A DNA stretch of 64,000 nucleotides from contig CAWKKU010000006.1 in assembly GCA_963850295.1 (NCBI GenBank), forward strand, positions 92,240 to 156,239. The letters run 5' to 3'. Origin of the DNA: Vicinamibacterales bacterium. Its GTDB lineage: Bacteria; Acidobacteriota; Vicinamibacteria; Vicinamibacterales; JAMQPK01. Both the position numbers and the translations under genes were made by a program. This document shows positions 1 through 64,000 of this stretch, one piece after another (positions within the stretch are counted from its first letter, which is position 1; each line of letters begins with the position of its first letter). The notes under the pieces are model-generated. The model was not told the origin of the DNA. It saw nothing but the letters and a program-made list of their open reading frames with translations, and did no database searches.

Positions 1-12
1 CTCGGCCGGTGA

Positions 13-480
13 TTGAGAGTGGCGGTGAAGACGCTCGCCAGCCGGCAATGCCGGGATGAGCTGCTTGCCAGACTGAAGTCGGTGCGCCCCGATGCCATTC
101 CCAGATGGGGACTCATGTCGTCCCATCAGATGGTGTGTCACCTGGGCGATTCATTCCTGATGATGCTCGGCGAGCGGGCGGTCAGCGAGGCGACGAGTTT
201 TGCTCAGCGCACGTTCGTGAAGTGGATTGCGTTGTACGCTCCGATGCCGTGGCCAGCGGGAATCCCCACGGTGCCCGAGGTCGATCAGAAGGGGGGCGGT
301 ACGGCGCCGGGTGATTTCACCGGCGATGTTGCGAAGGTCGAAATGCTGATGGTGCGCGTGTGCGACCGGGCGGGCAATTACGCCCCGCGTCATCCCATAT
401 TCGGCCCGATGTCAGAAGCCGCCTGGTTTCGCTGGGCGTACCTGCATACGGACCATCACTTGCGTCAGTTTGGTGTTTAG
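13..480 (+). CDS. DinB-fold / DUF1569-like protein
   Basis: 155-aa ORF. In-frame TGA at 10-12 places the start inside the window (TTG 13 or GTG 19). C-terminal HPIFGPMSEAAWFRWAYLHTDHHLRQF resembles DinB/DUF1569 helical-bundle proteins (by recall only). Confidence 0.5.
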   Translation: MRVAVKTLASRQCRDELLARLKSVRPDAIPRWGLMSSHQMVCHLGDSFLMMLGERAVSEATSFAQRTFVKWIALYAPMPWPAGIPTVPEVDQKGGGTAPGDFTGDVAKVEMLMVRVCDRAGNYAPRHPIFGPMSEAAWFRWAYLHTDHHLRQFGV

Positions 481-710
481 TGAGTGACTATCAGATGTCC
501 TGTCTCACCGCAGAGGCGCGGTGACGCGGAGAACTCTGATTCGGACAAACAATTTCAAAACACACCAGAGCGGGTGGCGCCGGTCGGGGCCGCCCCGCCC
601 GCCGCGCAGGCGCCTCCCACGTGACATGTGCTGTTGGCGCCGAGGACGGGTGGGGCTAGACCGGCGACAGGACCCGCGAGCGGAGTTTTGAAACCACCTC
701 ACTAGCAACA

Positions 711-759
711 GCCACAGGACTACCAGCCACTGGCTACCGGCTATTGGCTAGCAGCCAGG
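711..759. repeat. intergenic oligomer-repeat element, GGCTAC/CCAGTAGCC family (copy 1 of 3)
   Basis: gccacaggactaccagccactggctaccggctattggctagcagccagg lies directly after the SDR stop (763-765). Its reverse complement resembles 40654-40734 (shared agccaatag and gtcctgtggc) and 57754-57799. Confidence 0.7.
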
Positions 760-762
760 TGA

Positions 763-1460
763 TCAGTTCTCCTTCCACGGGTTATTCGCAAACACCGCGA
801 CTTCCGGCCAGAGTGCCCGGCGCGGCATGTCCAGCGTAGCCATCACTGTTTCGGCGATATCCGCCGCGTAGAGTTTGTTGGGGTTGTTGCGGCCGACCTT
901 TCCGCCGAAGGTGGTTTGTACTTCCGACGGGCACACGCAGACGACGCGAATGCCGTGAGGCCGCAGTTCGGCCTGCCAGCATTGCGTGATCCCGCGCACG
1001 GCCCACTTGCTTGCCCCGTAAGGCGTCGCCGACGCCGCGCCCTTCATGCCGCTGGTCGATGCGATGTTGATGATGTCGCCCTCTCCCCGCGCTTTCATCT
1101 GCGGCACGACACGGTTGGTGATATCGACAAGGCCGAACACGTTCGTGTCGAACAGCGCTTTCATGCGATCGATATCGAGATCGCCGATCTCGGCGCGGTA
1201 GTCGTGCGCGGCGTTGTTGATCAGCACGTCCACGCCGCCCATCTGCTTCATGCACGCGTCGAAGGTTCTGGCGTTGTCGTCGGTGACGCGCGACATCCGC
1301 CTTGATGCCGTGCGCGCCGGTTTTCGCCGCGACGGCTTCGATGAACTGATTATTGCGGCCGGTGAAGACGACTTGATGGCCGGCGCTTGCGCGCCATCTC
1401 CACGATGGCTGCGCCGATCCCTTGACTGCCACCGGTGACGAGAAAACGGGCTGGTTTCAT
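763..1460 (-). CDS. short-chain dehydrogenase/reductase (SDR), split over three frames as sequenced
   Basis: ATG at 1460 gives MKPARFLVTGGSQGIGAAIVEMARK (Rossmann TGxxxGIG). A second frame gives AGHQVVFTGRNN...GIKADV. The 763-1296 frame carries NNAA and YGASKWA (YxxxK). Inferred frame changes near 1385 and 1297. Confidence 0.7.
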
Positions 1461-1537
1461 GATGGATTCCTCTCAGACGAGCGGCGATTCGCGGCGGTCA
1501 GTATATCTCCCCGAATGCGCTACAATTGTCACGGGTA

Positions 1538-1604
1538 AGTCCGAAGTCGAAAGTCCAAAGTCCAAAGTCGGAGTCGAAAGTCTGAGTCCTGAGTCCAGAG
1601 TCAG
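1538..1604. repeat. tandem heptamer array, AAGTCSA family (about 10 units)
   Basis: aagtccg aagtcga aagtcca aagtcca aagtcgg agtcgaa agtctg agtcctg agtccag agtcagg. Same family as 4524-4564. Confidence 0.85.
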
Positions 1605-1608
1605 GGTG

Positions 1609-1644
1609 CCTTCGTGCTTTCGTGTCTTCGTGGTTCGTGGTTCC
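1609..1644. repeat. tandem 7-8-mer array, CTTCGTG family
   Basis: ccttcgtg ctttcgtg tcttcgtg gttcgtg gttcc. Same family at 63242-63280 and, reverse-complemented, at 30688-30732. Confidence 0.85.
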
Positions 1645-1729
1645 GGAGTCGAGGGTAGGTGAATGCCAACGGGAGAATCGAGTCGTTCGTTGTCGCCGCG
1701 CGAGGCGAAGGACCACCTGCGTGGCGCAT

Positions 1730-1864
1730 ATGTGCCCGAAATGCGGGACGGATCACCATGTCACCGTCGAGCAGGTGCTGACTGGCGAGAAGATGGTGAC
1801 GTGGTGCCACTGCCGGGCGTGCGGTCACTCCTGGCATCCGGTTCCGGAAAGCCTCACCAACTGA
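1730..1864 (+). CDS. small zinc-ribbon protein (44 aa), hypothetical
   Basis: MCPKCGTDHHVTVEQVLTGEKMVTWCHCRACGHSWHPVPESLTN has two CxxC pairs. I prefer the internal ATG at 1730 of ORF 1622-1864, because the upstream part lies in the repeat arrays. Confidence 0.35.
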   Translation: MCPKCGTDHHVTVEQVLTGEKMVTWCHCRACGHSWHPVPESLTN

Positions 1865-1879
1865 CCTGACGCGCGTGCG

Positions 1880-2212
1880 TCAGGCTTCGACCACCTCGAT
1901 ACCGAGATCGCCGGCTTCGATCCGAAAGAAAAATCCGTCCTCGAGCCCGTTCTGCGCGATCCAGCTCACCAGCTTCAGTCCAACCGCGTTCGCTTTTTCG
2001 GCGTCATTGCGCCCGGGCATGCGGCCGTGCGAGTCGCCGGTGAAGCGCAAGCCGCCGGTGATGTCGGGTTTGCCGTCGCGCTTGATGCGCAGCCGCACCA
2101 CGTAGGCGTGGCGGCTTGCCGCGCTCTGGTCCTGCGCGAAATCCTCCTGGTAAATGGTCCCATTCGATCCGTCAGGCCATCGAACGACTTTGCCGCTGAT
2201 ATCGAAGGTCAT
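1880..2212 (-). CDS. hypothetical protein (110 aa)
   Basis: ORF with balanced, protein-like composition (MTFDISGKVVRWPDGSNGTIYQEDF...). No family recognised. Divergent from the SLATT-like gene. Confidence 0.45.
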   Translation of the reverse strand: MTFDISGKVVRWPDGSNGTIYQEDFAQDQSAASRHAYVVRLRIKRDGKPDITGGLRFTGDSHGRMPGRNDAEKANAVGLKLVSWIAQNGLEDGFFFRIEAGDLGIEVVEA

Positions 2213-2339
2213 ACCTGCCTAGTCTAAGTTGAGTCTGGAGCGGCACGGTATCTAAGCGTATAGTTAAGCGACTGAATTGGGGCCCCCAGCTCCGACACCA
2301 CGTCCGAGCCGATCGTGTGTGCTCGGAGAATGGGGATAC

Positions 2340-2837
2340 ATGTTCAGCCTTACGCTCCTCGATCACCTCAATCTCACCTACAGCCAGGTTGCCGAACGCC
2401 ACAAAGCCCACACCCGGGCGGCAGATTCGTATCGGAAATGGCACAGGCGGCTGAAGGGAAGCGAGGCGCTTCTCATCGCCGGGACCGCCATGACGGCAGG
2501 CGCCGCCGCATTCGGCCTGGGCCGTATTCCCGCAATCGCCGCCGCCGCGCTGGCCGCGCTCGCGCTCGTCATCCTGCTCGTCCATCTCACGTTCGACTTC
2601 GAGACCTCCGCGCACGCACATGGGGAGTGCAGCTTGCACCTGTGGGCGATCAGCGATCGCTACCGCTCACTGCTGTCGGATTTGCGCGAAGGCGTGCTCG
2701 ACGTCGCGGAGGCGCGCCGCCGGCGCGACAAATTGATGGATGACATCCGCGCGGTGTACGAGCGGACTTCGGTCCGGCCGCTCGGTGACGTTCAGGCAAT
2801 CGATGCCGCGATCGAATCGGGCAAGACGGCCGCATGA
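2340..2837 (+). CDS. SLATT-like two-transmembrane-helix protein (orphan)
   Basis: ATG 2340 is preceded by GGAGAA. N-terminal helix, then two adjacent hydrophobic helices (LLIAGTAMTAGAAAFGL, IPAIAAAALAALALVILLV), then a helical tail (HAHGECSLHLWAISDRYRSLLSDL...). The layout matches the SLATT effector domain as I recall it. Confidence 0.45.
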   Translation: MFSLTLLDHLNLTYSQVAERHKAHTRAADSYRKWHRRLKGSEALLIAGTAMTAGAAAFGLGRIPAIAAAALAALALVILLVHLTFDFETSAHAHGECSLHLWAISDRYRSLLSDLREGVLDVAEARRRRDKLMDDIRAVYERTSVRPLGDVQAIDAAIESGKTAA

Positions 2838-2860
2838 GCGTCGCCGTGCGTGCCGTACGC

Positions 2861-2882
2861 AGTGTCCGGCTTTAGCCGGACC
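2861..2882. terminator. palindromic hairpin GTCCGGC-TTTA-GCCGGAC (bidirectional terminator candidate)
   Basis: Perfect 7-bp stem between the convergent SLATT-like (stop 2835-2837) and GNAT (stop 2889-2891) genes. The 22-mer agtgtccggctttagccggacc recurs identically at 60311-60332. Confidence 0.55.
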
Positions 2883-2888
2883 CACGCA

Positions 2889-3404
2889 TCAACGCTCGTC
2901 CAGAAACAACGCCATCAGCACATCGTCGTCGTAGGCGCCGTCCAGCTTTCGCACGTGCTTTTTCGTGCCTTCGACGACAAACCCGAGCTTGCGATACAAC
3001 GCGATCGCGGCGAGGTTCGAGGCAAACACCTCGAGCTCCACGCGTTCGAGACCCATGGCACGCGCCCCCTCTATCGTGTCCGACAGCAGGCGGGTGCCGA
3101 GGCCGCGGCCGCGATACGAGGGCAGAAGGGCCATTCCCATCCGGCCGGCATGTCGAAATCCTTCGATCGGCCGTCGCGTGATGTCGCACCACCCGACGAC
3201 CTCGTCGTTCACGTCGAGGGCGATGAACTGTACGCCCTCTCCCGTCAGGATGTGCAGCACGTAGTTGCGCGTGTTTTCGAGGGGCGGGCCTTCCACAAAA
3301 CCGATGTAGCGCCGCTCGCGAGCGACGATATCGAGTGCTCGGTTCAAGCCTTCGACGTAGCGCTCGTGGGTCGGCACGATGCGGATGCCGTCGGCGCTGG
3401 GCAT
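2889..3404 (-). CDS. GNAT family N-acetyltransferase
   Basis: 171 aa. Acetyl-CoA binding core YRGRGLGTRLL plus LEVFASNLAAIALYRKLGF. Confidence 0.8.
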   Translation of the reverse strand: MPSADGIRIVPTHERYVEGLNRALDIVARERRYIGFVEGPPLENTRNYVLHILTGEGVQFIALDVNDEVVGWCDITRRPIEGFRHAGRMGMALLPSYRGRGLGTRLLSDTIEGARAMGLERVELEVFASNLAAIALYRKLGFVVEGTKKHVRKLDGAYDDDVLMALFLDER

Positions 3405-3478
3405 GGGCTATGATCGGCTCTCTCTCATGCCCAATACAACCGTGTTCGTCCAGCAGAAAGGCCGCGTGATGAATCGGC

Positions 3479-4519
3479 GTGCATTTGTTCTCGGCCGGCG
3501 CCGCAGCCGCGGCCGGCATGATGCTGTCGCGCTCCGCCCTGGCACAGGCGCAAGGCTTCAGCGTCGGACCCGAGCCCGTGCGCTATCCATCGACCGTCTG
3601 GAAAGTCCTCGACGAGCGCTTCCGGAAATACATGATCGGCAACACTCCGCTCGTGCGCGAATGGACCGGCGGGTTGTGGGCCGAAGGGCCGGCGTGGAAC
3701 GGCGTGGGACGTTTCGTGGTGTTCAGCGACATTCCGAACAACGTCCAGATGCGATGGGACGAGGCAACGGGAAAAACCACGGTGCTGCGGACGCCTTCGA
3801 ATTTTTCGAACGGCAACACCTTCGACTGGCAGGGCCGTCAGCTCTCGTGCGAACACGAGACCGCGAGGGTGGTCCGCTACGAATATCGAGGCGAACCGAC
3901 CGTGCTGGCATCGACATACGACGGCAAGCGCCTCAATGCGCCGAACGACGCCATCGTGCATCCGAACGGCGGCGGCATCCTGTTTACCGATCCTGGCTAC
4001 GGCAGCCATTGGCACTACGAAGGCACGGTCCGCGAGCTCGAACTGCCGACGAGCGTCTACCACATCGACGCGCAGAACGGCCGGCTCACCAGGCTCTCCG
4101 ACGAGATCCTCAAGCCCAACGGGTTGTGCTTTTCACCGGATTACCGTTTTCTGTATGTCGCGGACACCGCGCCGACGCACCACCCGCGTGAAAAAGCCAA
4201 GATCGTCAGGTGGGATGTCCAGAACAACGGCGCCCGCCTCACCAATCGGCGCGTGTTCGCGACGCTCGATGCCGGCTTCCACGATGGCATCCGCGCCGAC
4301 GTGGACGGCAACGTCTGGTGCGGTACCGGTTTCGGCGGCGAAGGGATCGATGGCGTTCACGTCTACGCGCCCGACGGGACGAAGATCGGCCAGGTGGTGA
4401 TGCCCGAGGGCACGGCGAACTTGTGCTTCGTCGGAAAACACCGCAACCGGCTGTTCATGACGAGCAGTCAGTCCATCTATACGCTCTACACGGCGGCGCA
4501 AGGCGCGCATATGACCTAA
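3479..4519 (+). CDS. SMP-30/gluconolactonase/LRE family protein, secreted
   Basis: 346 aa with AEGPAWN, FSDIPNN, NAPNDAIVHPNG and PNGLCFSPD beta-propeller motifs. A twin-arginine leader MNRRAFVLG starts at ATG 3469 in another frame, so the true start may be 3469 with a 1-nt indel near 3490. Confidence 0.8.
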   Translation: MHLFSAGAAAAAGMMLSRSALAQAQGFSVGPEPVRYPSTVWKVLDERFRKYMIGNTPLVREWTGGLWAEGPAWNGVGRFVVFSDIPNNVQMRWDEATGKTTVLRTPSNFSNGNTFDWQGRQLSCEHETARVVRYEYRGEPTVLASTYDGKRLNAPNDAIVHPNGGGILFTDPGYGSHWHYEGTVRELELPTSVYHIDAQNGRLTRLSDEILKPNGLCFSPDYRFLYVADTAPTHHPREKAKIVRWDVQNNGARLTNRRVFATLDAGFHDGIRADVDGNVWCGTGFGGEGIDGVHVYAPDGTKIGQVVMPEGTANLCFVGKHRNRLFMTSSQSIYTLYTAAQGAHMT

Positions 4520-4523
4520 ACGA

Positions 4524-4564
4524 AGAGTCGAAAGTCCAAAGTCGAAAGTCGTCGAAAGTCGAGG
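4524..4564. repeat. tandem heptamer array, AAGTCSA family
   Basis: agagtcgaaagtccaaagtcgaaagtcgtcgaaagtcgagg lies between the lactonase stop and the mscL RBS. Related to 1538-1604. Confidence 0.85.
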
Positions 4565-4569
4565 TGAAG

Positions 4570-4974
4570 ATGCTTCGCGGCTTCAAGGAATTCGTGCTCC
4601 GCGGCAACGTCCTGGACCTGGCGGTGGCCGTCGTCATCGGCGGGGCGTTCGGCGCCGTGGTGACGGCGCTGGTCAAGGACCTCCTCACCCCGCTCATCGG
4701 AGCGATCGTCGGCAAGCCCGATTTTTCCGCGTTCGTCGTCACGATCAACGGCTCGCAGTTCCTGATCGGGGACTTTCTGAATGCGGTCTTGTCCTTCCTG
4801 CTCATCTCGTTCGCGGTGTACCTGTTTGTCGTCGCCCCTGTGAATGCCTTGGTCGCCAGGCGCCGGCGCGGCGAACCACCGGCCGACCCGACGACGAAGA
4901 AGTGCCCGGAGTGCCTCAGCGAAGTGCCGATCGCGGCGCGGCGCTGCCCTTTCTGCACTTCGACGCTGACGTAA
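4570..4974 (+). CDS. mscL: large-conductance mechanosensitive channel MscL with C-terminal zinc-ribbon tail
   Basis: MLRGFKEFVLRGNVLDLAVAVVIGGAFGAVV is the canonical MscL N-terminus/TM1. RBS GAGGTG lies upstream. The tail is KKCPECLSEVPIAARRCPFCTS. Confidence 0.85.
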   Translation: MLRGFKEFVLRGNVLDLAVAVVIGGAFGAVVTALVKDLLTPLIGAIVGKPDFSAFVVTINGSQFLIGDFLNAVLSFLLISFAVYLFVVAPVNALVARRRRGEPPADPTTKKCPECLSEVPIAARRCPFCTSTLT

Positions 4975-5094
4975 CATTTTCTCTCCCTGTGGACTGACAT
5001 CAGGGTGAAAACGGCTGGGTTTACGACCGTTTGAATCCCATCCATTGGTACGGTTTCTGTATTGCGAGGGGTCAACACGCAAACGGAGGCCTCA

Positions 5095-5700
5095 ATGAGA
5101 AGCTGGCGAGTATGCTGTCTCGTTTTTTGTGCGATGGTCACTCTGGCCAACGACTCCCAAGCCGCCGCCATTCAGTGGACGACCGGTGCGGGTGCGAACG
5201 GCCACTGGTACTGGTTCAGCTTCGGCACGCAGACCTTCGATACCGCGCTCGTATTTGCCGACAACGTGGCTCTCGATCCAGACGGCCCCGGTGGCAATCC
5301 GCCTCTCACCGGCTACGACAGCTACCTCATGACCATCACGACATCCGACGAACAAGCGTTCGTCAACGCTCACCCGGACAACACCGGCTTCAGATACTGG
5401 ATTGCGCTGAGCGACGCGTCCGCTGAAGGAACATTTCGGTGGGTGGCGGGACCAGAGAACGGTCAGCTCGTCGGCCATACCAACTGGTGCGCGGGAGAAC
5501 CCCTCGACATCGGCAGCGATGACTACGCCCTGGCGAACTTTTGCGCAAGCGGCGGATGGAACGATTTTCCCGCGGCGTCGCTGAACCGCTACGGCATCGA
5601 GTGGTCGCCGATCGCACCGACGGCGGTTCCAGAGCCCGGGACGCTTATCCTCTTAGCGACCGGCGCAGCGCTGTGTCGAAGACGCAGACAGGCGCGTTAG
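5095..5700 (+). CDS. C-type lectin-like domain protein with PEP-CTERM anchor
   Basis: ATG 5095 follows ACGGAGG. Signal peptide present. WIALSD, TFRWVAG, NWCAGEP and WND are lectin-fold motifs. C-terminal VPEPGTLILLATGAALCRRRRQAR is a PEP-CTERM signal. Confidence 0.7.
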   Translation: MRSWRVCCLVFCAMVTLANDSQAAAIQWTTGAGANGHWYWFSFGTQTFDTALVFADNVALDPDGPGGNPPLTGYDSYLMTITTSDEQAFVNAHPDNTGFRYWIALSDASAEGTFRWVAGPENGQLVGHTNWCAGEPLDIGSDDYALANFCASGGWNDFPAASLNRYGIEWSPIAPTAVPEPGTLILLATGAALCRRRRQAR

Positions 5701-5778
5701 CAAATCTGTAAAGAGGCCAGCCGATCCAGCGATATTGTCAATCGTCTGAAGCGGCGTCATGCGCCCGCCCACCGTATC

Positions 5779-5798
5779 CACACAGTCATCACTGTGTG
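5779..5798 (+). terminator. hairpin CACACAGT-catc-ACTGTGTG
   Basis: Perfect 8-bp stem about 80 nt after the lectin stop. Only a weak T-tract follows. Confidence 0.3.
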
Positions 5799-5818
5799 CG
5801 ACATAAGAGCATTGTTTC

Positions 5819-5847
5819 TTGACATCTGCGGGCACGCGGAGTAGAAC
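5819..5847 (+). promoter_or_regulatory. sigma70-like promoter candidate (TTGACA-17-TAGAAC)
   Basis: TTGACA at 5819-5824, a 17-nt spacer, then TAGAAC at 5842-5847, about 25 nt upstream of the NHL gene ATG at 5873. Confidence 0.3.
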
Positions 5848-5872
5848 GGGCGAAAGGATTCAGCCACACAAC

Positions 5873-6910
5873 ATGAGACTCGCAGCCGCCGCGGCCCTGG
5901 GCTTCGCCGCACTCGTCAGCGCACGTGTCTTTACCCAGGCTTCGGTGTCTCCAGGGCACGATTTACCTAATCCCTACCAGCCAGGGGTGAGAAACTGGGG
6001 AGTGCTCCCCGACAGTAGAACGTGGGGATCCACGGCCGGCGTGGAAATCGGCCCGCGCAACGAGATCTGGGCCATCGATCGCTGCGGCGTGAACACCTGC
6101 GACGGTTCAAGTCTGCCGTCGGTACACTTGATGGACCTGGCGACCGGACGTCCGACGAAAAGCATCGGCGAAGGGCTGTTCGTCTTTCCGCATGGCCTTC
6201 ACGTCGACGCCGACGGGAACATCTGGGTGACCGACGCCCAGGCGAGCAAAGACGGCACCAAGGGGCACCAGGTGATCAAACTGTCGCCCGAAGGCAAGGT
6301 GCTGTTGAGGCTCGGTACGGCCGGCGTGGCAGGCGGAGGTCCGGCGCATTTCAACGAGCCGTCGGACGTCGTGACCGCGCCGAACGGCGACATCTTCGTG
6401 GTGGACGGCCACTCCGGCCAGAATCCGAAAGTGCCGCCGGACTACGTTACGCGCGTCGTAAGATTTTCGAAGGACGGCAAATTCCTCCGCGAGTGGGGGA
6501 AACTCGGAACGGGCCCCGGGGAATTCCGGAACGCGCACGCTGTCGCGATCGATTCGCGCGGGCGCGTGTTGGTCGGTGACCGCGGCAACGCGCGTCTGCA
6601 GATTTTCGATCCGGACGGAAAGTTCATTGCCGAATGGAAGCAGTTCGGCCGTCCGAGCGGCTTGTATATCGACAAGGACGACAAGCTGTACGTCATCGAT
6701 GCGGACTCGACGTCGACAAGCAATCCGGGCTGGAAGAAGGGCATTCGCATCGGCAGCGCCCGCGACGGCAAGGTCGTGGCGTTCGTGCCCGGCCATCAGA
6801 CGGACAGCCCCGACGGCGCAGCGGGCGAAGGCGTCGTGTCGGATCCCGCGGGCAACCTGTACGCGGCGGAAAATACACTGCGCGGCGTCACCAAGTACGC
6901 CAAACATTGA
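5873..6910 (+). CDS. NHL-repeat beta-propeller protein, secreted
   Basis: Signal peptide MRLAAAAALGFAALVSA. Repeated FxxPxGVAxDxxGNIxVxD-type NHL units (FPHGLHVDADGNIWVTD, FNEPSDVVTAPNGDIFVVD, FRNAHAVAIDSRGRVLVGD). Paralog at 49072-50277. Confidence 0.75.
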   Translation: MRLAAAAALGFAALVSARVFTQASVSPGHDLPNPYQPGVRNWGVLPDSRTWGSTAGVEIGPRNEIWAIDRCGVNTCDGSSLPSVHLMDLATGRPTKSIGEGLFVFPHGLHVDADGNIWVTDAQASKDGTKGHQVIKLSPEGKVLLRLGTAGVAGGGPAHFNEPSDVVTAPNGDIFVVDGHSGQNPKVPPDYVTRVVRFSKDGKFLREWGKLGTGPGEFRNAHAVAIDSRGRVLVGDRGNARLQIFDPDGKFIAEWKQFGRPSGLYIDKDDKLYVIDADSTSTSNPGWKKGIRIGSARDGKVVAFVPGHQTDSPDGAAGEGVVSDPAGNLYAAENTLRGVTKYAKH

Positions 6911-6920
6911 AGGAGACCGT

Positions 6921-7511
6921 ATGAGCACGCGAGGAACGTCACGACGCAACTTTCTCCTCGAATCCGCGGCGGGCCTGAGCGGCGCCTGGGTGGCGGCGAA
7001 CTACGCCGGCATTCTGGCCGCCGAGGACTACGTGCTCGAGGCCGCGCAGTCCGGCAAGCCGGTCAGCTTCCAGTTCTTTACGCCGGATCAGGCGGTGGAG
7101 ATCGAAGCCATGGCCGCACAGATCATTCCGACCGATGAGTCTCCCGGCGCGCGTGAAGCGCGCGTCATCAATTTCATCGACAGGGCGCTGGCGACGTTCG
7201 CGAAGAACAGCCAGGGGCAGTACACCAAAGGCCTCGCCGATCTCGATGCCCAGACCAAGCAGATGTTCCCGGGCGCCGCGAAATTCTCCGCGCTCACGTC
7301 GCCGCAGCAGATTCAGGTGATGACGGCGATGGAGAAGACGCCGTTCTTCAATACCGTCCGCACGCATACCGTAATCGGATTTTTCGCGAGCCCGGTGCAC
7401 GGTGGCAACCAGGACAAGGTCGGCTGGCGGCTCATCGGCTACGATGACTCGCTGAATTTCAGGCCACCGTTCGGCTACTACGATGCTCAAGATCCTGCCG
7501 GTAAGCGCTGA
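6921..7511 (+). CDS. gluconate 2-dehydrogenase subunit 3 family protein (Tat-exported small subunit)
   Basis: RBS AGGAG at 6911. Tat leader MSTRGTSRRNFLLESAAG. Motifs IIPTDESPGAREA and HGGN. Sits immediately upstream of the GMC flavoprotein. Confidence 0.75.
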   Translation: MSTRGTSRRNFLLESAAGLSGAWVAANYAGILAAEDYVLEAAQSGKPVSFQFFTPDQAVEIEAMAAQIIPTDESPGAREARVINFIDRALATFAKNSQGQYTKGLADLDAQTKQMFPGAAKFSALTSPQQIQVMTAMEKTPFFNTVRTHTVIGFFASPVHGGNQDKVGWRLIGYDDSLNFRPPFGYYDAQDPAGKR

Positions 7512-7522
7512 AGGAGACGACC

Positions 7523-9196
7523 ATGAGACAGTACACACCAAATACTGAAGTCGATTTCGTCGTCATTGGATCTGGCGCGGCCGGCGGCATCATGGCCAAG
7601 CAGCTTTCGCAGGCCGGGTTCTCCGTCGTCGTCCTCGAGCAGGGCGGCTGGGGCAAATACGGCCGGGACAGCGAATACACGAAGGACGAGTGGCTGAATC
7701 GAAACCTCGCGCTTGAAGATCGCCTGATGAGCGATCCCTCGCGTCAGCGCAATACCTTCCGCCGCAACGACAAGGAAAAGGCGGTTCCTGGGACTCACAG
7801 CTACGGAATGGTCGTCGGAGGCGGTACCGTTACCTATGGCGGCAGCAGCTGGCGGCATCTTCCCTACGAGTTCAACGAACTGACCAGCGATCCCACAATC
7901 CCGTCGGGGACCGGCATGGCGGACTGGCCGCTTACCTACGAAGAGCTGGAGCCGTACTACGTGCAGGCGGAATGGGAGATGGGGATTTCCGGCGCCCGCG
8001 TCAATTCGCCGTTCGTCGCGCCGATGTCGAAGGACTACCCGGTTCCACCGGTTCCGCTGAAGAGTTCGGGCGCCTTGTTCAACGTCGCAGCCAAGAAGCT
8101 GGGACTCACCGTCGTGCCCGGGCCGCTGGCCATCATCACCCGGCCGTATATGGGCCGCGCGGCATGCGTGAACTGCGGCATCTGCTCCGGGTACGGCTGC
8201 CACGTGCGTGCGCGGTCGAGCTCGGCGGTCACCGTGATTCCGATCGCGCAGAAGACGGGCCGCTGCGAGGTTCGCGCGAACAGCTATGTGCGCGAAATCT
8301 CGGTCAACGACGCCGGACGCGTGACCGGAGTCGTGTATTTCGACGGGCAGAAACGCGAAATTCAGCAGCGCGCGAAAGCGGTCGTGCTTTCGGCCAACGG
8401 GACCGAGTCGGCGCGTCTGCTTCTGCTCTCGAAGTCGGCGAAGTTCCCGGACGGACTGGCCAACAGCAACGGTGTGGTCGGCAAGTACCTGATGCTCGGC
8501 AACGGCGCCGGCGCAAGCGGCTTGTTCGAACGGCCACTCAACGAATACAAGGGCGTCATCTCCGGCGCCGGCATCGTGGACTATGTGCCGTCGGATCCGA
8601 AGCGCGGGTTCTACGGCGGCGGGCGCCTCACCGCGCGCGGATACGAAACGCCCCTGGGGCTCGGCCTCAACGGGCTGTCGCCCAGCGCGCCGCGCTGGGG
8701 CGCGGGCTACAAGAAAGCGCTGCGCGAAGAGGCGAATCACAAAATGACCATCACCTGCTTCACGACGCAGATGCCGCTCGAGACCAATCGCGTGGATCTC
8801 GATCCGGAATTGAAGGACGAATGGGGTCTGCCGGCCATGCGCATCACGTCGACCAGTCACCCCGACGACATGAAGTGCGCGAATTTCTTCCATCAGAAGT
8901 CGATCGAGATTCTGAAGGCCGCGGGCGCGACCCAGGTGTGGTCGAGTCCGCCCAATGACAGCCGCGGCGGCGCGCACAATCGCGGCAGCTGCCGTATGGG
9001 CAACGATCCGAAAACCTCGGTGGTCGACAAATATCACCGCGCCCACGATGTTCCGAACCTGTTCGTCATCGATGGGAGCAACCTCGTCACCGGCGGACGG
9101 AACCACCCGACGATGACGATTCAGGCGCTGGCCTATCGGGCCGCGGAGCATTTGATCAAGAACGCGAAGACCGGGATACTTCGCACCCGAGCCTAG
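7523..9196 (+). CDS. GMC family FAD-dependent oxidoreductase
   Basis: 557 aa. FAD fold DFVVIGSGAAGG. C-terminal GMC motifs GSCRMGNDP and NLFVIDGS. Confidence 0.85.
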   Translation: MRQYTPNTEVDFVVIGSGAAGGIMAKQLSQAGFSVVVLEQGGWGKYGRDSEYTKDEWLNRNLALEDRLMSDPSRQRNTFRRNDKEKAVPGTHSYGMVVGGGTVTYGGSSWRHLPYEFNELTSDPTIPSGTGMADWPLTYEELEPYYVQAEWEMGISGARVNSPFVAPMSKDYPVPPVPLKSSGALFNVAAKKLGLTVVPGPLAIITRPYMGRAACVNCGICSGYGCHVRARSSSAVTVIPIAQKTGRCEVRANSYVREISVNDAGRVTGVVYFDGQKREIQQRAKAVVLSANGTESARLLLLSKSAKFPDGLANSNGVVGKYLMLGNGAGASGLFERPLNEYKGVISGAGIVDYVPSDPKRGFYGGGRLTARGYETPLGLGLNGLSPSAPRWGAGYKKALREEANHKMTITCFTTQMPLETNRVDLDPELKDEWGLPAMRITSTSHPDDMKCANFFHQKSIEILKAAGATQVWSSPPNDSRGGAHNRGSCRMGNDPKTSVVDKYHRAHDVPNLFVIDGSNLVTGGRNHPTMTIQALAYRAAEHLIKNAKTGILRTRA

Positions 9197-9210
9197 GTCC
9201 AAACGCAAAA

Positions 9211-9274
9211 CAGGAGGTTAGGAGATTAGGAGAATTCTTTTTCAAAGACAAACTCCTAAACTCCTAAACTCCTG
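9211..9274 (+). terminator. long hairpin built from CTCCTAA-type repeats
   Basis: Left arm caggaggttaggagattaggag (9211-9232) pairs with right arm ctcctaaactcctaaactcctg (9253-9274) with two mismatches. Directly after the GMC stop (9194-9196). Confidence 0.5.
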
Positions 9275-9281
9275 CCAGCAT

Positions 9282-10118
9282 TTGCCTCCTCTGGTTACAC
9301 GGTTTGCGCCTGCCCCGACGGGTTACCTCCACCTCGGCCACGTTCTCAACGCCATTTACGTCTGGGACATCGCTCGGGCGAGCGGTCCGGATGCGCGCGT
9401 TCTGTTGCGCATCGAAGATCACGATCGCACGCGAAGCCGTCCCGAGTTCGAAGCCGCGCTGCTTGAAGACCTCCACTGGCTCGGATTTTCGCCTGACGGC
9501 GATATTACGCGACAGAGCGAGCGGGACGAGCTGTATGCTCGAGCGCTCGATCGTCTGCACCAGCGCGGGCTGACATACGGGTGCGAGTGCTCGCGCTCCG
9601 AGATTGGTGCAGACCGTTATCCCGGAACGTGCGCCGCCAGAGGACTCGACTTGTCGAGTGGATTGGGCGTTCGCGTGAGGCTGGACGATCGCGTCGAACG
9701 CTTCGACGATCTCCGTCTCGGCCTTCAGGAACAGCAACCGTCGGCGCAATGCGGAGATCTGCTCGTGCGCGATCGCCTTGGCAACTGGACCTATCAGTTC
9801 GCGGTTGTAGTGGACGACTGGCTGCAGGGCGTGAATCTGGTGATTCGTGGAGAAGACCTGCTCGACTCGACAGGGAGGCAGATGCAACTCGCGCGGCTGC
9901 TGGGCCGCGGCGTTCCACCGCGGTTCCTCCACCACGAGCTCCTGATGAAAACGGCGACGCAGAAGCTCAGCAAGTCAGACGGTGATACAGGCGTCCGGGA
10001 CCTGCGCGCGAAAGGATGGAGTGCCGATGCGGTAATCGATCGCGCGGCCAGCCTCGCCGGCTTCTCGCGCGATCACATGAATCAGCGGGTCCGCCAGTAT
10101 TTTTCCTCGATGTCCTGA
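9282..10118 (+). CDS. gluQ: glutamyl-Q tRNA(Asp) synthetase
   Basis: TTG start. RFAPAPTGYLHLGH (HIGH-type), RIEDHD, YQFAVVVDD, VIRGEDL and KLSKSD (KMSKS-type). About 278 aa, lacking an anticodon-binding domain, as in YadB/GluQRS. Confidence 0.8.
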   Translation: MPPLVTRFAPAPTGYLHLGHVLNAIYVWDIARASGPDARVLLRIEDHDRTRSRPEFEAALLEDLHWLGFSPDGDITRQSERDELYARALDRLHQRGLTYGCECSRSEIGADRYPGTCAARGLDLSSGLGVRVRLDDRVERFDDLRLGLQEQQPSAQCGDLLVRDRLGNWTYQFAVVVDDWLQGVNLVIRGEDLLDSTGRQMQLARLLGRGVPPRFLHHELLMKTATQKLSKSDGDTGVRDLRAKGWSADAVIDRAASLAGFSRDHMNQRVRQYFSSMS

Positions 10119-10474
10119 ATCTCTTCTTCGCTGAGGCCGAAGTAGTGTCCGAATTCGTGGATCACCGTCTCGGCCACGCATAGCCTGACGTCGTCATCGT
10201 CTTCGCAGGCGTCCTCGATTGGGAGCTGATAGATCGAAATGCGATCGGGCAGGGTATTTCCGTAGGAGAATGCCCGCTCCGTAAGGGGCGTACCCTGGTA
10301 GAGGCCGAACAACGTGTCGTCGGGGTCCATGTCCAGCTCTTCCAGAAGCTCCGGCGGCGGCTCGTCTTCGACGACGACGGCAACGTTCTTCATGGCGTCG
10401 CGGAAACGCTGCGGAATGTCCCTCAGCACGTCCTCGACGAGGGCAGTGAACCGTTCCCTGGTCATTTCACGCAT
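10082..10474 (-). CDS. metallopeptidase family protein (minimal HExxH, DUF1025-like)
   Basis: 130 aa, acidic. ETVIHEFGHYFGLSEEE carries HExxH. The 3' end overlaps gluQ convergently by 37 nt. Confidence 0.7.
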   Translation of the reverse strand: MREMTRERFTALVEDVLRDIPQRFRDAMKNVAVVVEDEPPPELLEELDMDPDDTLFGLYQGTPLTERAFSYGNTLPDRISIYQLPIEDACEDDDDVRLCVAETVIHEFGHYFGLSEEEIQDIEEKYWRTR

Positions 10475-10482
10475 ATCTTATT

Positions 10483-11259
10483 GTGCGAACCGTAGTCGTC
10501 GTCTACTTCGGCTATCTGATGGCGCTGGCGCTGATACTCAATGCGCCGGTCGGCCGGCGGCTGCGCGTCGTCAGCCTGTCCGGCATGATGGCCGCGGCCG
10601 CCATGATTGCCGGAATGCCGCACGTCATGCCGCTGGTGTATCTGCTGGTGGGCTACTGGCTGCCCGCGTCGCTGGTGACCGCTCCAAGCCCGCGCGTCGA
10701 GGGGTGGCTGCTGAGCTTCGACCGTCGGCTGTTCGGGCGAGTTCGGGATCGCGTCGTTCGTTCGCGGCGCGCCGCGGGCCGTCCTGGAATATCTCGAGCT
10801 GTCGTATCTGTTGTGTTACGCGGTGCCCCTCGCCGGCTACTTCTGGCTGCTGACGGGCGGCTTCGAGGCCGAGATGGGCCGATTCTGGACGACGGTTCTT
10901 CTCGCGTCCTTCCTTTGTTACGGAGTTGCTTCCGTGGATGCCGAGCCGCGCTCCCCGCGCAATCGAGCCAGCGGGAACCGCGTCACGTTCGGTGGTGAGG
11001 CGGGTGAATCTGGCGGTCCTCGGTCGCGCCAGCGTGCAATGGAACACCTTTCCCAGCGGGCACACGGCAGCGTCGCTGGCGACCGCCATGGCCGTCGGGG
11101 TCCACATGCCGATTGCCGGCGCCGTTCTCGGAGCTGGTTGCCGTGAGCATTGCGACCGGCAGCGTCGTCGGCCGCTATCACTACGCGGCCGATGCGGTCG
11201 CCGGTGCCGTGGTCGCTGTGTTCGCGTTCGTTATGGCCAGCGCCGCGCTCTGGCAGTGA
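10483..11259 (+). CDS. PAP2 family phosphatase, membrane, split over four frame segments
   Basis: GTG 10483. TM-rich. PSGHTAAS (10926 frame) and GRYHYAADAVAG (final frame, stop 11257-11259) are the PAP2 C2/C3 motifs. Three frame changes between about 10740 and 11140. Confidence 0.6.
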
Positions 11260-12089
11260 GGTCCGGCCGCTTGACGGAGATCTCGAGCGTCTTCGGCGGT
11301 ATCAGCTTTTGCGGCCGCGCATATACGACCGCGTACTGACTGTCGATTTCGGCGCCGAGCGACTGCAGCCTCTGCGCGAGGCTCATCGGTGTAAGCAGAT
11401 CTTCCCGGCGTCCGCCGGTCATCTGCGTGCCATTCGCGAACGTCATCTGCAGTTCCTGCTCTTCGCGATCTCTGACGCCGATTCCCGGCCGGTTCATCGG
11501 CAGCGCGTGAAACGTTACGCCGGTGTCGCGAAGCACGTCCACCACTCCTTGACTATGCCGCTCGCTGAACTCGGGGCCGCGTGCCGCATACACGATGAGG
11601 TGAGGGCGCGACAGCCTTCCGTTTCTGCAGCTTCCTGGCTTCGTCGACGATCGCGTCGAGGATGTACGTGCCGCTCCCGGTCTTGGCGAAAATCGTTCCG
11701 ATGCCCTTCTCGAGACGCGCCACATCGCGCGTGTAGTCGACGATCATCATCGGGCGCTCGCCGAACCCAACCAGAGAGATCTCGTGCTTGCCGGCCATCT
11801 GCTTGACGAAGTCGCGCAGGGCGGTGCGGATGTCGGTGATTTGTTCCTCGATCGCCTGACTTGTGTCGATGAGCAGCGCGATTTGGGCGGGCTGGGTAGC
11901 GGGCGATGCGCGCAGCACTTCGCGCGCGATGTCGTCTTCGCGCACGATGAAGTCGCTCGCGGTGAGGCCGGTTGCCGGCGCGTCCTTCTTGTCGAGGACG
12001 CTTACGTAGGCGGTTCTTTCGCTCGACTGCGCCCAGGCCGACTGCGCGGGGACGAGAAGAAGGAGCGAGACAATTGCCAATGCGCGCAT
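11231..12089 (-). CDS. VWFA domain protein (acidobacterial TIGR03436-like), one frameshift
   Basis: RBS GGAGG precedes ATG 12089. Signal peptide MRALAIVSLLLLVPAQSAWA. ALLIDTSQ (MIDAS-like). Frame change near 11620. Clear paralog of 13682-14552. Confidence 0.7.
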
Positions 12090-12112
12090 TGAGGCCTCCA
12101 ATAAGCCGCGGC

Positions 12113-12130
12113 GCAGGACTTCAGTCCTGC
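12113..12130. terminator. palindromic hairpin GCAGGAC-TTCA-GTCCTGC
   Basis: Overlaps the mug stop codon. The 16-mer CAGGACTTCAGTCCTG recurs at 34613-34628. Confidence 0.45.
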
Positions 12131-12651
12131 CCTTGTACGCGTTCCAGTCTACGACGGAGCTTCCGAAATGCGGCCAGCATTTCCGGATATGAGAAATTCG
12201 CGTTGCGGCCGCTCGGATTAGGCAGCACGAACACCTCCGCGCCCTCGAACGTCTCGCGCTGCGGACCCAGGCGGACCGCGCCTTTGGTGTCGAACACCCA
12301 CCGATAGAGCGACACGCCGACAAAGGCAACAACGGCGGGTTTGAACCGGCGAACCTTCGCGCGCAGCACGTTCACCCCCGCCAGACATTCGTGCTTCGTC
12401 AGCGTGTCGATGCCCGGCGTCTCACGCGCGACGAGATTCGTGATGCCGAAGCCCCACTCCGGCAGCCTGTCGTCATCCCGCCAGTCGATAGGCTCGGGCA
12501 CCAGTTTCGAGTCGACCAGCAGCTTCCAGAAACGATTGGAGTAGCCCGCGAAATGGTGCCCTGTCTGGGCTGACCGGATCCCGGGATTGATGCCGACGAA
12601 CAGCACGCGGACGCCTGGCGCGATGCGATCGCGCAGTCCTCTCCCGGGCAC
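12121..12651 (-). CDS. mug: G/U mismatch-specific DNA glycosylase (Mug/TDG family)
   Basis: GTG 12651 directly abuts the upstream stop. VLFVGINPG, HHFAGYSNRFW and PNPSGRN are Mug/TDG signature motifs. About 176 aa. Confidence 0.75.
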   Translation of the reverse strand: MPGRGLRDRIAPGVRVLFVGINPGIRSAQTGHHFAGYSNRFWKLLVDSKLVPEPIDWRDDDRLPEWGFGITNLVARETPGIDTLTKHECLAGVNVLRAKVRRFKPAVVAFVGVSLYRWVFDTKGAVRLGPQRETFEGAEVFVLPNPSGRNANFSYPEMLAAFRKLRRRLERVQGQD

Positions 12652-12652
12652 A

Positions 12653-13672
12653 TCACATCTGCGCGGCCCGCAGCTTGGCAGCGGTCGCGCAGTTCTGCAC
12701 GACGGTGAAATAGCGGGCGATGCCCTCTCTGCCGACGTCGAACGGATTTGATTGCCCCGGCGTCCGATTGGCCGCCGTATGAGCCTTGTAGTAGCCGTTG
12801 TCGAATTCCGTGTGGTTCGACAGCAGGATCGTGGCGCCGTACTCGGCGGCGGCCTTGGCGAATTTCTGAGAAGATGCGATGTACTGGTCGTAGTAGGCCG
12901 GCGTGCCGTTGAAGGGGATGGCCGTGCCCCCGACATAGGCAACGCGCAGCGGCTTGCCGTTGTCTTTCACCTCGAAGAGGTAGGACAGCGTGCCCGCCGT
13001 ATGTCCCGGCATCGTCACTATCTGGATCGAGGCATCGCCGACCGACAGCTTCAAGCCGTCGGTGGCCACCATGTCGCGCTTCGGTTTGCCGCCCGGGCGG
13101 TCCGCTGTTTTCTCGATGGCATCCCAATCGGCGGCACCATAGACGAGACGCACTCCGGGAATCGAGTCCTGGAGATACGCAGCGCCGCCGTCGTGATCGC
13201 CGTGCGCATGCGACATCACGGCGTATTTGACCTTGTTGATGTCGAGGCCAAGCTTCTTGAACCCGCCGGTGACCTGATCGGCCACGGCGTAGTGATACAG
13301 CGCCTCGATCAGAATGATTCCGTCGCTGCCGACGAGCGCCCACGAATGGTGGACCTTGGTGCCGACGAAATACAGGTTGTCGGCGACCTTCGCCGGTTCC
13401 GCATACCATCGCTCACGAGGTGGCGCGGCGGGCGCCGTCCCGGCTGCCGACGCGCCCCTGGCCGGTCCACCGCCGCGCGCTGAGCCGGCAGGCGGCGCAA
13501 TGCACAGGCGCATGAATGTTCCCGACCAATCGGTTCCGGCGGCCACTTTGGCGGCCGACACGAGACCATCGATCGAGGCCGGAGTTTGTTGCGCGGAGAT
13601 GATGGTCATGCCTGCCGCGACGATCAATGCGGCACCGATCCCGAATGCACCAAGCTTCATTTGAGCCTCCAT
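12653..13672 (-). CDS. MBL-fold metallo-hydrolase, secreted
   Basis: Signal peptide. HAHGDHDGG zinc motif and PGHTAGT. Paralog at 40745-41757. Confidence 0.8.
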   Translation of the reverse strand: MEAQMKLGAFGIGAALIVAAGMTIISAQQTPASIDGLVSAAKVAAGTDWSGTFMRLCIAPPAGSARGGGPARGASAAGTAPAAPPRERWYAEPAKVADNLYFVGTKVHHSWALVGSDGIILIEALYHYAVADQVTGGFKKLGLDINKVKYAVMSHAHGDHDGGAAYLQDSIPGVRLVYGAADWDAIEKTADRPGGKPKRDMVATDGLKLSVGDASIQIVTMPGHTAGTLSYLFEVKDNGKPLRVAYVGGTAIPFNGTPAYYDQYIASSQKFAKAAAEYGATILLSNHTEFDNGYYKAHTAANRTPGQSNPFDVGREGIARYFTVVQNCATAAKLRAAQM

Positions 13673-13681
13673 GGCGATTCC

Positions 13682-14552
13682 TTAGAAGATGCGTGGCGCA
13701 CGCACGACCACGTCGGGCTTGCGGACGCCCACTTGCAGCGTTTTGGGCGGCACCAACATCTTCGGCCGCGCGTAGACGACCTGGTATTGATGGTTCAGCT
13801 CGAGCGCCAGCGATTGCAGGCGCGGCGTCATCGCCATTGCCGAGAGAAGATCCTCGCGCCGTCCGCCCGTCAGGTTGGTCCCCCTTGCGAGCGTCAGCTC
13901 GACTTCCTGCGCTGCGGCATCGGTGGGCGACACACCTTCTTTCATCAACACGTACGAATGCATCGGCGCGCCGCTTTCCAGCACGTAGTCGAGGACGGTC
14001 TGGTAGCCGATTTCGCTGAACTCGGGGCCCTGCGCGGTGATGATGACCATGACGCGGCGCAACTCGCGCCGCTTTCTCATCGCCCGAGACGTGTCGATGA
14101 TCGCCGACAGCAGGTACGATCCGGTGCCCGGCTTCGCGACCAGCCGGGTGACGCCGGCTTCGAGCCGCTTGAGATCGCGCGTGTAATCCACGAGAACAGT
14201 CGGGGGGCCTCCAAATGCCAATCAATGCGACCTCGTGACGGCGGTCGATATCGTTGATGAGCCGGCGCACACTCTGCCGCATGTCGACCATGTCGTAGCG
14301 CATTTCCTGGCTGGTGTCGACGAGGACGGCGACGCGGAGCGAATCGGTCGCCGGCGCCGCTCGAAGCACCTCGCGGGCGACGCCATTTTCGCGCACGACG
14401 AAATCGGCCGCTGTGAGTCCCTGCACCGGCGTGCCGGTGCGGTCCACGACGCTGGTGAACACGGTCCATTCGTCGGCCTGCGCCCGCAGAGGAGCGGGAC
14501 CGCCGGCGAACATCAGGACGACACTGAGCAGGGTGATTGCGGCAGCGGGCAT
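13682..14552 (-). CDS. VWFA domain protein (TIGR03436-like), one frameshift
   Basis: ATG 14552 follows GGTGGAGGGG. Signal peptide. VLVDTSQ. Frame change near 14222. C-terminal half (13682-14221 ORF) is collinear with VWA paralog 11231-12089. Confidence 0.7.
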
Positions 14553-14558
14553 AAGCCC

Positions 14559-14597
14559 CTCCACCGGGTAAGGCTATTACACCTCGCCCCGGTGGAG
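14559..14597 (-). terminator. 10-bp-stem hairpin after tadG-like gene
   Basis: CTCCACCGGG (14559-14568) pairs with CCCGGTGGAG (14588-14597) around a 19-nt loop. It lies between the tadG-like stop (14613) and the VWA start and includes the VWA RBS. Confidence 0.4.
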
Positions 14598-14612
14598 AAG
14601 CTTTAGTGCGGG

Positions 14613-16051
14613 TTATTTGCTCAAGCGGATGATCTGATTCTGCAGCGCCTGGAACGCCGGCGCCACGTCGTCCGGCGTCTGGGCGTAGTAGTACTTGCCT
14701 TCGAGCTGGTCGGCGTTGAAATCGGGCGACGTCGCGTCGTTCGCGATCCGTTTCAGGATGTCTTCCGATTTTTCCGGCCGCGTGCCGAGGTCATAGCGGA
14801 CCAGCTCGCCCATGCCGAGCGTGTAAATCCGGATCTGGTAATCGCCGTTGTCGTTGCGCGCTTCGTTGGCGATGATCTCGACGAGGTTGCGCGCGGCGTT
14901 ATTGATGTTCCACACCTCTGCCGGGAACTTGCCTTGTGCGGCGTTGTAGTTCCGCAAAGCCCGCCGGACGTTCTGCGGCTGACCATCGACTTTCAGCAGG
15001 TTGGTCTGCAGCGGAAACGCCGTCGGGATGCCATTGCTGCGATGAAAGCCGTGGAAGCTCATCACCGGCAGGAACGGCACCTGAGGAATCGTCTGGGTGG
15101 AGTTCCACGCGGTGGTCAGCGTGTACGACGGGCTCGCCACTCCGGTCTGCGTGTGATACAGGCCGTCGATGTGCGGATTCGCGTGCGTCTGATTGTCGGG
15201 GTCCGCTCCGTTGTCAGGAAAGTCCCAGGTTCGAGCGCCCGCGGCTGGCCCGCGGCGGCAGAGTAGTTGCCGGGCACGCTGTTCGACGCGCCGTCGGTGA
15301 AGAGGACGATGACCCGGAGTCCGGACTGCTGCCCCGCGGGCACGGATCTGACCTCATCCCATCCCCGGTACAGACCTTCGACCATGTTCGTGCTGCCGCC
15401 GGGCAGCGTGCTCGGGATGTCGGACACGACTTTGGTCTTGTTGAAACCACGGGACGACGGCATCGCGTCGAGTACGCTGGCGCCGTTGCCGAAGGTGATG
15501 AGCGAGACGCGGTCGTTGACCTGATCGAACGAGCTGACGAACGTACGGGCGGCGTCGCGCACCGCGCCCCATCGCCAGCCGATGGAGCTCGAGACGTCGA
15601 GCACGAGCGAGAGGTCCACCATTCGCCGGGTGGCCTCGCCTTCGCTGCCGATCACCATGTTGTCGGTTGTGCCGAGCCTCATGAAGGTGGTGGGCAGCGT
15701 CGTCGATGCCTTCACCGTCACGACGTTGGTGCCGCTCTGCGCGTTCACCGCCGAACTGAAGAAGTTGGCGGCGGCCGTCGGATCGATGCTGGGGTCGGTG
15801 CCGAGGTATCCCGCCGGGAAGTTCGCCTTGAACACCTTTTCCGCTTCCGCCCTGGGATTGCCGGTGTTGAGATTGCGCGCTGCCGCAAGCGCTGCCCCGT
15901 CGACGGCTTTCGTCAACTGGGCCTTCACGAGGTACGCGCGGCCGGAGTCGACCGCGAGCCCGGAGAAGAGGAGCAGCGTCGTGATGCCCGCCGCCATGTA
16001 CACCAGGACGAAACCGGACTGGCTCGATCGACGTGAATGTATTCTCTTCAT
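14613..16051 (-). CDS. TadG-like pilus assembly protein with vWA domain, one frameshift
   Basis: ATG 16051. Tad N-terminal motif GFVLVYMAAGITTLLLFSGLAVDSGRAY. vWA MIDAS DLSLVLDVSSS. Frame change near 15240 joins the 15116-16078 and 14613-15140 ORFs (..QPR/ARTWDFPDNGADP..). Confidence 0.7.
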
Positions 16052-16064
16052 GGTCGTGTCCCCT

Positions 16065-16669
16065 CTAAAAGTACGCAATGGAATACAGCGTCTGCGGTAC
16101 CTGGATCCCGAAGTTCGCGAGCGGCGTCAGCGTCGGATGTGTCGTATAGAGCTCCGTGATGTAGAGCGTTCCGCCGAGCGACAGCGTCGTCGGCAGGTTC
16201 GTGACGCGGAGACTGGTGTTGTTGTCGGGGTTTGCCGCCGCGTATTCGGGGCCAGGACCGAACGACGCCGCCCCCTGCGTCTGGATGGCGCTCGACTTCG
16301 ACAGCGGTCCGTAGGAATGACGCTGCGCGAGAACCGCTTTGTTGTAATTCGAGGCGCCAACGGTCGCAATATTGCGGACCACCGAGAAGATCAGTCTCGA
16401 GCCGTTGTCGAGGTCCACCGGGCGCGTGCCCATGGCTTTCATCGCGAGCGTTGCATGGCCGAGCGCCGTATTGCGCGAAATGAGGTTCGACCCCTCGCGG
16501 GTGAGCTTCGTCACCACGTGCTGATCGAGCAGGACGAAGCTGAGCTCGACGACGCCGAGCACCATCACCAGGATAGCGGCAGAACGAGACTGAACTCGAC
16601 GATGGTCTGGCCACGGTCCGGCCGGAGCCGGCCGCGCCGTGATGTCTGGGACGCTGTTTGGTTTGTCAT
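16065..16669 (-). CDS. TadE-like pseudopilin, one frameshift
   Basis: ATG 16669 overlaps the upstream stop (TAATG). GQTIVEFSLVLPL is the TadE N-terminal motif. Frame change near 16567 into ORF 16065-16568. Confidence 0.65.
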
Positions 16670-17155
16670 TAGTCCCACCTGCTTTCGTTCTTCATCGCCG
16701 ATTCCACGCGCACGGTCAGTCTCGCCATTCGTGAGCAGGGGCCTCATGATCGGAGTGAGCGGTTTCCACGTGTATTCGACGGTGACCCGTCCGATGTCGC
16801 CCGGGCCGCCGGCGCCGCCCGTCCAGGACGAGGAGCCGGGCACCATGTGCGTGAAGGTGAAGGTCGCGGCGCTGACGTCGATCACCGGCGTGTTGTCCTG
16901 CATCGCCAGCCTGATCGCCGCTTCGCGGCCGAGAGGCGTGCCGGGATTGTTCGGATCGTCCATGTCGTTGCCGGTGATCGCGAACCGCGTCGCCTGGCTG
17001 ACGCCGTTCTCCAGCGCGAGATACACGTAGAACATCGAGGCGAAGTCCACGAGCCCGAGCGTGAGCACGAGCAGCAGCGGCGTGACGATCGCCGCTTCGA
17101 TCAGGTTGCTTCCACCGCAGTCGCGCAGGAACCTTCTCAGGCGCTTCATAGGCAT
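16669..17155 (-). CDS. TadE-like pseudopilin, one frameshift
   Basis: ATG 17155 overlaps the AAA+ stop (TGATG). GSNLIEAAIVTPLLLVLTLGLVDF is the TadE motif. A frame change near 16727 restores the ending ..LTVRVESAMKNESRWD with TAA at 16669-16671. Confidence 0.65.
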
Positions 17156-18487
17156 CACCGCGCAGCCGTCATTCCGGTCTGCGTGTCCTCCAGGAAATAG
17201 CTTTGACAGACGGCGTCGAGCAGCTCGGTCGTTATAGCTGCCGGCCGCTGATGATAGCGACACAGGCTGACCACCTGATCGGTGAGATCGCGCGGGTGGC
17301 ACGCGCGCATCGCCAGGTTCCGTCCGATGTAGTACTTGTCGTTCAGGTACTCGATGATGGCCGGGTCGTAGGCCACGCCGTGCCTGCGGCAGTTCATCTC
17401 CCAGATGCGGCCGAACTGCTGCAGTGTCGGGTTCTTCGCGTAAATCTTGTACGGGATGCGGCGCAGGAACGCTTCGTCGGCAAGGGATTCGGCTCGAGGT
17501 TCGTCGCAAACACGACGAGCACGTCGAACGGCACCTGAAACTTTCTGCCCGTGTGCAGGTTGAGGTAATCGACCCGCGACTCGAGGGGCACGATCCAGCG
17601 GTTCAGGAGGTCGCGCGCCGGCACACGCTGGCGGCCGAAGTCGTCAACCACCAGCACGCCGCCGTTGGCCTTCAGATGGACCGGCGCCTCGTAGAACTTC
17701 GAAAGCTCGCCGAATCGCAAGTCCAGCATTTCGAGGGTCAGCTCGCCGCCGACGGTGATGACCGGCCGGCTCACGCGAACCCATCGCCGGTCCGTTGCAC
17801 CGTCGGACCTGATCACAGACGCCTCATCGTGTTCAGAGCGCGATTCGTGCGTGACCGGATCGAACATGGTGACGATCTGGCCATCGATGTCGATGGCGTA
17901 CGGAATGTAGATGTCTCCGCCGAGCACGCGGCCGATGCCTTCGCCCATGACGCTCTTGCCGTTGCCGGGCGGGCCGTACAGGAACAGCGCTTTGCGCGTC
18001 GCAATGGCGGGGCCGAGCTGGTCGAGCATTTCCGGCTCGACGATGAGATGCGAGAAGCTCTCGGCCACGCGTTCGCGATAGATGTCGTGCGTCTGCGCGC
18101 GCAACTCGTTCATGTGGAGCGTGTACTGGAGGAGCGGAACGGGCGCGGGCCCGACGTAGCCGCAGGCGTCGAAATAGCGCAGCGCTCGTGCCCGGCCGGC
18201 ATCCGTCAGCGCGTAGCGGTATCCGGCGCTGCCGGTGCCGAGCGCGCTCTTCACCTCGATGAGCATCTCCACCCGGAGCTTTTCGAGCAGCGGCTCGAGG
18301 ATGCCGTACGGCAGGCAGACGCGATCGGCAAGCCCCATGCCGGTGGCCTCGCCGCTGTGCAGCATCTTCACGAGAATCGACGCGAGCGTGTCCGGCGCCA
18401 GGCCTGTCGCCTCGAGCGTGGCCGGTTTATCCGGCGCCAGCAGGCCGGCCTCGACGGGTTTCGCGATTCAGCTATGGCTGTGGTCAT
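17155..18487 (-). CDS. AAA+ ATPase of unassigned family embedded in the tad operon, two frameshifts
   Basis: ATG 18487 lies 4 nt after the tadC stop. Walker A LYGPPGNGKS, Walker B GVLVVDDFGRQ, then NRWIVPLESRVDYL and FLRRIPYKI. Frame changes near 18455 and 17485. No GAFTGA loop seen. Confidence 0.7.
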
Positions 18488-18491
18488 GACG

Positions 18492-19396
18492 TTATTTGCC
18501 CATCGGACCGAGCACTTTGATGAACTGCAGCGCCGCGGGGCCGATCGTGACAATCCAGATAGCGGGGAAGATGCAGACGACCAGCGGGAAGACCATCTTC
18601 ACGCCGGTTTTCGCCGCCGCTTCTTCGGCGCGCTGGCGGCGTTTGGTCCGCAGGGTATCCGAGAACACGCGCAGCGAGTTGGCGACGCTGGTGCCGAACT
18701 TGTCCGTCTGGATCAACATCGCCACGAGCGAGGTCAGGTCGTCGACACCGGTGCGCTCGGCCATGTTTCGCAGCGCCTCGGAGCGTCCCTTGCCGGCAAG
18801 CAGCTCGAGGTTGACCAGCCGAAGCTCCGACGACAAATCGGGATAAGCAGAGGCGAGCTCCTGGGCCACTCGCGCGAGCGCCTGATCGAGACCGAGGCCC
18901 GCTTCGACGCTCACCACCAGCAGGTCGAGTGCGTCCGCCAGCGCCAGGCGGATGCGGTGCTGGCGCCGGCGCGCTTTCCGCGCCAGAACGATGCCGGGCA
19001 TGATGTAGCCGAAACCGGCCGCTGAAAGCGCCGTCATCAGGTTCGGCTTCACCAGAATCGGCGTCATGCAGAAGCCGAATGCCGCCAGCGCGAAGGACAC
19101 GCGGATGCCGAGAAAGACCGGCAGCGCTTCGCCCCGCGGTAGCCCGCCTGCACCAGGCGGAGCTGAATCTTGCTGAGATCCTTCGGATTCTTTGGCAGCC
19201 GCTCGCCCATGCGCTTCAGGAACGCGACGATCTGATCGGGAGATGCGTTGCCGTCGGCGGGCTGCGCCTGGCCGCCGACGACGTCGCGCAGCCGGTCGTC
19301 GATGTTGGCCGGGCGACCAGCCATGAGGGCATAGGTCACGGCTGTGACCAGCAGCGAACCGAATGCAAACGCGAGCAGTGGAAGCAGGAGCGTCAC
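18492..19396 (-). CDS. tadC: Flp pilus assembly inner-membrane protein TadC, one frameshift
   Basis: GTG 19396. T2SS-F-like region LALADALDLLVVSVEAGLGLDQAL and MLIQTDKFGTS. Frame change near 19135. Confidence 0.8.
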
Positions 19397-19399
19397 GGT

Positions 19400-20381
19400 T
19401 TACACCTCAATCTTGATGACTTGCCTGATCCAGAAGAAGCCGATCGCCTGCATCACGATCGACGCCATGATCATCAGTTGCCCCAGCCGCTCTTCGAAGA
19501 GCTGGTTCATGTGCTCGGGATTGATGAACGACAGCGCCAGCGCCAGAAACGCGGGGAGCGCCATCAGCACGTAGCCGGTGAACCGTCCGTGCGCGGTGTG
19601 CACGCGGACCTGGCGGCGAATCTTGAATCGCTCGCGGACGACGGCCGCGAGGTTGTCGAGAATCTCGGACAGGTTGCCGCCGGTCTCACGCTGGATGAGC
19701 ACAGCCGTGGTGAAGAAGCGCACGTCGAGGATGGGCACGCGCAGGCACAGGTTGTTCAGCGATTCTTTCAGCGGCAGGCCGAAGTTCTGCTCGTCGAACG
19801 CCTTTCTGAATTCCGGTCCGACCGGCTCGCCGAGCTCGTCGGCCACCATCTTCATGCCGGCGCTGAACGCATGGCCGGCGCGGATGCCGCGCGACAGCAG
19901 GTCCAGCGCTTCGGGGAAGGTCTCCTCGAACTTGTAGAGGCGCGCCGACCGCTTGTAGCGGACGATCGCCGGAAGCATGCACAGGCCGATGGCGAAGCCG
20001 AACGGCATCGCCCAGCTCTTGCCCGCGAGCACCATCGCGAGAAACGCGCAGACGACGGCGAGCACGAGCGAGATGAGAATCAGCGCGCTGGCGCTCAGCC
20101 CCATGCCGGACTGGTCGAGCCAGCGTTCGAACGACGATCCTTTCAGCGCCTGCCTCGCCACGCGGTCGATATTCGGCAGCGGACCGCTTTCTCCGTGCGC
20201 ACGAGCGACGCATCTCCGCCGCTCCCGCCGGCATGGCACCGATGCCGATCGACTCGTTCAGCCGCTGCTCGAACGTCTTCTCCCGCGCCGACTCCGATCG
20301 GCGGGTGACGAGAAGAAACAGACCCACCAGCGTTGCGGTGGAGGTGACGAAGACGAGCACGACGATCACTGACAGAGGCAT
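19400..20381 (-). CDS. tadB: Flp pilus assembly inner-membrane protein TadB, two frameshifts
   Basis: ATG 20381 overlaps the cpaF stop (TGATG). FPEALDLLSRGIRAGHAF and AVLIQRETGGNL. Frame changes at about 20190-20240. Confidence 0.8.
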
Positions 20382-21755
20382 CACCGCACCTCCAGCTGGC
20401 CGTCGAACATGTCGGGCGCGAGCTGAATGCCCGACTGTTTGAGCCGTTCGCACACCTTCGGCCGCACTCCGGTTGCGAGAAACCGTCCGATGACCTTCCC
20501 GTCGGGGCCGAGTCCGAGCTTCTCGAACCGGTAGATCTCCTGCATGGTGATGATGTCGCCTTCCATGCCGGTGATTTCCGACACGCTCGTCACCTTGCGG
20601 GTTCCGTCGCTCATGCGCGCCTGCTGCACGACAATCTGAATGGCCGAGGCAATCTGCTGGCGCATGGCCTTGTCGGGCAGGTTCACGTTGGCCATCGCGA
20701 CCATCGTCTCGAGCCTCGACAGCGCGTCGCGCGGCGTGTTCGCGTGGACGGTGGTGAGCGAGCCGTCGTGGCCGGTGTTCATCGCCTGCAACATGTCGAG
20801 CGCTTCTTCGCCGCGGACCTCGCCGACGATGATGCGGTCGGGGCGCATACGCAGAGAGTTGACCAGCAGCTGGCGCTGCCGCACCGCGCCTTTGCCTTCG
20901 ACGTTGGGCGGCCGCGTTTCCAGCCGCACGACGTGCTCCTGGCGCAACTGCAATTCCGCGGCGTCTTCGATCGTCACGATGCGATCGCGCATCGAGATGA
21001 ATGAGGACAGCACGTTCAGCAGCGTGGTTTTACCGGCGCCGGTACCGCCGCTGACGAGGATGTTCAACTTCGCCGCGACACAGTGCCGGAGGAACTCGAG
21101 CATGTTCGGCGCCAGCGCCTTGAACGCCACGAGATCGTCCGCCTGCAGCCGCTCGGCGGGAAAACGGCGGATCGACAGCAGCGGACCGTCGACCGCGAGC
21201 GGCGCGATAATCGCGTTGACGCGCGATCCGTCGGGCAGGCGCGCGTCGACCATCGGCGAGCTGTCGTCGATGCGGCGTCCGACGCCGCTGACGATGCGGT
21301 CGATGACCCGCAGCAGATGCTGGTCGTCCTGGAACGCCGCCGGCACCTGCTCGAGTTTGCCGGCGCGCTCGACGAACACCTGCTTGTGCGTGTTGACCAG
21401 GATGTCGCTGACCGTCTTGTCGCGCAGCAGCGGCTCCAGCGGACCGAACCCGAAAACTTCGTCGATGACGTCGCCGAGAATCGCGTCGCGTTCGGTGACC
21501 GACAGCGGCACGCCCGCCTCTGCGATGAGCGAGGAGACGAGGGCTCTGATCTCGGCTTCGACCCGGCTGCGTTCGGCCGTGGCGAGCTTTTCGAGGTTCA
21601 GCTTCGACAGGAGCTTGCGATGGACGCTGCCGCGGACTTCGAGATATTGCGCGCGCCTCGCGTTGACGACCGGATCGGCGGCGGCGTTTTTGCCGCGCCG
21701 TCCGGTGGAACCGAAGGCCGCATCGGCGGTTTGACGGTGACAGGGGTCGCCATGG
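20381..21755 (-). CDS. cpaF: Tad pilus secretion ATPase CpaF/TadA, one frameshift near the 5' end
   Basis: Walker [38 protein letters not shown] and [16 protein letters not shown] 21755 lies 3 nt after the cpaE stop, and the main frame is only reached after a frame change within the first about 50 codons. Confidence 0.9.
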
Positions 21756-21756
21756 C

Positions 21757-22935
21757 TTAAAAAATCCCGAGAAACGACGCTTTGACGCGCGCCGGTTCGT
21801 CCGAGGCCACCGGGGCGTGCGGGTTGATGATCTGTTTGGTGAACCGCTCGAACTGCGCCGCGAGATCGGAGTGGTTGGTCAGCGCCAGAGGCACGCCGGA
21901 ATTCATCGCCGCCGAGACGACGCTGTAGTCGCTCGGGAACATCATGTGCAGGCTGTGGCCGAGCGTCGTCTCGATCTGCTTGGGACCGATCTGATGCTGC
22001 TCGGACATGCGGTTCAGCAGCACGCGAAGCCGGTCCTTGCCGGCGCCCAGCTGCTCGAAGCGATCGACGATCCGATGTGAATTCCGGATCGACGCGATGT
22101 CGGGGTTGGCCACGAGATAAAGCGTGTCCGCGGCGAACACGGCGACATCGGCGACCGGTCCCGCTACCGAACCCGCGTCGACGATGACGAAGTCGTACGA
22201 ACGGCCGAGCTGCTGCAGCAGCTGCTCGACGCCCGCCGCATCGTGCGCCCCGGGACGGTCGATCTGGTCGCCGCCGGCGAGGATGTCGAGGCCCGACTTG
22301 TGCTTCACCACGAGCTCCCGCATGAACTCCTGGTCCATCCTGTGGAGGTTGTCGAGCGCGTCAATCAGCGTGAAGCGGGGCCGCACGCCGAGAAAGAGCG
22401 CGACCTCGCCGACGAACTGATGCAGGTCGATGATCAATGTCGGCCGCTTCGACAGCCTGGCGATGTCGATCGCCGTGTTGACCGCGAGGGTCGTCGTCCC
22501 GGCGCCCCCTTTCGCGCCGAAGAACGACAGCGTCACGCCGGATTTCGTGTTGTCTTTTGCCGGCCGGCTGCGTTCCGCGGTGCGTTTCAGCGCGGTATGG
22601 AGCGGCTCGGCGAGCGACGAGCCGTCGTCGTAGCCGGACCACGCGAGGTATTCGTTCGCGCCGGCGCGCATCGCGCTGAGAATCTGATCGGGCTCGGCCG
22701 ACGCGGCGACCGCGAAGATCGACGTCGACGGCCAGGACGCCCGGAAGCGCTCGATCGCTTCGGTCGTCGAGCTCGTCGCGCTGCGGATGTCGACGATCGC
22801 CAGGTCGAGCCACGTTCCGGCGGCGTGCTTTTCGTCGATGACGCCGATCGAGAAGCCGCTCGATCGGAGCAGCGACGTGATCGTCGAGCGAAAGTCGGGA
22901 TCACTCGTGGTGATGACTGCTGAAAGTTGTGCCAT
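21757..22935 (-). CDS. cpaE: CpaE/TadZ: pseudo-receiver plus ParA/MinD-like ATPase
   Basis: 392 aa, intact. N-terminal REC-like domain. Deviant Walker [15 protein letters not shown]. Confidence 0.85.
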
Positions 22936-22939
22936 GAGG

Positions 22940-24921
22940 TCACCGCCCCGATGTCTGTTGTCCTTCAGTGAGCTTCTGGTACTGCGTCACCAGGCGCTGG
23001 AGCTCGGCGTCGCGCGACGCTTTCTCCTTGGCGAGCCTGTCCGCAGCCTCTTTCACGCGCGCCGCTTCGGCCTGCTGCTGCGCAGCGAGCTTCTCCGCGG
23101 CCTTGCGGCGATTTCCTTTTCCTTGCGCTCGCGCTCCGAGCGCTCGGCTTCGACTTTCGCCGCCTGACGCGCACGTTCGCCGTCACGCTGTGCCTGGACG
23201 TGCGCCTCTTTGGCGGCGATCTCGTCCTGCTTGCGCTTGATCTCCGATTCTTTCTTTTCCTCTTCGCGCCGCTTGGCGTCGTCTTTCTTGGCCTGCTCGG
23301 CGTCCTTCTTCTCCTGAATGGCCGCCTGCTCGGCTCGCTTGCGTTCGATCTGTGCGGCGAGCTCCGCGGCCTTCCGTGCGTCTCTTGCAGCGGCTTCACG
23401 CTCCGCCTTGGTCGGGCCTGCCGGCGTGCCGGGGCGACCGCGAGCGGCGTGACCGGCATCGGGGCGGCAGGCGTCGTTGCGAACGGCTGCGCGGTCGTCG
23501 CGGTCTGCGAGGCGGCCGGCGACGCCGGCTTGGCGACGACCGGCGCGCTTTCGGGCGCGAAGGTCATCGGGCTGGTGAATGCGGGCGGAGGAGGCGCGAT
23601 ACGGTTGCGGTCGGGCTGCAGGAACGGCTGCACCAGCCCGGGCAGGTTCGGCGTCACTCCGGGTGAATCGCGGCGCACGATGTGCGGCGTGATCATCACG
23701 ACGAGCTCCGTCGCGCTCTTCTGATAGGCCTGGCTGCGGAACAGGTAGCCGAGAATCGGGATGTCGCCGATGCCGGGCACTCGCCGCAGCGATTCATCGA
23801 GGTTCTGATCGAGCATCCCCGCGATGGCGAACGTCTGCCCGTCGCGCAACTCGACCGAGGTCTCCGTGCGGCGGGTCTTCAGCGCCGGGATGCGGAATCC
23901 CTCGAGCACGACGGCGTTGCCGAAGTCGAGCGAGCTGACCTCGGGCGCGACCTTGAGCTGAATCCTGTCGTCGGCCGTCACGGTCGGCGTAAATCGCAGA
24001 CGGACGCCGAATTCCTTGAACACGATCGTCACCGCGTTGTTGTTGCCGTTTCCCTGCACGACGGGATACGGATATTCACCGCCGGCGAGGAAGGTGGCCT
24101 CCTGGCCGTCGCGCGTGATCAGGTTCGGCTCGGCCAGGCTCTGAAACAGCCCCTTGCCCTTCAGCGCGCGGATCGCCGCGCCCAGCTGTTCTTCGGTATT
24201 GAAGAGGAAGAGGTTGAGGAAGTCGGAGAAGACGAGGCCGTCGTCCCTGTCGAAGACCGGCGCCGCGAACTGCCCCGTCGTCGAGCGACCGACCCAGTCG
24301 CCTTTCCCGTTGGGCCCGGTGAAGAAATTTACGCCGAGCTCCTGCATCGCGCTGCGGCCGACTTCGGCGAAGCGCACGCGGAGCAGAATCTGGTTGGTCG
24401 CGGGCCCTTCCTGCTGGCGCATCAGGTTCACGACGTTGTCGGCCTTCTCGACGTAACCGAGGGCCAGCGACGAAGCGCGATCGACAATGTATTTGCTCGA
24501 TACCACCCCGGAGAGCACGACGTCTTTGCCGTTGCTCGCCGCGGTGATCGCCTCGCCGGGAAACAGCTTGCTGCAGCTGCGTGTCCAGGTTGCTCAGGTC
24601 GCGCTTCACCGCGACGTCGTAGGTCTTGATGCGGCCGTTGTCCGACCACACCAGCAGAGAAATCGTCCCGGGAATCTTGCCGTGCACCAGCAGCTCGTAG
24701 GGCGTGGTCACCACAGCGTCGGCGATGTCCGGCGTGGACAGCGACACGCGCGTGATCGGACGCTCCGTTCTGATGATGGCCGAGCGGCCGACCATCAAGT
24801 CGAGCTGCTCGGGGGCGACGGCGCCGACCGCATCGGCGCCCCGCGCGGCCACCTGCCCCGCTCGCGCGGTCGGCGGCAGAACCATGATCACCAGCAGAAG
24901 AATCGCAAGAGGACGTTTCAT
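22940..24921 (-). CDS. cpaC: CpaC/RcpA secretin with long C-terminal Pro/Ala linker and charged coiled-coil tail, three frameshifts
   Basis: Signal peptide MKRPLAILLLVIMVLPPTARA. Secretin core VPGIGDIPILGYLFRSQ...ELVVMITPHIV. Then about 70 aa P/A/T-rich and about 190 aa K/E/A/R-rich (KAEREAAARDARKAAELAAQIERKRAEQ...LVTQYQKLTEGQQTSGR, stop 22940-22942). Frame changes near 24568, 23437 and 23103. Confidence 0.85.
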
Positions 24922-24933
24922 TGTTCTGTGCTC

Positions 24934-25776
24934 CTATCCAACGACGACGTGGACGCGTTTATCGCCACGGATGATTTCGACAGAGGGTGGCGGCTGAACG
25001 GCTGCCGGTGGCTGCGGCTGTCCGGCAGGCACCGCTTTGCGCACGACGACGGTTCTCGCATGCGTGGTTCCGAGCAGCATGCCCGGCTTGATGCCCGAGG
25101 TGACGGGCGACTCGGTGTCGAGCGGGTTGCGAAGCGCCAGCTGAATCTTGCCTTCGGTGCTGGCGAGCGTGAGCTTTTCGGATTCTTCGGGCGTCACGAG
25201 CATCGTCACGACGGTCACCTGCATCGGCTTGCCGTCTTCGGTGTCCTGCTCGAGGCGCGTGCCGGCGGCGAGCACTTCGACGTTGGAGAGCACGACCTTG
25301 GTGGTGATGTCTTCCGACCGGCTGCTCGGGTTCGCGGTCGCGACCACGTCCACGCGCGTGCCCGGCAGCACGTAGCCGGCAACGCCAATCACTTCGTTCA
25401 CGCGCACCGACAACGCGCGCTTTCCAGGCGGAATAATCGGCGGCAGGCCGGCACCCGCTTCCTTCGAGGCGATCTTGCCCGGCAGGATGAGCTCGTTCTT
25501 GATCACCGACACGATGAGGCCACGGTCGACCAGCGCCGCGGGATCTTCGAATGCGCCTTCCGGCACGGCCGAGGCCGGCCAGTCGACGGCGATGAGATCT
25601 TCGCGCTTCAGCTGACGGCCGAGCGACAAGTCGCTGTTCGCGAGCACGACTTTGCGCGTCGGCACCGTCACGGTCTTGACCGGAACGTTCTGCAGGTAGT
25701 CGTAGGTGCCGTACGCAAGGCCCCCGCCCGCGAGTATGGCGATCAAAAACACGGTGAAGATTCGAACGCGAGTCAT
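24934..25776 (-). CDS. cpaB: Flp pilus assembly protein CpaB
   Basis: 280 aa, intact. N-terminal TM helix, a SAF-like domain, then an RcpC-like region (VGVAGYVLPGTRVDVV, VLSNVEVLA). Confidence 0.85.
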   Translation of the reverse strand: MTRVRIFTVFLIAILAGGGLAYGTYDYLQNVPVKTVTVPTRKVVLANSDLSLGRQLKREDLIAVDWPASAVPEGAFEDPAALVDRGLIVSVIKNELILPGKIASKEAGAGLPPIIPPGKRALSVRVNEVIGVAGYVLPGTRVDVVATANPSSRSEDITTKVVLSNVEVLAAGTRLEQDTEDGKPMQVTVVTMLVTPEESEKLTLASTEGKIQLALRNPLDTESPVTSGIKPGMLLGTTHARTVVVRKAVPAGQPQPPAAVQPPPSVEIIRGDKRVHVVVG

Positions 25777-25780
25777 TGGA

Positions 25781-26296
25781 TCACCTCATTAACGTTGCGA
25801 GAACGCAACCGGCGGCAATCGCCGGACCGTAGGGGAAACGATTGTGTTCAACGGGCGACTCGATCTCGGACGTCGCGGTCTCGCGCAGACCGAAGAGTCG
25901 CGCGGTCAGACGAAACGTGCGCAGCAGCCGTCCGCGGCGCCACGCGACGATGACCGCCAGCAGCCCTCCGGCGATCGCGGTCATCAGAAACGCGGGAATG
26001 ATGTGCTCGACGCCGACGACCGCGCCCGCCGCGGCAAAGAGCTTCACATCTCCACCCCCCGTTGCGCCCAGGACGTGGCCGGGCAGCATCAGCAGGAGGC
26101 CGAGAAAAAATCCAAGGAGCGACGAGCTGACGGACACGCCGCTGGCGCCGGTGGCGGCGAGCACGACGCCCGAGGCGGTTACGCCCAGCGAGATTCCGTT
26201 GGGAATCTTCCGTCGCGCCGAATCGACGATCGCCGCGCTGCCGAGTCCGGCGCAGAGCGCCGTCAGCATCACGGCGTCAGAACTGAATTGAGGCAA
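25781..26296 (-). CDS. cpaA: prepilin peptidase CpaA (A24 family)
   Basis: 171 aa polytopic protein. Catalytic Asp contexts IVDSARRKIPN and GGGDVKLF. The start may be the later M (MLTALCAG), because ATG 26296 overlaps flp-2 by 20 nt. Confidence 0.8.
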   Translation of the reverse strand: MPQFSSDAVMLTALCAGLGSAAIVDSARRKIPNGISLGVTASGVVLAATGASGVSVSSSLLGFFLGLLLMLPGHVLGATGGGDVKLFAAAGAVVGVEHIIPAFLMTAIAGGLLAVIVAWRRGRLLRTFRLTARLFGLRETATSEIESPVEHNRFPYGPAIAAGCVLATLMR

Positions 26297-26444
26297 TGCT
26301 CCCCCAGAACGTCGATGTGATCTCTGTTGCGAGCAGCTTCACGGCGGCGAGCGCGAAGATCGCGATCAACGATGCGAGGAGGCCGTATTCGAGCAAGTCC
26401 TGTCCGTCCTCGCGTTTTCCAAAGCGTCGCAGCAGAAACGTCAT
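26277..26444 (-). CDS. flp: Flp family type IVb pilin (copy 2)
   Basis: 55 aa: MTFLLRRFGKREDGQDLLEYGLLASLIAIFALAAV... The G/xxxxEY Flp motif is followed by a hydrophobic helix. RBS GGAGG. Confidence 0.8.
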   Translation of the reverse strand: MTFLLRRFGKREDGQDLLEYGLLASLIAIFALAAVKLLATEITSTFWGSIASIQF

Positions 26445-26474
26445 GTAGTCCTCCGGGTGCGGTGCTGAATTCGC

Positions 26475-26501
26475 GAGGGCCCGCCGGCCTGGCGGACCCT
26501 C
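26475..26501 (-). terminator. GC-rich hairpin between flp-1 and flp-2 (attenuator/terminator candidate)
   Basis: Minus-strand GAGGGUCCGCC-AGGCC-GGCGGGCCCUC has an 11-bp stem with one G-U pair. No clear U-tract. Confidence 0.4.
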
Positions 26502-26534
26502 ACGGGACGTTGCGCCGATCGTGCGTGCGCGCTG

Positions 26535-26711
26535 TTACGGGAGATCGGCCACGATCTTGTCGAAGATCGCGTCAACCTTCACACCGGCCGCGGTGACGGC
26601 CGTGACCGCGACGATCGCGATCAGCGCCACGAGCAGCGCGTATTCGAGAAGATCCTGACCGTCTTCGTTGCGGCGGAGCGAGTTGAAGATGCGAGTGACG
26701 ATGAGCAGCAT
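26535..26711 (-). CDS. flp: Flp family type IVb pilin (copy 1, promoter-proximal)
   Basis: 58 aa: MLLIVTRIFNSLRRNEDGQDLLEYALLVALIAIVAVTAV... Flp motif present. RBS GGGAGG 6 nt upstream of ATG 26711. Confidence 0.85.
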   Translation of the reverse strand: MLLIVTRIFNSLRRNEDGQDLLEYALLVALIAIVAVTAVTAAGVKVDAIFDKIVADLP

Positions 26712-26762
26712 GTTGTTCCTCCCTTTGCGCGCCGCGAAGGCGGTGCGACCGCGGCAAGTAAA

Positions 26763-26778
26763 CGCAACCGCCGTACCA
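26763..26778 (-). promoter_or_regulatory. sigma54-type -24/-12 promoter candidate for flp operon
   Basis: Minus-strand TGGTACGGCGGTTGCG versus consensus TGGCACG-N4-TTGCW. GG and GC are at the exact spacing. The predicted TSS lies about 41 nt upstream of the flp-1 ATG, and a T8 tract lies upstream. Confidence 0.45.
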
Positions 26779-27069
26779 CTCAAAAAAAATCTGCCGCGCG
26801 ATCGTCGCAAGTGTGTCTCTCGCGAATGAGTTAGCGCGGCAGCACTGCGCCGGCACGTGCAGGCCGTGCGTCGAAGCGGCACACGGGCAACTCGACAAAC
26901 TTCGTGTACGAACCGACCGACTTCGTGATTCTTCACGGCGGCGGCGGCGCTCTGCCGTTTTCGTAACTCACATGCGCGAATTGTCCGTGCCAGAGCCGGG
27001 ACCCGCGGCCAAAACGGAACACGAGCGCAAAAACGCAGCAAATGTGGGCGTCTTCGGGCCCTGCATAAG

Positions 27070-27085
27070 AGGTACGGCGATTGCG
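27070..27085 (+). promoter_or_regulatory. second sigma54-type -24/-12 motif facing the PEGA operon
   Basis: AGGTACGGCGATTGCG matches the flp-side motif at 14 of 16 positions. The predicted TSS (about 27096) falls at the annotated GTG 27097, so either the mRNA is leaderless, or the start is GTG 27121, or this is not a promoter. Confidence 0.35.
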
Positions 27086-27096
27086 AAAGGAGTCGT

Positions 27097-27366
27097 GTGT
27101 CGAGATCGGTTAGAGATTTCGTGATTTCCATCGCCGCTCTGCTGGTGCTGACGGCGGGGCTGGTATCGATCAACCCGCGGCTTCGTGAGCGGGCGGCGCA
27201 GATCCTGACGGATCCGCAGTTGGAGTCGGCGACCGGCACGGTGCAACAGGTGGCCGGATCGGCCGTGCTGGTGCTGCGCGGCTACGCCGGAGAGAACACG
27301 TATCTGTTTACGTTCCTCGTCGCCGCCTGCTGCTTCGTCGTGTTGATGCTGAAGGTTATCTCGTGA
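27097..27366 (+). CDS. small 2-TM membrane protein (89 aa), hypothetical
   Basis: GTG 27097 follows AAAGGAG. Hydrophobic helices FVISIAALLVLTAGLV and YLFTFLVAACCFVVLML. Its stop overlaps the next start (GTGA). Confidence 0.55.
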   Translation: MSRSVRDFVISIAALLVLTAGLVSINPRLRERAAQILTDPQLESATGTVQQVAGSAVLVLRGYAGENTYLFTFLVAACCFVVLMLKVIS

Positions 27367-30263
27367 GCCTCATCCTCGTCGTCCAGCCCGATGCCTCGCA
27401 AACGCGAGTGCTGCAAGAGGTCGCGCGCACGCTCGGCGTCGAGCTCGCCGTCGTCGATTCGACGAAACGCGCCGTCGACGCGATCAGCAGGAAGGTTCCG
27501 GACCTGATTCTGCTGAGCCCGATTCTGTCGCCGCGCGACGAAGACACCCTCATGACGTGCCTTCGTTCGCTCGACGGCGCATCACATCTGCAGACGGTCG
27601 CGATTCCGCAGTTCCGCGGGGAGAACACGGCAGCCGCCAAGAAGTCGGGGTTCGGCTTTCGAAAGAAAAAACCCGTCGAGGTTGCCGTCGGCGCCGATCC
27701 GAAGGAGTTTGCCAACGAGGTGGCCGCTCACCTTTCACGTGCCGCCGAAATTCGTAATCGGCCGCCGGCCGCCGAGCCGACGAAATCCGTGATCGAGTCC
27801 GGTGTGTTCTCGTCCAGCGCGTTTTACGCACCGAACGCACCTGTCGCACCCGACGCGCCCAACGCACCCAGGACGATGGGCACCTGGCATTCCGAGCCGC
27901 AGGCCCCATCGTACTCATGGAGTGACGAGGACGACATCGCGGCCTCGGCGATCATCGACCAGTCGATTGCGGAAGAGCAGCCGGCGGCGCCGCCGATCAT
28001 CAATATAGAGGAACCCTTCGTCCCGGCCCCGGTTGCCGCCGAGCCGGCGAAGCCGGCGGCGCGGGCGCCGTCGATCGCGGATGAGATCAGCCAGCTCGTG
28101 CGCCAGCTGGGCCTCGACGTGAAGCTGGGAGAGATTGACGAGGACACGCCGTCTTCCGTCTCCGCCGATCAGAACGACGATGTCTACGATTTCGGTGCGT
28201 CGCTCGATCGCGCGCGGAACCAGAACAAACTGAGCGACGAGCCTGCCGTCTCTGTCGCCGACGCCGAGGCGATCCGCGAGCGGGCGGTCGCGGAGGCGCG
28301 CGCGGTTGCGGAGCGTGAGGCCCGCCAGGCCAGCGCCGCAGAGATCGCCCGCGTGCAGGCGGAAGCCGAAACGATTCGCGATGCCGCGGTGGCTGAAGCG
28401 CGGGCGGCCGCCGAACGGGAAGCCCGCGAGGCGGTTGCCGCCGATCTTGCGCGCGTACAGATTGAGGCTGAGCAGATGCGCGAGGCGGCCATCGCCGAAG
28501 CGCGCGCGGCCGCCGAACGGGAGGCGCGCGAAGCCGTCGCGGCCGATCTGGCGCGTGTGCAGAGCGAAGCCGAGCAGATGCGGGAGTCGGCCATTGCAGA
28601 GGCGAAGGCCGCGGCCGAGCGCGAGGCCAGGGCGACGCTGGCCGCGGAGGTCGAGCGCGTCAGATCGGAGGCCCAGTCGACATTCACCGATGCACTGAAC
28701 AAGGTGAAGGTAGAGGCGGAGGAGGCCGAGCGGCGCCGGATGGAGGAAGAGCGCGCCAAGATGGAACAGGAGCGCGCCAAGGTCGAGCGGGCGAATGCCG
28801 AGGCGCAGGAGGCGTTCGCTCGGGAGCTCGCACGGGTGCGCGCGGAAGTCGAGGAGTCGCTCCAGGCGCAGCTCGACGCGGCACGGTCCGAGGCGGAGCG
28901 GATTCGCGCGGCGGAAGCAGAGGCGGCGCGCGAACGGGCGACGGTCGAAAGCCAGCTCAAGGCAGAGCTCGATCGGCTGAAGTTCGTCACTGCACAGGCA
29001 AGGAAAGCCGACGAGTCGGAGACCAAGCGCGCCTCTCATCAGATCAAACAGCTCGAGGCCGAGCTCGCGACCGTCCGCGCCAAAGCGGAAGAGCGCAAGG
29101 TCGATCATCTGGAAGAGTTACGCGCGCAGATGGCCGAAATGCGCGAAGCCGCGGCCCATCACGCGCGCGCGGCGGCAGCGGAGGCGGTTGCGGCAGAAGT
29201 GGCCCGCGCGACGGCCCAGGCCGCCGCCACGGCGCATATGACAGTGGCGCCGCAGCTGGCTGTGGGCGGCGGATATGCCAGGCCAACGGCCGTCATCACA
29301 CAGTTTCCGGCGCGTGACATGCCGAGGTTCGAGCCCCCGCACGAGGAGCCGGCGGAGCGGAACAGCCGCGACTACCTGAGCTTGTGGCAGCCCAAGGCAG
29401 CGCCGCCCCCGGCGGAAGTTCCCGACACGCCGGAACCAGAAGAAGACGGAGAGAGTCTCCTCTCGACAGTCGCGTCAATTGATTTCAAACGGCACGCGAA
29501 ATGGGCGCTGCCTGTTGCGGCGTGTCTCCTTCTCGTCACGGGCACCGGCACGGCCATCAGCACTGTCGCGAATCTCGTGAAGAGCGAGGAGAAGCCCGCA
29601 TTGACAGTGCAGCCAATCAAGGACGAACCGTTTATCGAGGTGGTCGAAAAGCGCGTTGGCCGAATCCGGATAGATTCGACGCCGGCGTCGGCGGAAGCCA
29701 TCATCAACGGCAAGAGCTATGGACGCACGCCGCTGACGATTCCCGACCTCGAGGCCGGCCTGCACACGCTCGTGCTGAAGAGCAGTGCAGGCACCATTAC
29801 CAGAAAGGTCACGGTAAAGGCGAACCAGACCACGATGGTCTCCGAAGCCGTTTTTTCGGGGTGGATGGCAATCTTCTCGGCCATTCCGGTAAAAGTGATC
29901 GTGGACGGCCGGCCGGTGCGTCTCAACGACGACAGCCGGGTGATGACGGCGCCAGGCAAGCGGACCGTCGAGTTCGTGAGCGAGCAGTTCAACTATCGCG
30001 TCACCGAAACGATCGACGTGCGTCCGGGTGAGACGACCGCGTTCACGCTGACGCTGCCGATGAGCAAGGTGCGGGTGAGCGCGCCGGCGGGCTCGGAGAT
30101 TCGCGTCGACGGTCAGCCGGCGGCGGGTATTCCGTCGGAAGGCCTGTCGGTCTCCATCGGCGCGCATGAAATCAGCGCAATTCATCCGGAGCGCGGCGAG
30201 CGGCGCGTCTCGGTTGACGTCAAACACGGCCGCTTGAACGAAGTATCGCTCCACTATGACTAA
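27363..30263 (+). CDS. 966-aa membrane protein: pseudo-receiver, long Ala/Glu/Arg coiled coil, TM helix, three PEGA domains
   Basis: N-terminal REC-like fold (ILVVQPD...VPDLILLSP, with the acceptor Asp position replaced). About 400 aa of coiled coil including 4 x 34-aa repeats. TM helix WALPVAACLLLVTGTGTAISTV. PEGA units (RIRIDSTPASAEAIINGKSYGRTPL..., VRVSAPAGSEIRVDGQP...). No frameshift. Confidence 0.8.
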   Translation: MSLILVVQPDASQTRVLQEVARTLGVELAVVDSTKRAVDAISRKVPDLILLSPILSPRDEDTLMTCLRSLDGASHLQTVAIPQFRGENTAAAKKSGFGFRKKKPVEVAVGADPKEFANEVAAHLSRAAEIRNRPPAAEPTKSVIESGVFSSSAFYAPNAPVAPDAPNAPRTMGTWHSEPQAPSYSWSDEDDIAASAIIDQSIAEEQPAAPPIINIEEPFVPAPVAAEPAKPAARAPSIADEISQLVRQLGLDVKLGEIDEDTPSSVSADQNDDVYDFGASLDRARNQNKLSDEPAVSVADAEAIRERAVAEARAVAEREARQASAAEIARVQAEAETIRDAAVAEARAAAEREAREAVAADLARVQIEAEQMREAAIAEARAAAEREAREAVAADLARVQSEAEQMRESAIAEAKAAAEREARATLAAEVERVRSEAQSTFTDALNKVKVEAEEAERRRMEEERAKMEQERAKVERANAEAQEAFARELARVRAEVEESLQAQLDAARSEAERIRAAEAEAARERATVESQLKAELDRLKFVTAQARKADESETKRASHQIKQLEAELATVRAKAEERKVDHLEELRAQMAEMREAAAHHARAAAAEAVAAEVARATAQAAATAHMTVAPQLAVGGGYARPTAVITQFPARDMPRFEPPHEEPAERNSRDYLSLWQPKAAPPPAEVPDTPEPEEDGESLLSTVASIDFKRHAKWALPVAACLLLVTGTGTAISTVANLVKSEEKPALTVQPIKDEPFIEVVEKRVGRIRIDSTPASAEAIINGKSYGRTPLTIPDLEAGLHTLVLKSSAGTITRKVTVKANQTTMVSEAVFSGWMAIFSAIPVKVIVDGRPVRLNDDSRVMTAPGKRTVEFVSEQFNYRVTETIDVRPGETTAFTLTLPMSKVRVSAPAGSEIRVDGQPAAGIPSEGLSVSIGAHEISAIHPERGERRVSVDVKHGRLNEVSLHYD
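28290..28697 (+). repeat. in-frame tandem repeat, 4 x 102 bp (34 aa)
   Basis: Units start at 28290, 28392, 28494 and 28596. The peptide unit is AEARAAAEREAREAVAADLARVQxEAEQMREAAI. The two middle units are nearly identical. Confidence 0.9.
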
Positions 30264-30624
30264 CACCGCCGTCGCCCGTAACGTGGCGACTGGAACGATC
30301 GTCGCGGATCGCGTAGCTGTGGCGTCGAACAGACGCGATCGTGCCGTCGGTCTGCTGACGCGCAGTCATCTCGAGCCTGGCGAAGGGCTGTGGATCACGC
30401 CGTGCCGCGGCGTGCATACCTGGTTCATGCGGTTTCCGATCGACGTGCTCGCGCTCGATCAGGACGGGTTCGTCGTCGATGCGGTATCGACGCTGAAGCC
30501 CTGGCGGATGCGGCTGCCGAAGCGCGGCGAGCACAGCGTGCTCGAGCTTCCGGCCGGAACGCTGGCCAGCGCAGGCACAAAAGTGGGTCACCGAATCAAG
30601 ATTGAGTCGGCAGCTTCACACTGA
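30256..30624 (+). CDS. DUF192 domain protein
   Basis: ATG 30256 lies inside the last codons of the upstream gene (8-nt overlap). GLWITPCRGVHTWFMRFPIDVLALDQDG is the DUF192 core as I recall it. Confidence 0.7.
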   Translation: MTNTAVARNVATGTIVADRVAVASNRRDRAVGLLTRSHLEPGEGLWITPCRGVHTWFMRFPIDVLALDQDGFVVDAVSTLKPWRMRLPKRGEHSVLELPAGTLASAGTKVGHRIKIESAASH

Positions 30625-30640
30625 ACGCATTTTTCACTGG

Positions 30641-30732
30641 TCTTCTCTGTCTCAACACGGACACACGGAGACACGGAGTTCTTCGAACCACGAAGGCACG
30701 AAAGAACCACGAAGACACGAAGCACACGAAGG
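30641..30732. repeat. two adjacent oligomer-repeat blocks (CTCTGTC/CACGGAG, then CACGAAG family)
   Basis: 30641-30678 is tcttctctgtctcaacacggacacacggagacacggag. 30688-30732 is ccacgaaggcacgaaagaaccacgaagacacgaagcacacgaagg, the reverse complement of the CTTCGTG family. Confidence 0.8.
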
Positions 30733-30773
30733 CGACAACACGACGACGCGATGGCTCGATGGGGTCATGACGC

Positions 30774-30794
30774 GTTGGCCGCGATGCGGCCAAC
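30774..30794. terminator. hairpin GTTGGCCGC-gat-GCGGCCAAC
   Basis: Perfect 9-bp stem in the convergent gap between the DUF192 (+) and DUF4281 (-) genes. Confidence 0.5.
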
Positions 30795-30824
30795 GAGAAG
30801 TCGATGCGAGATAAAGCGATTGAT

Positions 30825-30896
30825 CTCCGTGGCTCTGTGCCTCTGTGTCGAGGTAGTAATCCCTTGAAGGAATTCTCTTAATCTCTTAACCTCCTG
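30825..30896. repeat. oligomer-repeat blocks (CTCYGTG family, then CTCTTAA/CTCCT family)
   Basis: ctccgtggctctgtgcctctgtgtcg (30825-30850) is complementary in sense to the cacggag units at 30655-30678. ctcttaatctcttaacctcctg (30875-30896) resembles the arms at 9253-9274. Confidence 0.7.
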
Positions 30897-31315
30897 CCAG
30901 GCTCCTGGAGCGGATCGATCTCACTCCCAGATACGCCAGCCACCCGGCGGGTCCGAATAAAAACGTCAGCACGAGACAGGGGACGACGAACAGGTGCGGA
31001 ATCTTGCGGTCGCGCGCGTCCCGCACCTCCCAGCTGCCGATCAGCAGGTCGAAGGCAAGGTAGTGAATCCAGCCCGCGAGCAGGAGCCACGGGTTGCTGA
31101 ACAGCAGCCGGACGTCGGTGAGCGTCGAGAAGCCCCCCTCGCTGCTCGAAAAATGCACGGCGACGATCGCGGTGTAGAGCCCGGCAAACAATGCGGGAAT
31201 TGCCATGCCGGCAACGGTATCAGCGACCCACTTCCGCTTCGGTAACGCCGCAAGCAGGATCCATCCGCATAGCGGCGATCAGATTCGCGATCGAGAACAC
31301 TTGTTCTGGTGCCAT
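30886..31315 (-). CDS. DUF4281 (ABA4-like) membrane protein, one frameshift
   Basis: ATG 31315 gives MAPEQVFSIANLIAA. A frame change near 31265 leads to WILLAALPKRKWVADTVAGMAIPALF..., then WIHYLAFDLLIG. Confidence 0.6.
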
Positions 31316-31325
31316 GACTACCTCC

Positions 31326-32271
31326 TCAATAAACGACCGCGTTGACGCGTGCCGGCTCGGATCGCCCTGCCGCAGCCCAGATGCCCGTGGCTGACAGCAC
31401 TGCCCACGCCGCGAACGTGCCGAGCGTCCTCGCATCCGGGGCGATCACGGATTGCCCGCGCACCGCCTGCCACAGCAACAGCACGAAGAGCGTCCCGTAG
31501 CTCGCCGATATCGCCAGCACCAAACGCACCCGCCGCGCCTCGTGCCGTCGCCGGCCGGCGAACATCACCCCGAGGAGCGGGATCAACTGCAGGGCATGAA
31601 GGCCGATGAAGTGTGCGACGCGGAGATCACCGTGTTCGACGCTCCACCCCGTGCCAGGCAATCCTGGTCCGCCGTCCGGAGCTCCCACGGTATGTGCCCC
31701 CGCAATCGTCATGCGGTGGCCGGCCCGCGCGCCTTCGAGCTGTGCCGCAGTGGGCCGGGTCATCAATCCGCCGGACAGCGCACCGACGATTGTCAGTGTC
31801 ATGCCCAGCCGCAGGGCCCAGCCCAGTGCCCGGTCGGCAAATGAGTGCCTCCACAGGGCAACGGCGACAGCTATTGCCGACAACGTCTGGACGACGATGG
31901 CGAGCCCCATGGTGGTGAACAACACGCCGTCGAGGACCGTGCCGACGTTGAAGTGACTCGTGGTGCCGCGGAATGCCTGAAGATCGATGATCACGATCTC
32001 GAGCAGCAGCGTCACCGTCGTTACCCAGCTCACTGATCGTGCGAGTCCTCCGCCACTCGGGGATGAAGGTGAAGACCCACGCGAGCGTGAGGCAGTAGAT
32101 CGCGATCGAGGCGGCGAATTTCGCCGGCTTGAGCCATGCCGGTGCGCCGCCGATGACGCGGGGATCGACCACGAGGGCTACCGCCGTCGCGCCAAGCACG
32201 GCGACCATGAGGAGCCCCAGGGCTGTCAGCCTCGCGTCCGTCTTCCACAGTGTGGTGAGCGTATTGTTCAT
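31326..32271 (-). CDS. polytopic membrane protein, family not recognised, one frameshift
   Basis: ATG 32271 (MNNTLTTLWKTDARLTALGLLMVAVLG...). Frame change near 32035 into ORF 31326-32033. Divergent from the TetR gene. Confidence 0.55.
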
Positions 32272-32293
32272 GGCGTCTTCTCCTTGCCGTGCC

Positions 32294-32346
32294 AATGTTG
32301 TCGCTGTCAACATAAACATAGCGGACTATGTTGACATTGTCAACAT
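32294..32346. promoter_or_regulatory. TetR operator candidates (ATGTTGACA / TGTCAACAT palindromes)
   Basis: Perfect 19-bp palindrome ATGTTGACA-T-TGTCAACAT at 32328-32346. A second imperfect site ATGTTGtcgcTGTCAACAT lies at 32294-32313. Both sit in the 94-bp divergent gap. Confidence 0.55.
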
Positions 32347-32365
32347 ACACCATTACCATGGTCTG

Positions 32366-32959
32366 GTGACCCGGAAACGTCAGTCCTACCACCACGGCGA
32401 CCTGTCCCGGGCCCTCCTGCGCCAGGCGCTTCATACGATTCAGAAAGACGGCGTCGACGCGCTGACGCTCCGCGCGGTGGGCGAGAAGCTGGGCGTGTCG
32501 CGTACGGCGTTGTACCGCCATTTCGCCGACAAATCGGCATTGCTCGCCGCGGTTGCGAGCGAAGGCTTCCGGACCCTCCGCGCGCGGTTGGAGGACGCCT
32601 GGAAAACGCACCGGGGCGGCCGCAAAGGCTTCGAGGCGATGGGGGCGGCCTACGTGCGCTTTGCCGTCGACCATCCGTCGCACTACCGCGTCATGTTCGG
32701 CGGCTTCGTGAAAGATGAGACGCCCGACACCGAACTTGCGGTCGAAGGGGCCGCGGCGTTTCAGACGCTTGTCGATGCGATCGTCGCGCTTCAGAAGCAG
32801 GGAAGCGTCCGGGCCGACGATCCACAGCAGCTGGCGCAATACATCTGGGCGACCGTGCACGGCATCGCGATGCTCGCCATCGATGGTCTGCTCAGGCAGC
32901 CCGTAGACGAAGCGATCCGCTTCGCCAACGAACGGATGAGGACAGGCTTCCATTCCTGA
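32366..32959 (+). CDS. TetR/AcrR family transcriptional regulator
   Basis: GTG 32366. HTH region LTLRAVGEKLGVSRTALYRHFADKSALL. Confidence 0.85.
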   Translation: MTRKRQSYHHGDLSRALLRQALHTIQKDGVDALTLRAVGEKLGVSRTALYRHFADKSALLAAVASEGFRTLRARLEDAWKTHRGGRKGFEAMGAAYVRFAVDHPSHYRVMFGGFVKDETPDTELAVEGAAAFQTLVDAIVALQKQGSVRADDPQQLAQYIWATVHGIAMLAIDGLLRQPVDEAIRFANERMRTGFHS

Positions 32960-32970
32960 TGCTTGGATGA

Positions 32971-33039
32971 ACCACAGAGGACTCAGAGATTCACAGCAGA
33001 TGCATTTGTCTTCTCTGTGCTCTCTGTGAGCTCTGTGGT
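32971..33039. repeat. long imperfect hairpin built from CTCTGTG-family units
   Basis: The element runs from accacagaggactcagagattcacag to ctctgtgctctctgtgagctctgtggt, and its outer 9 nt are perfectly complementary. Lies after the TetR stop. Confidence 0.75.
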
Positions 33040-33131
33040 GTGAAGAACGTCAGCACCGGGCACCTTTTGACATACCATCCGATTTCACGACACGATAGAC
33101 GCCTCAGCCAAAGTCCCCACGATCATGCACA

Positions 33132-34604
33132 ATGACGCGCGACCGATTGAGCGAGACGCTTACCGGGCTCGACCCATGGGCACACGCCGAACTGCCGGAC
33201 GCGCCGCAGCCGCGCGGCTTGCAGTGGCTCACCTTCGTTGGACCGGGGGTAATCGTGCTGGGGCTGTCCCTTGGGGGCGGAGAGTTTCTGCTGGGTCCTA
33301 CCGCGTTCGTCCGCTACGGGTTGTCGCTGCTGTGGATCACGCTCGTCGCCGTGTTCTTTCAGACAATCTTCAACACGGAGCTGATGCGGTACACGGTGGC
33401 GACGGGGGAGCCGGCATTCACCGGTTTCATGCGGACGAAGCCCGGACGCGCGTTCTGGGCGTGGTTCTACGTCGGCATGTACTTGCTGCAGGTTGGCTGG
33501 CCGTATTCAGCCGGTCTGTCCGCGGGCGCGATCTTCTTCCTCGCGACGGGACGGATCGCGACACCCCAGGACGCGGCGACGATTTATCAGATCGGTGTCG
33601 GCACCTTTCTTCTCTGTATCGCACTCTTGACGCTGGGCCGCCGCATCGAGCGCACGCTGGAACTGTTGAACTGGGTGATGGTGGTCTGTATTCTGGGCGG
33701 CTTCCTTGCCCTTGCGCTGTTCTTCGTGCCTTTGTCGGTCTGGGCCGCGGCGTTTGTCGGCATGGCCGGTTTCGATCTCCCGAATCGGACGTTCAGCTTC
33801 GTCCCTCGAAACGCCGACTTTCAGCTGCTGGCGGCGCTCGCCGGGTATTCGGGCGCGGGAGGTATGGTCAACATCGCGCTCTCCAGCTGGGCGCGCGACA
33901 AGGGATACGGAATGGGGCAGCGGGTTGGATACATTCCGGCGGCGGTCGGCGGCCACAAGGTGAAGCTCGCGCATACCGGCTACATCTTCACGCCGACGGG
34001 CGACAACATGCGCCGATGGACCGGCTGGTGGCGGATCGTCCGCGCCGATCAATGGGGCGTGTTTTTTACCGGTGCGCTGCTCGGCATGGTTCTGCCGGCG
34101 GTTCTCTACGTCACGCTGCTGCCGGAAGGGACCAACATCCAGGGATTAGGCATGGCGGCGGCGCTGGCGTCGGCTGTGGGATCGCGCGCGGGAGCAATCC
34201 TGGGCGGTCTCGTGGCCGTTCTCGCGGCCTGGATCCTCTTCAAGACGCAGCTCGACATCATTGAGAGCATGGTGCGCTCGCTCACCGACATCGTCTGGAC
34301 CGGAAGCCGTCGCGCCCGGACGGCCACGGGCGGAGATGTGCGTGTCGTGTATTACAGCGCGCTCGCGCTCGTATGCCTCTGGGGAATCTTTGCGTTGCGG
34401 CTCGCGCAGCCGATCACGCTCATCCTGCTCGCGGCGAACGTGGCGTCGGTCGTGTTTACCATCGCCTCGATACACTTGCTGTATGTGAACTGCCGCCTGT
34501 TGCCCCCCGCTCTCCGGCCGCCGATGTGGCGCCGCGTGGTGCTCGTGGCAATGGCGGTCTTCTATGGGTTCTTTACCGCGCTGTCGATTCGGGCGCTGCT
34601 GTAA
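33132..34604 (+). CDS. Nramp-related polytopic transporter
   Basis: 490 aa, about 11-12 TM helices, intact. N-terminal GPGVIVLGLSLGGGEFLLGP and MRYTVATGEP resemble the Nramp/MntH-like superfamily. Confidence 0.65.
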   Translation: MTRDRLSETLTGLDPWAHAELPDAPQPRGLQWLTFVGPGVIVLGLSLGGGEFLLGPTAFVRYGLSLLWITLVAVFFQTIFNTELMRYTVATGEPAFTGFMRTKPGRAFWAWFYVGMYLLQVGWPYSAGLSAGAIFFLATGRIATPQDAATIYQIGVGTFLLCIALLTLGRRIERTLELLNWVMVVCILGGFLALALFFVPLSVWAAAFVGMAGFDLPNRTFSFVPRNADFQLLAALAGYSGAGGMVNIALSSWARDKGYGMGQRVGYIPAAVGGHKVKLAHTGYIFTPTGDNMRRWTGWWRIVRADQWGVFFTGALLGMVLPAVLYVTLLPEGTNIQGLGMAAALASAVGSRAGAILGGLVAVLAAWILFKTQLDIIESMVRSLTDIVWTGSRRARTATGGDVRVVYYSALALVCLWGIFALRLAQPITLILLAANVASVVFTIASIHLLYVNCRLLPPALRPPMWRRVVLVAMAVFYGFFTALSIRALL

Positions 34605-34610
34605 ATGCAC

Positions 34611-34630
34611 GGCAGGACTTCAGTCCTGTC
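34611..34630. terminator. hairpin GGCAGGAC-TTCA-GTCCTGTC
   Basis: Lies 7 nt after the transporter stop. Shares the 16-mer CAGGACTTCAGTCCTG with 12113-12130. Confidence 0.5.
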
Positions 34631-34657
34631 ACGGGCCCGAAGTAAGATGTAGGGCTC

Positions 34658-35636
34658 ATGAAACTCGCGACGTTCGAGATACCCACACCGCTCGGCCCTG
34701 TGCGCCGCATTGGTGCCGCCGTCGATGGTCACCTGGTTGATCTTGCGGCCGGATACGCGGCACACCTCGATGCGGCCGATCCCGGATGCGACGCGCAACG
34801 CCTTGCCGGGATGCTCTTTCCCTCGGATATGGTGGCGTTCATCGGCTGCGGCGAGGTTGGCCGCAAGGCCGCGGATCAGGCGATCGCAGCCGTCCGCCAG
34901 GACATCCGACGCATTTGGCGCCCGCACACGCTACAAGCCCTCAGAGGTCAGACTGCTCGCACCCGTGCCGCGTCCGCGCGTGATTCGCGACTTTCTGACG
35001 TTCGAAGGACACATGCTGAAGGCTGGTCAAGCGCTCGGCCGACCCTCGATCCCGCCCGTGTGGTACGAAGTGCCCGCGTACTATAAAGGGGATCCCGACA
35101 CGGTCTCGGGTCCCGAGGACGTGATTGAATGGCCGAAATACAGCGAGAAGTTCGATTTCGAACTCGAGCTCGCGGTGGTCATCGGAAGACGCGGCAAGAA
35201 CATCAGCAAATCCGACGCACGCCGCTACATCGCGGGCTACACCATCTGGAACGATTGGAGCGCCCGGGATCAGCAGATGAAAGAAGGCCCGCTCGGCATG
35301 GGCCCGAGCAAGGGCAAGGACTTCGACACGGGCAATACAATCGGCCCGTATCTGGTCACGGCGGACGAGCTCGACGTGAGCAACCTTCGCATGACCGCGA
35401 AGATCAACGGCGAGACCTGGACGGACTCGACGACCGCCGGCCGGCAGTTCTCGTTTGAAGATCTCATCGTGCACGTGTCGCAGAGCGAGACGATCTATCC
35501 CGGCGAGTTATGGGGATCGGGCACCACGACCGGAGGCAGCGGTCTCGAGCTCGATCGCTGGCTCAAGCCGGGAGACGTGGTGGAATTCGAAATCGAAGGC
35601 ATTGGAATATTGCGGAACCGTATAGAGAGGAGATGA
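34658..35636 (+). CDS. fumarylacetoacetate hydrolase (FAH) family protein, one frameshift
   Basis: MKLATFE... Frame change near 34910. The C-terminal domain carries FDFELELAVVIG, GYTIWNDWSARD and PGDVVEFEIEGIG. Confidence 0.8.
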
Positions 35637-35929
35637 ACATGTACGTCGTTGCTGCGGAGTACTACACGAAAGAAGGCAAGGACAAAGAAATCATCGACAT
35701 CCTGAAGAAGATGATCCCGCTTTCGCGAGCCGAACCGGGCTGCAAGCTCTACATGGTGAATCAGTCGCCCGAAGATCCGCGGAAGCTGCTGTTGTACGAA
35801 CAGTACGTCGATGAAGACGGATACAAGGCGCATCAGGCAACGGATGCCTTCAAGGAGAACATCCTCGGCAAGGTCGTTCCGAATCTCGAAAGCCGTGTCC
35901 GTCACTTCTACGAGGTCGTCGAGCCGTGA
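35633..35929 (+). CDS. antibiotic biosynthesis monooxygenase (ABM) family protein
   Basis: ATG 35633 overlaps the FAH stop (ATGA); ATG 35639 is an alternative start. EPGCKLYMVNQS and LYEQYVDEDGYKAHQ. Confidence 0.75.
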   Translation: MNMYVVAAEYYTKEGKDKEIIDILKKMIPLSRAEPGCKLYMVNQSPEDPRKLLLYEQYVDEDGYKAHQATDAFKENILGKVVPNLESRVRHFYEVVEP

Positions 35930-37434
35930 TCAAGCCGATCCTCCAGGCGTTGGCGGTAATGTCGGTGGCGGTGGGCGCGGTGTTCGCGCAGACGCCAACG
36001 CAGCAGGGGGCGCCGGCACCAGCCCCTTCAGCTCCCGCACCGGCCCGCGGACGTCAGGGTCCACCGCCGCTCGGGCCGAACGGCACGCGCGATCCGTTCC
36101 CCAATCCGATTCCGGCCGAGGAAGGTGCCATCAAGGTCAACTTCGTCGAGTTCGCGACGCTGCCGGACGTGGGCGTCAATACCGCCCGGCCGATGTTGAT
36201 GAGCTACGAGCCTGGGACCCGGCGGATGTTCGTCAACGACATGCACGGCGCGCTCTACACCGTGAGCAGCGATGGAAAGACGGTGACGCCGTATTTGGAT
36301 CACCAGGACCCCAGATGGAACCTTCAGGTGCAATTCCAGAACTTCGAACGGGGGTTCCAGAGCTTCGCGTTTCATCCCGACTTCAATCGCCGGGGCGCGC
36401 CCGGTTACGGAAAGATCTACACCTACACCGATACGAGCAACGTCACGCCGACGCCAGACTGGACACCGCCACCCGGCGCGAAGGTCGCGCACCATGCAGT
36501 GCTTCTCGAATGGACGGCGAAAAATCCCGCCGCGGCCACCTATGATGGCGTTGCGCCGCGCGAGCTCATGCGGTGGCATCGTCCGTTCGTGAATCACAAC
36601 GGCGGGCAGCTCGGCTTCAACCCGACCGCGCAACGGGGAAGCGCCGACTACGGTCTGCTGTATGCCGGCAACGCCGACGGCGGCAGCGGCGGCGATCCGA
36701 TGAACGTCGCGCAAAACCTCGGCTCCACCTTCGGCAAGATCCTTCGCATCGACCCGCTCGGCAAGAACAGCGCGAACGGCAAGTACGGCATTCCGAAAGA
36801 CAACCCGTTCGTCAGCGATGGCGATCCGAACACGCTTGGGGAGATTTACGCCTACGGCGCGCGAAACCCGCAGCGTTTCACCTGGGATAGCAAAACCCGC
36901 ACGTTCTACATGGGCGACATCGGCCAGGGCATCGTCGAAGAAGTGACGACCGTGCCGAAGGGAGCGAATCTCGGGTGGCGCGTGTGGGAAGGGAGCTACA
37001 GATTCGTGGCGGGCCAGGAAGTGAGCCTCGATACACCGCGCAGCGACCCGACGGTGACGTATCCCGTCGTCGAGTTCGCGCAGCTCGACCCGCTGCTGAT
37101 GAATAGTTCCGCCGTCACGCTGGGATACGTCTATCGGCACAACCGGCTGAAGCCGCTGTCAAACCTGCTGCTCTTCGGCGACAACCCGTCAGGGGAGATC
37201 TTCTACGTGCACGCCGACAAGCTTCCTGCCAACGGCGGCCAGGACGCGATCCGCCGCATCGTGTTCACCGACAAGGGGCAGACAAAAAAGCTGCTGGATC
37301 TCGTGCAGGAGAAGAATGTCGCGCAAGGGAAGAAGCCATCGGCGCGCGCCGACCTCCGATTCGGCGAAGGCCCGGACGGCCGCCTCTTCATCCTCAACAA
37401 ATGGGACGGCGTCATCCGCGAGCTCGTGCCCTAG
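35926..37434 (+). CDS. PQQ-dependent sugar dehydrogenase (sorbosone/glucose dehydrogenase family), secreted
   Basis: GTG 35926 overlaps the ABM stop. Signal peptide. HNGGQLGFNP, GARNPQRFTWD and GANLGW. Confidence 0.8.
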   Translation: MIKPILQALAVMSVAVGAVFAQTPTQQGAPAPAPSAPAPARGRQGPPPLGPNGTRDPFPNPIPAEEGAIKVNFVEFATLPDVGVNTARPMLMSYEPGTRRMFVNDMHGALYTVSSDGKTVTPYLDHQDPRWNLQVQFQNFERGFQSFAFHPDFNRRGAPGYGKIYTYTDTSNVTPTPDWTPPPGAKVAHHAVLLEWTAKNPAAATYDGVAPRELMRWHRPFVNHNGGQLGFNPTAQRGSADYGLLYAGNADGGSGGDPMNVAQNLGSTFGKILRIDPLGKNSANGKYGIPKDNPFVSDGDPNTLGEIYAYGARNPQRFTWDSKTRTFYMGDIGQGIVEEVTTVPKGANLGWRVWEGSYRFVAGQEVSLDTPRSDPTVTYPVVEFAQLDPLLMNSSAVTLGYVYRHNRLKPLSNLLLFGDNPSGEIFYVHADKLPANGGQDAIRRIVFTDKGQTKKLLDLVQEKNVAQGKKPSARADLRFGEGPDGRLFILNKWDGVIRELVP

Positions 37435-37449
37435 CGGCCGCCTCGAGCC

Positions 37450-39712
37450 TTACCGGAACTGAACCGCGCTGAGGATATTCGAGAAATCATCACGCCAGAC
37501 TGGTGTCGATTCCGGGACGTTGATCGGCTTCCAGCGCGAATCGGCACCGATGGAGCCAAGGTGATCGTTGTCGTTCGCCATCGCCACCCATATGGATGGC
37601 GCCCGGCTTGGTCCCCAGTCGGGCGCACGCGGGTCGGCATTGACGAGAGCGATGAGCTGGTGTTCCTTCGCCAGCCGGCCGACGATCGGAGCAAGATTCA
37701 GATGGCGATTCGAAATGTGAAACAGAATCACACCGCCCGGCTTCAGACTTCTCCGATACAAGCTCAATGCTTCGCTCGTGAGAAGGTGCATCGGAATCGA
37801 ATCGGAGCTGAATGCATCGAGCACGAGAAGGTCGGTACTGATTTCCGGCAACGCGCTCGAGCGATAGCCGTCCATCACCGATGACGATGCGGCACCGTTC
37901 GCCGCAGCGCTCCATGTAGCTGAAATATCTCGCGTTCCGGGCGATACGCTCGACCGCCTCATCGATTTCGTAGAATGTCCAGCGTTGTCCGGGCTGGGCG
38001 TAAGCGGCCAGGGAGCCGACGCCGAGACCGATCACGGCGACCTCTCGAGGAGCGCGAACCTGCGACAATCCCGCAAACGCCTGACCGAACGGGCCGGCGC
38101 GATGGTAATAGGTGAGCGGCTCCCCGCGTTCGGGGCCTTTGAGAGCTTGCATCCCGTGCAGCGTCGTGCCATGCGAGAGAACGCGGTATTCGCCGTCCTT
38201 GTCGTCCTGGAGGCGATAGATGCCGAAGAATGTCCGTTCCGCGTACAGAGCCTGCCCCGCACCCAGCACGAGGCCGCCGAATGTCAGCGCGGCGATGCTC
38301 ATCGCGAAACGTAAAGGACGGCGCCGCGCTCCGAAGGCCACGAGAGCAGGGACGGCGGCTATGGCGTGCGCCATCGTCATTTGAGCCGGGGCGATCTGAG
38401 CTCCCGCCACAGTCAACACCCCGACGCCGATCGGCACGACGAAGTCGAGCGTCAACTCCCGGCGCGATGCCCGTGACATGGCCCCGGGCAGAACGACGCA
38501 TGCCGCCACCAGCACGAGCGGATATTCGAGGATCCAGGTGAACAGGAGGGGCGCTGCAAGCCCGTTGAACAATCCGCCCAGCATGCCCCCGAACGAGATC
38601 CACAGATAAAATTCGGTCAGGTGTGACGGTGCCGGGCGATCGTGCGCGAGCCGCGTGTGGCACAAGAGCGCGGCCGCGGTGAACGTGAGGGTGTGGAGCG
38701 GGATCATGATCGCCAGGTTGCTCGTCGCACGCAGGCTCAGCAGCATCGCAAGCGGAACGAGCAGCAGGGGAAACATCCTCTGTGCGACACCCTGCAGCAC
38801 ACTCGATTTCGCGCTGAACGCCGCGATGAAGGTGATCAGATACAGGCCCAGGGGGACGATCCACAACAGCGGGACGGCGCCAACATCCGTTGACAGATAC
38901 GTTGTCACCGCGAGCATGAGGCTGGACGGAATGAACGCAAGTCCTACCCACGATGCGCGCCGGCTCATCGTCAACCGGCCGGTGTCGGTGGGTGCGGTGT
39001 TGACCGCAGCTCCGGTCGCTCGCGTCTTGCTCAATCCTGCGCGCCATGCCAGGACGGCGCAGCTGATGAGGAGTAGCGCAAAAACAGTGTAGCCGGCCGT
39101 CCAGAAACGGCTTTGATCGCGCAACGAGAGAGATGGTTCAACGACAGTCGGATACGCAATCAGCGCAATGAAGCTGCCGATGTTGCTTGCGACATAGAGG
39201 AAATACGGATCGCGTGCCGACGGATGATTCGTGCGCGAGAACCAGTGCTGGAGGACCGACGCAGTCGTGGCGAGGGTGAGAAAGGGTAAGCCGATCGCAG
39301 CCGCGAGGAGCAAGAGCAGCCACGCGATCGGAGCATTTTCTGGCGGATGCGCGGAGTCGGGACGGATGAGAAACGGAAGTACAGAGAAGGGGAGCAACAC
39401 CAGCACGACGTGCGCAGCCACCTGCACGGGCGCGTTGAGCTTTTTCGTCGCGGCGTGCGCATAGGCGTAACCGACCAACAGCGCAATCTGGAAAAACACC
39501 ATGCAGGTGTTCCAGACCATCGGTGAGCCTCCCAGCAGCGGCAGCACCATCTTCGCAACCATCGGCTGGACGAGAAACAGGAGGAACGCGCTCACGAACA
39601 GCGTCGATGTGAAAACCGGGACGACCGCCGACGCGTGCGCACCTTCGTCGGCGAGCAACACCTGTTGGCGCACCTCGAGCGGACGATCGCTCACCAATTC
39701 GGCTGTATCCAT
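37450..39712 (-). CDS. fused polytopic-membrane / spermidine-synthase-like methyltransferase-fold protein, one frameshift
   Basis: ATG 39712. About 550 aa of TM helices, then EVAVIGLGVGSLAAY and DLLVLDAFSSDSIPMHLLT. Frame change near 37845. Confidence 0.7.
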
Positions 39713-39866
39713 ATATAAGGAGGCCAATCGGGCAGACGGGCCGGTGACCCGCAAAGTGCAAGCGCTATTCCGCCAAAATGGGGTTTTTCTGAGGAAAAAC
39801 ACCTCTTCGACGGGCGCTCCCGCGACGAAACTGTTAGTGGAATTACAATGCACGTGGCACACAACT

Positions 39867-40646
39867 ATGGATTACGCGTTGAAAGGTCAGACCGCCTTCG
39901 TCTCGGCCGGCGCCCATGGCATCGGTGAGGCGATTGCCGACTTGCTGTCCGGTGAAGGCGCCGTCGTGGTCGTCGCCGACCAGGACGAGGCGGCGCTGAA
40001 GGAGAAATCGGCGAAATGGAAGGGCACGATCGCCGCCAATCTTTCGACCGCCGAGGGCGTCGATCGTGCCGTCGCGCACGTGCTGCAGACGTTCGGCGGC
40101 GCGCCAGACATCCTCATCAACAACCTCGGCGTCGGCGATGCCACCCCCTTTACGCAGATTTCCGACGAGAGGTGGGCGCAATCGTTTCAGGTGAATCTGA
40201 TGGGCACCGTGCGGATCTGTCGCGCGATGCTCCCGAAAATGGCGGAGCGCGGGTCGGGTTCGGTCGTGAACACGGGATCCGATCTCGCCAAGCAGCCGGA
40301 GCCCGGGCTGATGGATTACGGCGCGTGCAAGGCCGGCTTGCTCTACATCACGAAGGCGCTTGCAAAGGAGTACACGCCGACGGTGCGGGTCAATACCGTC
40401 CTGCCCGGTCCAATCTGGTCCCGGATGTGGACCCGCGACGGCGGCATCGTCGATCAGTTGATGACGCACTACGGCCTCGACCGGGAGGCGTCGGTGAAGA
40501 AATTCCTCGAAGATCGCCAGCTGCCGATGGGCATTGGCCAGCCTGAAGACGTTGCCCATGCGGTGGTGTTTCTGGCGTCGCCGCTGGCGAAGTTCATCAC
40601 CGGCGCGAGCCTCGACATCGGGGGCACCATCCGCGGTCTCGTATAA
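39867..40646 (+). CDS. SDR family oxidoreductase
   Basis: 259 aa, intact. SAGAHGIGEA, NNLG and YGACKAG (YxxxK). Confidence 0.85.
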   Translation: MDYALKGQTAFVSAGAHGIGEAIADLLSGEGAVVVVADQDEAALKEKSAKWKGTIAANLSTAEGVDRAVAHVLQTFGGAPDILINNLGVGDATPFTQISDERWAQSFQVNLMGTVRICRAMLPKMAERGSGSVVNTGSDLAKQPEPGLMDYGACKAGLLYITKALAKEYTPTVRVNTVLPGPIWSRMWTRDGGIVDQLMTHYGLDREASVKKFLEDRQLPMGIGQPEDVAHAVVFLASPLAKFITGASLDIGGTIRGLV

Positions 40647-40653
40647 GCTGCGG

Positions 40654-40734
40654 GCCAGGCTAGCCAGTAGCCAGTAGCCGGTAGCCAATAGTCCTGTGGC
40701 TGGTAGCCGGGAGCCGGTAGCCGGTAATCCTGTG
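40654..40734. repeat. oligomer-repeat element, GGCTAC/CCAGTAGCC family (copy 2 of 3)
   Basis: gccaggctagccagtagccagtagccggtagccaatagtcctgtggctggtagccgggagccggtagccggtaatcctgtg ends at the RBS of the MBL gene. Confidence 0.8.
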
Positions 40735-40744
40735 AGGAGATCGT

Positions 40745-41757
40745 ATGAGGCATCTATCTCTCGCCGTGCTGCTCGAGTGCTGCCCTGTCCGCGCAATCGA
40801 GCAGACACTGTCGATTCCCATGTCGCGGCGGCGAAAACTCTCGCGGCGTCGAATCCGACCCGTCTCATCGACCTCTGCGAGCCTGCCTCGTTCAGCCGGG
40901 CGACGGGACCGGCGCGCCGCGGCGGTCAGCCGCCGGCCGCACCTCAGGGTCAACCGGCGCGGGGTGCGCAGGCGACACCCGATCGTTCACAGTGGGCGCG
41001 CGAACCGCTCAAGGTGTTCGACAACCTCTTTTACGTCGGCGAGCGCGAATACTCCGCGTGGGCTGTCACCACATCGGCGGGCATCATCATCATCGACCCG
41101 ATCTATGACTACTCGGTTGAAGAACAGGTCGTGGGCGGGCTGAAGAAACTTGGACTGGATCCCGCGCAAATCAAATACGTCGTCGTCAGCCACGCGCACC
41201 GTGATCACGCAGGCGGCGCCTGGTACCTGCAGGAGCGTTTCGGCGCTCGTGTACTCCTGACCGCGCCCGATTGGGAGATGCTCGAGCGCAATACTCAGAA
41301 CTGGCCGAAGCCCAAGCGCGACATGGTCGTCGCAGACGGCCAGCAGTTGACGCTCGGCGACACGACACTCACCTTCGTCCACACGTTCGGTCACACGCCA
41401 GGCACGATGTCTACGCTGGTTCCGGTAAAGGACGGCGGGAAACCCCACATCGCAGCGCTCTGGGGAGGAACGGGATTCAATTTCACGATAACGCCGGAGC
41501 GGCCAGCGTCGTACTGGTTCGACGCCTACATCAATTCCGCGCAGCGCTTCCGCGCTGCCGCCGCAAAAGCCGGCGCGGATGTGTTTCTATCGAATCATCC
41601 GAGCTGGGACGATTCGAACGACAAGATGGCGAGACTCGCGAAGCGCCAGGCCGGCGAGCCGCATCCATACGTGATCGGCGCGAAGACGCTGCAGAACCAC
41701 TTCACGATCGCGGAGCATTGCGCCAGAGCGGGGAAAATCGCCTCGAGTACCCGGTAG
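40745..41757 (+). CDS. MBL-fold metallo-hydrolase, secreted, frameshift(s) in the leader
   Basis: ATG 40745 follows GAGGAG (MRHLSLAVLL...). One or two frame changes near 40775 join ORF 40696-41757. HAHRDHAGG and FGHTPGT. Collinear with 12653-13672. Confidence 0.75.
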
Positions 41758-43945
41758 CTAGACGCCACATCGCGCTCTCCAGATCTTTTCCGGCGTGAGC
41801 GGCAGCTCGCGCAGCTTGACGCCTGCCGCCTGGTTGATCGCCGCGCCGACCGCCGCGGCCACTGCGAGCGTTCCGCCTTCACCGGCGCCCTTCGCGCCAT
41901 ACGGTCCGGGGCCATCCGCGTTTTCGATCAGCGTGGACTCGAGATGGAGCGGCCCATCCTTGATGGACGGAATCCGGTAGTCAAGCGATCCCAGGTTGAG
42001 GATGCGGCCATCTTCGCCGAGCACGAGCTGTTCCATGAGCGTGTGGCCGAGCCCCATGACCGCGGCGCCTTCGTCCTGCGCTTCTACCTGCTGCGGGTTC
42101 AATGCCTTTCCGACGTCGCTCACGAGCGAGAGTTTCTGCACCGTGACTTCGCCGGTCTCGGGATCGACTTCAACTTCGCAGGCGGCGCACATCAGCTCCC
42201 AGAACGCCGCGCGGCCGCCGAGCGGATGCCCGGGCTCGTAGGCGTTGCCCGCTTCGCCGACGCCGATGATCTCACCCCGAGGAGGGCCGAAATACGCTTT
42301 GAGCAGCTCGACGTCCGACATGTTCTCGGCGCCGGGAATTCCCGACGCCGCCGCGCGGAGCTGCCGTTTGACGTTGTGGCACGCCTCGATCACCGCGTTG
42401 CCCATGAATACGGTCGATCGGCTGGCCGACGTCGATGAGTCGTACGGGACGACCGACGTGTCGCCCATGACGATGGCGATGCGATCGGGAGCGATGCCGA
42501 GCTCCTGCGCGGCGATCTGCAGCAGCACCGTGCGCGCTCCCTGCCCCATATCCGACGTGCCGCAGAGAACGGACGCGCTGCCGTCGAAATGGAGCCGGAC
42601 GATCGCCGTGGATCGCGATGCGGTCGAGGAGCTCTTGAGCCCGAGCGAAATACCGCGGCCGCGATTCGGCGGAAGCGGCGCCGTCCAACCGATGGCCGCG
42701 GCCGCCTTCGACAGGGCGGTATTCCAGTCGCCGTCGGCGGGCGTGTCGTCCGGACGGAAGGCTTCACCTTTCGCCGGAAGATTGCGCCGCCGAATTTCGA
42801 CAGGGTCGATGCCGAGCTTCTCGGCCGCTTCGTTCAACTGTGATTCAACGGCCCACGAAGCCTGCGGCGTGCCGAAGCCGCGAAAGGCAGTGCTTGGCGT
42901 GGTGTGCGAGAGCAGCGCGCGCGCCGACAATCCGCGCGCTCGGCACGCGATACGGGCCGCATGCCGAATAGCTCGCCTTGCTCACGACGCGGCCGCCGAT
43001 ATCGGCGTACGCGCCGAGGAGAAAGTCCGCCTGCAGGTCTTGAAAGACGATGCGGCCGCCGGTTGAAAATCCAGTGCGTGCCTTGATGCGCGCGGACGCG
43101 CGCCGCGATGCTTGAAACGACTCCTCGAGCGTCAGCACGAGACGGACGGGGCGTCCCAGCTTCAGGGCAAGCCACGCCATCAGCGGTTCCACCTTCGGCC
43201 ACCCTTTGCCGCCGAAGCCGCCGCCAGGATCGGGCGCCACGATCCGCACTCGCGCGATCGGCAGATTCAACGCCGCCGCGACGACGCGTTGAAGGACGTA
43301 AGGATGCTGCGTCGGAGTCCAGACCACGACGCCATTCGAGTCGGGAGCCGCAAGGAACGCGTGCGGCTCGATCGCGAAGTGCGTCACCATCGGAAACGCG
43401 TAGTCGCTCTCGATGACGAGATCCGCGGCGGCTATCGTCAATCGATCCCCAGTCGAACTCCCAGCGTTGGAGCGTGTTGGTATTCGCCAGCGGATCGTTG
43501 CCGCGCAACGATGGGTCCTGCACCAGAGGCGACGCTGGGTCCAACGCGGCTTCGACCGACAGGACGGCCGGCAGCTGCTCGAAGTCGATCCGCACGAGCA
43601 ACGCGGCACGTTCGGCCGCATCTTTGGTGTCGGCCACGATCGCCGCCACCGGCTCGCCGGAAAACTTCGTTTCTCCGGTTGCCAGCATCGGGCGGTCGGT
43701 TGAAACCGGTCCGTAACGCGGAACGGGTTGAGGGAGATCGGCTGCCGTGAAGATACCCCGCACGCCCGGCACGCGGGCTGCCTCATCCGTATGAACGGCG
43801 TCGATCCGGGCGTGCGCGCACAGAAGGGACACGAGCTTGACGTGCAGCGCGTTGTCCACCCGGATGTCCGCCGTGTATTGCTGCGCCCCGGTGACGCGTT
43901 CGATGCCGCCGAGCCGCGGGAGTGAGGAGCCGATGATTGGCGTAG
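41758..43945 (-). CDS. xanthine dehydrogenase/aldehyde oxidase family molybdopterin-binding large subunit, two frameshifts
   Basis: N-terminal IIGSSLPRLGGIERVTGAQQYTAD, then FAIEPH, GGGFGGK, AFRGFGTPQ and GAKGAGEGG. Frame changes near 43432 and 42930. No ATG/GTG/TTG lies upstream of IIGSS in frame, so the start is uncertain (CTG about 43945 after GAAGGAG). Confidence 0.8.
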
Positions 43946-43984
43946 TTCCTTTCAGAAAGTCTCCTTCAGTTCCACAAAATACGA

Positions 43985-44060
43985 ACAGGAGGTCAGGAGA
44001 TTAAGAGGCCTCGGCGTCTCGGCGTCGAAAGAACAGTCTCCTATTCTCCCGTTCTCCTGT
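43985..44060. repeat. hairpin-like element of GGAGA/CTCCT-type units
   Basis: acaggaggtcaggagattaagagg (43985-44008) and tctcctattctcccgttctcctgt (44037-44060) are partially complementary arms. The element overlaps the 3' tail of the 2Fe-2S gene. Confidence 0.6.
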
Positions 44061-44537
44061 TTGCATTATCCAGTTTGCATTTTCCCGTTCAGCTGCCAGC
44101 GCGACCGCGGCGATGATGCGGCTATAGCCTGCGCAGCGGCACAAGTTGCCCGCGAGGCCGTCCTTGATTTCCTCTTCGCTCGGGTCGGGATTTATCGAGA
44201 GGAGATATCGTGCTGCGACGATCATCCCGGGAATGCAGAACCCGCACTGCACCGCGCCAGTGTCGACAAACGCCTGCTGGAGGGGATCCAGCGTCCCGTG
44301 GCTGGCGAGCCCTTCGATCGTCGTAACGGCTTCGCCATCGCACTCCACCGCAAGCACAAGGCACGAATTGACCGCACGGCCGTTCAGGAGAACGGTGCAG
44401 GCGCCGCATTCGCCTTCGGTGCAGCACTCTTTCGTCCCGGTAAGCGTCAGCTGATCTCGGATGACGTCGAGCAGGCTGTGATGTGGCGCGACATCAATTC
44501 GATGCTGCGCGCCGTTGACGGTAAGCCGGACTTTCAT
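44001..44537 (-). CDS. (2Fe-2S)-binding small subunit (CoxS-like)
   Basis: ATG 44537 overlaps the FAD-subunit stop (ATGA). Cys clusters CTEGECGACTV, CGFCIPG and CRCAGY. The last about 25 aa read through a repeat element, so the true stop may be earlier. Confidence 0.85.
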   Translation of the reverse strand: MKVRLTVNGAQHRIDVAPHHSLLDVIRDQLTLTGTKECCTEGECGACTVLLNGRAVNSCLVLAVECDGEAVTTIEGLASHGTLDPLQQAFVDTGAVQCGFCIPGMIVAARYLLSINPDPSEEEIKDGLAGNLCRCAGYSRIIAAVALAAERENANWIMQTGERENRRLFFRRRDAEAS

Positions 44538-45351
44538 CGCCCCATTCGCGCGGTCGCTCTTTTCAACGCGCGGCGCGCGAGGATCGGCAGCATGGCCATG
44601 CGATAGTCGGCGCCGCCGCGAAGGTCCGATCTCGGGGTGGCGCGGCTCACGATGTCTTCGACTCGACGTGTCGCGGCGGCACTCGACCAGGATCGGCCGC
44701 GGGCCCACGGCGCCGAACGCAAATCTCGCCGTTCCAGATTCCCGCACCACGCAGCACAGATTGACGATGGCCAGGTCCACGCCGTGACGGCGGGTGAGGC
44801 GCTCGAACGCGCCCGCTGTTGGTTCGGCCGGCAGCGGCAGATCCACCGACACCACGACTTCGCCTTGCCGGAGAGCCGTGCGGCCAGGACCGGTGAAGAA
44901 ATCGTCCAGCGGCAACGAGCGCGAGCCGTCTCTGCCAATCACATTCACGACGGCGCCGTACGCCAGCAGTGCCGGAGCGGTGTCTGCCGCCGGTGACGCA
45001 TTGCACAAGTTCCCGGCAAGCGTCGCGCGGTTGCGGATCTGAACCGATCCCACGACGAGCGCGGCTTCGACGAGAGCGGGGAAGTGCTGTCTGATCGACG
45101 CGTCATCGACGATGTCCGTGATGACGGCGCGCGCGCCGATGCGGATCGTGTCGTCGATGCGCGTCACGTCCGCGCGCAGTGCAGCCACGCGCTTGAGGTC
45201 GATCGACGACGAGGCGATCGTCGATCCCTTTGCGCGCACGCACCATCAGATCGGTTCCGCCCGCAAGCAGCCGGGCATGCGGGGCGTGAGCGCTCAGCAG
45301 CGCCAGCAGCTCGTCGAGCGATTCGGGGCGGAAATATTCGAACGGTTTCAC
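44534..45351 (-). CDS. FAD-binding medium subunit (CoxM-like), two frameshifts
   Basis: GTG 45351 overlaps the upstream stop (GTGA). LLAGGTDLMV, IRNRATLAGNLCNASPAAD and SDLRGGADYRMAMLPILARRAL. Frame changes near 45215 and 44685. Confidence 0.8.
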
Positions 45352-45894
45352 AGGGCGGCCAGGCGGTGCGTCGCGTCGCGCCACAGCGGCTGTGCCAGCT
45401 CTTTCGCCGACGGCACGCCGATGCGCTCGTACATCGCGTCGATCTTCGCGATGATATCGTCCTTCGAATATTTGCCGCTTGTGCACGAATCCAATCATGA
45501 GGTCGACGTTCGTTTCGAGAAAGCTCAGGCTGTCGGCGGCCTGAACGAGGTCGGCGTCAGGCCAGCCGCCCCATTCGTGAACGCGAATCAGCGCCGCCAC
45601 GTCGGCGACGAGCTCCGGCGTGGCTCCGTTGGCGGCCAGCCACTCTCCGACGATGCGCGCGCTCCGATCGGAATGGGCCTTTTCGTAGGCGCGATCGTTC
45701 ATCACGATGGGAATGGCGTCAGGTCCGCCAAAGGCGCGCTCCATGTCGTGCGTGAGCGTCGCAAGACGCACAGCGTCCGATGCGCCCGGCGCTATCCGAT
45801 CGAGCCATTCGAGCGATTTGACGAGATGGGTCCGGTTGTACGGGTAGTTCTCTTCCACCCACAGGCGGGCCCGGTCGATGAGCGGCGGTGTCAT
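45348..45894 (-). CDS. HD-motif-containing hypothetical protein, one frameshift
   Basis: ATG 45894 lies 2 nt after the upstream TAA. LATLTHDMERAF contains an HD dyad. Frame change near 45465 restores ..KYSKDDIIAKIDAMYERIG..HRLAAL. Confidence 0.5.
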
Positions 45895-45896
45895 GT

Positions 45897-46791
45897 TTAC
45901 GGGTGGGCCAGCGTTGTGATCGGCCGGCTCTGCACCAGCAGCACCTTGTTGCCGCGGATGCACCATTCGATATCCTGAGGCGAGCCAAAGAACTGCTCGA
46001 GCCGTAATCCCAGCGTGCGCAGGTCTTCCAATTCGTTCGGCGTCAACACGGGCGCGGCGTCGCCGCCCGGAATGTACTGATCCTCGATCGAGCCGTCTTC
46101 GCGCGACACGACATAGTGGTCGGGCGTAATTTCTCCCGAGACGATCGCCTCGCCGAGCCCCGCCGCGCCTTCGATGATCATGTATTCGTATCGACCGCGG
46201 ATCGGATCGACGGTGAACATGACACCGCTCTTGTCGGCCTGCACCATTTCCTGCACCACTACAGCCATTCGTGTGTCGCTGAGCACGCCTTTCCGGGCGC
46301 GATAGAACAGGGCGCGCGGCGAAAAGAAGGACGCCCAGCATTCCTGCACGTGACGAAGCACATCCTCGATGCCGTGCACGTTCAGGTAGGTCTCCTGCTG
46401 ACCGGCGAAGCTGGCTGCCGCGCCGTCCTCGGACACCGCGCTCGACCGGACCGCGACGAGGCCGCCGCCGGCGAGGCGCGCGTACGCGGCGCCGATTTGA
46501 TCGATCAGCTGCCGGCGGAAGAGGCGCCGAGACGATACGGTCTTGTATCGCGCTCGCCGCGCGATCCATCGCACCGGAGTCCTCCACGTCGAGGCCTGCC
46601 GTGATCTCCTGAATCACACCGAGCGCGCCGCACGATTGGAGAAACCCGTGAAATGCGTCGGCGCCGATGACAAAGCCAGGAGGCACGGGAAGACCAGCCG
46701 CGGCGAGGCGGCTGAGGCTGGCGCCTTTTCCGCCGGCGACAGCCGTCGATTGTGCAGGCGCCTCGTCGAAGAAGAGAATCGCGTCAGCCAA
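45897..46791 (-). CDS. PEP synthase/PPDK N-terminal (ATP-grasp, PPDK_N) domain protein, one frameshift
   Basis: TTG 46791 overlaps the upstream stop. VAGGKGASLSRLAAAGLPVPPGFVI, VAVRSSAVSEDGAAASFAGQQETYLNV and DIEWCI. Frame change near 46513. Confidence 0.75.
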
Positions 46792-48478
46792 GGATCTCCA
46801 CGAGTCCGGATGCGCCGTTCAGCCTGACACGCTGCCCGGTCTTGATCATCTGTGTCGCGGTCCTCGTGCCGACCACCGCTGGAATGCCGAACTCGCGCGA
46901 CACGACGGCAGGATGCGACAGCGCGCCGCCGGAGTCGGTCACGAGCCCGCCGATTTTGGTGAAGAGGACGACCCACGAGGGGCTGGTCATCTTGCAGACG
47001 AGCACCTCGCCCTTCTTGACCTGATCGAACTGGTCGGCCGAGTCGACGACCCGCGCGACGCCTTCGAACACGCCGGCAGAGGCGCCAAGCCCTTTGACCG
47101 ATCCGGCCGGCTGCTTTGCCGCGTCTTTGGATCGCTCGTAGATGCCGGGCCAGTCCCACAGGACCTGTTTGTATGGTTCTCCGTACATCGACCAGTCGGT
47201 AATCGTGCCGGCCCACAGAGGCGGGCGCGCCGCGAACGCCTTCTCGCGCTCCTTGCGGCGCTGCTTGACGATCGATTTCGCGTCGAACGTGGACAGGTTG
47301 GCGCTGAGCTTCCGCAGTTCGTCGTACTTCAGGAACATGATGTCGTCGGGCTGGTTCAAGCCGCCAAGCTCGACGAGCTTGCGGCCGACGCCCATCAGCA
47401 CCAGACGCATCCGCGCGTACGTGCCCTGATCCATATAGAAATGATGGTCGGGCGTGAGCGGCGTCATCTTCAGCGCGAGGTCGAGAGCCGTCTGCAGTTT
47501 GTCTCTGTCTTCCTGTGATGTCGTAGACGGCACCAGCGACCACATCTCCTTGATCGCCGTCTCGCGGTTGTCGCGCAGTTGACGCACGTCTTTTTCGTAG
47601 TCGTAGTCCGACAGCAGATAACCGCGCAGCGCCTCGACGATCGGCGTGGGGTTTTCGCGCCAGGTCACGTAGATGTATTCGTGCGCGTACATCGACTTGT
47701 TGCCGTATTCGTTCTTGTAGTCGTCGATCTGTTTCAGCAGCCCGCGTCCTTCGTCGGATCCTTCGAGCGCCTTCATCACTCCGTCGGCGGTGTCGTTGTC
47801 GTCGAACGCGCGCTTCAGCGCGGCGCTCTGCTTCACGGTGTTCTTCAGCTTCCACAGCTCGCGGACCGAGTCCCAGTTGCGATCTTCGTCGGAAATCAGA
47901 ATGCGGCCGATCAGGGGCTTGTGCTGTTCCCCAATCATCGGGATGAGGACGCTCTCGAAGGTGATTGACGCCTGAAACTGCGCCAGGTTGAGCATCCAGT
48001 GAAGACGCCAGTGGCGCTCCTGGATGTCGATCGCCTCCTCGAGCAGAATCATCAGCTCGGGCAGCGACGCGGTGGTCATCGGAAACGTGTCGAGATACTC
48101 GAAGTTGCGCAGGATCTCCGGCAGATACCGCCGCTTCCACCAGTCGAGGAACTTGTCGGCGTAGACCGGCATCACCATGTTGTAGTACGACCACAACTCG
48201 CCTTCTTCCGCGGCCGGCCGCGGCACGACGGCGCTCAACAGGTAGCCGTTCACCGTCTTGGCGACCCAGTCCTTGCCGAACGGCACGCCGAACCGGCGAT
48301 ACATGTAGTTGCACGTCAGCCACCAGCCACCAATGTCGAACCACATCGGCGAGATCGGCTGGGGGCAGTGCAAATCGTCCAGCCAGAAGTGCAGATTCCT
48401 CTCGGCCTCGTCTTTCCACTCAATTGGCGTCGTCGCATCACCAAAGAACCGGTCCAGAATTTTGTCTCGATCACGCAT
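46784..48478 (-). CDS. PEP-utilising enzyme, mobile phospho-His domain protein (PpsA-like subunit)
   Basis: 564 aa, intact. C-terminal swivel domain GEVLVCKMTSPSWVVLFTKIGGLVTDSGGALSHPAVVSREFGIPAVVG contains the phospho-His context. Confidence 0.8.
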   Translation of the reverse strand: MRDRDKILDRFFGDATTPIEWKDEAERNLHFWLDDLHCPQPISPMWFDIGGWWLTCNYMYRRFGVPFGKDWVAKTVNGYLLSAVVPRPAAEEGELWSYYNMVMPVYADKFLDWWKRRYLPEILRNFEYLDTFPMTTASLPELMILLEEAIDIQERHWRLHWMLNLAQFQASITFESVLIPMIGEQHKPLIGRILISDEDRNWDSVRELWKLKNTVKQSAALKRAFDDNDTADGVMKALEGSDEGRGLLKQIDDYKNEYGNKSMYAHEYIYVTWRENPTPIVEALRGYLLSDYDYEKDVRQLRDNRETAIKEMWSLVPSTTSQEDRDKLQTALDLALKMTPLTPDHHFYMDQGTYARMRLVLMGVGRKLVELGGLNQPDDIMFLKYDELRKLSANLSTFDAKSIVKQRRKEREKAFAARPPLWAGTITDWSMYGEPYKQVLWDWPGIYERSKDAAKQPAGSVKGLGASAGVFEGVARVVDSADQFDQVKKGEVLVCKMTSPSWVVLFTKIGGLVTDSGGALSHPAVVSREFGIPAVVGTRTATQMIKTGQRVRLNGASGLVEILG

Positions 48479-48494
48479 AAGAGGCCTCGCTGTA

Positions 48495-48575
48495 GCGAAA
48501 AACGAACATCGAAGAACGAAAAGAGCACGCGTATCACGCGTATATTTTTCGGTTTACCTTTTTCGATTTTCGTTC
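48495..48575. repeat. hairpin-forming element of GAACGAA/TTCGTTC-family units
   Basis: gcgaaaaacgaacatcgaagaacgaaaagagc (48495-48526) faces cctttttcgattttcgttc (48557-48575). The loop holds ACGCGT-type palindromes. Same unit family as 50391-50432. Confidence 0.7.
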
Positions 48576-48961
48576 AGGGCCTGCATGCTAAACGTGCTCA
48601 CCTGGGCCGCGAGCAGGCCGTGCCGCGTGATGTATGCGTCAGCGCCCCGGTACGGTTTCGTCAGAAAATCCGCATCGACTCTCCATTGCAGGTTCACCGT
48701 ATCGCCGACAGTGAACACATGTTCCGGAGTGAATGTCACGCCAAGCAATCCGCCGTCCTTGAACGGGGCGGTCATGCCCCGGAACGCGTCGCCAACCTGC
48801 TCGCGCCCGCGAATAACCACGCCGGCCGGCAGGAAAATTTCCACGTCATCGGGGTACTGGGCCATCAGGCGGTTCCAGTCGCCCCGATTGAGCGCGTCGA
48901 GATGCTCGTCAACGACCGCCCGCGGCGTTGGCCGCGTCACGAGCTCGGGCATGTGTGCCAT
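48554..48961 (-). CDS. SnoaL-like / NTF2-fold protein
   Basis: 135 aa. VVDEHLDALNRGDWNRLMAQYPDDV is typical of SnoaL-like domains. RBS GGAGGAG. The last codons run into a repeat element. Confidence 0.6.
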   Translation of the reverse strand: MAHMPELVTRPTPRAVVDEHLDALNRGDWNRLMAQYPDDVEIFLPAGVVIRGREQVGDAFRGMTAPFKDGGLLGVTFTPEHVFTVGDTVNLQWRVDADFLTKPYRGADAYITRHGLLAAQVSTFSMQALNENRKR

Positions 48962-48980
48962 GGCTCTCCTCCAAACACGA

Positions 48981-49008
48981 AAGGCGCCGGTTTGGTAACC
49001 AGCGCCTT
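48981..49008 (-). terminator. Rho-independent terminator candidate after NHL gene
   Basis: Minus-strand AAGGCGCTGGTT-acca-AACCGGCGCCTT (12-bp stem, one mismatch) is followed by TCGTGTTTGG. Confidence 0.55.
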
Positions 49009-49016
49009 CCCAGATT

Positions 49017-49068
49017 CGACGATGGACGATGGACGATGGACGATGCGACGATGGACGATGGACGATCG
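49017..49068. repeat. tandem heptamer array (GGACGAT)n
   Basis: cgac gatggac gatggac gatggac gatgcgac gatggac gatggac gatcg lies directly after the NHL stop at 49072. Confidence 0.85.
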
Positions 49069-49071
49069 CCG

Positions 49072-50277
49072 TCAGTTCGTCGTCGCGGGTACCGCGCCGA
49101 TCCCTTTGTAATTGAATTTCTGCAGGCGCTTGCCCTCGTACGTCTCGACCGTATAGATGTTCCCCTTCGAGTCGAGCGACACGTTGTGGGGCGCGTAGAA
49201 CTGGCCGGGGCCGCGCCCGCCGCTGCCGAAGTGGCTGACGACCTGCAGCGGATCACGCAGCAGCGTCCAGATGCGATGGTTCGCGCCGTCTGAAATGAAC
49301 AGATGCCGCTGCGGCTTGTCGTTCGAGAAGGCGATATCGAAGATGACGCCGTCGCCGAGCGTGTTCTTGGCGACCTGCGTCTCCTTGACGAACGTGCCGT
49401 CTTTCCTGAAGACCTGGATGCGATTGTTCGCGCGGTCGCAGACATACACGAGTCCGTCGGCGGCGATCGACGCGCAATGCACCGTGCGAAACACTTTGGG
49501 CAGCGGCGCTGCAGGATCGTACGGGCCCGGGTCGGTATCGTCCGGCTTGTTGCCGTAGGCCCCCCAATGACGTTTGTAAGCGCCGGTGTCGGCGTCGAAG
49601 ACGATGACGCGGCGATTGCCGTAGCCATCGGCCACATACACCTCGTTCGCGGCAAGGTCGACTTCCGCTTCGGCGGCGCGGTTGAGGTTGGCCGTGTCGG
49701 TGTTCCCCTTGCTCTGGCCTTCGCGGCCGACCTGCAGCAGGAACTTGCCCTGGCGCGTGAACTTCAACATCTGATGCCCCTGATTCGTGGTGAGCCAGAC
49801 GTTGTCCTTGCCGTCAACGGTGACGCCGTGCATCGACGTCGGCCACTGGTAGCCGGCTCCGGGTCCACCCCATGACGACACGAGGTTGCCGCCAGGGTCG
49901 AACTCGAGCACCGGCGGCGCGACGTCGCAGCAGATCTCCGAAATACGGCGCTTGTCGCCCGGCTGGGGCGGGGGCGAGCCTCCCGGCTGCTGCATGCCGT
50001 TGGTGCCGGCGACCATGCCCGCTTCTTTCGGGGCGACGTTGCCGCGATGGGTGATCCAGACGTGATCGCGGGAGTCGACGCTGAGGCCGACGACCGATCC
50101 CATCACCCAGCTGTTCGGCAGCGGCTTCGGCCAGAACGGATCCACTTGATACATCGGCGCCTGAACCGTCGGCCGCGATTGCGCCGAGGTGGCGGTGTGA
50201 AGGGCGTATTGCGCAATCGCGAGCACGCTGCCGAGCGCGAGGATGCTGATGCCCGTTTTATAGTGGCGGCTCTTCAT
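49072..50277 (-). CDS. NHL-repeat beta-propeller protein, secreted
   Basis: 401 aa, intact. Signal peptide. NHL-like units (SMHGVTVDGKDNVWLT, EVYVADGYGNRRVIVFD, LVYVCDRANNRIQVF, FYAPHNVSLDSKGNIYTVE). Confidence 0.75.
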   Translation of the reverse strand: MKSRHYKTGISILALGSVLAIAQYALHTATSAQSRPTVQAPMYQVDPFWPKPLPNSWVMGSVVGLSVDSRDHVWITHRGNVAPKEAGMVAGTNGMQQPGGSPPPQPGDKRRISEICCDVAPPVLEFDPGGNLVSSWGGPGAGYQWPTSMHGVTVDGKDNVWLTTNQGHQMLKFTRQGKFLLQVGREGQSKGNTDTANLNRAAEAEVDLAANEVYVADGYGNRRVIVFDADTGAYKRHWGAYGNKPDDTDPGPYDPAAPLPKVFRTVHCASIAADGLVYVCDRANNRIQVFRKDGTFVKETQVAKNTLGDGVIFDIAFSNDKPQRHLFISDGANHRIWTLLRDPLQVVSHFGSGGRGPGQFYAPHNVSLDSKGNIYTVETYEGKRLQKFNYKGIGAVPATTN

Positions 50278-50390
50278 GATGAGTCTCTTTTTCTTGATTG
50301 TCGCGGGGCCCCACCCCCACGACCTGCCACCGCTCGCTAGCGCTCGCGGCGTTGTTTGCGACGTGATCTGTTCAGTGCGGGGTATTGTTA

Positions 50391-50432
50391 TTCCTTTTTC
50401 GTTCTTCGTTCTTCGTTCTTCGTTACTCGTTC
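50391..50432. repeat. tandem heptamer array (GTTCTTC)n
   Basis: ttcctttttc gttcttc gttcttc gttcttc gttactc gttc abuts the reconstructed cyclase stop. Confidence 0.8.
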
Positions 50433-51159
50433 AGAATCGCCACCGCGCGAACGGGAGCGGCAGATGCGCCGCGCCACTTCACCGGCAGGACGCTGACCGT
50501 GAACGAGTGATACGGCGCCGGAATCTCGTCGAGATTGCACATATTCTCGAGATGGTAGGTACTCGCGCTCGCGCATCACGCGGTGCGCCTCCCAGAACTT
50601 CTTCCGCTCGAACATCTTCGCGACCGGCGGATCGAAGCCGATGGCGTCGATGCCCATCACCTTCACGCCGCGATCCAGCAGGTAATGCACCGACTCTTTG
50701 GTCATGCCAGGGTGGTTGCTCAGGTACTCTTTGTCGAGGCGCTTCTTTGCCGCGTCCGTGCGCAGCAGGACGATGTCGAGTGCTTTGATTCTGTAGCCGC
50801 CCAGTTTCTTTTCCGCCTCTTCGATATCGCTGACGGTAATCTCCTCGCCGGCGGCTTTATGCGTGAGGTCGAGCACCACGCCGTCGCCGTAGCAATATTC
50901 GATGGGAATCCCCTCGGCGCGCGGCGCCGTCGGATTCGACGTGACCCCACGAATCGATGTGCGTGCCGATGTGATCGCCGGTGACGATCATGCAGTGGTT
51001 GGTGATCTCATGCACGCCGAATTTGTCGGTGCCGACGCTCTTCGCCATCTGACTGTAGGTTTCCATCTCGACGATGACCGGTTTGGCGACGTTCGGATAG
51101 GTCATCATCCCCTGAAACACTTCCATGCTCAAATCAATCAATCGTGGTCTGTTTGCCAT
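50423..51159 (-). CDS. cyclase family protein (kynurenine formamidase-like fold), two frameshifts
   Basis: ATG 51159. HIGTHIDSWGH metal motif, VKVMGIDAIGFDPP and LPVKWRGASAAPVRAVAIL. Frame changes near 50930 and 50565. Reconstructed stop TAA at 50423-50425. Confidence 0.75.
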
Positions 51160-51173
51160 TCAGCGAATTTCCT

Positions 51174-51207
51174 AATCCCCAATCCCCAATCCCCAATCCC
51201 CAATCCC
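51174..51207 (-). repeat. (GGGGATT)4-GGGATT tandem repeat, G-quadruplex candidate on the transcribed strand
   Basis: The plus strand reads AATCCCC x4 plus AATCCC. It sits between the SDR stop (51213) and the cyclase start (51159), 14 nt upstream of that ATG. Confidence 0.85.
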
Positions 51208-51212
51208 GATCG

Positions 51213-51968
51213 CTATTTACCTTCCCATCCGCCATCCACGTGTATGGACTGGCCGGTCAGGTAGCTCGCCTCGTCTGAGGCAAAAAATGCCGTCACCGTG
51301 CCGATTTCGCGAGGTTGGCCGGCGCGGCCGAGCGAGATCTGCTGCAGCACGAGCGGAAGGATGTCGGGGCTTTTCATGACCCATGCGGTCATGTCGGTGT
51401 CGATCAGCCCGGGATGCACGCAGTTGACGCGGATGCCCTGCGGCGTCATCTCCGCCGACATGTTGCGCGTCAGCGCCTCGAGCCCGAGCTTCGTCGGGGC
51501 GTAGTGGGTGCGCCCCGGCAGCACTTTGGCCGCCTGAATCGAGCCGATGTTCACGATGCTGCCCTTGCGCTTCTCGGCAAGCGCTCTGCGGCAGAACACC
51601 TGAGAGCACAACCACGCGCCGCGCAGGTTGACGTCGACCAGACGCGTCCACTGCTCGTCGGTGAGCTCCAGGAAGGGGACAATGGTCTCGATTCCCGCGT
51701 TGTTGACGAGGATGTCGAGGCCGCCGAGTTCTTTCCACGCCTTGTCGATCATCGATTCGACGTCAGCGCGCTTGGCCACGTCGCCCTTGACGGCGATCGC
51801 CTTCACGCCTTTGGCCTTGGCGGCCTTTGCCACCTCTTCCGCCTGCGCTGCGCTTTCGACGTAGTTCACCGCGACGTCGGCACCTTCTTCGGCGAACACT
51901 TCAGCGATGCCGCGGCCGATGCCGCGGCTCGCACCGGTGATGAGGGCTTTCTTGCCTTTGAGTCTCAT
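51213..51968 (-). CDS. SDR family oxidoreductase (glucose 1-dehydrogenase / 3-oxoacyl-ACP reductase-like)
   Basis: ATG 51968. TGASRGIGRG, NNAG and YAPTKLG (YxxxK). Intact. Confidence 0.85.
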   Translation of the reverse strand: MRLKGKKALITGASRGIGRGIAEVFAEEGADVAVNYVESAAQAEEVAKAAKAKGVKAIAVKGDVAKRADVESMIDKAWKELGGLDILVNNAGIETIVPFLELTDEQWTRLVDVNLRGAWLCSQVFCRRALAEKRKGSIVNIGSIQAAKVLPGRTHYAPTKLGLEALTRNMSAEMTPQGIRVNCVHPGLIDTDMTAWVMKSPDILPLVLQQISLGRAGQPREIGTVTAFFASDEASYLTGQSIHVDGGWEGK

Positions 51969-52013
51969 GGTTGTCCCTGGCACGGCCTGTCGGCAGGCTT
52001 GCCTGAAAGTGAC

Positions 52014-52044
52014 CCCGTGAATGCGACAGGCTCGCATTCACGGG
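52014..52044 (-). terminator. 12-bp perfect hairpin CCCGTGAATGCG-N7-CGCATTCACGGG
   Basis: Lies between the isomerase stop (52063) and the SDR start (51968). No U-tract, so it may be an attenuator or processing site rather than a terminator. Confidence 0.4.
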
Positions 52045-52062
52045 ATGCTGGTGCGTCCTGGA

Positions 52063-52965
52063 TTATGAGCGGAAAGTATAGCCGAGCGTCTGCAAGTACT
52101 TCTTGCTGATCTCTGCGGTCTGGCGCGGCGTGTAGGGCATGTTCGCAGAGCCGTCGAGCTCGTGCATGATGTTTGCGTTCGGATTCGCCTTCTCCATCGT
52201 CTCGAGGACCGACTTGAGGTCGACCTTGCCCTCGCCGAGCGGCGTGTAGCCGCCCATGTGTTCCCAGCCGCTGAAGTCTTTCAAGTGCATGTGGTCGATG
52301 ATCTTCGCGAAGTCCTTCACCATCTGCGCCGCGTCGGTGCCGCCCTTCTGCGCCTGGCCGATGTCGGGGGCGAAGTGCATGTAGCGCGTGTCGATCGCAT
52401 TCAGGACTTCGTAGGTCTCCTCACGGGTCTCCACGGCTGTCCCGGTGTGCTGGTGCAACCCGGTGCCGAGGCCCATGTCGTTGACCGCCTTGCCGTAATC
52501 GTTCAGGGCCGAAATGATGTTGGCCTTGTGCTCGGCGAAGACATAGCCCTTGCGCGGGCCATTTGGCGACTGCACGATGTAGCTGCCGCCGTGTTTCTTC
52601 AAGACCTTCGCGTAGCGCTGGAGCATCTCGATTTGCTCCTTCCGCTGCGCGGGATCGGTCACGTTCACGGTGACGAACGCCGACTTCAGCGGAATCGGAT
52701 ATTTGGCGAGCAGGGCCTCCAGCGTGCCTTTCTTGTCGTAGTCCTCGAGGATCGACGCGAACGTCTCGAAACTGTGGTAGCCGAGCTCGCTCGCGTCTTT
52801 CAGCGAAGGCTCGAGGTTCTCCGGCGTGCGCGGAACGGCGCCCCAGATCAGCATCGTGATGCCGATCTTGAGGCGTTTGGGGGACGCCTGCGCCAGAGCA
52901 AACTCCGGAAGCGCCGCTGCACCCATTCCGGCCAGGAGAGTCTTCGTGAAAGTTCGACGGTTCAT
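52063..52965 (-). CDS. sugar phosphate isomerase/epimerase (xylose isomerase-like TIM barrel), Tat signal
   Basis: MNRRTFTKTLLAGMGAAALPEFALA is a Tat leader. HMHLKD and GEGKVDL are typical of AP_endonuc_2/TIM-barrel family members. Intact. Confidence 0.8.
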   Translation of the reverse strand: MNRRTFTKTLLAGMGAAALPEFALAQASPKRLKIGITMLIWGAVPRTPENLEPSLKDASELGYHSFETFASILEDYDKKGTLEALLAKYPIPLKSAFVTVNVTDPAQRKEQIEMLQRYAKVLKKHGGSYIVQSPNGPRKGYVFAEHKANIISALNDYGKAVNDMGLGTGLHQHTGTAVETREETYEVLNAIDTRYMHFAPDIGQAQKGGTDAAQMVKDFAKIIDHMHLKDFSGWEHMGGYTPLGEGKVDLKSVLETMEKANPNANIMHELDGSANMPYTPRQTAEISKKYLQTLGYTFRS

Positions 52966-53080
52966 GAGACACACGTCCTTTCAGATTTGGATACGGCGAT
53001 TCTAATCGAGTTTACTTTAACGGTAAAGTTGAGTTACAACAGGGACTGACCGCAAAAACCTCACATCTACAGGAGATCCT

Positions 53081-56000
53081 ATGCAGCCTGTGACTCGTCC
53101 TTCCACCCTCCTCTTTATATACCTGTGCGCCGTCGTTCTGGCTGCACCAGCCGCCGCTCAGGTGCGGTATGGCTCGATTGTCGTGGAAGTGACCGATCAG
53201 AGTGGCGGTGCGGTGCCCGGCGCCGACGTCACGATCACGCAGACCGCCACCGGCCTCACCCGCAATGGTGTGTCGAACGAGACGGGTCTGGCGACGCTGC
53301 CGACGCTGCCTCCGGGTTCGTATTCGGTGAGGGTCAGCTTGTCTGGCTTCAAGGAGTTCGTCACTTCCGGTGTCGAGGTCAGTGAAGACAGCGTGGTTCG
53401 AGTGGGCAGCGTTCTGGAGGTTGGGCAGCTATCCGATACCGTAACCGTCACCGCGGGTGTCGCCGTTCTTCAAACCGACCGCGCCGACGTCCGTGCCGAA
53501 ATCCCTGCCACGCAGCTCGAAAACCTGCCGGTGCCGGTCGGCCGGAACTATCAGAACCTCTTCGTCACGGTGCCGGGCATTTCGCCGCCCGAAAACATGC
53601 ACTCGGTGGCGGTGAACCCCGCACGCGGCCTCGCGTTCAGCTCGAATGGAACGACGCGCAACGCGAACGCGATTCGTATCGAAGGCGCGATCTCGAACAA
53701 CCTGTGGCTGCCGCACGTGGCCGCCTATGTGCCGGCGCTCGAAGCCATCGAATCGGTCGGTGTGACGACGAGCACGTTCGACGCGGATCAGGGACTCTCG
53801 GGCGGCATGTCGGCGAACGTGCTGATCAAGAGCGGCACCAACGAGCTGCATGGGTCGGCGTTCGAGTACTTCTACAACGAGTCGATGAAGTCGCGGCCCT
53901 ACTTCCTGCCGGCAAATCAGAACAAGCCGGAGGCGCGGCAGAACCAGTTCGGCGGCACGCTCGGCGGCCCGCTGGTCCGGAACAGACTGTTCTTCTTCGG
54001 CAGCTACCAGGGCACGTTCGACCAACAGCTCGCATCGCGGTTCGGCACCGTGCCGACGGCGGCGATGCGCAACGGCGATTTCTCCGCCTCGCCGACGCCG
54101 ATTTACGACCCGGCGACCGGCAACACGTCCACCGGCGCGGGACGCACGGCATTTCCGGGCAACGTCATTCCGCGCGACAGGTTCGAGCCGATCGCGCTGA
54201 AGTTGATCGAAGATTTGCCGCTGCCGAATCAGCCGGGCCTCACCGACAACTACTTCGTGACGGGCGATTACACGTTCGATCGCCACAATGTCGACGCGAA
54301 GATCAACTACAACCCGACGAATCGGCTCGGGCTGACCGCGCGCCTCGGCTGGCTCGGCTACAACTTCAAGAACCCGGCAATGTTCGGTACGCTTGGCGGA
54401 CTGCCGGTCAACAACACGGCGGCGAAGGCGGGCACCGGCCTCGGTGACACGTACACGTTCACGGGCAGCGGCTCGTACGTGCTTTCGCCGAATTTCCTGA
54501 TCGATACCTACGCGGGGATCACGACGATCGAAGTGCTCTCCGAGCCGGATCGCCTCGACGAGAACCTCGGTCTCGATTACCTCGGCATTCCCGGAACCAA
54601 CGGTCCGGACCGCCTGTACGGCGGGTGGCCCCACTTCGAGATCACCAACTACTCGAACATCGGCTATGCCGGCAGCGGCAATTCGCCCTACATCGACGAC
54701 AACTGGCAGGTGCAGTACACCGGCAACGCGACCTACACGAGAGGGGCGCACACGTTCCGTTTCGGCGGCGACATCGTCCGTCAGGCGATGAACCGGCACG
54801 AGCTCGGAAACGGCTCGGGGCAGTTCGCGTTCGCGGGCGGCCCGACGGCGCTCTCCGGCGGTCCATCGGTGAACCAGTTCAACACCTTCGCCTCGTTCCT
54901 GCTCGGTCTGCCGACGGGCGTGTCGAAGAGCATCATCCCGTTCGAAGAGGGATACACGCGGAGCCGAAACTGGCAGTTCAGCTTCTTCGCGAAGGATCAG
55001 TGGCAGCCCACGCCGAACCTCACCGCGTCGCTCGGCCTTCGCTACGACTATTTCCCCGTAGGCGTGCGAACGACGCGCGGCATGGAGCGCTACGACCTCG
55101 ACACCAATACCATGCTCATTTGCGGCCTCGGGTCGGTGCCGGCCGACTGCGGCTACGACATGGGTCCCGGCAACGTGTCGCCGCGTCATCGGCCTCGCCT
55201 ATCGAGTGGGCGACAACATCGTCCTTCGCGGCGGCTACGGCATCAACTACGACCCGTATCCACTCGCATTCGTCCGCAACCTGCTCGGCAACTATCCGTC
55301 TTCGATTTCGTTGAGCCTGCCGCAGGCCAGCTCGTTCGCGCGCTGCCGGACGGCTCCGCGACGGTATTCCCGCCGTGCCGGTGCCCGACGTGAGCAGCGG
55401 CGTGATTCCAGTGCCGCTGAACGTCAGCGCACGCGCGCTGCCGGACCAGCCGAAGCGCGGATACATCCACTCGTGGAACGTGACCGTGCAGTCGGAGCTG
55501 CCCGGAGGGTTCACGGGACAGGCCGGATACGTTGCGACGCGGCAGCGCGACATCAACCAGATCATGGACGCCAATGCCGGACAGGTGATCGGCGCGGGCA
55601 ACTCCGGACGGCCGCTGTTCCAGCGGTTCGGCCGGACGGGCGCGACCGGCATTCTCAGCAACCCGGGATGGAGCGACTACGATTCGCTGCAGACGTCGGT
55701 GATGCGGCGGATGGCGCAGGGCTTTCAAATGAATGTCGCGTATACGTGGTCGAAGGCGTTTGGTATCTGCTGCGACACCCTCAGCGACGGGGCGCCTCGC
55801 GTGCAGGCGCTGGAGTATTTCGAGCTGAACGAGGCGCTGCTGCCGCAGGACCGCCCGCACAACTTCCAGGCGTCGTTTGTCGCGGAGCTTCCGTTCGGAA
55901 CGAACAAGCCATTCCTGAACAGCGGCGGTGCCGCATCGGCGATCTTCGGCGGCTGGCAGGTGAACGGCCTCTTCAGCGCGTATTCAGGGTCTCCGTTCAC

Positions 56001-56437
56001 GATCGAGTCGGCGGCGACGTCGCTCGACATGAACGGCAGCAATCAGATGGCCGATCAGGTGAAGGACACGGTCGAGATCCTCGGCGGAATCGGACCAGGC
56101 AATCCGTGGTTCGACACGACGGCGTTCCGTCCCGTCACCGAACGGCGCTTCGGCACCGCCGGCTTCAACAGCATGCGCGGGCCGGGTTTCGCCAACTTCG
56201 ACATGAGCGTGTTCCGGCAGTTTGCGCTGGGCAGCTGCCCGGACGCTCCAGTTTCGCCTCGAAATCTTCAACCTGACCAACACGGCGCATTTCGCCAACC
56301 CGTCGGCGAACGCGTCGAACGCCGCCAACTTCGGGATTATCACGAGCACGGCGAACAGCGGGCGCGAGGGGATTGACGAGCGGCTGTTCAGAATAGGGTT
56401 CAGGTTTGGGTTACTGAGAAGAATTTCTTCTCTGTGA
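53081..56437 (+). CDS. TonB-dependent receptor-like outer-membrane protein with N-terminal CarboxypepD_reg domain, at least four frameshifts
   Basis: Signal peptide. [22 protein letters not shown]...[14 protein letters not shown] (Carboxypeptidase regulatory-like), then a plug/barrel region. Frame changes near 55188, 55340-55358 and 56235. A 1-nt correction near 56408 would give the barrel-typical ending FRFGY with stop at 56415-56417. Confidence 0.8.
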
Positions 56438-56455
56438 CCTCTGTGCTCTCTGTGG
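56427..56455. repeat. CTCTGTG-family heptamer array
   Basis: cttctctgtgacctctgtgctctctgtgg. Same family as 32971-33039 and 30825-30850. Confidence 0.8.
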
Positions 56456-56458
56456 TTA

Positions 56459-57752
56459 TTGCCGTCTGTTTTTGACTATGATCTTCCGTTGATGACGGTT
56501 GGACAGGGCGTAGACGAGGGCTACCTGACGCCGGAGCAGATCGCTGCCGTTGCGCGCGAAGGGCTGGCGCCGCTTGCGGTGGACGGCCGCAGAGTGCTGG
56601 TGCTCATTCCCGACGGCACGCGCACGATGCCGATGCCGCTGATGTTCGAGCTGCTCGAGCGGGAGCTGGGCGGGCGGGTCGCGGCGCTCGACTATCTTGT
56701 TGCGCTGGGAACTCACACGCCGATGAACGATGCGCAGCTCAGCGCGCTCGTCGGCCGGCCCGTCGTCAACGGCCGCGCGGGGTCCAGCAACATCTTCAAC
56801 CATCGGTGGGACGATCCCGCCACGTTCGCGCACCTCGGGACCATCCCCGCGCGCGACATCGCCGACATCACGAGCGGGCGCTTGCGTCAGGACGTACCCG
56901 TGGCGCTGAACCGGCGTGCCACCGAATACGATCATGTGCTCATCTGCGGACCGGTCTTTCCTCACGAAGTCGCCGGGTTTTCGGGAGGCACGAAGTATCT
57001 GTTTCCGGGCATAGCCGCGCCGGAAATCATCCACTTCACGCACTGGCTCGGCGCGCTCGTCACGTCTACGGCCTTGCTCGGCACGATCGACACAGCCGTG
57101 CGCGGCGTCATCGATCGCGCGGCCGCGCTGCTCGACACGCCGCTGTCTCTGCTGGCCGTTGTCGTCACGCACGACGGCATCGCCGGTATGTACTGCGGCG
57201 ACGTGCACGCGGCATGGCGGCAGGCGGCAATGCTTTCGGCGCGCCGGCACATCGTCTGGGTGGACGAGCCCTACGACCGCGTGCTCGCGATCATGCCGGC
57301 GATGTACGACGACTTGTGGACGGCCGCGAAGGGCGTATACAAGAGCGAAACGGTGGTGTCGGACGGCGGCGAGGTGATCGTTTACGCGCCGCACGTCGAC
57401 GAGGTCAGCCGCGTGCACGGCAAGGTGATCGACGAGGTCGGCTATCACTGCCGCGATTACTTTCTCGGGCAGTGGGACCGCTTCCGGAGATATCCCCGGC
57501 GGCATTCTTGCCCACTCGACGCACGTCAAAGGGCTCGGGACCTACGACGCGCCGACCGACGTCGAGGAGCCGCGCATCGATGTGACGCTTGCCACGGGAA
57601 TCCCGCGCGAGCGGTGCGATCTCGTCAATCTGGGTTACATGAATCCGGCGCACTTGAACGCGCGCGACTACGAAGGCGATCCCAAAACGCTGGTGATTCC
57701 GCGCGCGGGAGAAATGTTGTACCGAATTGGAAAACCGCCGGCGGCCAGCTAA
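56459..57752 (+). CDS. lactate racemase (LarA) domain-containing protein, one frameshift
   Basis: TTG 56459, or ATG 56492. VLIPDGTRTMP, GTHTPM, HEVAGFSGGTKY and GGILAHSTHV. Frame change near 57487. Reconstructed stop at 57750-57752. Confidence 0.7.
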
Positions 57753-57753
57753 T

Positions 57754-57799
57754 GGCCAGGAGCTGACCGGCTATTCCGGCTGTACTGGCTACTGGCTGG
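57754..57799. repeat. oligomer-repeat element, GGCTAC/CCAGTAGCC family (copy 3 of 3)
   Basis: ggccaggagctgaccggctattccggctgtactggctactggctgg runs into the gnd RBS. Confidence 0.7.
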
Positions 57800-57805
57800 A
57801 GAACG

Positions 57806-59221
57806 ATGACTTACAAGATCGGTGTCGTAGGCCTCGGCGTCATGGGCGCGAACCTCGCGCGCAACATCGCGAGCCGGGGCTTCCCTGTCGCGGGCTACGA
57901 CCTGGACCAGGCGAAGACACAGGCGTTTGCGGCGGGGCAGCCCGCGGATTCCGGAATCGGCAGCGCGAACGCGCCCGACAAGCTCATGGCTGTTCTCGAG
58001 CGGCCCCGGCGTGTGCTCGTGATGGTGCCTGCCGGTGCGGCCGTCGACAGCGTCATCGCGCATCTTCGGCCCCACCTCGAGCCGTCGGACATCCTGATTG
58101 ACGGCGGCAACTCGTATTTCAAGGACACCGACAGGCGGGCGGACGAGCTCGCCGCGGCGGGCTTGCGCTTCGTGGGCATGGGCGTGTCTGGCGGAGAAGA
58201 AGGTGCGCTGCGCGGGCCGTCGATGATGCCCGGCGGACCGCGCGAGGCATGGGACGCCCTCGCGCCGGTTCTTCGCGCGATGGCGGCAAAGGCCGAAGAC
58301 GGCGACCCGTGCGTTGCCTACATGGGCCCGCGCGGGGCCGGCCACTACGTGAAGATGATTCACAACGGCATCGAATATGGCGACATGCAGCTCATCGCCG
58401 AGGTCTACGACGTCCTCAGCCGGGCGGCCGGCATGTCCGCCGCGGAAATCGGCGAGGTCTTCGCGAAGTGGAACGAGACCGAGCTCAAGTCGTATCTCAT
58501 CGAGATCACTGCCAAGGTGCTCGCCCGCATCGACGCGGACAGCGGCAAACACGTCGTCGATCTCATCCTCGACGAGGCACAGCAGAAAGGGACGGGAAAG
58601 TGGATGAGTCAGAATGCGTTCGACGTCGGCGCGCCGATTCCGACGGTGAACGCCGCCGTGGAGGCGCGCCTGATCTCCGCGTTGAAGTCGGAGCGCGTCG
58701 CCGCCAGCAAAGTGCTGAAGGGGCCGGCCCCGTCCGTCGCTGCCGCCACACGCGATGAACTCATATCGGCCTGCCGCCAGGCCCTGTATGCCGCGAAAAT
58801 CACCTCGTACGCGCAGGGTATGGCGCTGCTTCGCCTCGCGTCGGCCGAATACAAATACGACATCGATCTCGCCGAGGTCGCGAGGATCTGGCGCGCCGGG
58901 TGCATCATCCGCGCGGCGCTGCTCTCGGACATCCGCGCCGCGTTCAGCCGGAACCCGTCACTCGTCAACCTGATGCTCGACGAGACTTTCTCGCGGGCGC
59001 TCGCGTCGGGACAACAGGCGCTGCGCGAGGTCGTGCAGACGGCCGTTGCTGCGGGGATACCGGTGCCCGCATTGAGCTCGTCGCTCGCGTATTACGACGC
59101 GTATCGCAGCGCGAGGCTGCCGGCGAATCTCACCCAGGGACAGCGGGATTTCTTCGGCGCACATACATATCGCCGCATCGATCGCGACGGCGTCTTTCAC
59201 ACCGAGTGGGCAACCGCATGA
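57806..59221 (+). CDS. gnd: 6-phosphogluconate dehydrogenase, decarboxylating
   Basis: 471 aa, intact. GVVGLGVMGANLARN, GMGVSGGEEGA, HYVKMIHNGIEYGDMQLI and FFGAHTY. Confidence 0.9.
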   Translation: MTYKIGVVGLGVMGANLARNIASRGFPVAGYDLDQAKTQAFAAGQPADSGIGSANAPDKLMAVLERPRRVLVMVPAGAAVDSVIAHLRPHLEPSDILIDGGNSYFKDTDRRADELAAAGLRFVGMGVSGGEEGALRGPSMMPGGPREAWDALAPVLRAMAAKAEDGDPCVAYMGPRGAGHYVKMIHNGIEYGDMQLIAEVYDVLSRAAGMSAAEIGEVFAKWNETELKSYLIEITAKVLARIDADSGKHVVDLILDEAQQKGTGKWMSQNAFDVGAPIPTVNAAVEARLISALKSERVAASKVLKGPAPSVAAATRDELISACRQALYAAKITSYAQGMALLRLASAEYKYDIDLAEVARIWRAGCIIRAALLSDIRAAFSRNPSLVNLMLDETFSRALASGQQALREVVQTAVAAGIPVPALSSSLAYYDAYRSARLPANLTQGQRDFFGAHTYRRIDRDGVFHTEWATA

Positions 59222-60301
59222 GCGAGCGCGCTCCAGATTCCTTCGAAGGGCGAGATCGATTTCCTGTCATTGGGCGCGCTCGTCCATCGCCTCGATTCCG
59301 GCGTCTATCCGTTTCACAAGGCGAGCACGCTCGCGGTTCACGTGAGCGGGGGAGAGTTCAATACATCCGCGAATCTGTCCGACTGCTTCGGCATGCGCAC
59401 GGCGGTCGCCAGCGCGATGGTCGAATATCCGGTCGGCGATCTCATCAACGAGCGGGTGCGCGCCATGGGCGTGCGCACGTTCTACAAGCGGTTCAAGCAC
59501 GACGGCGCCCGCGGGCCGAATATGGCGACCGTGTACAGCGATCGGGGACAGGGTGTGCGCGCCCCGGTCGTGTTCTACAACCGCAGCAACGAAGCGGCCG
59601 CGCTGCTGAAGCCCGGCGACTTCGACTGGAGTGCGATTTTCGGCTCCGGCGTACGCTGGTTTCACAGCGGCGGGATCTTCGCGGCCTTATCGGAGACGAC
59701 CTCCGAGCTCATCGTCGAAGCGATGCAGGCGGCGAAGAGCCACGGCGCCATCGTCTCGTTCGATTTGAACTACCGGGAAAAGTTGTGGTCGGCCTCGGGC
59801 GGACACAAGCGGGCGCTCGACGTGATGTCGCGCATCGTCAAACACGTCGATGTGCTCGTGGGAAACGAGGAAGACCTGCAGAAAGGGCTGGGCATCCCGG
59901 GCCCGGAGGTGGCGGCCAAGTCGGGGCTGGACTCCGACGCCTTTCTCGCTATGATCGACAACGTCGTCTCCCGTCATCCGCAGATCAAGGTCCTCGCCAC
60001 GACGCTGCGCGAGGTGCATTCCACGAACCGCCACACCTGGAGCGCGGTGGCGTGGGTAGCCGGCAGCGCCTACGTGGCGCCGACGTGCGAGCTCGACGTT
60101 CACGACAGGGTTGGCGGCGGCGACGGGTTCGCGTCGGGGCTGATCTATGGCTTGATGACCGGCGAGACGCCCGAGGAGGCGTTGAAGCTGGGTTGGGCGC
60201 ACGGCGCGCTCGTCACGACGTTTCCGGGCGACACGACGATGGCGACGGTTGACCAGGTGCGGGCGTTTGCGAAGGGCGGCTCCGCCAGAATCCAACGTTG
60301 A
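59218..60301 (+). CDS. PfkB-family sugar kinase, 2-dehydro-3-deoxygluconokinase-like
   Basis: DFLSLGALVHRLD and GGGDGFASGLIYG (PfkB signature). As sequenced, the ORF starts at TTG 59270. ATG 59218 overlaps the gnd stop (ATGA) but needs a frame change near 59240. Confidence 0.75.
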
Positions 60302-60310
60302 GTAGTACGT

Positions 60311-60358
60311 AGTGTCCGGCTTTAGCCGGACCTGAACCGTCCGGCTTCGGCCGGACCG
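60311..60358 (+). terminator. double hairpin (GTCCGGC-TTTA-GCCGGAC, then GTCCGGC-TTCG-GCCGGAC)
   Basis: Begins 10 nt after the kinase stop. The first hairpin is an exact 22-mer copy of 2861-2882. Confidence 0.6.
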
Positions 60359-60367
60359 GAGGCTCCA

Positions 60368-61708
60368 ATGTCCGATCAGAATTTCGTGAACCGGCGCGAT
60401 TTCGTGAAGACCGCGGGCGGCGCCATGGCTGCCACGTCGCTGCTCGGCGCCGACGCGTTTGCGCAGGCACCGTCCGCCCGCAAGCGCTACGCGATCATCG
60501 GCACTGGAGAACGCGCCACCAGCATGTGGGGGCGCCAGATCCGGGAACGGTATTCGGACGTCGATTCAGTTCGTCGGGCTGGCCGACATCAACCCGAAGC
60601 GTGTCGAAGCGTCGAAGGCGCTGATGGGCGTCGATTGCCCGACCTTCACCAACTTCGACGAGATGCTCGACAAGACCAAGCCCGACATCGTCATGGTGAC
60701 GACGAAAGGACTCTTTCCACAGTCAGTACATCGTCCGGGCGCTCGATCGCGGCTTCGACGTCATGACCGAGAAGCCGATGGTCATCGACGAGAAGCAGTG
60801 CCAGGCCGTGCTCGACGCCGAGAAGCGCAACAAGAAGAAGATCATCGTCACCTTCAACTACCGGTTCGCGCCGAAGCACAGGGCCGTGAAGGAAATCCTG
60901 ATGTCGGGCGAGATCGGCAAAGTGCTTTCAGTTGACTTTGCGTGGTACCTGGACGTCTACCATGGCGCGGACTATTTCCGCCGGTGGCACGCGTACAAGA
61001 ACGGCGGCGGGAGCCTCTGGGTGCACAAGGCGACGCACCATTTCGATCTCGTCAACTGGTGGCTGGGCGCGGATCCTGTCGAAGTGACGGCCAACGGCCA
61101 GCTTCAGGTGTACGGCAAGAACGGCCCGTTCCGTGCCGCGAACTGCCGCGTCTGCCCGCACAAGAAAGACTGCCGGTTCTACTACGACCTGAACACCAAT
61201 CCCACGCGCATGCAGGCTGTACGCCGGCGCGGAAGACGTGGACAATTACTATCGCGACGCGTGTGTGTACCGGAACGACATCGACATCTACGACTCCATG
61301 CAGGCGATCGTGAAATATTCGAACGGCGCGACGATGGCCTATTCGCTGGACGCGCATATGCCGTACGAGGGCTTCAGCGTGGCGTTCAACGGCGAGCTCG
61401 GCCGTCTCGATGTGCGCGACTACGAGCGGCAGCCGTGGGAACAGCCGGAAGCGGACGAGACCGAAGTGTATGTGACGAAGAGCTTCGGCCTGCGCAGGCG
61501 CGTGACCTTCGCCAAGGGCGAAGGCGGACACGGTGGCGGCGACGATTTCCTCCGCGATCAGATTTTCCGTCAGGTTCCCGCGCCCGAACACATGAAGGTA
61601 CCCGACTCGCGAGCCGGCGCCATGTCGTGCCTCACCGGCATCGCCGCGCGCAAGAGCATCGAAGAGAAGCGCGCCGTCAAGATCTCGGAGCTGGTCAAGA
61701 TCACGTAG
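60368..61708 (+). CDS. Gfo/Idh/MocA family oxidoreductase with Tat signal, three frameshifts
   Basis: MSDQNFVNRRDFVKTAGGAMAATSLLGADAFA. YAIIGTGERA Rossmann motif, then DVMTEKPMV. Frame changes near 60562, 60707 and 61213 join ORFs 60368-, 60459-, 60763- and 61238-61708. Confidence 0.75.
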
Positions 61709-61851
61709 ACATTGCCAGATTTGCGATTGACGATCGGCAATTGACGCGCGGCCACGCGCTCAGTTTGGCGCCTGTGCGAAGCGGCCGTCTTATGCGATGC
61801 GGTGAAAATCGCATTCAACTCGGACGCTTCGGCGCGATGGGCTGCTACCTC

Positions 61852-62126
61852 TTAGAGGAACGATTGCGCGGCGACCAGCAGGTCCAGCCAGAACTCCGAT
61901 TCGTCGGCCTCTTCAACGACGATCCCGATCTTTGCGATAAACTCGGCGTGCGAGCGCGCCTTACACGCGGCGCGGTAGTTAGCTGCGACTGAGGTGCCTG
62001 CATCAAAGAGTTGTCCTCCAATCCGCCGCCCCTCGAAGTGGATGGCAGCTCTCTCACGAGCAGATGATGCGACCGCAAATTCGAAGTGCGTTTCTTGAGT
62101 TCTTCCGCTTGAATGCTCATGCTCAA
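61852..62126 (-). pseudogene. four-helix-bundle protein (23S rRNA IVS protein family, TIGR02436-like), frameshift plus in-frame stop
   Basis: MSMSIQAEELKKRTSN (62126 frame) shifts near 62070 to FAVASS...GQLFDAGTSVAANYRAACKARSHAEFIAKIGIVVEEADESEFWLDLL. TAA at 61852-61854 is followed in the same frame by family-like ..EASELNAIFTASHKTA. Confidence 0.55.
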
Positions 62127-62219
62127 AACGAGCAGATGTTGTGCCAGGCACGCGAAGCGTCAAGCGCTCCTTCCGGCACGATTACGCAATTGAGTTCATT
62201 CGCTCGACGATTGGCAAAA

Positions 62220-63226
62220 ATGCGGCAAAGTCAATTGAAAATATGGCGTTTCCAACAAGAACTCGGTAAGTCCACTCTCGATCTCACTCCTATCGGCCTC
62301 GGCGCGTGGGCTATCGGCGGCGACTGGCGGTTCGGCTGGGGGCATCAGGACGATGCCGATTCGATCGCGACGATACGGCATGCGGTCGACATCGGTCTGA
62401 ACTGGATCGATACGGCCGCCGTGTACGGCCTCGGGCATTCCGAGGAAATGGTCGGGCGAGCGTTGGCGACGTGCCGCGCGAGTCGCGGCCGTATGTGTTC
62501 ACGAAGTCCAGTCTCGTCTGGGATGACGCAGCGAAATGTCTTCCACAGCCTGCGCGCACTCATCGATTCGCCAGGAAGTCGAGCAGAGCCTGCGGAGGCT
62601 GCAGACGGAGCGCATCGATCTGTACCAGATTCACTGGCCGGCGTGGCCGGCGAGTCCGGAAGGGCACGACCCGGGGACCATCGAAGAAGCGTGGAGCACG
62701 ATGTTGCGTTGAGAGACGAAGGGAAGGTCGCCTTCGTCGGCGTGTCGAATTTCGACGTCGCGCAACTGCAGCGTATTTCGCGCATCGAGACGCCGACCAG
62801 CCTGCAGCCGCCGTATTCGATGCTGCGACCCGAGATCGAGGCGGATCTCCTGCCCTATTGCGCCGGAGCACAACATCGGCGTGATTCCGTATTCACCGAT
62901 GCAGTCGGGGCTGCTCACCGGAACGATGACGCGTGAGCGGGTCGCGTCGCTGCCCGCGAACGACTTCCGGCGGGGAAGCCGGTTCTTTCAGGAGCCGATG
63001 TTCTCGAAGGCGCAGGCGATCGTCGAGCGGCTCCGTGCCGTTGGCGAGAAACACGGCCGCACTCCGGGCGAGGTGGCGATTGCGTGGACGCTGAGGCACC
63101 CTGCGATCACGGCGACGATCGTCGGTGCGCGAAAGCCCGCGCAGATCGATCAACTGATCGGCGCCGCCACGTTTCGGTTGAGTCCGGACGAGGTGAGAGC
63201 TCGACGCAGCGCTCGCGGCCGCCTGA
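62220..63226 (+). pseudogene. aldo/keto reductase, at least six frame changes and one premature stop
   Basis: Family motifs are scattered over three frames: LGLGAWAIGG, DTAAVYGLGHSEEMVGRAL, IDLYQIHWP, GKVAFVGVSNF, LQPPYSML and IPYSPMQSGLLTG. Switches lie near 62463, 62530, 62565, 62705, 62866 and 63195. Confidence 0.75.
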
Positions 63227-63241
63227 GCGCGGATCCTTTGC

Positions 63242-63280
63242 GTTCGTGCTTTCGTGTCTTCGTGGTGATGTCTTCGTGGT
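63242..63280. repeat. CTTCGTG-family array
   Basis: gttcgtgctttcgtgtcttcgtggtgatgtcttcgtggt abuts the uxaC stop. Confidence 0.8.
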
Positions 63281-64000
63281 TATAGTGTCAGTCCGAAGAA
63301 CCGCTCCGCGTTCTTGTAGCAGACCTTCTCGACCAGCTCCCCAACCAGCTTCACGTCGTTCGGCAGCTCTCCGCTCTCCATTTCACGGCCGAGCAGATTG
63401 CAGAGTACCCGGCGGAAATATTCGTGGCGTGGATACGACATGAACGAGCGCGAGTCGGTAAGCATGCCGACGAAGTGCGAGAGCAGCCCGTTGTTGGACA
63501 GCGCGTTCATCTGCCATTCCATCGCTTCCTTCTGATCGAGAAACCACCAGCCGCTGCCGAACTGGATTTTCCCGGCGCTGCTGCCGTCCTGGAAGTTGCC
63601 GATCATCGTCGCGAACGCATAGTTGTCGGCGGGATTCAGGTTGTACAGGATCGTTTTCGGCAGCGCGTTGTCCCGCGCCAGCCTGTCGAGATAGCGGCCG
63701 AGCGCGTCGATCTGCGGAAGGTCGCCAATCGAGTCGTAGCCTGTATCGCGTCCGATCGTGTGGAACGCGCGGGTGTTCGCGTTCCGCCGCGCTCCCAGGT
63801 GCAGCTGCTTCGTCCAGCCCTTCCCGGCGTCGAGATGGCCGAAGAACACCATCATGTAGGAGGCAAACGCCTCACGTTCCTGTGGCGTCGCGGCGCTCCC
63901 GGCGCGCGCTTTGGCGAAGATCGCCGTCGCCTGCGCGTCGGTGCAGTCGGCAGCGTATGCCTGATCGAGCCCGTGATCAGACAGGCGGCCGCCGAAATCG
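63280..64000 (-). CDS. uxaC: glucuronate isomerase, C-terminal part (gene continues beyond window end)
   Basis: WTKQLHLGARRNANTR, ILYNLNPADN, QFGSGWWFLDQ and MLTDSRSF are UxaC motifs. The frame stays open upstream of M at 63855 to position 64000. Confidence 0.85.
   Translation of the reverse strand, partial: DFGGRLSDHGLDQAYAADCTDAQATAIFAKARAGSAATPQEREAFASYMMVFFGHLDAGKGWTKQLHLGARRNANTRAFHTIGRDTGYDSIGDLPQIDALGRYLDRLARDNALPKTILYNLNPADNYAFATMIGNFQDGSSAGKIQFGSGWWFLDQKEAMEWQMNALSNNGLLSHFVGMLTDSRSFMSYPRHEYFRRVLCNLLGREMESGELPNDVKLVGELVEKVCYKNAERFFGLTL

Follow-up and report, generated by a model that had tools for sequence, protein, structure and literature searches.

Several kinds of described repeats are close to the arrays reported here. 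In Geobacter metallireducens, "multicopy nucleotide sequences," also called "putative global regulator binding sites," were assigned to classes 1 to 3 (Aklujkar et al. 2009, PMC2700814). According to the published consensus, class 2 consists of three tandem TCTCCGTS[Y] units, mostly in opposite-strand pairs at a variable distance, and class 3 consists of five tandem MTYCTGA units, also paired; the text on these sites proposes that they bind IHF or HU (PMC2700814). For the cyanobacterial short tandemly repeated repetitive sequences (STRR), a role in transcript stabilization was suggested (PMC2670836, PMC4692102). Long simple sequence repeats (SSRs) with units of 5 to 11 nt include a heptanucleotide class, such as TAACTGA in the Beggiatoaceae (PMC4679880) and GGGAATC in Xanthomonas (PMC4692102). 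We analyzed a window of 64,000 nucleotides from an uncultured soil Vicinamibacterales-like acidobacterium. Our preferred explanation, held with moderate confidence, is that its intergenic arrays are non-coding dispersed repeat families that colonize spacers as REP elements do.

The original prediction named intergenic sites with arrays of short units, and Tandem Repeats Finder made calls at 19 of the 19 named coordinate ranges. Compared with 40 dinucleotide-preserving shuffles of the window, arrays were in excess at period 7 (10 versus 1.0 expected; shuffle maximum, 3), period 8 (7 versus 0.7), period 9 (7 versus 0.7), and period 14 (3 versus 0), so that arrays with units of 7 to 9 nt were about 10 times as frequent as in shuffled sequence. 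The named ranges total about 937 bp, or about 15% of the 6.3 kb of delimited non-coding DNA in the window. Across 14 Acidobacteriota sequences the density was about 30-fold higher outside than inside genes (60 arrays in 44 kb versus 11 arrays in 239 kb). Our gene calls on metagenome contigs were crude, using open reading frame (ORF) length and GC3. The Acidobacteriota loci had 49 arrays in 283 kb, and loci from other taxa had 15 in 1.26 Mb. The arrays are non-random and strongly enriched outside genes; because they recur outside the window, the original prediction's own refutation test fails.

Each array repeats a 7- to 9-nt unit in tandem, from 3 to about 11 times, and the unit has a conserved core of 4 to 7 nt plus 2 or 3 variable bases. 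The 16 sites in 64 kb belong to only eight families, and this predicted grouping stands, with corrected periods and units for families 2, 3, and 5, which have periods of 8 to 9 nt and a fixed number of units (3 to 5). Within the window, 11-mer runs of family members are common only to fellow members, which have patterns of 18 to 24 nt and ends in common; for example, the multi-unit pattern TTCGTGCTTTCGTGTCTTCGTGGT is present at both 1609 and 63242. Arms are about 27 to 35 bp long, similar across families. In L007, three copies of a 170- to 250-bp palindromic heptamer element have the same irregularities in non-homologous flanks. Because family copies have multi-unit irregularities in common, they are dispersed repeats rather than independent products of slippage.

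Families 1 and 2 meet in a divergent spacer, between the start of a short-chain dehydrogenase (SDR) gene (1461, minus strand) and a small Zn-ribbon ORF (1730-1864, plus strand), where a family 1 array of about nine AAGTCSA heptamers (1537-1604) adjoins a family 2 array of four CTTCGTG units with an 8-nt period and the end GTGGTTCC (1606-1644). The other family 1 array (AAGTCGA, plus strand) lies at 4521-4563, where it occupies the entire spacer between a gluconolactonase-like gene (3479-4519) and mscL (4564-4974) and has no RNA structure (z = 0.34). A third CTTCGTG array of family 2 (63239-63280) abuts the stop of uxaC (63280-63999, minus strand); the second is the inverted, five-unit CACGAAG array at 30685-30733. 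The latter lies next to a family 3 arm of three units at 30641-30678, 16 nt past the stop of 30256-30624 in the convergent spacer 30625-30885. This arm was correctly placed in family 3, but its unit is CTCCGTG on the minus strand, not CTCTGTG. Both arrays are faced on the opposite strand by a three-unit CTCCGTG/CTCTGTG family 3 arm (30825-30850), and the half-element CTCTTAATCTCTTAACCTCCTGCCAG (30874-30896), which resembles the family 5 right arm, overlaps the stop of 30886-31191 (minus strand). Families 2 and 3 also adjoin in L102, L117, and L163.

The remaining family 3 elements are on the plus strand. The hairpin element at 32957-33040, which follows a TetR gene (32366-32959), reads stop TGA, ACC-ACAGAG, a loop, and TCTTCTCTGTG-CT-CTCTGTG-AG-CTCTGTGGT (RNA fold z = -3.2), and it matched the metagenome arm profile with an nhmmer E value of 1.4e-7. 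The single arm at 56422-56461 reads TTTCTT-CTCTGTG-AC-CTCTGTG-CT-CTCTGTG-GTTATTG, 30 nt before a LarA-like gene starting at 56492 (nhmmer E = 1e-8). A weak, degenerate CGCAGAG/CGCGGAG-type arm, CACCGCAGAGGCGCGGTGACGCGGAGAAC, lies on the plus strand at 506-534, 26 nt past the stop of ORF 13-480; it has only two or three units, of a sub-family also found in Gemmatirosa L201.

Family 4 comprises a GGCTAC-type heptamer array at 709-759 (minus strand), 3 nt past the stop of an SDR gene (763-1461, minus strand; Pfam adh_short match); an array of about 11 TAGCCNG heptamers at 40654-40734 (plus strand), which starts 7 nt past the stop of SDR gene 39867-40646 and extends to the ribosome binding site (RBS) and ATG at 40735-40747; and a GGCTAC-type element at 57745-57805 (plus strand). 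Among the other arrays, all on the minus strand, (GGACGAT)x7 at 49017-49068 (95% matches) is 3 nt past the stop of an NHL-repeat gene (49072-50277), and (GTTCTTC)x6 at 50387-50432 is at the end of a frameshifted cyclase ORF (50388-50879); both are unstructured, and soil-contig depth spikes at each. Five perfect copies of AATCCCC at 51174-51207, (GGGGAUU)n in the transcript, lie 5 nt past the stop of SDR gene 51213-51968, and this repeat has many differing flanks among soil contigs.

The prediction that several arrays form hairpins was supported: five inverted array pairs fold, with z values of -3.1 to -7.1. Family 5 supplies two: (AGGAGNTT)x3, a loop, and (AAACTCCT)x3 at 9211-9274 (plus strand; -33.5 kcal/mol, z = -7.1), 14 nt past the stop of a GMC oxidoreductase gene (7523-9196) and 7 nt before a GluQRS-like gene (9282), and ACAGGAGGTCAGGAGATTAAGAG ... 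CTCCTATTCTCCCGTTCTCCTGT at 43985-44060 (minus strand; z = -3.95), which is entered by an XDH-family FAD/2Fe-2S subunit ORF (44001-45239) that terminates within it. The others are the family 3 element at 32957-33040, the GAACGAA/TTCGTTC-type family 6 element at 48495-48575 (minus strand; z = -3.1), and the family 4 element at 57745-57805 (-30.8 kcal/mol, z = -5.3), which spans the stop of 56492-57766 and ends at the gnd RBS (57806). This last hairpin is additional to those proposed earlier. The paired inverted arrays give interrupted hairpins of 20 to 30 bp, and the remaining arrays are unstructured.

We then considered placement. The claim that arrays lie immediately after stop codons was borne out for 14 of 16 clusters (≤16 nt) but not for the arrays at 1538-1644 in the divergent spacer; in short spacers, where an array takes up all the room available, such adjacency is to some extent trivial. 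As a further correction, the arrays at 43985-44060, 48495-48575, 50391-50432, and 57754-57799 overlap ORF ends. Among all period-7 and period-8 arrays in the Acidobacteriota loci there was no clear bias by orientation class (co-directional, 27/87; convergent, 5/23; divergent, 4/22), a point against our preferred explanation.

The CTCYGTG family has three units and a 9-nt period. Its arms start 1 to 20 nt downstream of stop codons, and 33 arms start ≤30 nt past one. It occupies 24 of 53 convergent spacers (45%), 36 of 157 co-directional spacers (23%), and 4 of 39 divergent spacers (10%) (convergent versus divergent, Fisher P = 4.5e-4). The more gene 3' ends a spacer contains, the more often it is occupied. 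Arms are also polar, with the CACAGAG orientation after stop codons and the CTCTGTG orientation before start codons. We found arms in at least 120 metagenome contigs with GC contents of 35 to 71%, and in Gemmatirosa (Gemmatimonadota), Bacteroides (Bacteroidota), and Anaerolineales (Chloroflexota). Among the families that recur across phyla, this one is present in at least five. It was not found in 5,426 E. coli genomes or in any phage record. Across this GC range (up to 73% for the heptamer, unit count, and flanks) the heptamer, the unit count (exactly three in 145 of 164 arms), the period, a preceding T-run, and a following GGYNAA are conserved; the 2-nt spacers between units vary, and complementarity between arms is 36/80 versus 28.5 expected. 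Copies are nested in L102 and L201, and L187 has a 230-bp MITE-like element with a triple arm at its center.

Such conservation, with spacers that barely covary, counts against our preferred explanation, since neutral persistence accounts for it less well than do selection and a sequence-specific reader. It is conceivable, if on balance unlikely, that the arrays are true punctuation, the CTCYGTG triple and its relatives most of all: putative modules for a sequence-specific DNA- or RNA-binding factor, kept at gene ends by selection, which might serve termination, RNA processing, or nucleoid organization. The polar placement, the rise in occupancy with gene 3' ends, the occurrence of the same arm in several phyla (and, in the literature, in Geobacter), and the similar arm lengths across families and Geobacter classes are consistent with such a reader, as are Gemmatirosa sub-families in which the same base is altered in all six units together (CACAGAG to CGCAGAG). 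However, the units differ so widely between families and genomes that a single reader cannot account for all of them, the absence of CTCYGTG from E. coli and phages means that any reader is lineage-specific, no candidate reader gene was found near the elements, and orthologous spacers are sometimes empty or filled by REPs. Of the predicted "punctuation system," the placement is punctuation-like, both past stop codons and in CTCYGTG occupancy by spacer class, but the arrays are not classical terminators.

In related genomes, an orthologous spacer may carry an array with another unit or classical REP hairpins, or it may be empty. Upstream of gnd, eight genomes have seven unit types between them, and three genomes have no array. 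Past a PfkB-kinase gene, the window and L002 have GTAG-REP hairpins; L001, L004, L007, and L009 have arrays of heptamers or octamers there. Whole blocks of units are duplicated in some of the orthologous arrays of L006, L010, and L011 relative to the others, which we take as evidence of slippage.

Mrazek and colleagues reportedly hypothesized in 2007 that replication slippage favors 7-nt units. That the arrays are purely local SSRs, formed in place by such slippage, never moving between loci and serving no function, seems to us improbable. Heptamers are the most common long SSR class in many bacteria (PMC4679880, PMC4692102), the near-perfect arrays at 49017-49068 and 51174-51207 resemble recent expansions, L011 and L006 have identical variant-unit blocks, and the array at 57754-57799 has a version shorter by 7 nt in one soil contig. 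Yet the small number of families, copies with identical multi-unit irregularities and identical ends, the dominance of three-unit arms, the same arm with the same flanks in several phyla, and empty orthologous sites with no seed sequence from which an array might grow all argue against it. As the sole explanation, local slippage is largely refuted by the patterns common to several loci.

Least probable, and indeed very doubtful, is that the paired arrays act as intrinsic terminators or attenuators of an unusual kind, with incidental sequence conservation: five sites form stable hairpins, CTCYGTG is enriched in convergent spacers and right past stop codons, and the core of 48495-48575 (48526-48542) fits a bidirectional terminator pattern with T-runs on both strands, but terminator-like appearance is limited to that core, the majority of arms are unpaired, the direct arrays are unstructured, many sites are within apparent operons (LarA-like/gnd in the window; gmd/fcl in Bacteroides), and conserved sequence without covariation is the opposite of terminator behavior. 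The terminator reading in the original prediction was not supported: the stems lack U-tracts downstream, and a scan for terminators showed no enrichment over shuffles (13 versus 13.8 expected; 6 versus 9.7 expected), and so the arrays are not classical terminators.

If the arrays are dispersed repeats, as we favor, copies would move from spacer to spacer by copy-and-paste; candidate routes are a trans-acting recombinase or transposase, ectopic gene conversion, and template switching. Replication slippage would then expand, contract, and homogenize the arrays locally. They would survive where they are least harmful, in the 3' flank of genes, and would form part of the upstream gene's transcript. 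By analogy with REP/BIME and the cyanobacterial STRR, the hairpin forms probably block 3' exonucleases or serve as RNase III-type sites that uncouple adjacent cistrons, and any function of the unpaired arrays is probably slight. Counting against this explanation, neither the window nor any other locus yielded a transposase, a RAYT, or an autonomous partner, and a search for target-site duplications revealed none.

The statement that the arrays are not classical REP or MITE structures is literally right, but their behavior is that of the REP niche, since an orthologous spacer may hold either. Like the REP, BIME, and REPIN elements of the Proteobacteria, the arrays are extragenic, follow stop codons where the spacer is co-directional or convergent, are present many times in a genome, either alone or as two inverted copies, and turn over rapidly between relatives; they take the very spacer that carries GTAG-REP hairpins in related genomes. 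In contrast to REPs, an array arm is a direct array rather than an imperfect palindrome and lacks the conserved GTAG head, and no RAYT was identified. MITEs resemble the array hairpins in their inverted ends, variable centers, and size (60 to 250 bp), and in having nested copies (L102 and L201), but here neither a target-site duplication nor a related transposase was found, and many copies are single arms. The classical STRR units are CCCCAGT, TTGGTCA, and CAACAGT, and none of these was seen here; we know of no fixed three-unit arms described for STRR. The STRR hosts, filamentous cyanobacteria, also differ, but STRR are likewise intergenic heptamer arrays with several unit families per genome, and between genes that are transcribed together, such as hupS-hupL, their inverted arrays fold into hairpins, as do those of the window. 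The (GGGGATT)5 array of the window has the same unit as the GGGGA(T/C)T repeats of Nostoc (PMC4692102). With heptanucleotide SSRs the arrays have in common the heptamer excess, the intergenic location often adjoining start or stop codons, and the sporadic phylogeny, and TAACTGA-like units (TCAGTTA and GAACTGA) occur in L013, L006, and L011; however, those SSRs were reported as single-unit repeats, whereas the window has many coexisting families with patterns longer than one unit, several with a fixed unit number and defined ends. The Geobacter sites, as far as their published consensus allows comparison, also comprise several classes within one genome. Class 2 has the architecture and nearly the unit of family 3 and of the metagenome arms, although the host phylum differs and family 3 in the window is mainly CTCTGTG, not CTCCGTG. 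Class 3 is similar to family 5 (CTCCTAA) and to the CTCCTGAT arrays found in L002, but family 5 has three 8-nt units rather than five 7-nt units. The stop-codon anchoring and cross-phylum distribution found here are not among the properties given in the text on the Geobacter sites (PMC2700814). The host of the window adds a new group to those that carry a known kind of element, represented by the heptanucleotide repeats, the cyanobacterial STRR, and the Geobacter multicopy sites.

Tandem Repeats Finder located short-unit tandem arrays in all 19 of the coordinate ranges for which the original prediction had claimed them. The arrays were not random. In the window, arrays with periods of 7, 8, and 9 were about 10 times as common as in 40 dinucleotide-preserving shuffles (10 versus 1.0 expected, 7 versus 0.7, and 7 versus 0.7, respectively), and there were 3 arrays of period 14 versus 0 in the shuffles. 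Self-similarity in the non-coding pieces of the window was elevated at lags of 7, 8, 14, and 21. The named ranges total ∼937 bp, which is ∼15% of the delimited non-coding DNA. We rejected an assembly artifact as the source of the arrays because arrays of this kind were present in separate assemblies from short and long reads as well as in finished replicons of isolates.

The proposed grouping into families also stood. Runs of 11-mers were common only to fellow members of a family, and members also had in common patterns longer than one unit: TTCGTGCTTTCGTGTCTTCGTGGT is present at 1609 and again at 63242, TCTTCTCTGTG-NN-CTCTGTG-NN-CTCTGTGGT at 33009 and again at 56425, and ACAGGAGGTNAGGAGATTANGAG at 9209 and again at 43985. 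Each unit combines a conserved core with variable bases (AGTC+3, GGCT+3, GTTC+3, CTYYGTG+1-2, and CTCCT+3). The number of units is fixed at 3 to 5 in families 2 (CTTCGTG/CACGAAG), 3 (CTCTGTG/CACAGAG), and 5 (CTCCTAA/TTAGGAG); families 1 (AAGTCSA), 4 (GGCTAC), 6b (under family 6, GTTCTTC/GAACGAA), 7 (GGACGAT), and 8 (AATCCCC) look like expandable heptamer arrays. Each arm, or single tandem array, of family 3 has three units with an 8- to 9-nt period, CTCCGTG at 30641-30678 (minus strand) and 30825-30850 and the CTCTGTG variant at 32957-33040 and 56422-56461. Family 3 arms are paired at 32957-33040 and between 30641-30733 and 30825-30850, and family 2 adjoins family 3 in the window and in three other loci with family 3 arms (L102, L117, and L163). 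Family 5 has three units, CTCCTAAA or AGGAGNTT, with an 8-nt period; its left arms (9211-9233 and 43985-44007) are Shine-Dalgarno-like AGGAG arrays, and its right arms are anti-Shine-Dalgarno-like CTCCT arrays. BLAST searches of plasmids with families 1 plus 2 and with family 4 gave no useful match.

The arrays had been described as lying immediately after stop codons and often running up to the next ribosome-binding site. Of 16 clusters, 14 start within 16 nt of the stop codon of a flanking gene, but the cluster at 1537-1644 lies in a divergent spacer; in short spacers, closeness to the stop codon arises because the array fills the spacer. Several clusters do extend as far as the following ribosome-binding site, and a start codon lies just downstream of the arm at 56422-56461. 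The open reading frames (ORFs) at 44001-45239 and 50388-50879 run into an element and terminate within it. Facing the family 1 and 2 arrays across the divergent spacer is a small ORF (1730-1864, plus strand) for a zinc-ribbon-like protein of 44 amino acids with two CxxC pairs (MCPKCG...CHCRACGH). The tad/flp pilus cluster (11200-27240, minus strand; Flp pilin, CpaC secretin, CpaE-like response-regulator ATPase, and others) is unlike the rest of the window in that none of its approximately nine co-directional spacers has an array.

The window has a G+C content of 63%; its 6-phosphogluconate dehydrogenase shares 83% identity with the enzyme of a Vicinamibacterales metagenome-assembled genome (MAG), the 13 best loci were all from Acidobacteriota, and related metagenome sequence came only from soil and rhizosphere. 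The flanking genes are ordinary ones and encode short-chain dehydrogenases, MscL, a GMC oxidoreductase, a GluQRS-like protein, a TetR regulator, xanthine-dehydrogenase-family subunits, a TonB-dependent receptor, a LarA-like protein followed by Gnd and a PfkB kinase, UxaC, and the tad/flp pilus cluster. No transposase, RAYT included, was found among the proteins scanned in the 64-kb window. Directly upstream of the TetR gene (32366-32959), at 32295-32359, are two overlapping palindromes (ATGTTGTCGCTGTCAACATA and TATGTTGACATTGTCAACAT) with two divergent sigma-70-like promoters (TTGACA, 17 nt, TACCAT or TATGTT); the palindromes are probably the operator of that TetR protein. A 102-nt (34-codon) tandem repeat at 28317-28628 (3.1 copies, 73% identity) within a 966-amino-acid PEGA-domain ORF (27363-30263) is a coding repeat with no relation to the intergenic arrays. 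Single-base frameshifts split at least nine genes (763-1461, 22965-24921, 40696-41757, 42834-43859, 45103-46791, 50388-51159, 53081-56376, 60368-61992, and 62064-63285), which encode a short-chain dehydrogenase (SDR), the CpaC secretin, a metallo-beta-lactamase, a xanthine-dehydrogenase-family subunit, a PPDK-like protein, a cyclase, a TonB-dependent receptor, a GFO/IDH oxidoreductase, and an aldo/keto reductase. Because short-read soil contigs have consistent 1-nt differences at 50558, 50937/50938, 57498, and 59224, the frameshifts appear to be indel errors of long-read assembly and not pseudogenes.

Family 3 was followed beyond the window. We scanned metagenomes with the pattern (CTCTGTGNN)2CTCTGTG; the matches were chosen by the pattern itself, so that arms of at least three units were sampled. 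This triple arm was present in at least 120 metagenome contigs with G+C contents of 35 to 71%. Among the matches listed, exactly three units were present in 145 of 164 arms, all of which the pattern required to have three or more. The five bases preceding these listed arms are 45 to 58% T, and the bases following are G (81%), T or C, N, A, and A. Inverted partners were found for 73 of the 164 listed arms, with loops of 7 to 120 nt that often contain another hairpin. In listed pairs, the 2-nt spacers were complementary between arms barely more often than by chance (36 of 80 cases versus 28.5 ± 4), and the heptamer was invariant. In the CACAGAG orientation, 33 listed arms start ≤30 nt past the upstream stop codon, many within 1 to 2 nt, and the stop codon can lie within the conserved flank (TGAACC-, TAACC-, or TAGCC-ACAGAG), as at 32957-33040 in the window. 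Again among the matches listed, and with crude gene calls, an arm was present in 24 of 53 spacers between convergent genes, in 36 of 157 between co-directional genes, and in 4 of 39 between divergent genes (convergent versus divergent, Fisher P = 4.5e-4). Thus, occupancy rose approximately in proportion to how many gene 3′ ends a spacer contains.

The two Gemmatirosa kalamazoonensis megaplasmids carry the triple element at 35 and 22 sites, and there sub-families with CTCTGTG, CTCTGCG, and CTCCGCG keep three units per arm and have the same base changed in all six units. In Bacteroides ovatus (NZ_CP081918.1, 96281-96348; L202 3001-3068), a CACAGAG/CTCTGTG hairpin takes up the whole spacer that separates gmd from fcl (GDP-L-fucose synthase gene). 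An Anaerolineales MAG (L019) also carries the element; none of 5,426 E. coli genomes and none of 50,697 phage records contained it. At a Gemmatirosa locus (L201 19960-20130) and a locus with family 3 arms (L102 3982-4240), CGCAGAG or CACGAAG arms enclose a whole CACAGAG/CTCTGTG hairpin; these nested composites suggest insertion into hairpin centers or palindromes growing outward. One contig (L187) carries three copies (1-227, 2719-2921, and 6637-6843) of a MITE-like element of ∼230 bp with terminal inverted repeats GGCATCCTTCAT / ATGAAGGATGCC and a central CACAGAG triple, and also a 15-unit GACCTTG/GACTTCA heptamer array (4339-4467).

The main rival to the reading that we favor below is that the arrays are true punctuation, recognized by a putative sequence-specific reader. 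This rival is favored by sequence conservation without covariation, by the fixed count of three units, by the way in which arms are oriented to stop codons, and by the variants in which all six units change in concert. The T-run, the three 9-nt CTCYGTG units, and GGYNAA, together with the sister families, would then be a conserved cis-element for a putative protein or RNA reader common to Acidobacteriota, Gemmatimonadota, Bacteroidota, Chloroflexota, and Geobacter, and would mark gene ends directly past the stop codon instead of being selfish or neutral DNA. We advance this cis-element only tentatively, and we consider the reader hypothesis as a whole improbable.

The arrays were also compared among related Acidobacteriota. 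In 14 sequences totaling 283 kb, with crude gene calls made from ORF length and GC3, there were 60 arrays of period 7 or 8 in the 44 kb outside called genes versus 11 in the 239 kb inside. Strong arrays numbered 49 per 283 kb in Acidobacteriota versus 15 per 1.26 Mb in 67 loci of other taxa, where the exceptions were cyanobacteria and Saprospiraceae, Syntrophaceae, and Chloroflexia MAGs. The spacer upstream of gnd has an array in the window and in the related loci L001, L002, L004, L006, L007, L010 (a remnant), and L011, with seven different units; in L005, L008, and L009, gnd and its upstream gene abut. In L001 and L002, the array takes the place of the final codons of the gene before it, whose stop codon it provides. 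In the spacer downstream of the PfkB kinase gene, the window and L002 have GTAG-REP hairpins, L001 and L009 have heptamer arrays, L004 has an octamer array, and L007 has a long palindromic heptamer element. Thus, the arrays share a niche with classical REPs, since this spacer holds one or the other depending on the genome.

The original prediction had been staked on the families recurring outside the window, and they do so in metagenomes and in other phyla. Soil contigs with many different flanks accumulate over the arrays at 49028-49131, 50380-50483, and 51108-51211, so families 6, 7, and 8 recur elsewhere. In the related loci L001 to L013, no arrays contained 11-mers of the window families; at that resolution, the families are lineage specific.

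At gnd, the arrays of L006, L010, and L011 have a common right boundary, GTTCGAAGTTCC, and differ in duplicated GTTCNNN blocks and in the presence of an inverted left arm; judged from the sequences, this looks like the signature of slippage on an inherited array. One soil contig is shorter by 7 nt at 57754-57799, the soil contigs being too fragmented to show more. Pure in-place slippage fails to explain patterns common to separate loci, and we regard it as quite unlikely. In L007, three copies of a palindromic element of 170 to 250 bp lie within 21 kb, with defined ends and unrelated flanks; all three have the same non-periodic irregularity (CCAACCACTCCC and its complement), and one has extra internal units. 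These copies and the patterns common to window members require either copying between loci or a common constraint.

Several arrays had been expected to form hairpins, and five sites are indeed inverted array pairs, with RNA folds far more stable than those of shuffles: 9205-9280 (z = −7.1), 57745-57805 (z = −5.3), 43980-44065 (z = −3.95), 32965-33045 (z = −3.2), and 48490-48580 (z = −3.1). Their stems are 5- to 7-bp helices with small internal loops every 7 to 9 nt. The direct-only arrays at 4515-4570, 49010-49072, 50380-50440, 51165-51215, 56420-56460, and 63235-63285 are unstructured, since their z-scores fall between −0.94 and +0.96. Rfam 15 gave no match in the window at the gathering score and, for ten metagenome loci, only sub-threshold generic long-hairpin (miRNA precursor) matches with E values ≤1; a search for tRNA genes found none, and one for RNA runs for the window or for a metagenome locus likewise found none. 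That the elements are terminators, as had also been suggested, is very unlikely: the core of 48495-48575 alone matches the terminator pattern, the stems lack U-tracts, shuffles have terminator-like sites just as often, and elements are found within apparent operons. Position at gene ends gives the proposed "punctuation" partial support, but not in the sense of terminators.

Overall, the arrays belong to dispersed non-coding families that vary between lineages and are anchored at gene ends; some pair into hairpins, and some are conserved across phyla. The account toward which we lean, with moderate confidence in its parts taken jointly, is that families would be copied from spacer to spacer by a putative copy mechanism and that slippage would then remodel the arrays. 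They would be tolerated in gene 3′ flanks, and the hairpin-forming arrays may, by analogy, exert REP-like effects on RNA.

The window adds an abundant soil phylum to the hosts of short-unit intergenic repeats. The most interesting lead is the cross-phylum, stop-codon-anchored triple arm, with its fixed architecture, its conservation in at least five phyla, and an occupancy that tracks gene 3′ ends. These properties make the question testable in the culturable and partly genetically tractable B. ovatus, Geobacter metallireducens, and Gemmatirosa; the gmd-fcl hairpin, in a cultured gut Bacteroides, is a convenient experimental site. On the practical side, the arrays break short-read assemblies, lead gene callers to over-extend ORFs into them, and can be confused with regulatory RNAs.

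Reports of short-unit repeats between genes go back 35 years and cover cyanobacteria, Xanthomonas, Beggiatoaceae, and Geobacter; we know of no established mechanism or function for such repeats. Our literature search found no description of such repeats in Acidobacteria and nothing relevant for the unit sequences themselves or for Bacteroides intergenic repeats. Resemblances to DnaA boxes, CRP sites, attC, tRNA T-arms, and Rho rut sites were dropped as weak or inconsistent in orientation. As predicted, the arrays are not classical REPs or CRISPRs. Like REPs and REPINs, they are extragenic, lie downstream of genes, and occur singly or as inverted pairs; unlike them, their arms are direct arrays and not 20- to 40-nt imperfect palindromes with a 5′ GTAG, and the direct-only arrays do not fold. 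A separate GTAG-REP-like family does occur downstream of genes in the window (2864-2881, 60314-60331, and 60339-60356), with an 18-nt hairpin GTCCGGCTT(T/C)(A/G)GCCGGAC after GTAGT, and the same family is in the orthologous spacer of L002 (about 12545-12640). CRISPRs have 23- to 47-nt repeats with unique spacers of similar length, whereas these units are 7 to 9 nt with 0- to 3-nt spacers. MITEs have terminal inverted repeats between target-site duplications, and their ends are related to those of an autonomous IS. Here, inverted arms are present, no consistent direct repeat was found outside the arms in L007 or in 48 metagenome pairs, and no arm pair flanks a transposase-sized ORF in any locus.

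The arrays resemble the long simple-sequence repeats, of which heptanucleotides are the commonest in many bacteria, with slippage the proposed cause (Mrazek et al. 2007, as cited in PMC4679880 and PMC4692102). They share with this class head-to-tail units of 5 to 11 nt in excess of chance (∼10-fold over shuffles at periods 7 to 9) and a concentration outside coding DNA of units that are not multiples of 3. Cyanobacterial STRR heptamers, which form hairpins between hupS and hupL (PMC2670836), are similar in being intergenic tandem heptamers with several families per genome, some of them hairpin-forming inverted arrays; here, however, the host is Acidobacteriota, not filamentous cyanobacteria, and the units differ, with only GGGGATT common to Nostoc repeats (PMC4692102). 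The closest description is that of G. metallireducens sites (PMC2700814), which comprise class 1 (four GTTGCTYN units), class 2 (three tandem TCTCCGTS[Y], paired on opposite strands at variable distance), class 3 (five MTYCTGA units in pairs), and 49 further elements with four GGACCGG heptamers each; the authors (Aklujkar et al. 2009) speculated that classes 1 to 3 bind IHF or HU, and they note that G. metallireducens has extra genes for HU/IHF. Class 3, with its five heptamers, may resemble family 5, which has three units at an 8-nt period, and the CTCCTGAT arrays of L002. Family 3 has the three tandem TCTCCGTS[Y]-type units of class 2, as CTCCGTG at 30641-30678 and 30825-30850 and as the CTCTGTG variant at 32957-33040 and 56422-56461, and the same pairing on opposite strands at variable distance, both in the window and in 73 of the 164 listed metagenome arms. 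Elements of this kind had been described before, and Acidobacteriota now joins their hosts.

Follow-up and report, generated by a model that had tools for sequence, protein, structure and literature searches.

The question raised by this locus is whether three genes that lie back to back with the flp pilin genes of a Tad pilus locus belong to the pilus system, and what their products might contribute to it. A preliminary description had read them as an operon for an envelope-spanning scaffold or regulator specific to this pilus. We analyzed in silico the 64,000-nucleotide stretch of DNA from a soil acidobacterium of the Vicinamibacterales that contains the genes (the window) and compared it with related loci. 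The features are given below. The genes from cpaA to tadC (overall span 18492-26296, − strand) were assigned from the ORF list, from tblastn searches with the intact proteins of the related locus L001 and from the Pfam labels of L001.

27097-27366, + strand: small 2-TM inner-membrane protein, 89 aa (hydropathy, conservation)
27363-30263, + strand: large protein, 966 aa
27363-27767, + strand: pseudo-receiver domain, aa 1-135 of the large protein (profile against PDB, AF2, Foldseek, alignments)
28260-29282, + strand: Ala/Glu/Arg-rich region, aa about 300-640, about 340 aa (composition, TRF)
29499-29576, + strand: single TM helix, aa about 713-738 (hydropathy, helix in the AF2 model)
29655-30248, + strand: three tandem β-sandwich domains (Pfam, AF2, Foldseek)
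30256-30624, + strand: DUF192 protein, 122 aa (Pfam, hydropathy)
26712-27096: divergent intergenic region, about 385 bp (DNA alignment A6)
26535-26711, − strand: flp pilin gene 1, 58 aa, MLLIVTRIFNSLRRNEDGQDLLEYALL... (ORF, sequence, tblastn with the L001 Flp, which bears Pfam Flp_Fap)
26277-26444, − strand: flp-like pilin gene 2, 55 aa (ORF list, tblastn)
25781-26296, − strand: cpaA peptidase
24934-25776, − strand: cpaB
22965-24921, − strand: secretin
21757-22935, − strand: tadZ
about 20381-21760, − strand: cpaF
about 18492-20453, − strand: tadB and tadC

Gene order and gene overlaps

The three open reading frames and both of their overlaps, as originally described, were recovered from the ORF list and the sequence. 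The stop of the small gene and the start of the large gene share GTGA at 27363-27366, and the ATG of the DUF192 gene at 30256 lies within the final codons and the TAA stop of the large gene, an overlap of 8 nt (ATGACTAA). The start codons of both overlaps are backed by the N-termini of homologues in the alignments. The divergence from the pilin genes holds as well, as the flp genes lie on the − strand and flp gene 1 is transcribed away from the module on the + strand. In the window, secretin, tadB and tadC each fall into two or more ORFs or tblastn pieces, a pattern suggestive of frameshifts. The secretin has an unusual charged tail. Among sequencing runs, no RNA run contained this sequence, and only a single DNA run contained part of it.

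Between the two operons, the intergenic region contains blocks that are invariant across eight genomes. One of them, TCGACAAACTTCGTGTACGAACCGACCGACTTCGTGATT, includes the direct repeat ACTTCGTG twice. The region gave no Rfam match, and no sigma-70 consensus was found in it. We presume that it holds promoters or operators of both operons.

To what extent the three genes belong together was judged from 48 GTDB loci and four metagenome contigs. In nearly all of these 52 loci the small gene is kept directly 5' of the pseudo-receiver gene, and in almost all of them its stop lies −4 to +47 nt from the start of the large gene; the exceptions are broken assemblies, loci at contig edges and a few others. 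The DUF192 gene behaves differently. In Vicinamibacterales it is located either 3' of the large gene or 3' of tadC (L002 and L050). It directly follows the large gene only in the closest clade. What is conserved as a unit is the small 2-TM protein with the pseudo-receiver protein, rather than the three-gene operon.

Domain architecture of the encoded proteins

The small protein contains two hydrophobic helices according to hydropathy (about residues 7-26 and 68-88), in line with the 2-TM peptide proposed before. A basic N-terminus is followed by the first helix, an NPRLRER motif, a loop of about 40 aa, ENTYLFTFLV with the second helix, and MLKVIS. No Pfam or NCBIfam family matched. The family comprises at least 1463 clusters, and among the 120 matches listed the proteins are 86-108 aa long.

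The large protein is organized into a pseudo-receiver domain, a disordered linker, the Ala/Glu/Arg-rich repeat region, the TM helix and three periplasmic β-sandwich domains. Of the PDB chains matched by a family profile of residues 1-135 (A1), almost all are receiver domains (best E 4e-5), while the Pfam receiver match of the single sequence stayed below threshold (E 0.11). The AF2 model of the domain has a pLDDT of 84, and Foldseek with this model retrieved mainly BaeR, KdpE, the CikA pseudo-receiver and DivK. Its elements follow the order β1-α1-β2-α2-β3-α3-β4, after which a disordered Lys-rich loop (KKSGFGFRKKK) stands in place of α4 and precedes α5; alignment and AF2 agree on this, and the loop is conserved. 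A phospho-acceptor Asp at the end of β3 distinguishes a true receiver from a pseudo-receiver. Here the position is taken by Ser52 (PDLILLS), which aligns to the acceptor Asp of YycF, and in all aligned family members it is Ser, Thr, Asn or His and never Asp; the domain is therefore a pseudo-receiver, as the missing Asp in DLILLS had suggested. In our mapping, the Lys position of the receiver 'KP' pair reads Asp112-Pro113.

The part following the linker had been described as about 400 aa of coiled coil. An Ala/Glu/Arg-rich stretch is indeed present, with a length of about 340 aa and a tandem repeat of 102 nt (34 aa, 3.1 copies, 28317-28628), but its 3.5-residue hydrophobic periodicity is no higher than in shuffled sequences. 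The spacer is presumably helical and a candidate coiled coil. The one TM helix that had been predicted is supported by both hydropathy and AF2. It is preceded by KRHAK, and we infer that the N-terminus of the protein faces the cytoplasm.

Beyond the membrane, AF2 places β-sandwich domains at aa 765-829, 833-895 and 900-962 with pLDDT above 90. The earlier assignment of three PEGA domains is correct with regard to their number, but a significant Pfam PEGA match was obtained for the first alone (PF08308, residues 766-827, E 1.8e-15, 57 bits, cut-off 20.8); the second matches weakly (E 0.025) and the third gave no Pfam PEGA match. Foldseek related the domains to tandem Ig-like arrays and carboxypeptidase regulatory-like domains. 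For the periplasmic part Pfam returned PEGA alone, with no TPR, Sel1, LysM, peptidoglycan-binding or TolA/TonB domain.

The DUF192 assignment of the third protein is clear (PF02643, residues 20-116, profile positions 3-96 of 96, E 9.3e-18, 64.6 bits, cut-off 27). In the hydropathy analysis it possesses neither a signal peptide nor a hydrophobic segment, which would make it cytoplasmic. Its PDB relatives are 3m7a and 3pjy (E 0.014-0.036). These solved DUF192/COG1430 members are uncharacterized and one is titled a signal-peptide protein, whereas the Tad-linked subgroup lacks a signal peptide. The source organism of 3m7a is N. aromaticivorans, and a periplasmic-proteome study of this species reportedly mentions DUF192.

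Compared with Pfam and NCBIfam, the three proteins yielded PEGA, DUF192 and sub-threshold matches only. There was no profile match to Flp, TadV/CpaA, RcpC/CpaB, RcpA/CpaC, TadZ, TadA/CpaF, TadB, TadC, TadD or TadE/F/G, in agreement with the view that the large protein is not a described Tad component. At full length it matched no characterized family in Pfam, NCBIfam or the homologue search. Its family consists of approximately 390 clusters at 50% identity (E ≤ 1e-30), whose members carry generic source names (hypothetical, PEGA domain-containing, CheY-like).

Linkage to the Tad locus and possible roles

The synteny set contained 48 species-level GTDB genomes and six metagenomic contigs, labeled Vicinamibacterales/Acidobacteriota or unlabeled apart from two odd labels. 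In six of six contigs, and in every one of the 48 GTDB loci with sufficient upstream DNA, the large gene diverges from flp (one to three copies)-cpaA-cpaB-secretin-tadZ-cpaF-tadB-tadC, while the 3' neighbors of the module differ among all six annotated contexts. This strict long-range linkage persists although receiver domains share as little as about 40% identity and the C-terminal architecture is not constant. The synteny among relatives called for in the preliminary description, and its proposal of a module specific to this pilus system, are both supported by this result. We regard the link between module and Tad pilus as strong. All loci belong to a single acidobacterial lineage, so common descent rather than selection may account for part of the synteny.

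The C-terminus itself is exchanged between lineages. In the window lineage it is TM plus PEGA; sister lineages have either a soluble domain of about 70 aa without a match or a multi-TM tail instead, but retain the pseudo-receiver and the long charged spacer, which is repeat-rich and variable (300-700 aa). The term "envelope-spanning" is therefore appropriate for the lineage of the window and is lineage-specific; as some sister lineages have neither a TM nor a periplasmic part, spanning the periplasm cannot be the core function of the family.

The gene set probably positions or regulates the pilus machine. We give a probability of roughly 0.5 to the reading that it is an accessory devoted to the Tad (Flp) pilus and that it tethers, positions or gates the Tad machine. 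Its core would be a translationally coupled pair of the small inner-membrane protein and the long pseudo-receiver protein. The non-phosphorylatable pseudo-receiver could serve as a protein-protein interaction head, carried on the charged and probably helical spacer of about 340 aa, and the pair might act on the cytoplasmic platform of TadZ, CpaF and TadBC. In the window lineage the long protein would be anchored in the inner membrane, with its three PEGA-type domains reaching into the periplasm, where they could contact peptidoglycan, CpaB or the charged tail of the secretin.

The divergent placement beside flp and the conserved intergenic region would suit a regulator of flp expression just as well. 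The module could be a signaling device controlling flp/tad expression, in which the pseudo-receiver sequesters or releases a factor of transcription or translation, much as partner switches or anti-sigma factors do, and the PEGA domains of the window lineage sense a cue from the envelope or surface. Invariant blocks and a direct repeat within some 385 bp between divergent genes are a layout typical of local regulators, and a cytoplasmic interaction domain, one TM and periplasmic domains recall transmembrane anti-sigma factors or one-component sensors. Protein-protein contacts are a frequent mode of action of pseudo-receivers (PMC12632262). However, no DNA-binding, sigma-binding or enzymatic output domain was detected in the domain and profile searches (including Pfam and NCBIfam), sister lineages lack a sensing domain outside the cytoplasm, and a repeat-rich spacer that varies between 300 and 700 aa is characteristic of tethers or scaffolds and uncommon in switches. 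We consider such a device unlikely, and a scaffolding or gating role the more plausible inference.

A general landmark of the pole or envelope of the PodJ, FimV/HubP or TolA type, which organizes several structures and adjoins flp by inherited gene order only, seems quite improbable. Membrane-anchored, long, charged helical proteins are common polar hubs (PMC9684454), and the restriction of all loci to one lineage would suit this explanation; yet the linkage outlasts sequence divergence, C-terminal replacement and full turnover of the opposite flank, and Pfam detected none of the peptidoglycan-binding, LysM, TPR or TolA/TonB domains. Unrelated neighbors without common function, or artefacts of a frameshift-prone assembly, might be suspected from the split Tad genes of the window and from several long-read MAGs (MFD in the isolate name) in which the large gene is broken. 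This is hardly credible, as the intact architecture recurs in independent JGI, ENA and NCBI assemblies, the start/stop overlaps are conserved, the small-protein family is large and uniform in length among the matches listed, and the domains fold with high confidence in AF2.

In the tethering and positioning reading, DUF192 would be a separate small cytoplasmic Tad accessory, recurring in Tad loci of several phyla. A Moraxella plasmid has the order T2SSF-T2SSF-DUF192-TadE, three Streptomyces plasmids carry DUF192 at the 3' end of CpaF-TadB-TadC-TadE/G clusters, and in an Alkaliphilus plasmid it adjoins a prepilin peptidase. Every case examined lay in a Tad or prepilin-peptidase locus. In Bulleidia and Helcococcus, too, Tad operons are reported to carry DUF192 at their 3' end (PMC12786226). 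Taken together, a new pilus-positioning or gating class, whose tethered pseudo-receiver docks on TadZ/CpaF, combined with DUF192 as an overlooked cytoplasmic Tad component in Acidobacteriota, Actinomycetota, Bacillota and Pseudomonadota, is a tentative and still rather doubtful proposal.

Many bacteria adhere and form biofilms by means of Tad pili. To our knowledge, accessory or positioning factors are known in few models only (for instance PodJ/CpaE in Caulobacter and PprB in Pseudomonas), and we know of almost no genetics in Vicinamibacteria, which are abundant soil Acidobacteriota. A sizeable, generically named family with its own membrane partner in nearly all loci, located beside flp, offers candidates for the placement or control of pili. 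For the structurally solved, functionless DUF192 the linkage across phyla provides a directly testable hypothesis; a role as Tad component would, if true, be its first cellular role.

Comparison with FrzS, PodJ and TadZ

As working models, PodJ with its recruitment of CpaE and FrzS with its recruitment of the type IVa pilus activator would come closest. FrzS and AglZ of Myxococcus xanthus are regulators of motility machines. FrzS consists of a pseudo-receiver and a coiled coil and serves pili as a polar beacon (PMC1974792, PMC9811614); its α3-β4-α4 face binds SgmX (PMC12632262). The window protein likewise starts with a receiver fold devoid of the acceptor Asp, continues through a linker into a long charged, presumably helical region and is genetically tied to a type IV filament machine; sister proteins with the soluble C-terminus are soluble like FrzS. 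The face used by FrzS bears the conserved Lys-rich loop in the window protein, where this disordered loop replaces α4. In contrast to FrzS, which serves type IVa pili, the machine is a Tad (type IVc) pilus, the spacer gave no heptad signal, and there are a TM helix, periplasmic domains and an obligatory 2-TM partner gene. A specific kinship beyond the generic REC fold was rejected, as the FrzS entries 2gkg, 2nt3, 2nt4, 9qy8 and 9ckx (E 0.035-0.26) score behind many ordinary response regulators. The pseudo-receiver and long-spacer architecture could represent a parallel for type IVc pili to FrzS for type IVa pili.

In PodJ of Caulobacter crescentus, a coiled-coil and disordered region in the cytoplasm is joined by one TM to a periplasmic domain modulating pilus biogenesis, and the protein recruits CpaE (TadZ) directly (PMC9684454). 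The window protein would share an extended N-terminal part in the cytoplasm that contains helical and disordered regions, the single TM, the periplasmic C-terminal part and a tie to the Tad/Cpa pilus, which is functional in the case of PodJ. Homology was not detected: the N-terminus is a receiver fold, which PodJ lacks, and Pfam found PEGA and neither TPR/Sel1 nor the peptidoglycan-binding domain of PodJ. This polar scaffold also recruits PleC, and podJ is not known to lie within the cpa locus.

TadZ/CpaE, encoded in the same locus, also starts with a non-phosphorylatable receiver-like domain, and the TadZ proteins of L001, L058 and L059 give faint or weak Response_reg and AAA_31 matches. The large protein differs in lacking the MinD/ParA-like ATPase domain (no AAA_31 match in Pfam), and the supposed echo of the TadZ pseudo-receiver was not confirmed: hhalign against the window TadZ returned a probability of 0.4%, and a specific kinship with its N-terminal domain was rejected. 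Our best reading is that of a probable scaffold or regulator devoted to the Tad pilus, with an architecture like those of FrzS and PodJ while being homologous to neither.

Gene layout and linkage to the flp/tad locus

The module and the adjacent pilin genes are arranged in the window as follows:

27097-27366, + strand: small-protein gene, 89 aa, GTG start (ORF list)
27363-30263, + strand: large-protein gene, 966 aa, GTG start (ORF list)
30256-30624, + strand: DUF192 gene, 122 aa, ATG start (ORF list)
26535-26711 and 26277-26444, strand opposite to the module: two flp pilin genes, approximately 385 bp from the module

The ORF list and a reading of the sequence confirm that the three ORFs and both start/stop overlaps are real, as the preliminary description had claimed. 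The stop of the first gene and the start of the second share GTGA at 27363-27366 (reading ...ATC TCG TGA, with GTG at 27363), and the ATG at 30256 lies 8 nt inside the end of the large gene (...CAC TATG ACTAA, stop TAA). Homologues of the large protein start at equivalent residues (M/V-S-x-x-L-V), as do those of the small protein (M/V-P-R-K-x-R-D), and the chosen start codons are therefore supported.

On four contigs with relatives of 32-68% identity the gene is divergent from flp-cpaA-rcpC-secretin-tadZ-cpaF-tadB-tadC in 4/4 cases. A scan of GTDB (one genome per species) with a 10-sequence N-terminal alignment gave 48 loci, all from MAGs, and tblastn with Tad proteins found the same arrangement in every locus with enough upstream DNA. 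Two more contigs, found via the small protein, also carry it. As a control we inspected the opposite flank, which was different in 6/6 annotated contexts (ABA4-like; ThuA; unknown proteins; superoxide dismutase; SNF2 helicase and methyltransferase). Since this flank turns over in all six contexts, the flp-side linkage is more than inherited gene order and appears to be selectively retained. The suggested specificity for the pilus system is upheld by the synteny with flp/tad in the 48-locus survey, where upstream DNA suffices, and on the six contigs. The 48 loci are labelled Vicinamibacterales or Acidobacteriota with the exception of two (L010 and L023), whose record titles, “uncultured Bifidobacteriaceae” and “uncultured Alphaproteobacteria”, are probably due to MAG mislabelling or contamination.

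None of the three proteins matches a named Tad family in Pfam or NCBIfam, in agreement with the view that the module is not a described Tad component. A description of the module was not found in literature searches on PEGA and Flp, DUF192 and Tad, or Vicinamibacter and Flp.

The flp pair is followed in the window by cpaA, cpaB, secretin, tadZ, cpaF and tadB/C (ORF list; tblastn). Several of these Tad genes consist of two or more ORFs each, whereas the 966-aa gene is unbroken and, as stated previously, free of frameshift among split neighbors. The fragmented Tad genes lie at 18492-24921, and the large gene itself is fragmented in several MAGs whose isolate name contains “MFD” (loci L006-L008, L013, L015, L017, L019, L020, L023). 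Judged by their sequences, the broken genes look like long-read assembly indel errors rather than pseudogenes. The Tad secretins of these genomes have approximately 667 aa (window 22965-24921 (−); L001:5548-7551 (−); L058:2723-4726 (−)) and an unusual C-terminal tail of about 200 aa, whose first part is rich in Pro/Ala and whose second part is rich in Ala/Glu/Lys/Arg. The secretin of the window is present as two ORFs, its tail translating out of frame as Arg/Ser/Pro-rich, which looks like a frameshift.

Domain organization of the large protein and its variants

The N-terminal domain of the large protein is a pseudo-receiver and a member of the REC superfamily. The single-sequence Pfam match to REC is sub-threshold; a profile of residues 1-135 (38 sequences) compared to the PDB matches almost only receiver-domain chains (best 3gt7, E 4e-5) and aligns the PDLILLS of the window with the PDLILLD of YycF. 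The AF2 model (pLDDT 84) has the order b1-a1-b2-a2-b3-a3-b4, followed by a disordered Lys-rich loop (residues 88-100, KKSGFGFRKKK) in place of a4 and then by a5, and among the Foldseek matches of this model BaeR, KdpE, the CikA pseudo-receiver and DivK predominate. In the aligned members of both clades the acceptor position is occupied by S, T, N or H and never by Asp. Profile, model and Foldseek agree on the REC-like domain that had been described, and the alignments on its lack of the acceptor Asp. Invariant residues include D10, P46-D47, S56-P57-R58, E60, H75, Q77-T78, P82, G110, D112-P113 and F116, and the motifs SPRDED and HLQT are likewise invariant; by position, the canonical Lys of “KP” would correspond to Asp112. 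The pseudo-receiver had also been said to echo that of CpaE/TadZ. This part of the description was not supported, and a TadZ-ARD paralogue was rejected: a profile comparison shows no relation to the TadZ encoded in this locus.

Residues 136-299 are rich in Ala, Pro, Ser and Asp, and no family match was found for them; a 9-nt repeat (ACGCACCCA, 5 copies, 27826-27870) encodes the linker stretch APNAPVAPDAPNAP. The following region (residues ~300-640) contains 29% Ala, 18% Glu and 13% Arg, and within it a 102-nt unit is repeated 3.1 times (28317-28628). It had been called a coiled coil. The composition is as claimed over approximately 340 residues, but the 3.5-residue hydrophobic periodicity is not above shuffled controls. 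In the lack of a heptad signal we therefore dropped the coiled coil as a fact and speak of a long charged spacer, presumably helical.

One hydrophobic helix at residues ~713-738, with KRHAK just before it, was found by hydropathy and AF2, as expected from the preliminary description. Because there is no N-terminal signal peptide in addition to this single helix, the N-terminal 700 residues would be cytoplasmic and the C-terminus periplasmic. For residues 692-966 AF2 predicts three beta-sandwich domains (pLDDT >90). Three PEGA domains had been counted; the three folds are there, yet a significant Pfam match (E ~2e-15) makes the first alone a PEGA family member, the second being weak (E 0.025) and the third without match. 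Foldseek relates these domains only to tandem Ig-like arrays and carboxypeptidase regulatory-like domains, and the fold is therefore generic.

A protein search gave 193 relatives of the large protein, whose source names do not go beyond “PEGA domain-containing protein”, “CheY-like chemotaxis protein” and “hypothetical protein”; where a taxon label is given, it is Vicinamibacterales or Acidobacteria. In two further protein searches the matches listed were close family members. The relatives found all come from uncultured Acidobacteriota. Searching 1.84 billion representatives with the 38-sequence receiver profile gave 390 clusters at E<=1e-30, and among the 150 best matches listed (total length 115-1171 aa) the receiver domain is, with one exception, found at the N-terminus or close to it.

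The C-terminus varies. In the clade of the window it consists of the TM helix and three beta-sandwiches, while a sister clade with a receiver domain ~40-45% identical (L022-L052, L058:7270-8520, L059:7291-8577; proteins P0259-P0366) has neither TM nor PEGA and ends in a conserved basic module of ~70 aa (L.PLA.WAR ... VA.V.Y..GCRIRRVRV ... VILSKR.L), which matched nothing in Pfam and no PDB sequence. In a third variant (L030:2714-5617; P0275, P0277) one TM is followed by a linker and then by a multi-TM hydrophobic tail (...MCVLAVMLLLRIALFVGEGFVWHGLV..LGLVLLGFALM), and PEGA is absent. The claim that the protein spans the envelope accordingly applies to the lineage of the window and does not extend to the sister lineages. 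After its receiver domain the sister clade carries the motif SSW(S/A)(D/S)PF(E/A)WK, to which the SYSWSDEDD of the window protein, at a comparable position, may be related.

The small protein, the conserved unit and DUF192

The small protein has two hydrophobic segments (residues ~7-26 and 68-88, hydropathy) and no curated-family match in single-sequence Pfam and NCBIfam scans. It can be aligned end to end over both clades, and its family comprises at least 1463 clusters, with a length of 86-108 aa among the 120 matches listed. Its gene is directly upstream of the pseudo-receiver gene in almost every one of the 52 scanned loci (48 GTDB loci and four metagenome contigs), the distance from stop to start being −4 to +47 nt. 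Exceptions are one contig edge, a few loci with a wider gap or without a clear small ORF, and frameshifted long-read MAGs. As the small gene is nearly always paired and the C-terminus of the large protein is variable, the core of the family is the 2-TM protein together with a pseudo-receiver borne on a long spacer that varies. The distal anchoring of the large protein differs by lineage, and where it has no TM the small membrane protein would be the obvious candidate anchor.

The third protein is a clear DUF192 member (Pfam E 9e-18) without a hydrophobic segment (hydropathy); its relatives of solved structure, 3m7a and 3pjy, are uncharacterised. A position of DUF192 directly 3' of the large gene is restricted to the closest clade, and in loci L002 and L050 it follows tadC in the opposite operon. 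Tblastn against plasmids gave 15 matches, and 5/5 contexts inspected were pilus-related:

Moraxella bovis plasmid: cpaB, secretin, ATPase, T2SSF, T2SSF, DUF192, TadE
Three Streptomyces plasmids: CpaF, TadB, TadC, small ORF, three TadE/TadG-family genes, LysM protein, DUF192
Alkaliphilus plasmid: prepilin peptidase, then DUF192

The DUF192 proteins of the plasmids can be aligned well, and all lack a signal peptide. Independently, a 2025 genome paper describes Tad operons of Bulleidia and Helcococcus that carry a DUF192 gene at their 3' end (PMC12786226). From these cases and the five plasmid contexts we conclude, at the level of gene neighborhoods, that the Tad-linked DUF192 subgroup recurs as an uncharacterised accessory of Tad systems.

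In the Moraxella bovis plasmid (L053, NZ_CP087831.1, 68446-86778) DUF192 lies between tadC and a 333-aa TadE-family gene, directly after which come RHS repeat toxin-like genes and a lytic transglycosylase. The Streptomyces clusters end with a LysM protein of ~1124-1133 aa and then DUF192 (L054:5540-9306, L056:5575-9423, L057:5540-9291), an order of large envelope protein and DUF192 that parallels the window. The LysM protein of L054 has N-terminal hydrophobic segments; as a counterpart of the large protein it was rejected, there being no evident sequence likeness by eye.

Potential function and known systems

We propose, with a probability of roughly 0.5, that the module is a scaffold or gating module dedicated to the Tad pilus. 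The pseudo-receiver would serve as a protein-protein interaction head and the long spacer as a tether. The 2-TM protein, together with the large protein's own TM in the lineage of the window, could fix the assembly at the inner membrane beside TadZ/CpaF/TadBC, and the periplasmic PEGA domains might add a lineage-specific contact to the wall, CpaB or the secretin.

The main alternative, a local regulator of flp expression, appears less likely to us. The divergent layout relative to flp would suit such a role, and so would invariant blocks in the intergenic region, but no output domain was detected in the large protein, which carries a long variable spacer. Over 8 genomes (with L001, L005, L009, L010, L011, L013, L016) window 26712-27096 contains many invariant blocks, e.g. 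AACGCAAC.G.CGTACCA, TCGACAAACTTCGTGTACGAACCGACCGACTTCGTGATT with two copies of the direct repeat ACTTCGTG, and GAATTGT, and GGTACG....TTGCGA is invariant just upstream of the small-gene start. The blocks probably act as operators or promoters for the two divergent operons. The region has no match in Rfam, including known riboswitches (e.g. c-di-GMP); a consensus scan gave no promoter or terminator above shuffles, and no sigma-70 consensus in the intergenic region. A search of sequencing runs returned no RNA; its one match was a soil DNA run containing 7% of the words sampled. Between the module operon and the downstream opposite-strand gene, 3' of DUF192, window 30655-30735 holds ACACGGAG three times and then several copies of CACGAAG; no canonical terminator was found in this gap.

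The scaffold or gating module would fit among the pseudo-receiver/long-spacer accessory proteins of type IV filament machines. FrzS combines an Asp-less pseudo-receiver with a coiled coil and is a polar beacon for a pilus activator (PMC1974792, PMC9811614), and the conserved Lys-rich loop of the large protein is located on the face corresponding to the one by which FrzS binds SgmX (PMC12632262). In PodJ, which recruits CpaE directly, a cytoplasmic part with coiled coil and disorder is followed by one TM and by a periplasmic domain that influences pilus biogenesis (PMC9684454). The large protein resembles both in architecture, yet belongs to neither: the receiver chains of FrzS match the profile weakly, behind ordinary response regulators, and the TPR and peptidoglycan-binding domains of PodJ are absent by Pfam. 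With TadZ, whose pseudo-receiver is unrelated, it shares the locus.

Follow-up and report, generated by a model that had tools for sequence, protein, structure and literature searches.

Why should a soil acidobacterium carry a split water dikinase and an HD-motif protein in one tight run with the three subunits of a molybdenum (Mo) hydroxylase, and is that run a working operon? The question is raised by positions 41758 to 48478, minus strand, of the window, by which we mean the whole 64,000-nucleotide stretch of DNA that was analyzed. Pfam domains on this strand follow the order PEP-utilizers (swivel), PPDK_N, DUF4202, FAD_binding_5, Fer2/Fer2_2, and Ald_Xan_dh_C with MoCoBD_1 and MoCoBD_2, and the six genes and five junctions are as a preliminary description of the locus had reported them: TTGGCTGA, TAAACATG, GTGA, ATGA, and a gap of ~45 to 50 nt before the Mo gene. 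The ATP-grasp gene starts at a TTG and shares 8 nt with the end of the gene before it, the FAD-subunit gene starts at the GTG within GTGA, and the 2Fe-2S gene starts at the ATG within ATGA. The arrangement thus stands, but the description overlooked six frame breaks, which leave just two open reading frames uninterrupted in the given sequence. The features are as follows.

46784..48478, minus strand: predicted swivel/substrate-binding component of a two-component small-molecule dikinase (564 aa, ORF intact; PEP-utilizers)
45897..46791, minus strand: predicted ATP-grasp component of the dikinase (PPDK_N split over two frames)
45348..45894, minus strand: DUF4202 protein with a predicted HD-superfamily phosphohydrolase fold (~181 aa, frame broken)
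44534..45351, minus strand: FAD-binding medium subunit of a xanthine dehydrogenase (XDH)-family Mo enzyme (FAD_binding_5 split between frames)
44001..44537, minus strand: 2Fe-2S small subunit (ORF intact; Fer2 and Fer2_2; one tblastn segment)
41758..43955, minus strand: molybdopterin-binding large subunit (Ald_Xan_dh_C, MoCoBD_1, and MoCoBD_2 in three different frames)
48526..48542, minus strand: hairpin plus T-tract, a terminator-like site in the interval that separates the swivel gene from the SnoaL-like gene upstream
50388..51170, minus strand: Cyclase-family (kynurenine-formamidase-like) hydrolase (Pfam Cyclase)
34710..35636, plus strand: fumarylacetoacetate-hydrolase (FAH)-family protein (Pfam FAA_hydrolase)

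The hairpin, which lies inside a 52-nt stretch missing from genome G011, may mark the upstream limit of the transcript, in a region where terminator-like sites do not exceed shuffle expectation.

The same six genes are collinear and intact in relatives, which carry the label Vicinamibacterales. We assembled 33 orthologous loci (at least 37% identity) spanning Acidobacteriota, Chloroflexota, Actinomycetota, Bacillota, Spirochaetota, Thermomicrobiota, Pseudomonadota, and one archaeon, and the swivel clade adjoins a pterin oxidoreductase in 31 of them; the remaining two are truncated contigs. The co-localization of dikinase and hydroxylase, on which the preliminary description had staked its proposal, therefore holds across several phyla. 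In 27 loci this partner belongs to the XDH-type Mo enzymes, in two lineages that are 32 to 36% identical to each other; in four anaerobe or archaeal loci, it is a tungsten aldehyde:ferredoxin oxidoreductase (AOR)-type enzyme encoded beside the swivel gene. With its order conserved in relatives and its pairing found again in distant phyla, the block is not a chance arrangement: this six-gene operon is real, occurs in many soil bacteria, and has been little studied. A cultured strain, Thermomicrobium roseum DSM 5159, has the cluster as well.

Two neighbors of the block recur with it in other phyla, the Cyclase-family gene as a traveling companion of the module and the FAH-family gene as a more distant one. 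Ten other loci, among them that of T. roseum (L099), have a Cyclase-family homologue (42 to 59% identity) next to their swivel gene, and FAH-family homologues (56 to 72% identity) occur in Thermomicrobium, Gaiellaceae-type, and Thermogemmatispora clusters.

Its domains mark the kinase as a relative of rifampin phosphotransferase (RPH) that is split in two, with the architecture of HpeHI, CreHI, and PpsAB. The swivel protein carries PEP-utilizers at residues 488 to 558, and its residues 230 to 563 align to residues 554 to 878 of RPH (5HV1/5FBS; E value, 3e-31). The catalytic His sits near the C terminus in the motif TDSGGALSH and, as His522, is invariant (alignment A1). The intact ATP-grasp orthologue from G011 (P0001) matches PPDK_N at 2e-85 and also matches the RPH ATP-grasp domain and 9GOJ. 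A two-subunit water dikinase in the PpsAB layout had been proposed, and a swivel/substrate-binding protein with a separate ATP-grasp protein is what we find. Nor is it a fragment of ordinary PEP synthase: the dikinase has no PEP/pyruvate-binding barrel, it contains an Rph_4th domain (PF27448), as do homologues of the swivel protein, and ~330 residues align to RPH. The swivel proteins of the 33 loci form their own clade (SH-aLRT, 100), outside that of genuine PpsA, to which this protein is 27% identical.

The Mo-subunit orthologue (P0005, intact) has 1RM6_A, the HcrA subunit of 4-hydroxybenzoyl-CoA reductase (HBCR), as its best match (E value, 6.5e-96). The Mo subunit keeps the catalytic Glu, a Gln, and the AFRGFG motif, but has Gly and Lys at the positions of the xanthine-binding Glu and Arg; the substrate is neither xanthine nor CO. 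All three HBCR equivalog models score far below cut-off, with the Mo subunit at 417 against 995 and the FAD subunit, which lacks the 4Fe-4S insert, at 119 bits against 405 for TIGR03195. The intact FAD-subunit orthologue (P0003) has 282 aa comprising FAD_binding_5 and CO_deh_flav_C, and the best NCBIfam match of the 2Fe-2S subunit, under cut-off, is glyceraldehyde dehydrogenase gamma.

The HD motif noted earlier in the third gene is borne out by fold. The DUF4202 match is under the Pfam cut-off, and the structure model (pLDDT, 95.8) confirms a predicted HD phosphohydrolase fold, with VIA Z of 15.5 to 14.9 against the HD hydrolases 2PQ7, 3B57, and YpgQ (5DQW). H23, H49-D50, H74, H106, and D121 are invariant in 14 DUF4202 orthologues. 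A binuclear site of the kind seen in HD-domain oxygenases would match this six-residue ligand set (H, HD, H, H, D) as well, and the phosphatase role of the protein is therefore putative.

We lean, by a little, toward reading the block as one functional catabolic operon in which a kinase acts before the Mo enzyme. The ATP-grasp protein would present ATP, His522 of the swivel domain would be pyrophosphorylated, the gamma-phosphate would be released, and the beta-phosphate would pass to a hydroxyl on a small molecule, probably a (hetero)aromatic one, bound by the RIF-binding-like domain. Next, the Mo enzyme would oxidize (hydroxylate) the phosphorylated compound or a derivative, with electrons reaching FAD by way of the Fe-S clusters; the HD protein would remove the phosphate, and the neighboring Cyclase-family and FAH-family hydrolases would handle the product further. 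The two-component RPH-like subfamily and its His-mediated mechanism were defined in the HpeHI paper (Dexter et al. 2025, PMC12167813). Conversion of 3-hydroxypyridine by the Mo hydroxylase HpdA of Ensifer adhaerens HP1 depends genetically on the dikinase genes orf9/orf10; no phosphorylated intermediate was detected there, and the authors left the role of the kinase open (10.1101/2020.01.08.898148). What survives of the earlier suggestion of phosphorylation-linked Mo chemistry is thus the conserved linkage and the 3hpd precedent for a required kinase; its analogy to anaerobic phenol metabolism does not.

The AOR partner in the four anaerobe or archaeal loci counts against this mechanism, pointing to aldehyde or carboxylate chemistry rather than ring hydroxylation. 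AOR-type enzymes are not known to carry out ring hydroxylation, and aldehyde oxidation is chemistry common to the XDH-type and AOR families. The module might instead pair the dikinase with an interchangeable Mo XDH-type or W AOR-type enzyme whose reaction is aldehyde oxidation or the reduction of an activated acid, with the dikinase phosphorylating a hydroxyl or carboxyl of the same molecule (an acyl or aryl phosphate would be an example of its product). The AOR that replaces the XDH-type genes is nearer true aldehyde:ferredoxin oxidoreductases (E values, 1e-105 to 1e-110) than BamB (2e-64), and the loss of the xanthine-binding Glu and Arg and the below-cut-off glyceraldehyde dehydrogenase gamma match fit as well, as do the Zn-ADH, transketolase, and transaldolase genes alongside many Chloroflexota versions. 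HpeHI also phosphorylates phenolic aldehydes (PMC12167813). The equivalence of the swapped partners is, however, an assumption; the sole genetic precedent (3hpd) is a ring hydroxylation; the Cyclase-family, FAH-family, and ABM neighbors suit ring catabolism better; and we found no literature on dikinase-coupled acid reduction. We consider this alternative unlikely, at roughly the level of a serious minority view.

Less probable by far is that the dikinase acts on the oxidoreductase or its cofactor, in maturation, activation, or regulation by phosphorylation. The 3hpd kinase is essential although no phosphorylated intermediate was seen, and the pterin cofactor could be what the unrelated partners of this clade (two XDH lineages and AOR) have in common. 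Yet the swivel protein retains the large RIF-binding-like small-molecule domain of RPH and HpeH, every characterized member phosphorylates small molecules, and XDH and AOR offer no shared fold for a common protein kinase.

Equally improbable, in our estimate, is that the operon is decaying in this genome through six real frameshifts. Relative to intact orthologues in four same-genus genomes, six extra single bases each shift the frame, near 46510 (ATP-grasp), 45483 (HD), 45203 and 44666 (FAD), and 43433 and 42925 (Mo), breaking four of the six genes. Long-read errors classically fall in homopolymers, and these insertions do not fit that pattern; the Mo gene, moreover, has no ATG, GTG, or TTG start, its sole candidate being a CTG at 43955-43953, 5 nt after GAAGGAG. 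However, the cluster, with 7 single-base indels in 6.7 kb, is no richer in them than the rest of the window, where ~45 kb of alignable sequence holds 76, and it contains neither in-frame stops nor large deletions. The breaks are almost certainly assembly artefacts rather than gene decay, given that multi-frame mappings and single-base indels occur throughout the window, that the essential rpoC is spread over two frames here yet occupies a single frame in G006 and G024, and that dN/dS against G011, with the extra bases removed, is 0.07 to 0.28 in all six genes, the broken ones no more relaxed than the intact. The genome, in 16 contigs yet 84% complete, also has its CoxG gene split, on another contig.

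An anaerobic phenol-type pathway, in which phenylphosphate-synthase-like activation precedes HBCR-like reductive dehydroxylation, is largely refuted and barely credible: the HcrA match and the PpsAB-like gene layout recall it, but no UbiD-family gene occurs in the whole genome (84% complete), the block has neither a CBS-domain PpsC nor a CoA ligase, the Mo- and FAD-subunit scores and the missing insert speak against HBCR, and the swivel protein lies outside the PpsA clade.

Set against known systems, HcrABC (1RM6) shares the three-subunit composition and is the best solved relative of the Mo subunit; it differs in having the 4Fe-4S loop in its FAD subunit, the block has no CoA-ester genes, and phenol carboxylation genes are missing from the host lineage. 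RPH (5HV1, 5FBS) is homologous in its ATP-grasp, swivel, and substrate-binding domains, Rph_4th among the latter, and presumably works by the same His-mediated dikinase mechanism, but it is a single chain of 860 to 880 aa with ATP-grasp first, whereas here ATP-grasp is a separate downstream gene, and NCBIfam RPH models score 134 against a cut-off of 999. The same split into an ATP-grasp protein and a RIF-binding-like/swivel protein is found in HpeHI (Rhodococcus rhodochrous GD02), CreHI (Corynebacterium glutamicum), AcvAB (Sphingobium), and PpsAB (Thauera/Azoarcus), which share the T/SxxGGxxxH motif and a leading swivel-protein gene. In the operon's own motif, the residue ahead of the catalytic His is Ser, which is also the case in PpsA and CreH. 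The partner of the known dikinases is a carboxylase or P450-type system rather than a pterin oxidoreductase, and the characterized phenol kinases are ~45% identical among themselves (PMC12167813), compared with the ~27% to PpsA of the operon's swivel protein.

Of the systems described so far, the 3hpd cluster of E. adhaerens HP1 (3-hydroxypyridine dehydrogenase HpdA1-4 plus orf9/orf10; Wang et al., 10.1101/2020.01.08.898148) comes closest. There, too, the genes for a split PEP-utilizing/PPDK-like dikinase directly adjoin those for the FAD, 2Fe-2S, and Mo subunits of an XDH-family Mo hydroxylase, and a further common feature is a GntR regulator close by; a 3hpd-like locus (L083) likewise has a DUF4202 gene after its Mo gene. 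The window differs in having no separate SRPBCC/CoxG subunit, the genome's only CoxG gene being the one on another contig, and maleamate-pathway genes are not seen in the six-gene block. Because identity to the 3hpd-like locus is low (swivel, ~26%; Mo subunit, ~30%) and the swivel protein falls in a different clade, the substrate of this operon is probably a different one.

The six-gene operon on the minus strand of the window (41758-48478) is real and conserved. Domain content and a reading of the junctions agree with the gene order given in the preliminary description and with every junction that it quoted; the sole gap does precede the molybdenum (Mo) subunit gene.

Features of the operon and its flanks (window coordinates; domains of the operon genes from Pfam)
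40696-41757, plus strand: metallo-beta-lactamase-fold gene, subclass-B3-like; NCBIfam models all below cut-off
Operon gene 1, minus strand: swivel gene, a 564-aa ORF ending in a PEP-utilizers swivel domain
Junction of swivel and ATP-grasp genes: TTGGCTGA
Operon gene 2, minus strand: ATP-grasp gene, PPDK_N
Junction of ATP-grasp and HD genes: TAAACATG
Operon gene 3, minus strand: HD gene, DUF4202
Junction of HD and FAD genes: GTGA
Operon gene 4, minus strand: FAD gene, FAD_binding_5
Junction of FAD and 2Fe-2S genes: ATGA (genes overlap)
Operon gene 5, minus strand: 2Fe-2S gene, Fer2/Fer2_2
Spacer before the Mo gene: ~45-50 nt
Operon gene 6, minus strand: Mo gene, Ald_Xan_dh_C + MoCoBD_1 + MoCoBD_2
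48554-52974, minus strand: SnoaL-like, NHL/SGL-type beta-propeller, cyclase-family, SDR and xylose-isomerase-like TIM-barrel genes, upstream of the operon and on its strand

The dikinase genes and the three hydroxylase subunit genes (FAD, 2Fe-2S, Mo) form one contiguous block. Uninterrupted single-gene versions of the block occur in the same-genus comparison genomes G003, G006, G011 and G024, while in G017 and G004 it is rearranged or carries one break. A wider run (SDR-cyclase-NHL-SnoaL, the six genes, then MBL-...-FAH) is kept within the genus.

The metallo-beta-lactamase-fold gene is convergent with the Mo gene, stop to stop, in the window and in G011; it lies on the operon's strand in G003 and G024, and in G003 a single 1071-aa ORF fuses it to the Mo subunit. 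Window positions 12659-13645 carry a paralogue with 42% identity. Between the SnoaL-like and swivel genes, a 52-nt stretch (48494-48545), in which the short perfect palindrome ACGCGTGATACGCGT is accompanied by a T-tract, is missing from the 93%-identical G011 sequence. G011 carries, between its MBL and SDR genes (locus L010, 11484-12956), an extra glucose/sorbosone-dehydrogenase-like paralogue that is 68-73% identical to the window gene at 35926-37434 and has no counterpart in the window.

As assembled, several operon genes are interrupted. Domains of four genes are spread across two or three frames: PPDK_N is divided between one frame (positions 3-82) and a second (77-234), FAD_binding_5 changes frame beyond position 41, and the Mo subunit domains occupy all three frames. 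Nucleotide alignment to G011 (about 93% identical) located one extra base each near 46510, 45483, 45203, 44666, 43433 and 42925, none of them at a homopolymer. The Mo gene has no ATG, GTG or TTG start; its sole candidate is a CTG at 43955, 5 nt 3' of GAAGGAG. Relative to G011, positions 43975-44080, which cover the end of the 2Fe-2S gene and the gap in front of the Mo gene, are rich in indels, with 13-nt and 22-nt differences and GGAGA/CTCCT repeats.

Such interruptions are found throughout the assembly. Across the alignable 45 kb, the window differs from G011 by 47 single-base insertions and 29 single-base deletions, of which seven lie inside the cluster, and many long G011 ORFs are divided over two to five frames in the window (a 1447-aa ORF becomes five segments at 52069-56410). 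The essential rpoC gene, which lies outside the window, changes frame at model position about 644 (contig 6 of the same genome, about 250542-250549), whereas G006 and G024 have it in one frame of 1407-1421 aa; the split is a genome-wide mark of single-base assembly errors. A CoxG gene elsewhere in the genome is also split. The assembly comprises 16 contigs, yet its completeness is 84%, and the names of close relatives belong to one soil MAG series, which we take to derive from long-read sequencing. With the six extra bases skipped, dN/dS against G011 was 0.09 for the swivel gene, 0.19 for ATP-grasp, 0.13 for HD, 0.28 for FAD, 0.12 for 2Fe-2S and 0.07 for Mo, and the constraint on broken genes equals that on intact ones.

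Because the indels are not operon-specific, rpoC and CoxG are split, and dN/dS reveals constraint, we conclude that the six frame breaks are most probably consensus errors. Were the operon truly decaying, the breaks would be genuine and the decay very recent, a formal possibility to which we give little weight. Programmed frameshifting and an alternative genetic code are both rejected, since the extra bases are missing from orthologues and the breaks are genome-wide. Against its nearest relative, the assembly shows about 1-2 single-base indels in each kb, some of which may not be its own errors, and at this density gene calls from GCA_963850295.1 need frame correction.

The first two genes encode a predicted split dikinase, a layout that the preliminary description had compared with phenylphosphate synthase PpsAB. 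The ATP-grasp domain stands on its own polypeptide and is homologous to that of rifampin phosphotransferase (RPH) and to HpeI. The window copy bears a +1 insertion. Its intact orthologue P0001 (297 aa) contains a complete PPDK_N (2e-85), matches 9GOJ (387-aa chain, 7e-53) and 5HV6 (1.5e-49), and also matches PEP synthase. Residues 230-563 of the 564-aa partner align with RPH 554-878 (E 3e-31), and fused relatives of 840-870 aa align with its residues 17-563, downstream of an ATP-grasp domain; homologues carry Rph_4th (PF27448; name from Atlas). PEP synthase, PPDK and Enzyme I match over the swivel part alone (about 100 residues), where the motif TDSGGALSH is found and His522 is invariant in the family alignment. 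By Pfam, the 564-aa protein contains PEP-utilizers only and its partner PPDK_N only; the absence of the PEP/pyruvate-binding TIM barrel from both distinguishes the family from PEP synthase and PPDK proper. On the 564-aa protein every NCBIfam model, RPH, PigC/RedH and PRK08296 among them, scored far below cut-off.

By domain composition, the predicted pair has the architecture of the characterized two-component dikinases HpeHI, CreHI and PpsAB, a RIF-binding-like/swivel protein together with a PPDK_N protein. In those enzymes, the ATP-grasp component presents ATP, the His of T/SxxGGxxxH acquires a pyrophosphoryl group, and a phenolic hydroxyl then accepts the beta-phosphate (PMC12167813). The window pair would likewise use ATP to phosphorylate a hydroxyl of some small molecule, with AMP + Pi as products. 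The 564-aa protein shares just 27% identity with the authentic PpsA of Azoarcus KH32C, whose gene lies on a plasmid beside ppsB, a CBS-domain gene and ppcBDAG (locus L100, the full set). In a quickly built tree of 74 sequences, rooted on Listeria RPH and with SH-aLRT support only, the window protein falls in a clade of 34 sequences (support 100), outside the clade of characterized phenol kinases; PpsA of Azoarcus KH32C, a Rhodococcus homologue and proteins like those of the Ensifer adhaerens HP1 3-hydroxypyridine (3hpd) cluster form a separate clade, also with support 100. The tree and the RPH alignment place it as RPH-related, in a clade of its own, and not as an ordinary PEP synthase fragment.

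The last three genes encode the cofactor modules of the xanthine dehydrogenase (XDH) family: FAD_binding_5, two 2Fe-2S domains, and a hammerhead domain with MoCoBD_1 and MoCoBD_2. In intact orthologues the FAD subunit is 282 aa, the 2x[2Fe-2S] subunit 165 aa and the Mo subunit 753 aa. Among solved structures, the Mo subunit is closest to 4-hydroxybenzoyl-CoA reductase alpha (E 6.5e-96); 6-hydroxypseudooxynicotine dehydrogenase, bovine xanthine oxidase (XO) and quinoline oxidoreductase come next, with E-values of about 1e-65 to 1e-69. Residues were mapped by alignment to bovine XO chain 1FIQ_C, with numbering via a derived offset. The window-type orthologue keeps Gln767 (which contacts Mo=O), Arg912/Phe914 (AFRGFG) and the catalytic Glu1261 (within GAGEGG), and replaces the xanthine-binding Glu802 with Gly and Arg880 with Lys; Phe1009 is Ser. 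The enzyme looks like a competent Mo hydroxylase.

None of its subunits reached an NCBIfam equivalog. Xanthine dehydrogenase proper is rejected by the Glu802 and Arg880 replacements and by an XdhA equivalog score of 424 bits against a cut-off of 780. Aerobic CO dehydrogenase is rejected since the Cu-binding Cys loop of CoxL (AYxCSFR) is absent, the segment reading AFRGFG, and the CODH models are below cut-off. For 4-hydroxybenzoyl-CoA reductase, the intact FAD orthologue P0003 (282 aa) lacks the 4Fe-4S insertion and all three equivalogs fall below cut-off: 417 against 995 bits for alpha, 176 against 258 for gamma, and 119 against 405 for TIGR03195 on P0003, whose best-scoring stretch is residues 13-128.

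The third gene had been called HD-like from its motif, and the structural model upholds that call. The DUF4202 match is below the Pfam cut-off and the protein has no PDB match at the sequence level, so the fold assignment is based on TM-scores and VIA Z. Along its whole length, the AlphaFold model (pLDDT 95.8) can be superposed on phosphohydrolases of the HD superfamily (2PQ7 and 3B57, VIA Z 15.5; YpgQ, Z 14.9); Foldseek gave TM-scores of 0.65-0.70 against HD hydrolases, with marginal E-values (1.5e-3). H23, H49-D50, H74, H106 and D121 are invariant in 14 orthologues. These results establish the HD fold and its metal site as real, and the protein would be a phosphohydrolase; an oxygenase-type HD site is a conceivable alternative.

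The pairing of kinase and pterin enzyme extends well beyond the genus. Scanning one genome per species by alignment, we found 80 loci and counted pairings in the 33 with at least 37% swivel-protein identity. XDH-type subunit genes lie within a few kb of the swivel gene in 27 of these, so the co-localization of dikinase and hydroxylase genes holds in related genomes. At four others (Caldilineae, two Anaerolineae and one Desulfurococcaceae archaeon), a gene for a tungsten-type aldehyde:ferredoxin oxidoreductase (AOR), closest to true AORs and not to BamB, is immediately beside the swivel gene, and at two the contig ends 1.6-1.8 kb past it. The XDH-type genes represent two lineages, one of the window type (order FAD-FeS-Mo, 53-76% identity) and one with the order FAD-Mo-FeS (32-36% identity); both occur in both sub-clades of the kinase tree. 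The pairing spans at least seven bacterial phyla and one archaeon.

A DUF4202 gene is present at 6/33 loci and a ~300-aa P-loop protein (GGESNHGKSM) at 19/33 (L022, L023, L028-L032, L036-L042, L045, L047, L049-L051); no locus has both. The P-loop protein has no Pfam, NCBIfam or PDB sequence match. Recurrent accessory genes encode GntR/FCD regulators, cyclase-family and FAH-family hydrolases and a Tm-1-like/PEP-hydrolase pair, with Zn-ADH, transketolase and transaldolase genes recurring in Chloroflexota loci. In Chloroflexota-type loci (L032-L038, L040, L042, L047-L051), the short 300-aa ATP-grasp protein is replaced by a partner of ~750 aa that combines a PPDK_N of its own with an additional swivel domain and an HVO_A0261_N-like region. 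Cultured Thermomicrobium roseum DSM 5159 has the module on a megaplasmid, as ATP-grasp, DUF4202, FAD, FAH, ABM, swivel (56% identical), Mo and 2Fe-2S genes. Its swivel and ATP-grasp proteins have the accessions WP_012642537 and WP_012642554, and its Mo enzyme WP_012643146, WP_012643221 and WP_012642622.

The analysis shows which genes are present, their homologies, the HD fold of the third protein, the conserved pairing, the selective constraint and that the breaks are artefacts; every chemical step is inferred. In the best-supported reading, a hydroxylated (hetero)aromatic compound would be phosphorylated, oxidized and then dephosphorylated. This sequence of steps poorly explains one main observation, that AOR takes the place of the Mo enzyme in anaerobes, and a variant acting on an aldehyde or carboxylate therefore stays alive. 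More generally, we suggest, tentatively and as a proposal that could well prove wrong, that the split-dikinase clade represents an undescribed partnership in which transient substrate phosphorylation is obligatory for turnover by a Mo/W pterin enzyme, the phospho-compound being the true redox substrate, and in which the phosphate is taken off or recycled by a dedicated third protein (HD hydrolase in some lineages, P-loop protein in others, never both).

On the usual view, molybdenum hydroxylases require just water and an electron acceptor. An obligatory ATP-driven kinase partner has been described in one preprint, the reason for it never explained (10.1101/2020.01.08.898148). The pairing is not limited to one plasmid: a distinct kinase clade is tied to pterin oxidoreductases, including those of abundant uncultured soil Acidobacteriota and Chloroflexota, and T. 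roseum offers a cultured, tractable case. Once the substrate and the purpose of its phosphorylation are known, the soil catabolism of aromatic compounds or heterocycles would gain a new step.

Among known systems, the anaerobic phenol pathway with its 4-hydroxybenzoyl-CoA reductase, offered in the preliminary description as an analogy, fails on every defining feature tested (equivalog scores, clade and UbiD). UbiD has no match in the whole genome (84% complete), which extends the earlier statement that the carboxylase is missing, and the set of CBS-domain PpsC and UbiD-family carboxylase subunits that marks a phenylphosphate synthase/carboxylase pathway, complete at L100, is not present. Literature searches returned nothing relevant on phenylphosphate synthase with the XDH family, AOR with PEP synthase and swivel domains, a dikinase with acid reduction, or DUF4202.

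The closer comparison is with 3hpd. There, the four-subunit Mo hydroxylase HpdA converts 3-hydroxypyridine to 2,5-dihydroxypyridine only with orf10 (PEP-utilising) and orf9 (PPDK-like); knockout of either abolishes growth, no intermediate was detected, and the authors left the role of the two genes open (10.1101/2020.01.08.898148). Like 3hpd, the window has dikinase genes contiguous with Mo hydroxylase genes. Unlike 3hpd, it has no SRPBCC/CoxG fourth subunit in the block (the genome's only CoxG match is on contig 9), its FAD and 2Fe-2S genes overlap at ATGA, and an HD gene lies inside the operon. Maleamate-pathway genes, such as that for 2,5-dihydroxypyridine dioxygenase, were not seen among the Pfam-scanned neighbours. 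Locus L083 repeats the 3hpd order (swivel, ATP-grasp, FAD, CoxG, 2Fe-2S, Mo), CoxG included, with a DUF4202 gene in addition. The window operon is therefore another instance of the 3hpd design, on a phylogenetic branch apart from the first. Only one report describes this design, so far with no explanation, and the operon is a variant of it; the proposed partnership, if true, would account for the kinase requirement in 3-hydroxypyridine degradation and extend it to many more soil bacteria and to tungsten enzymes.
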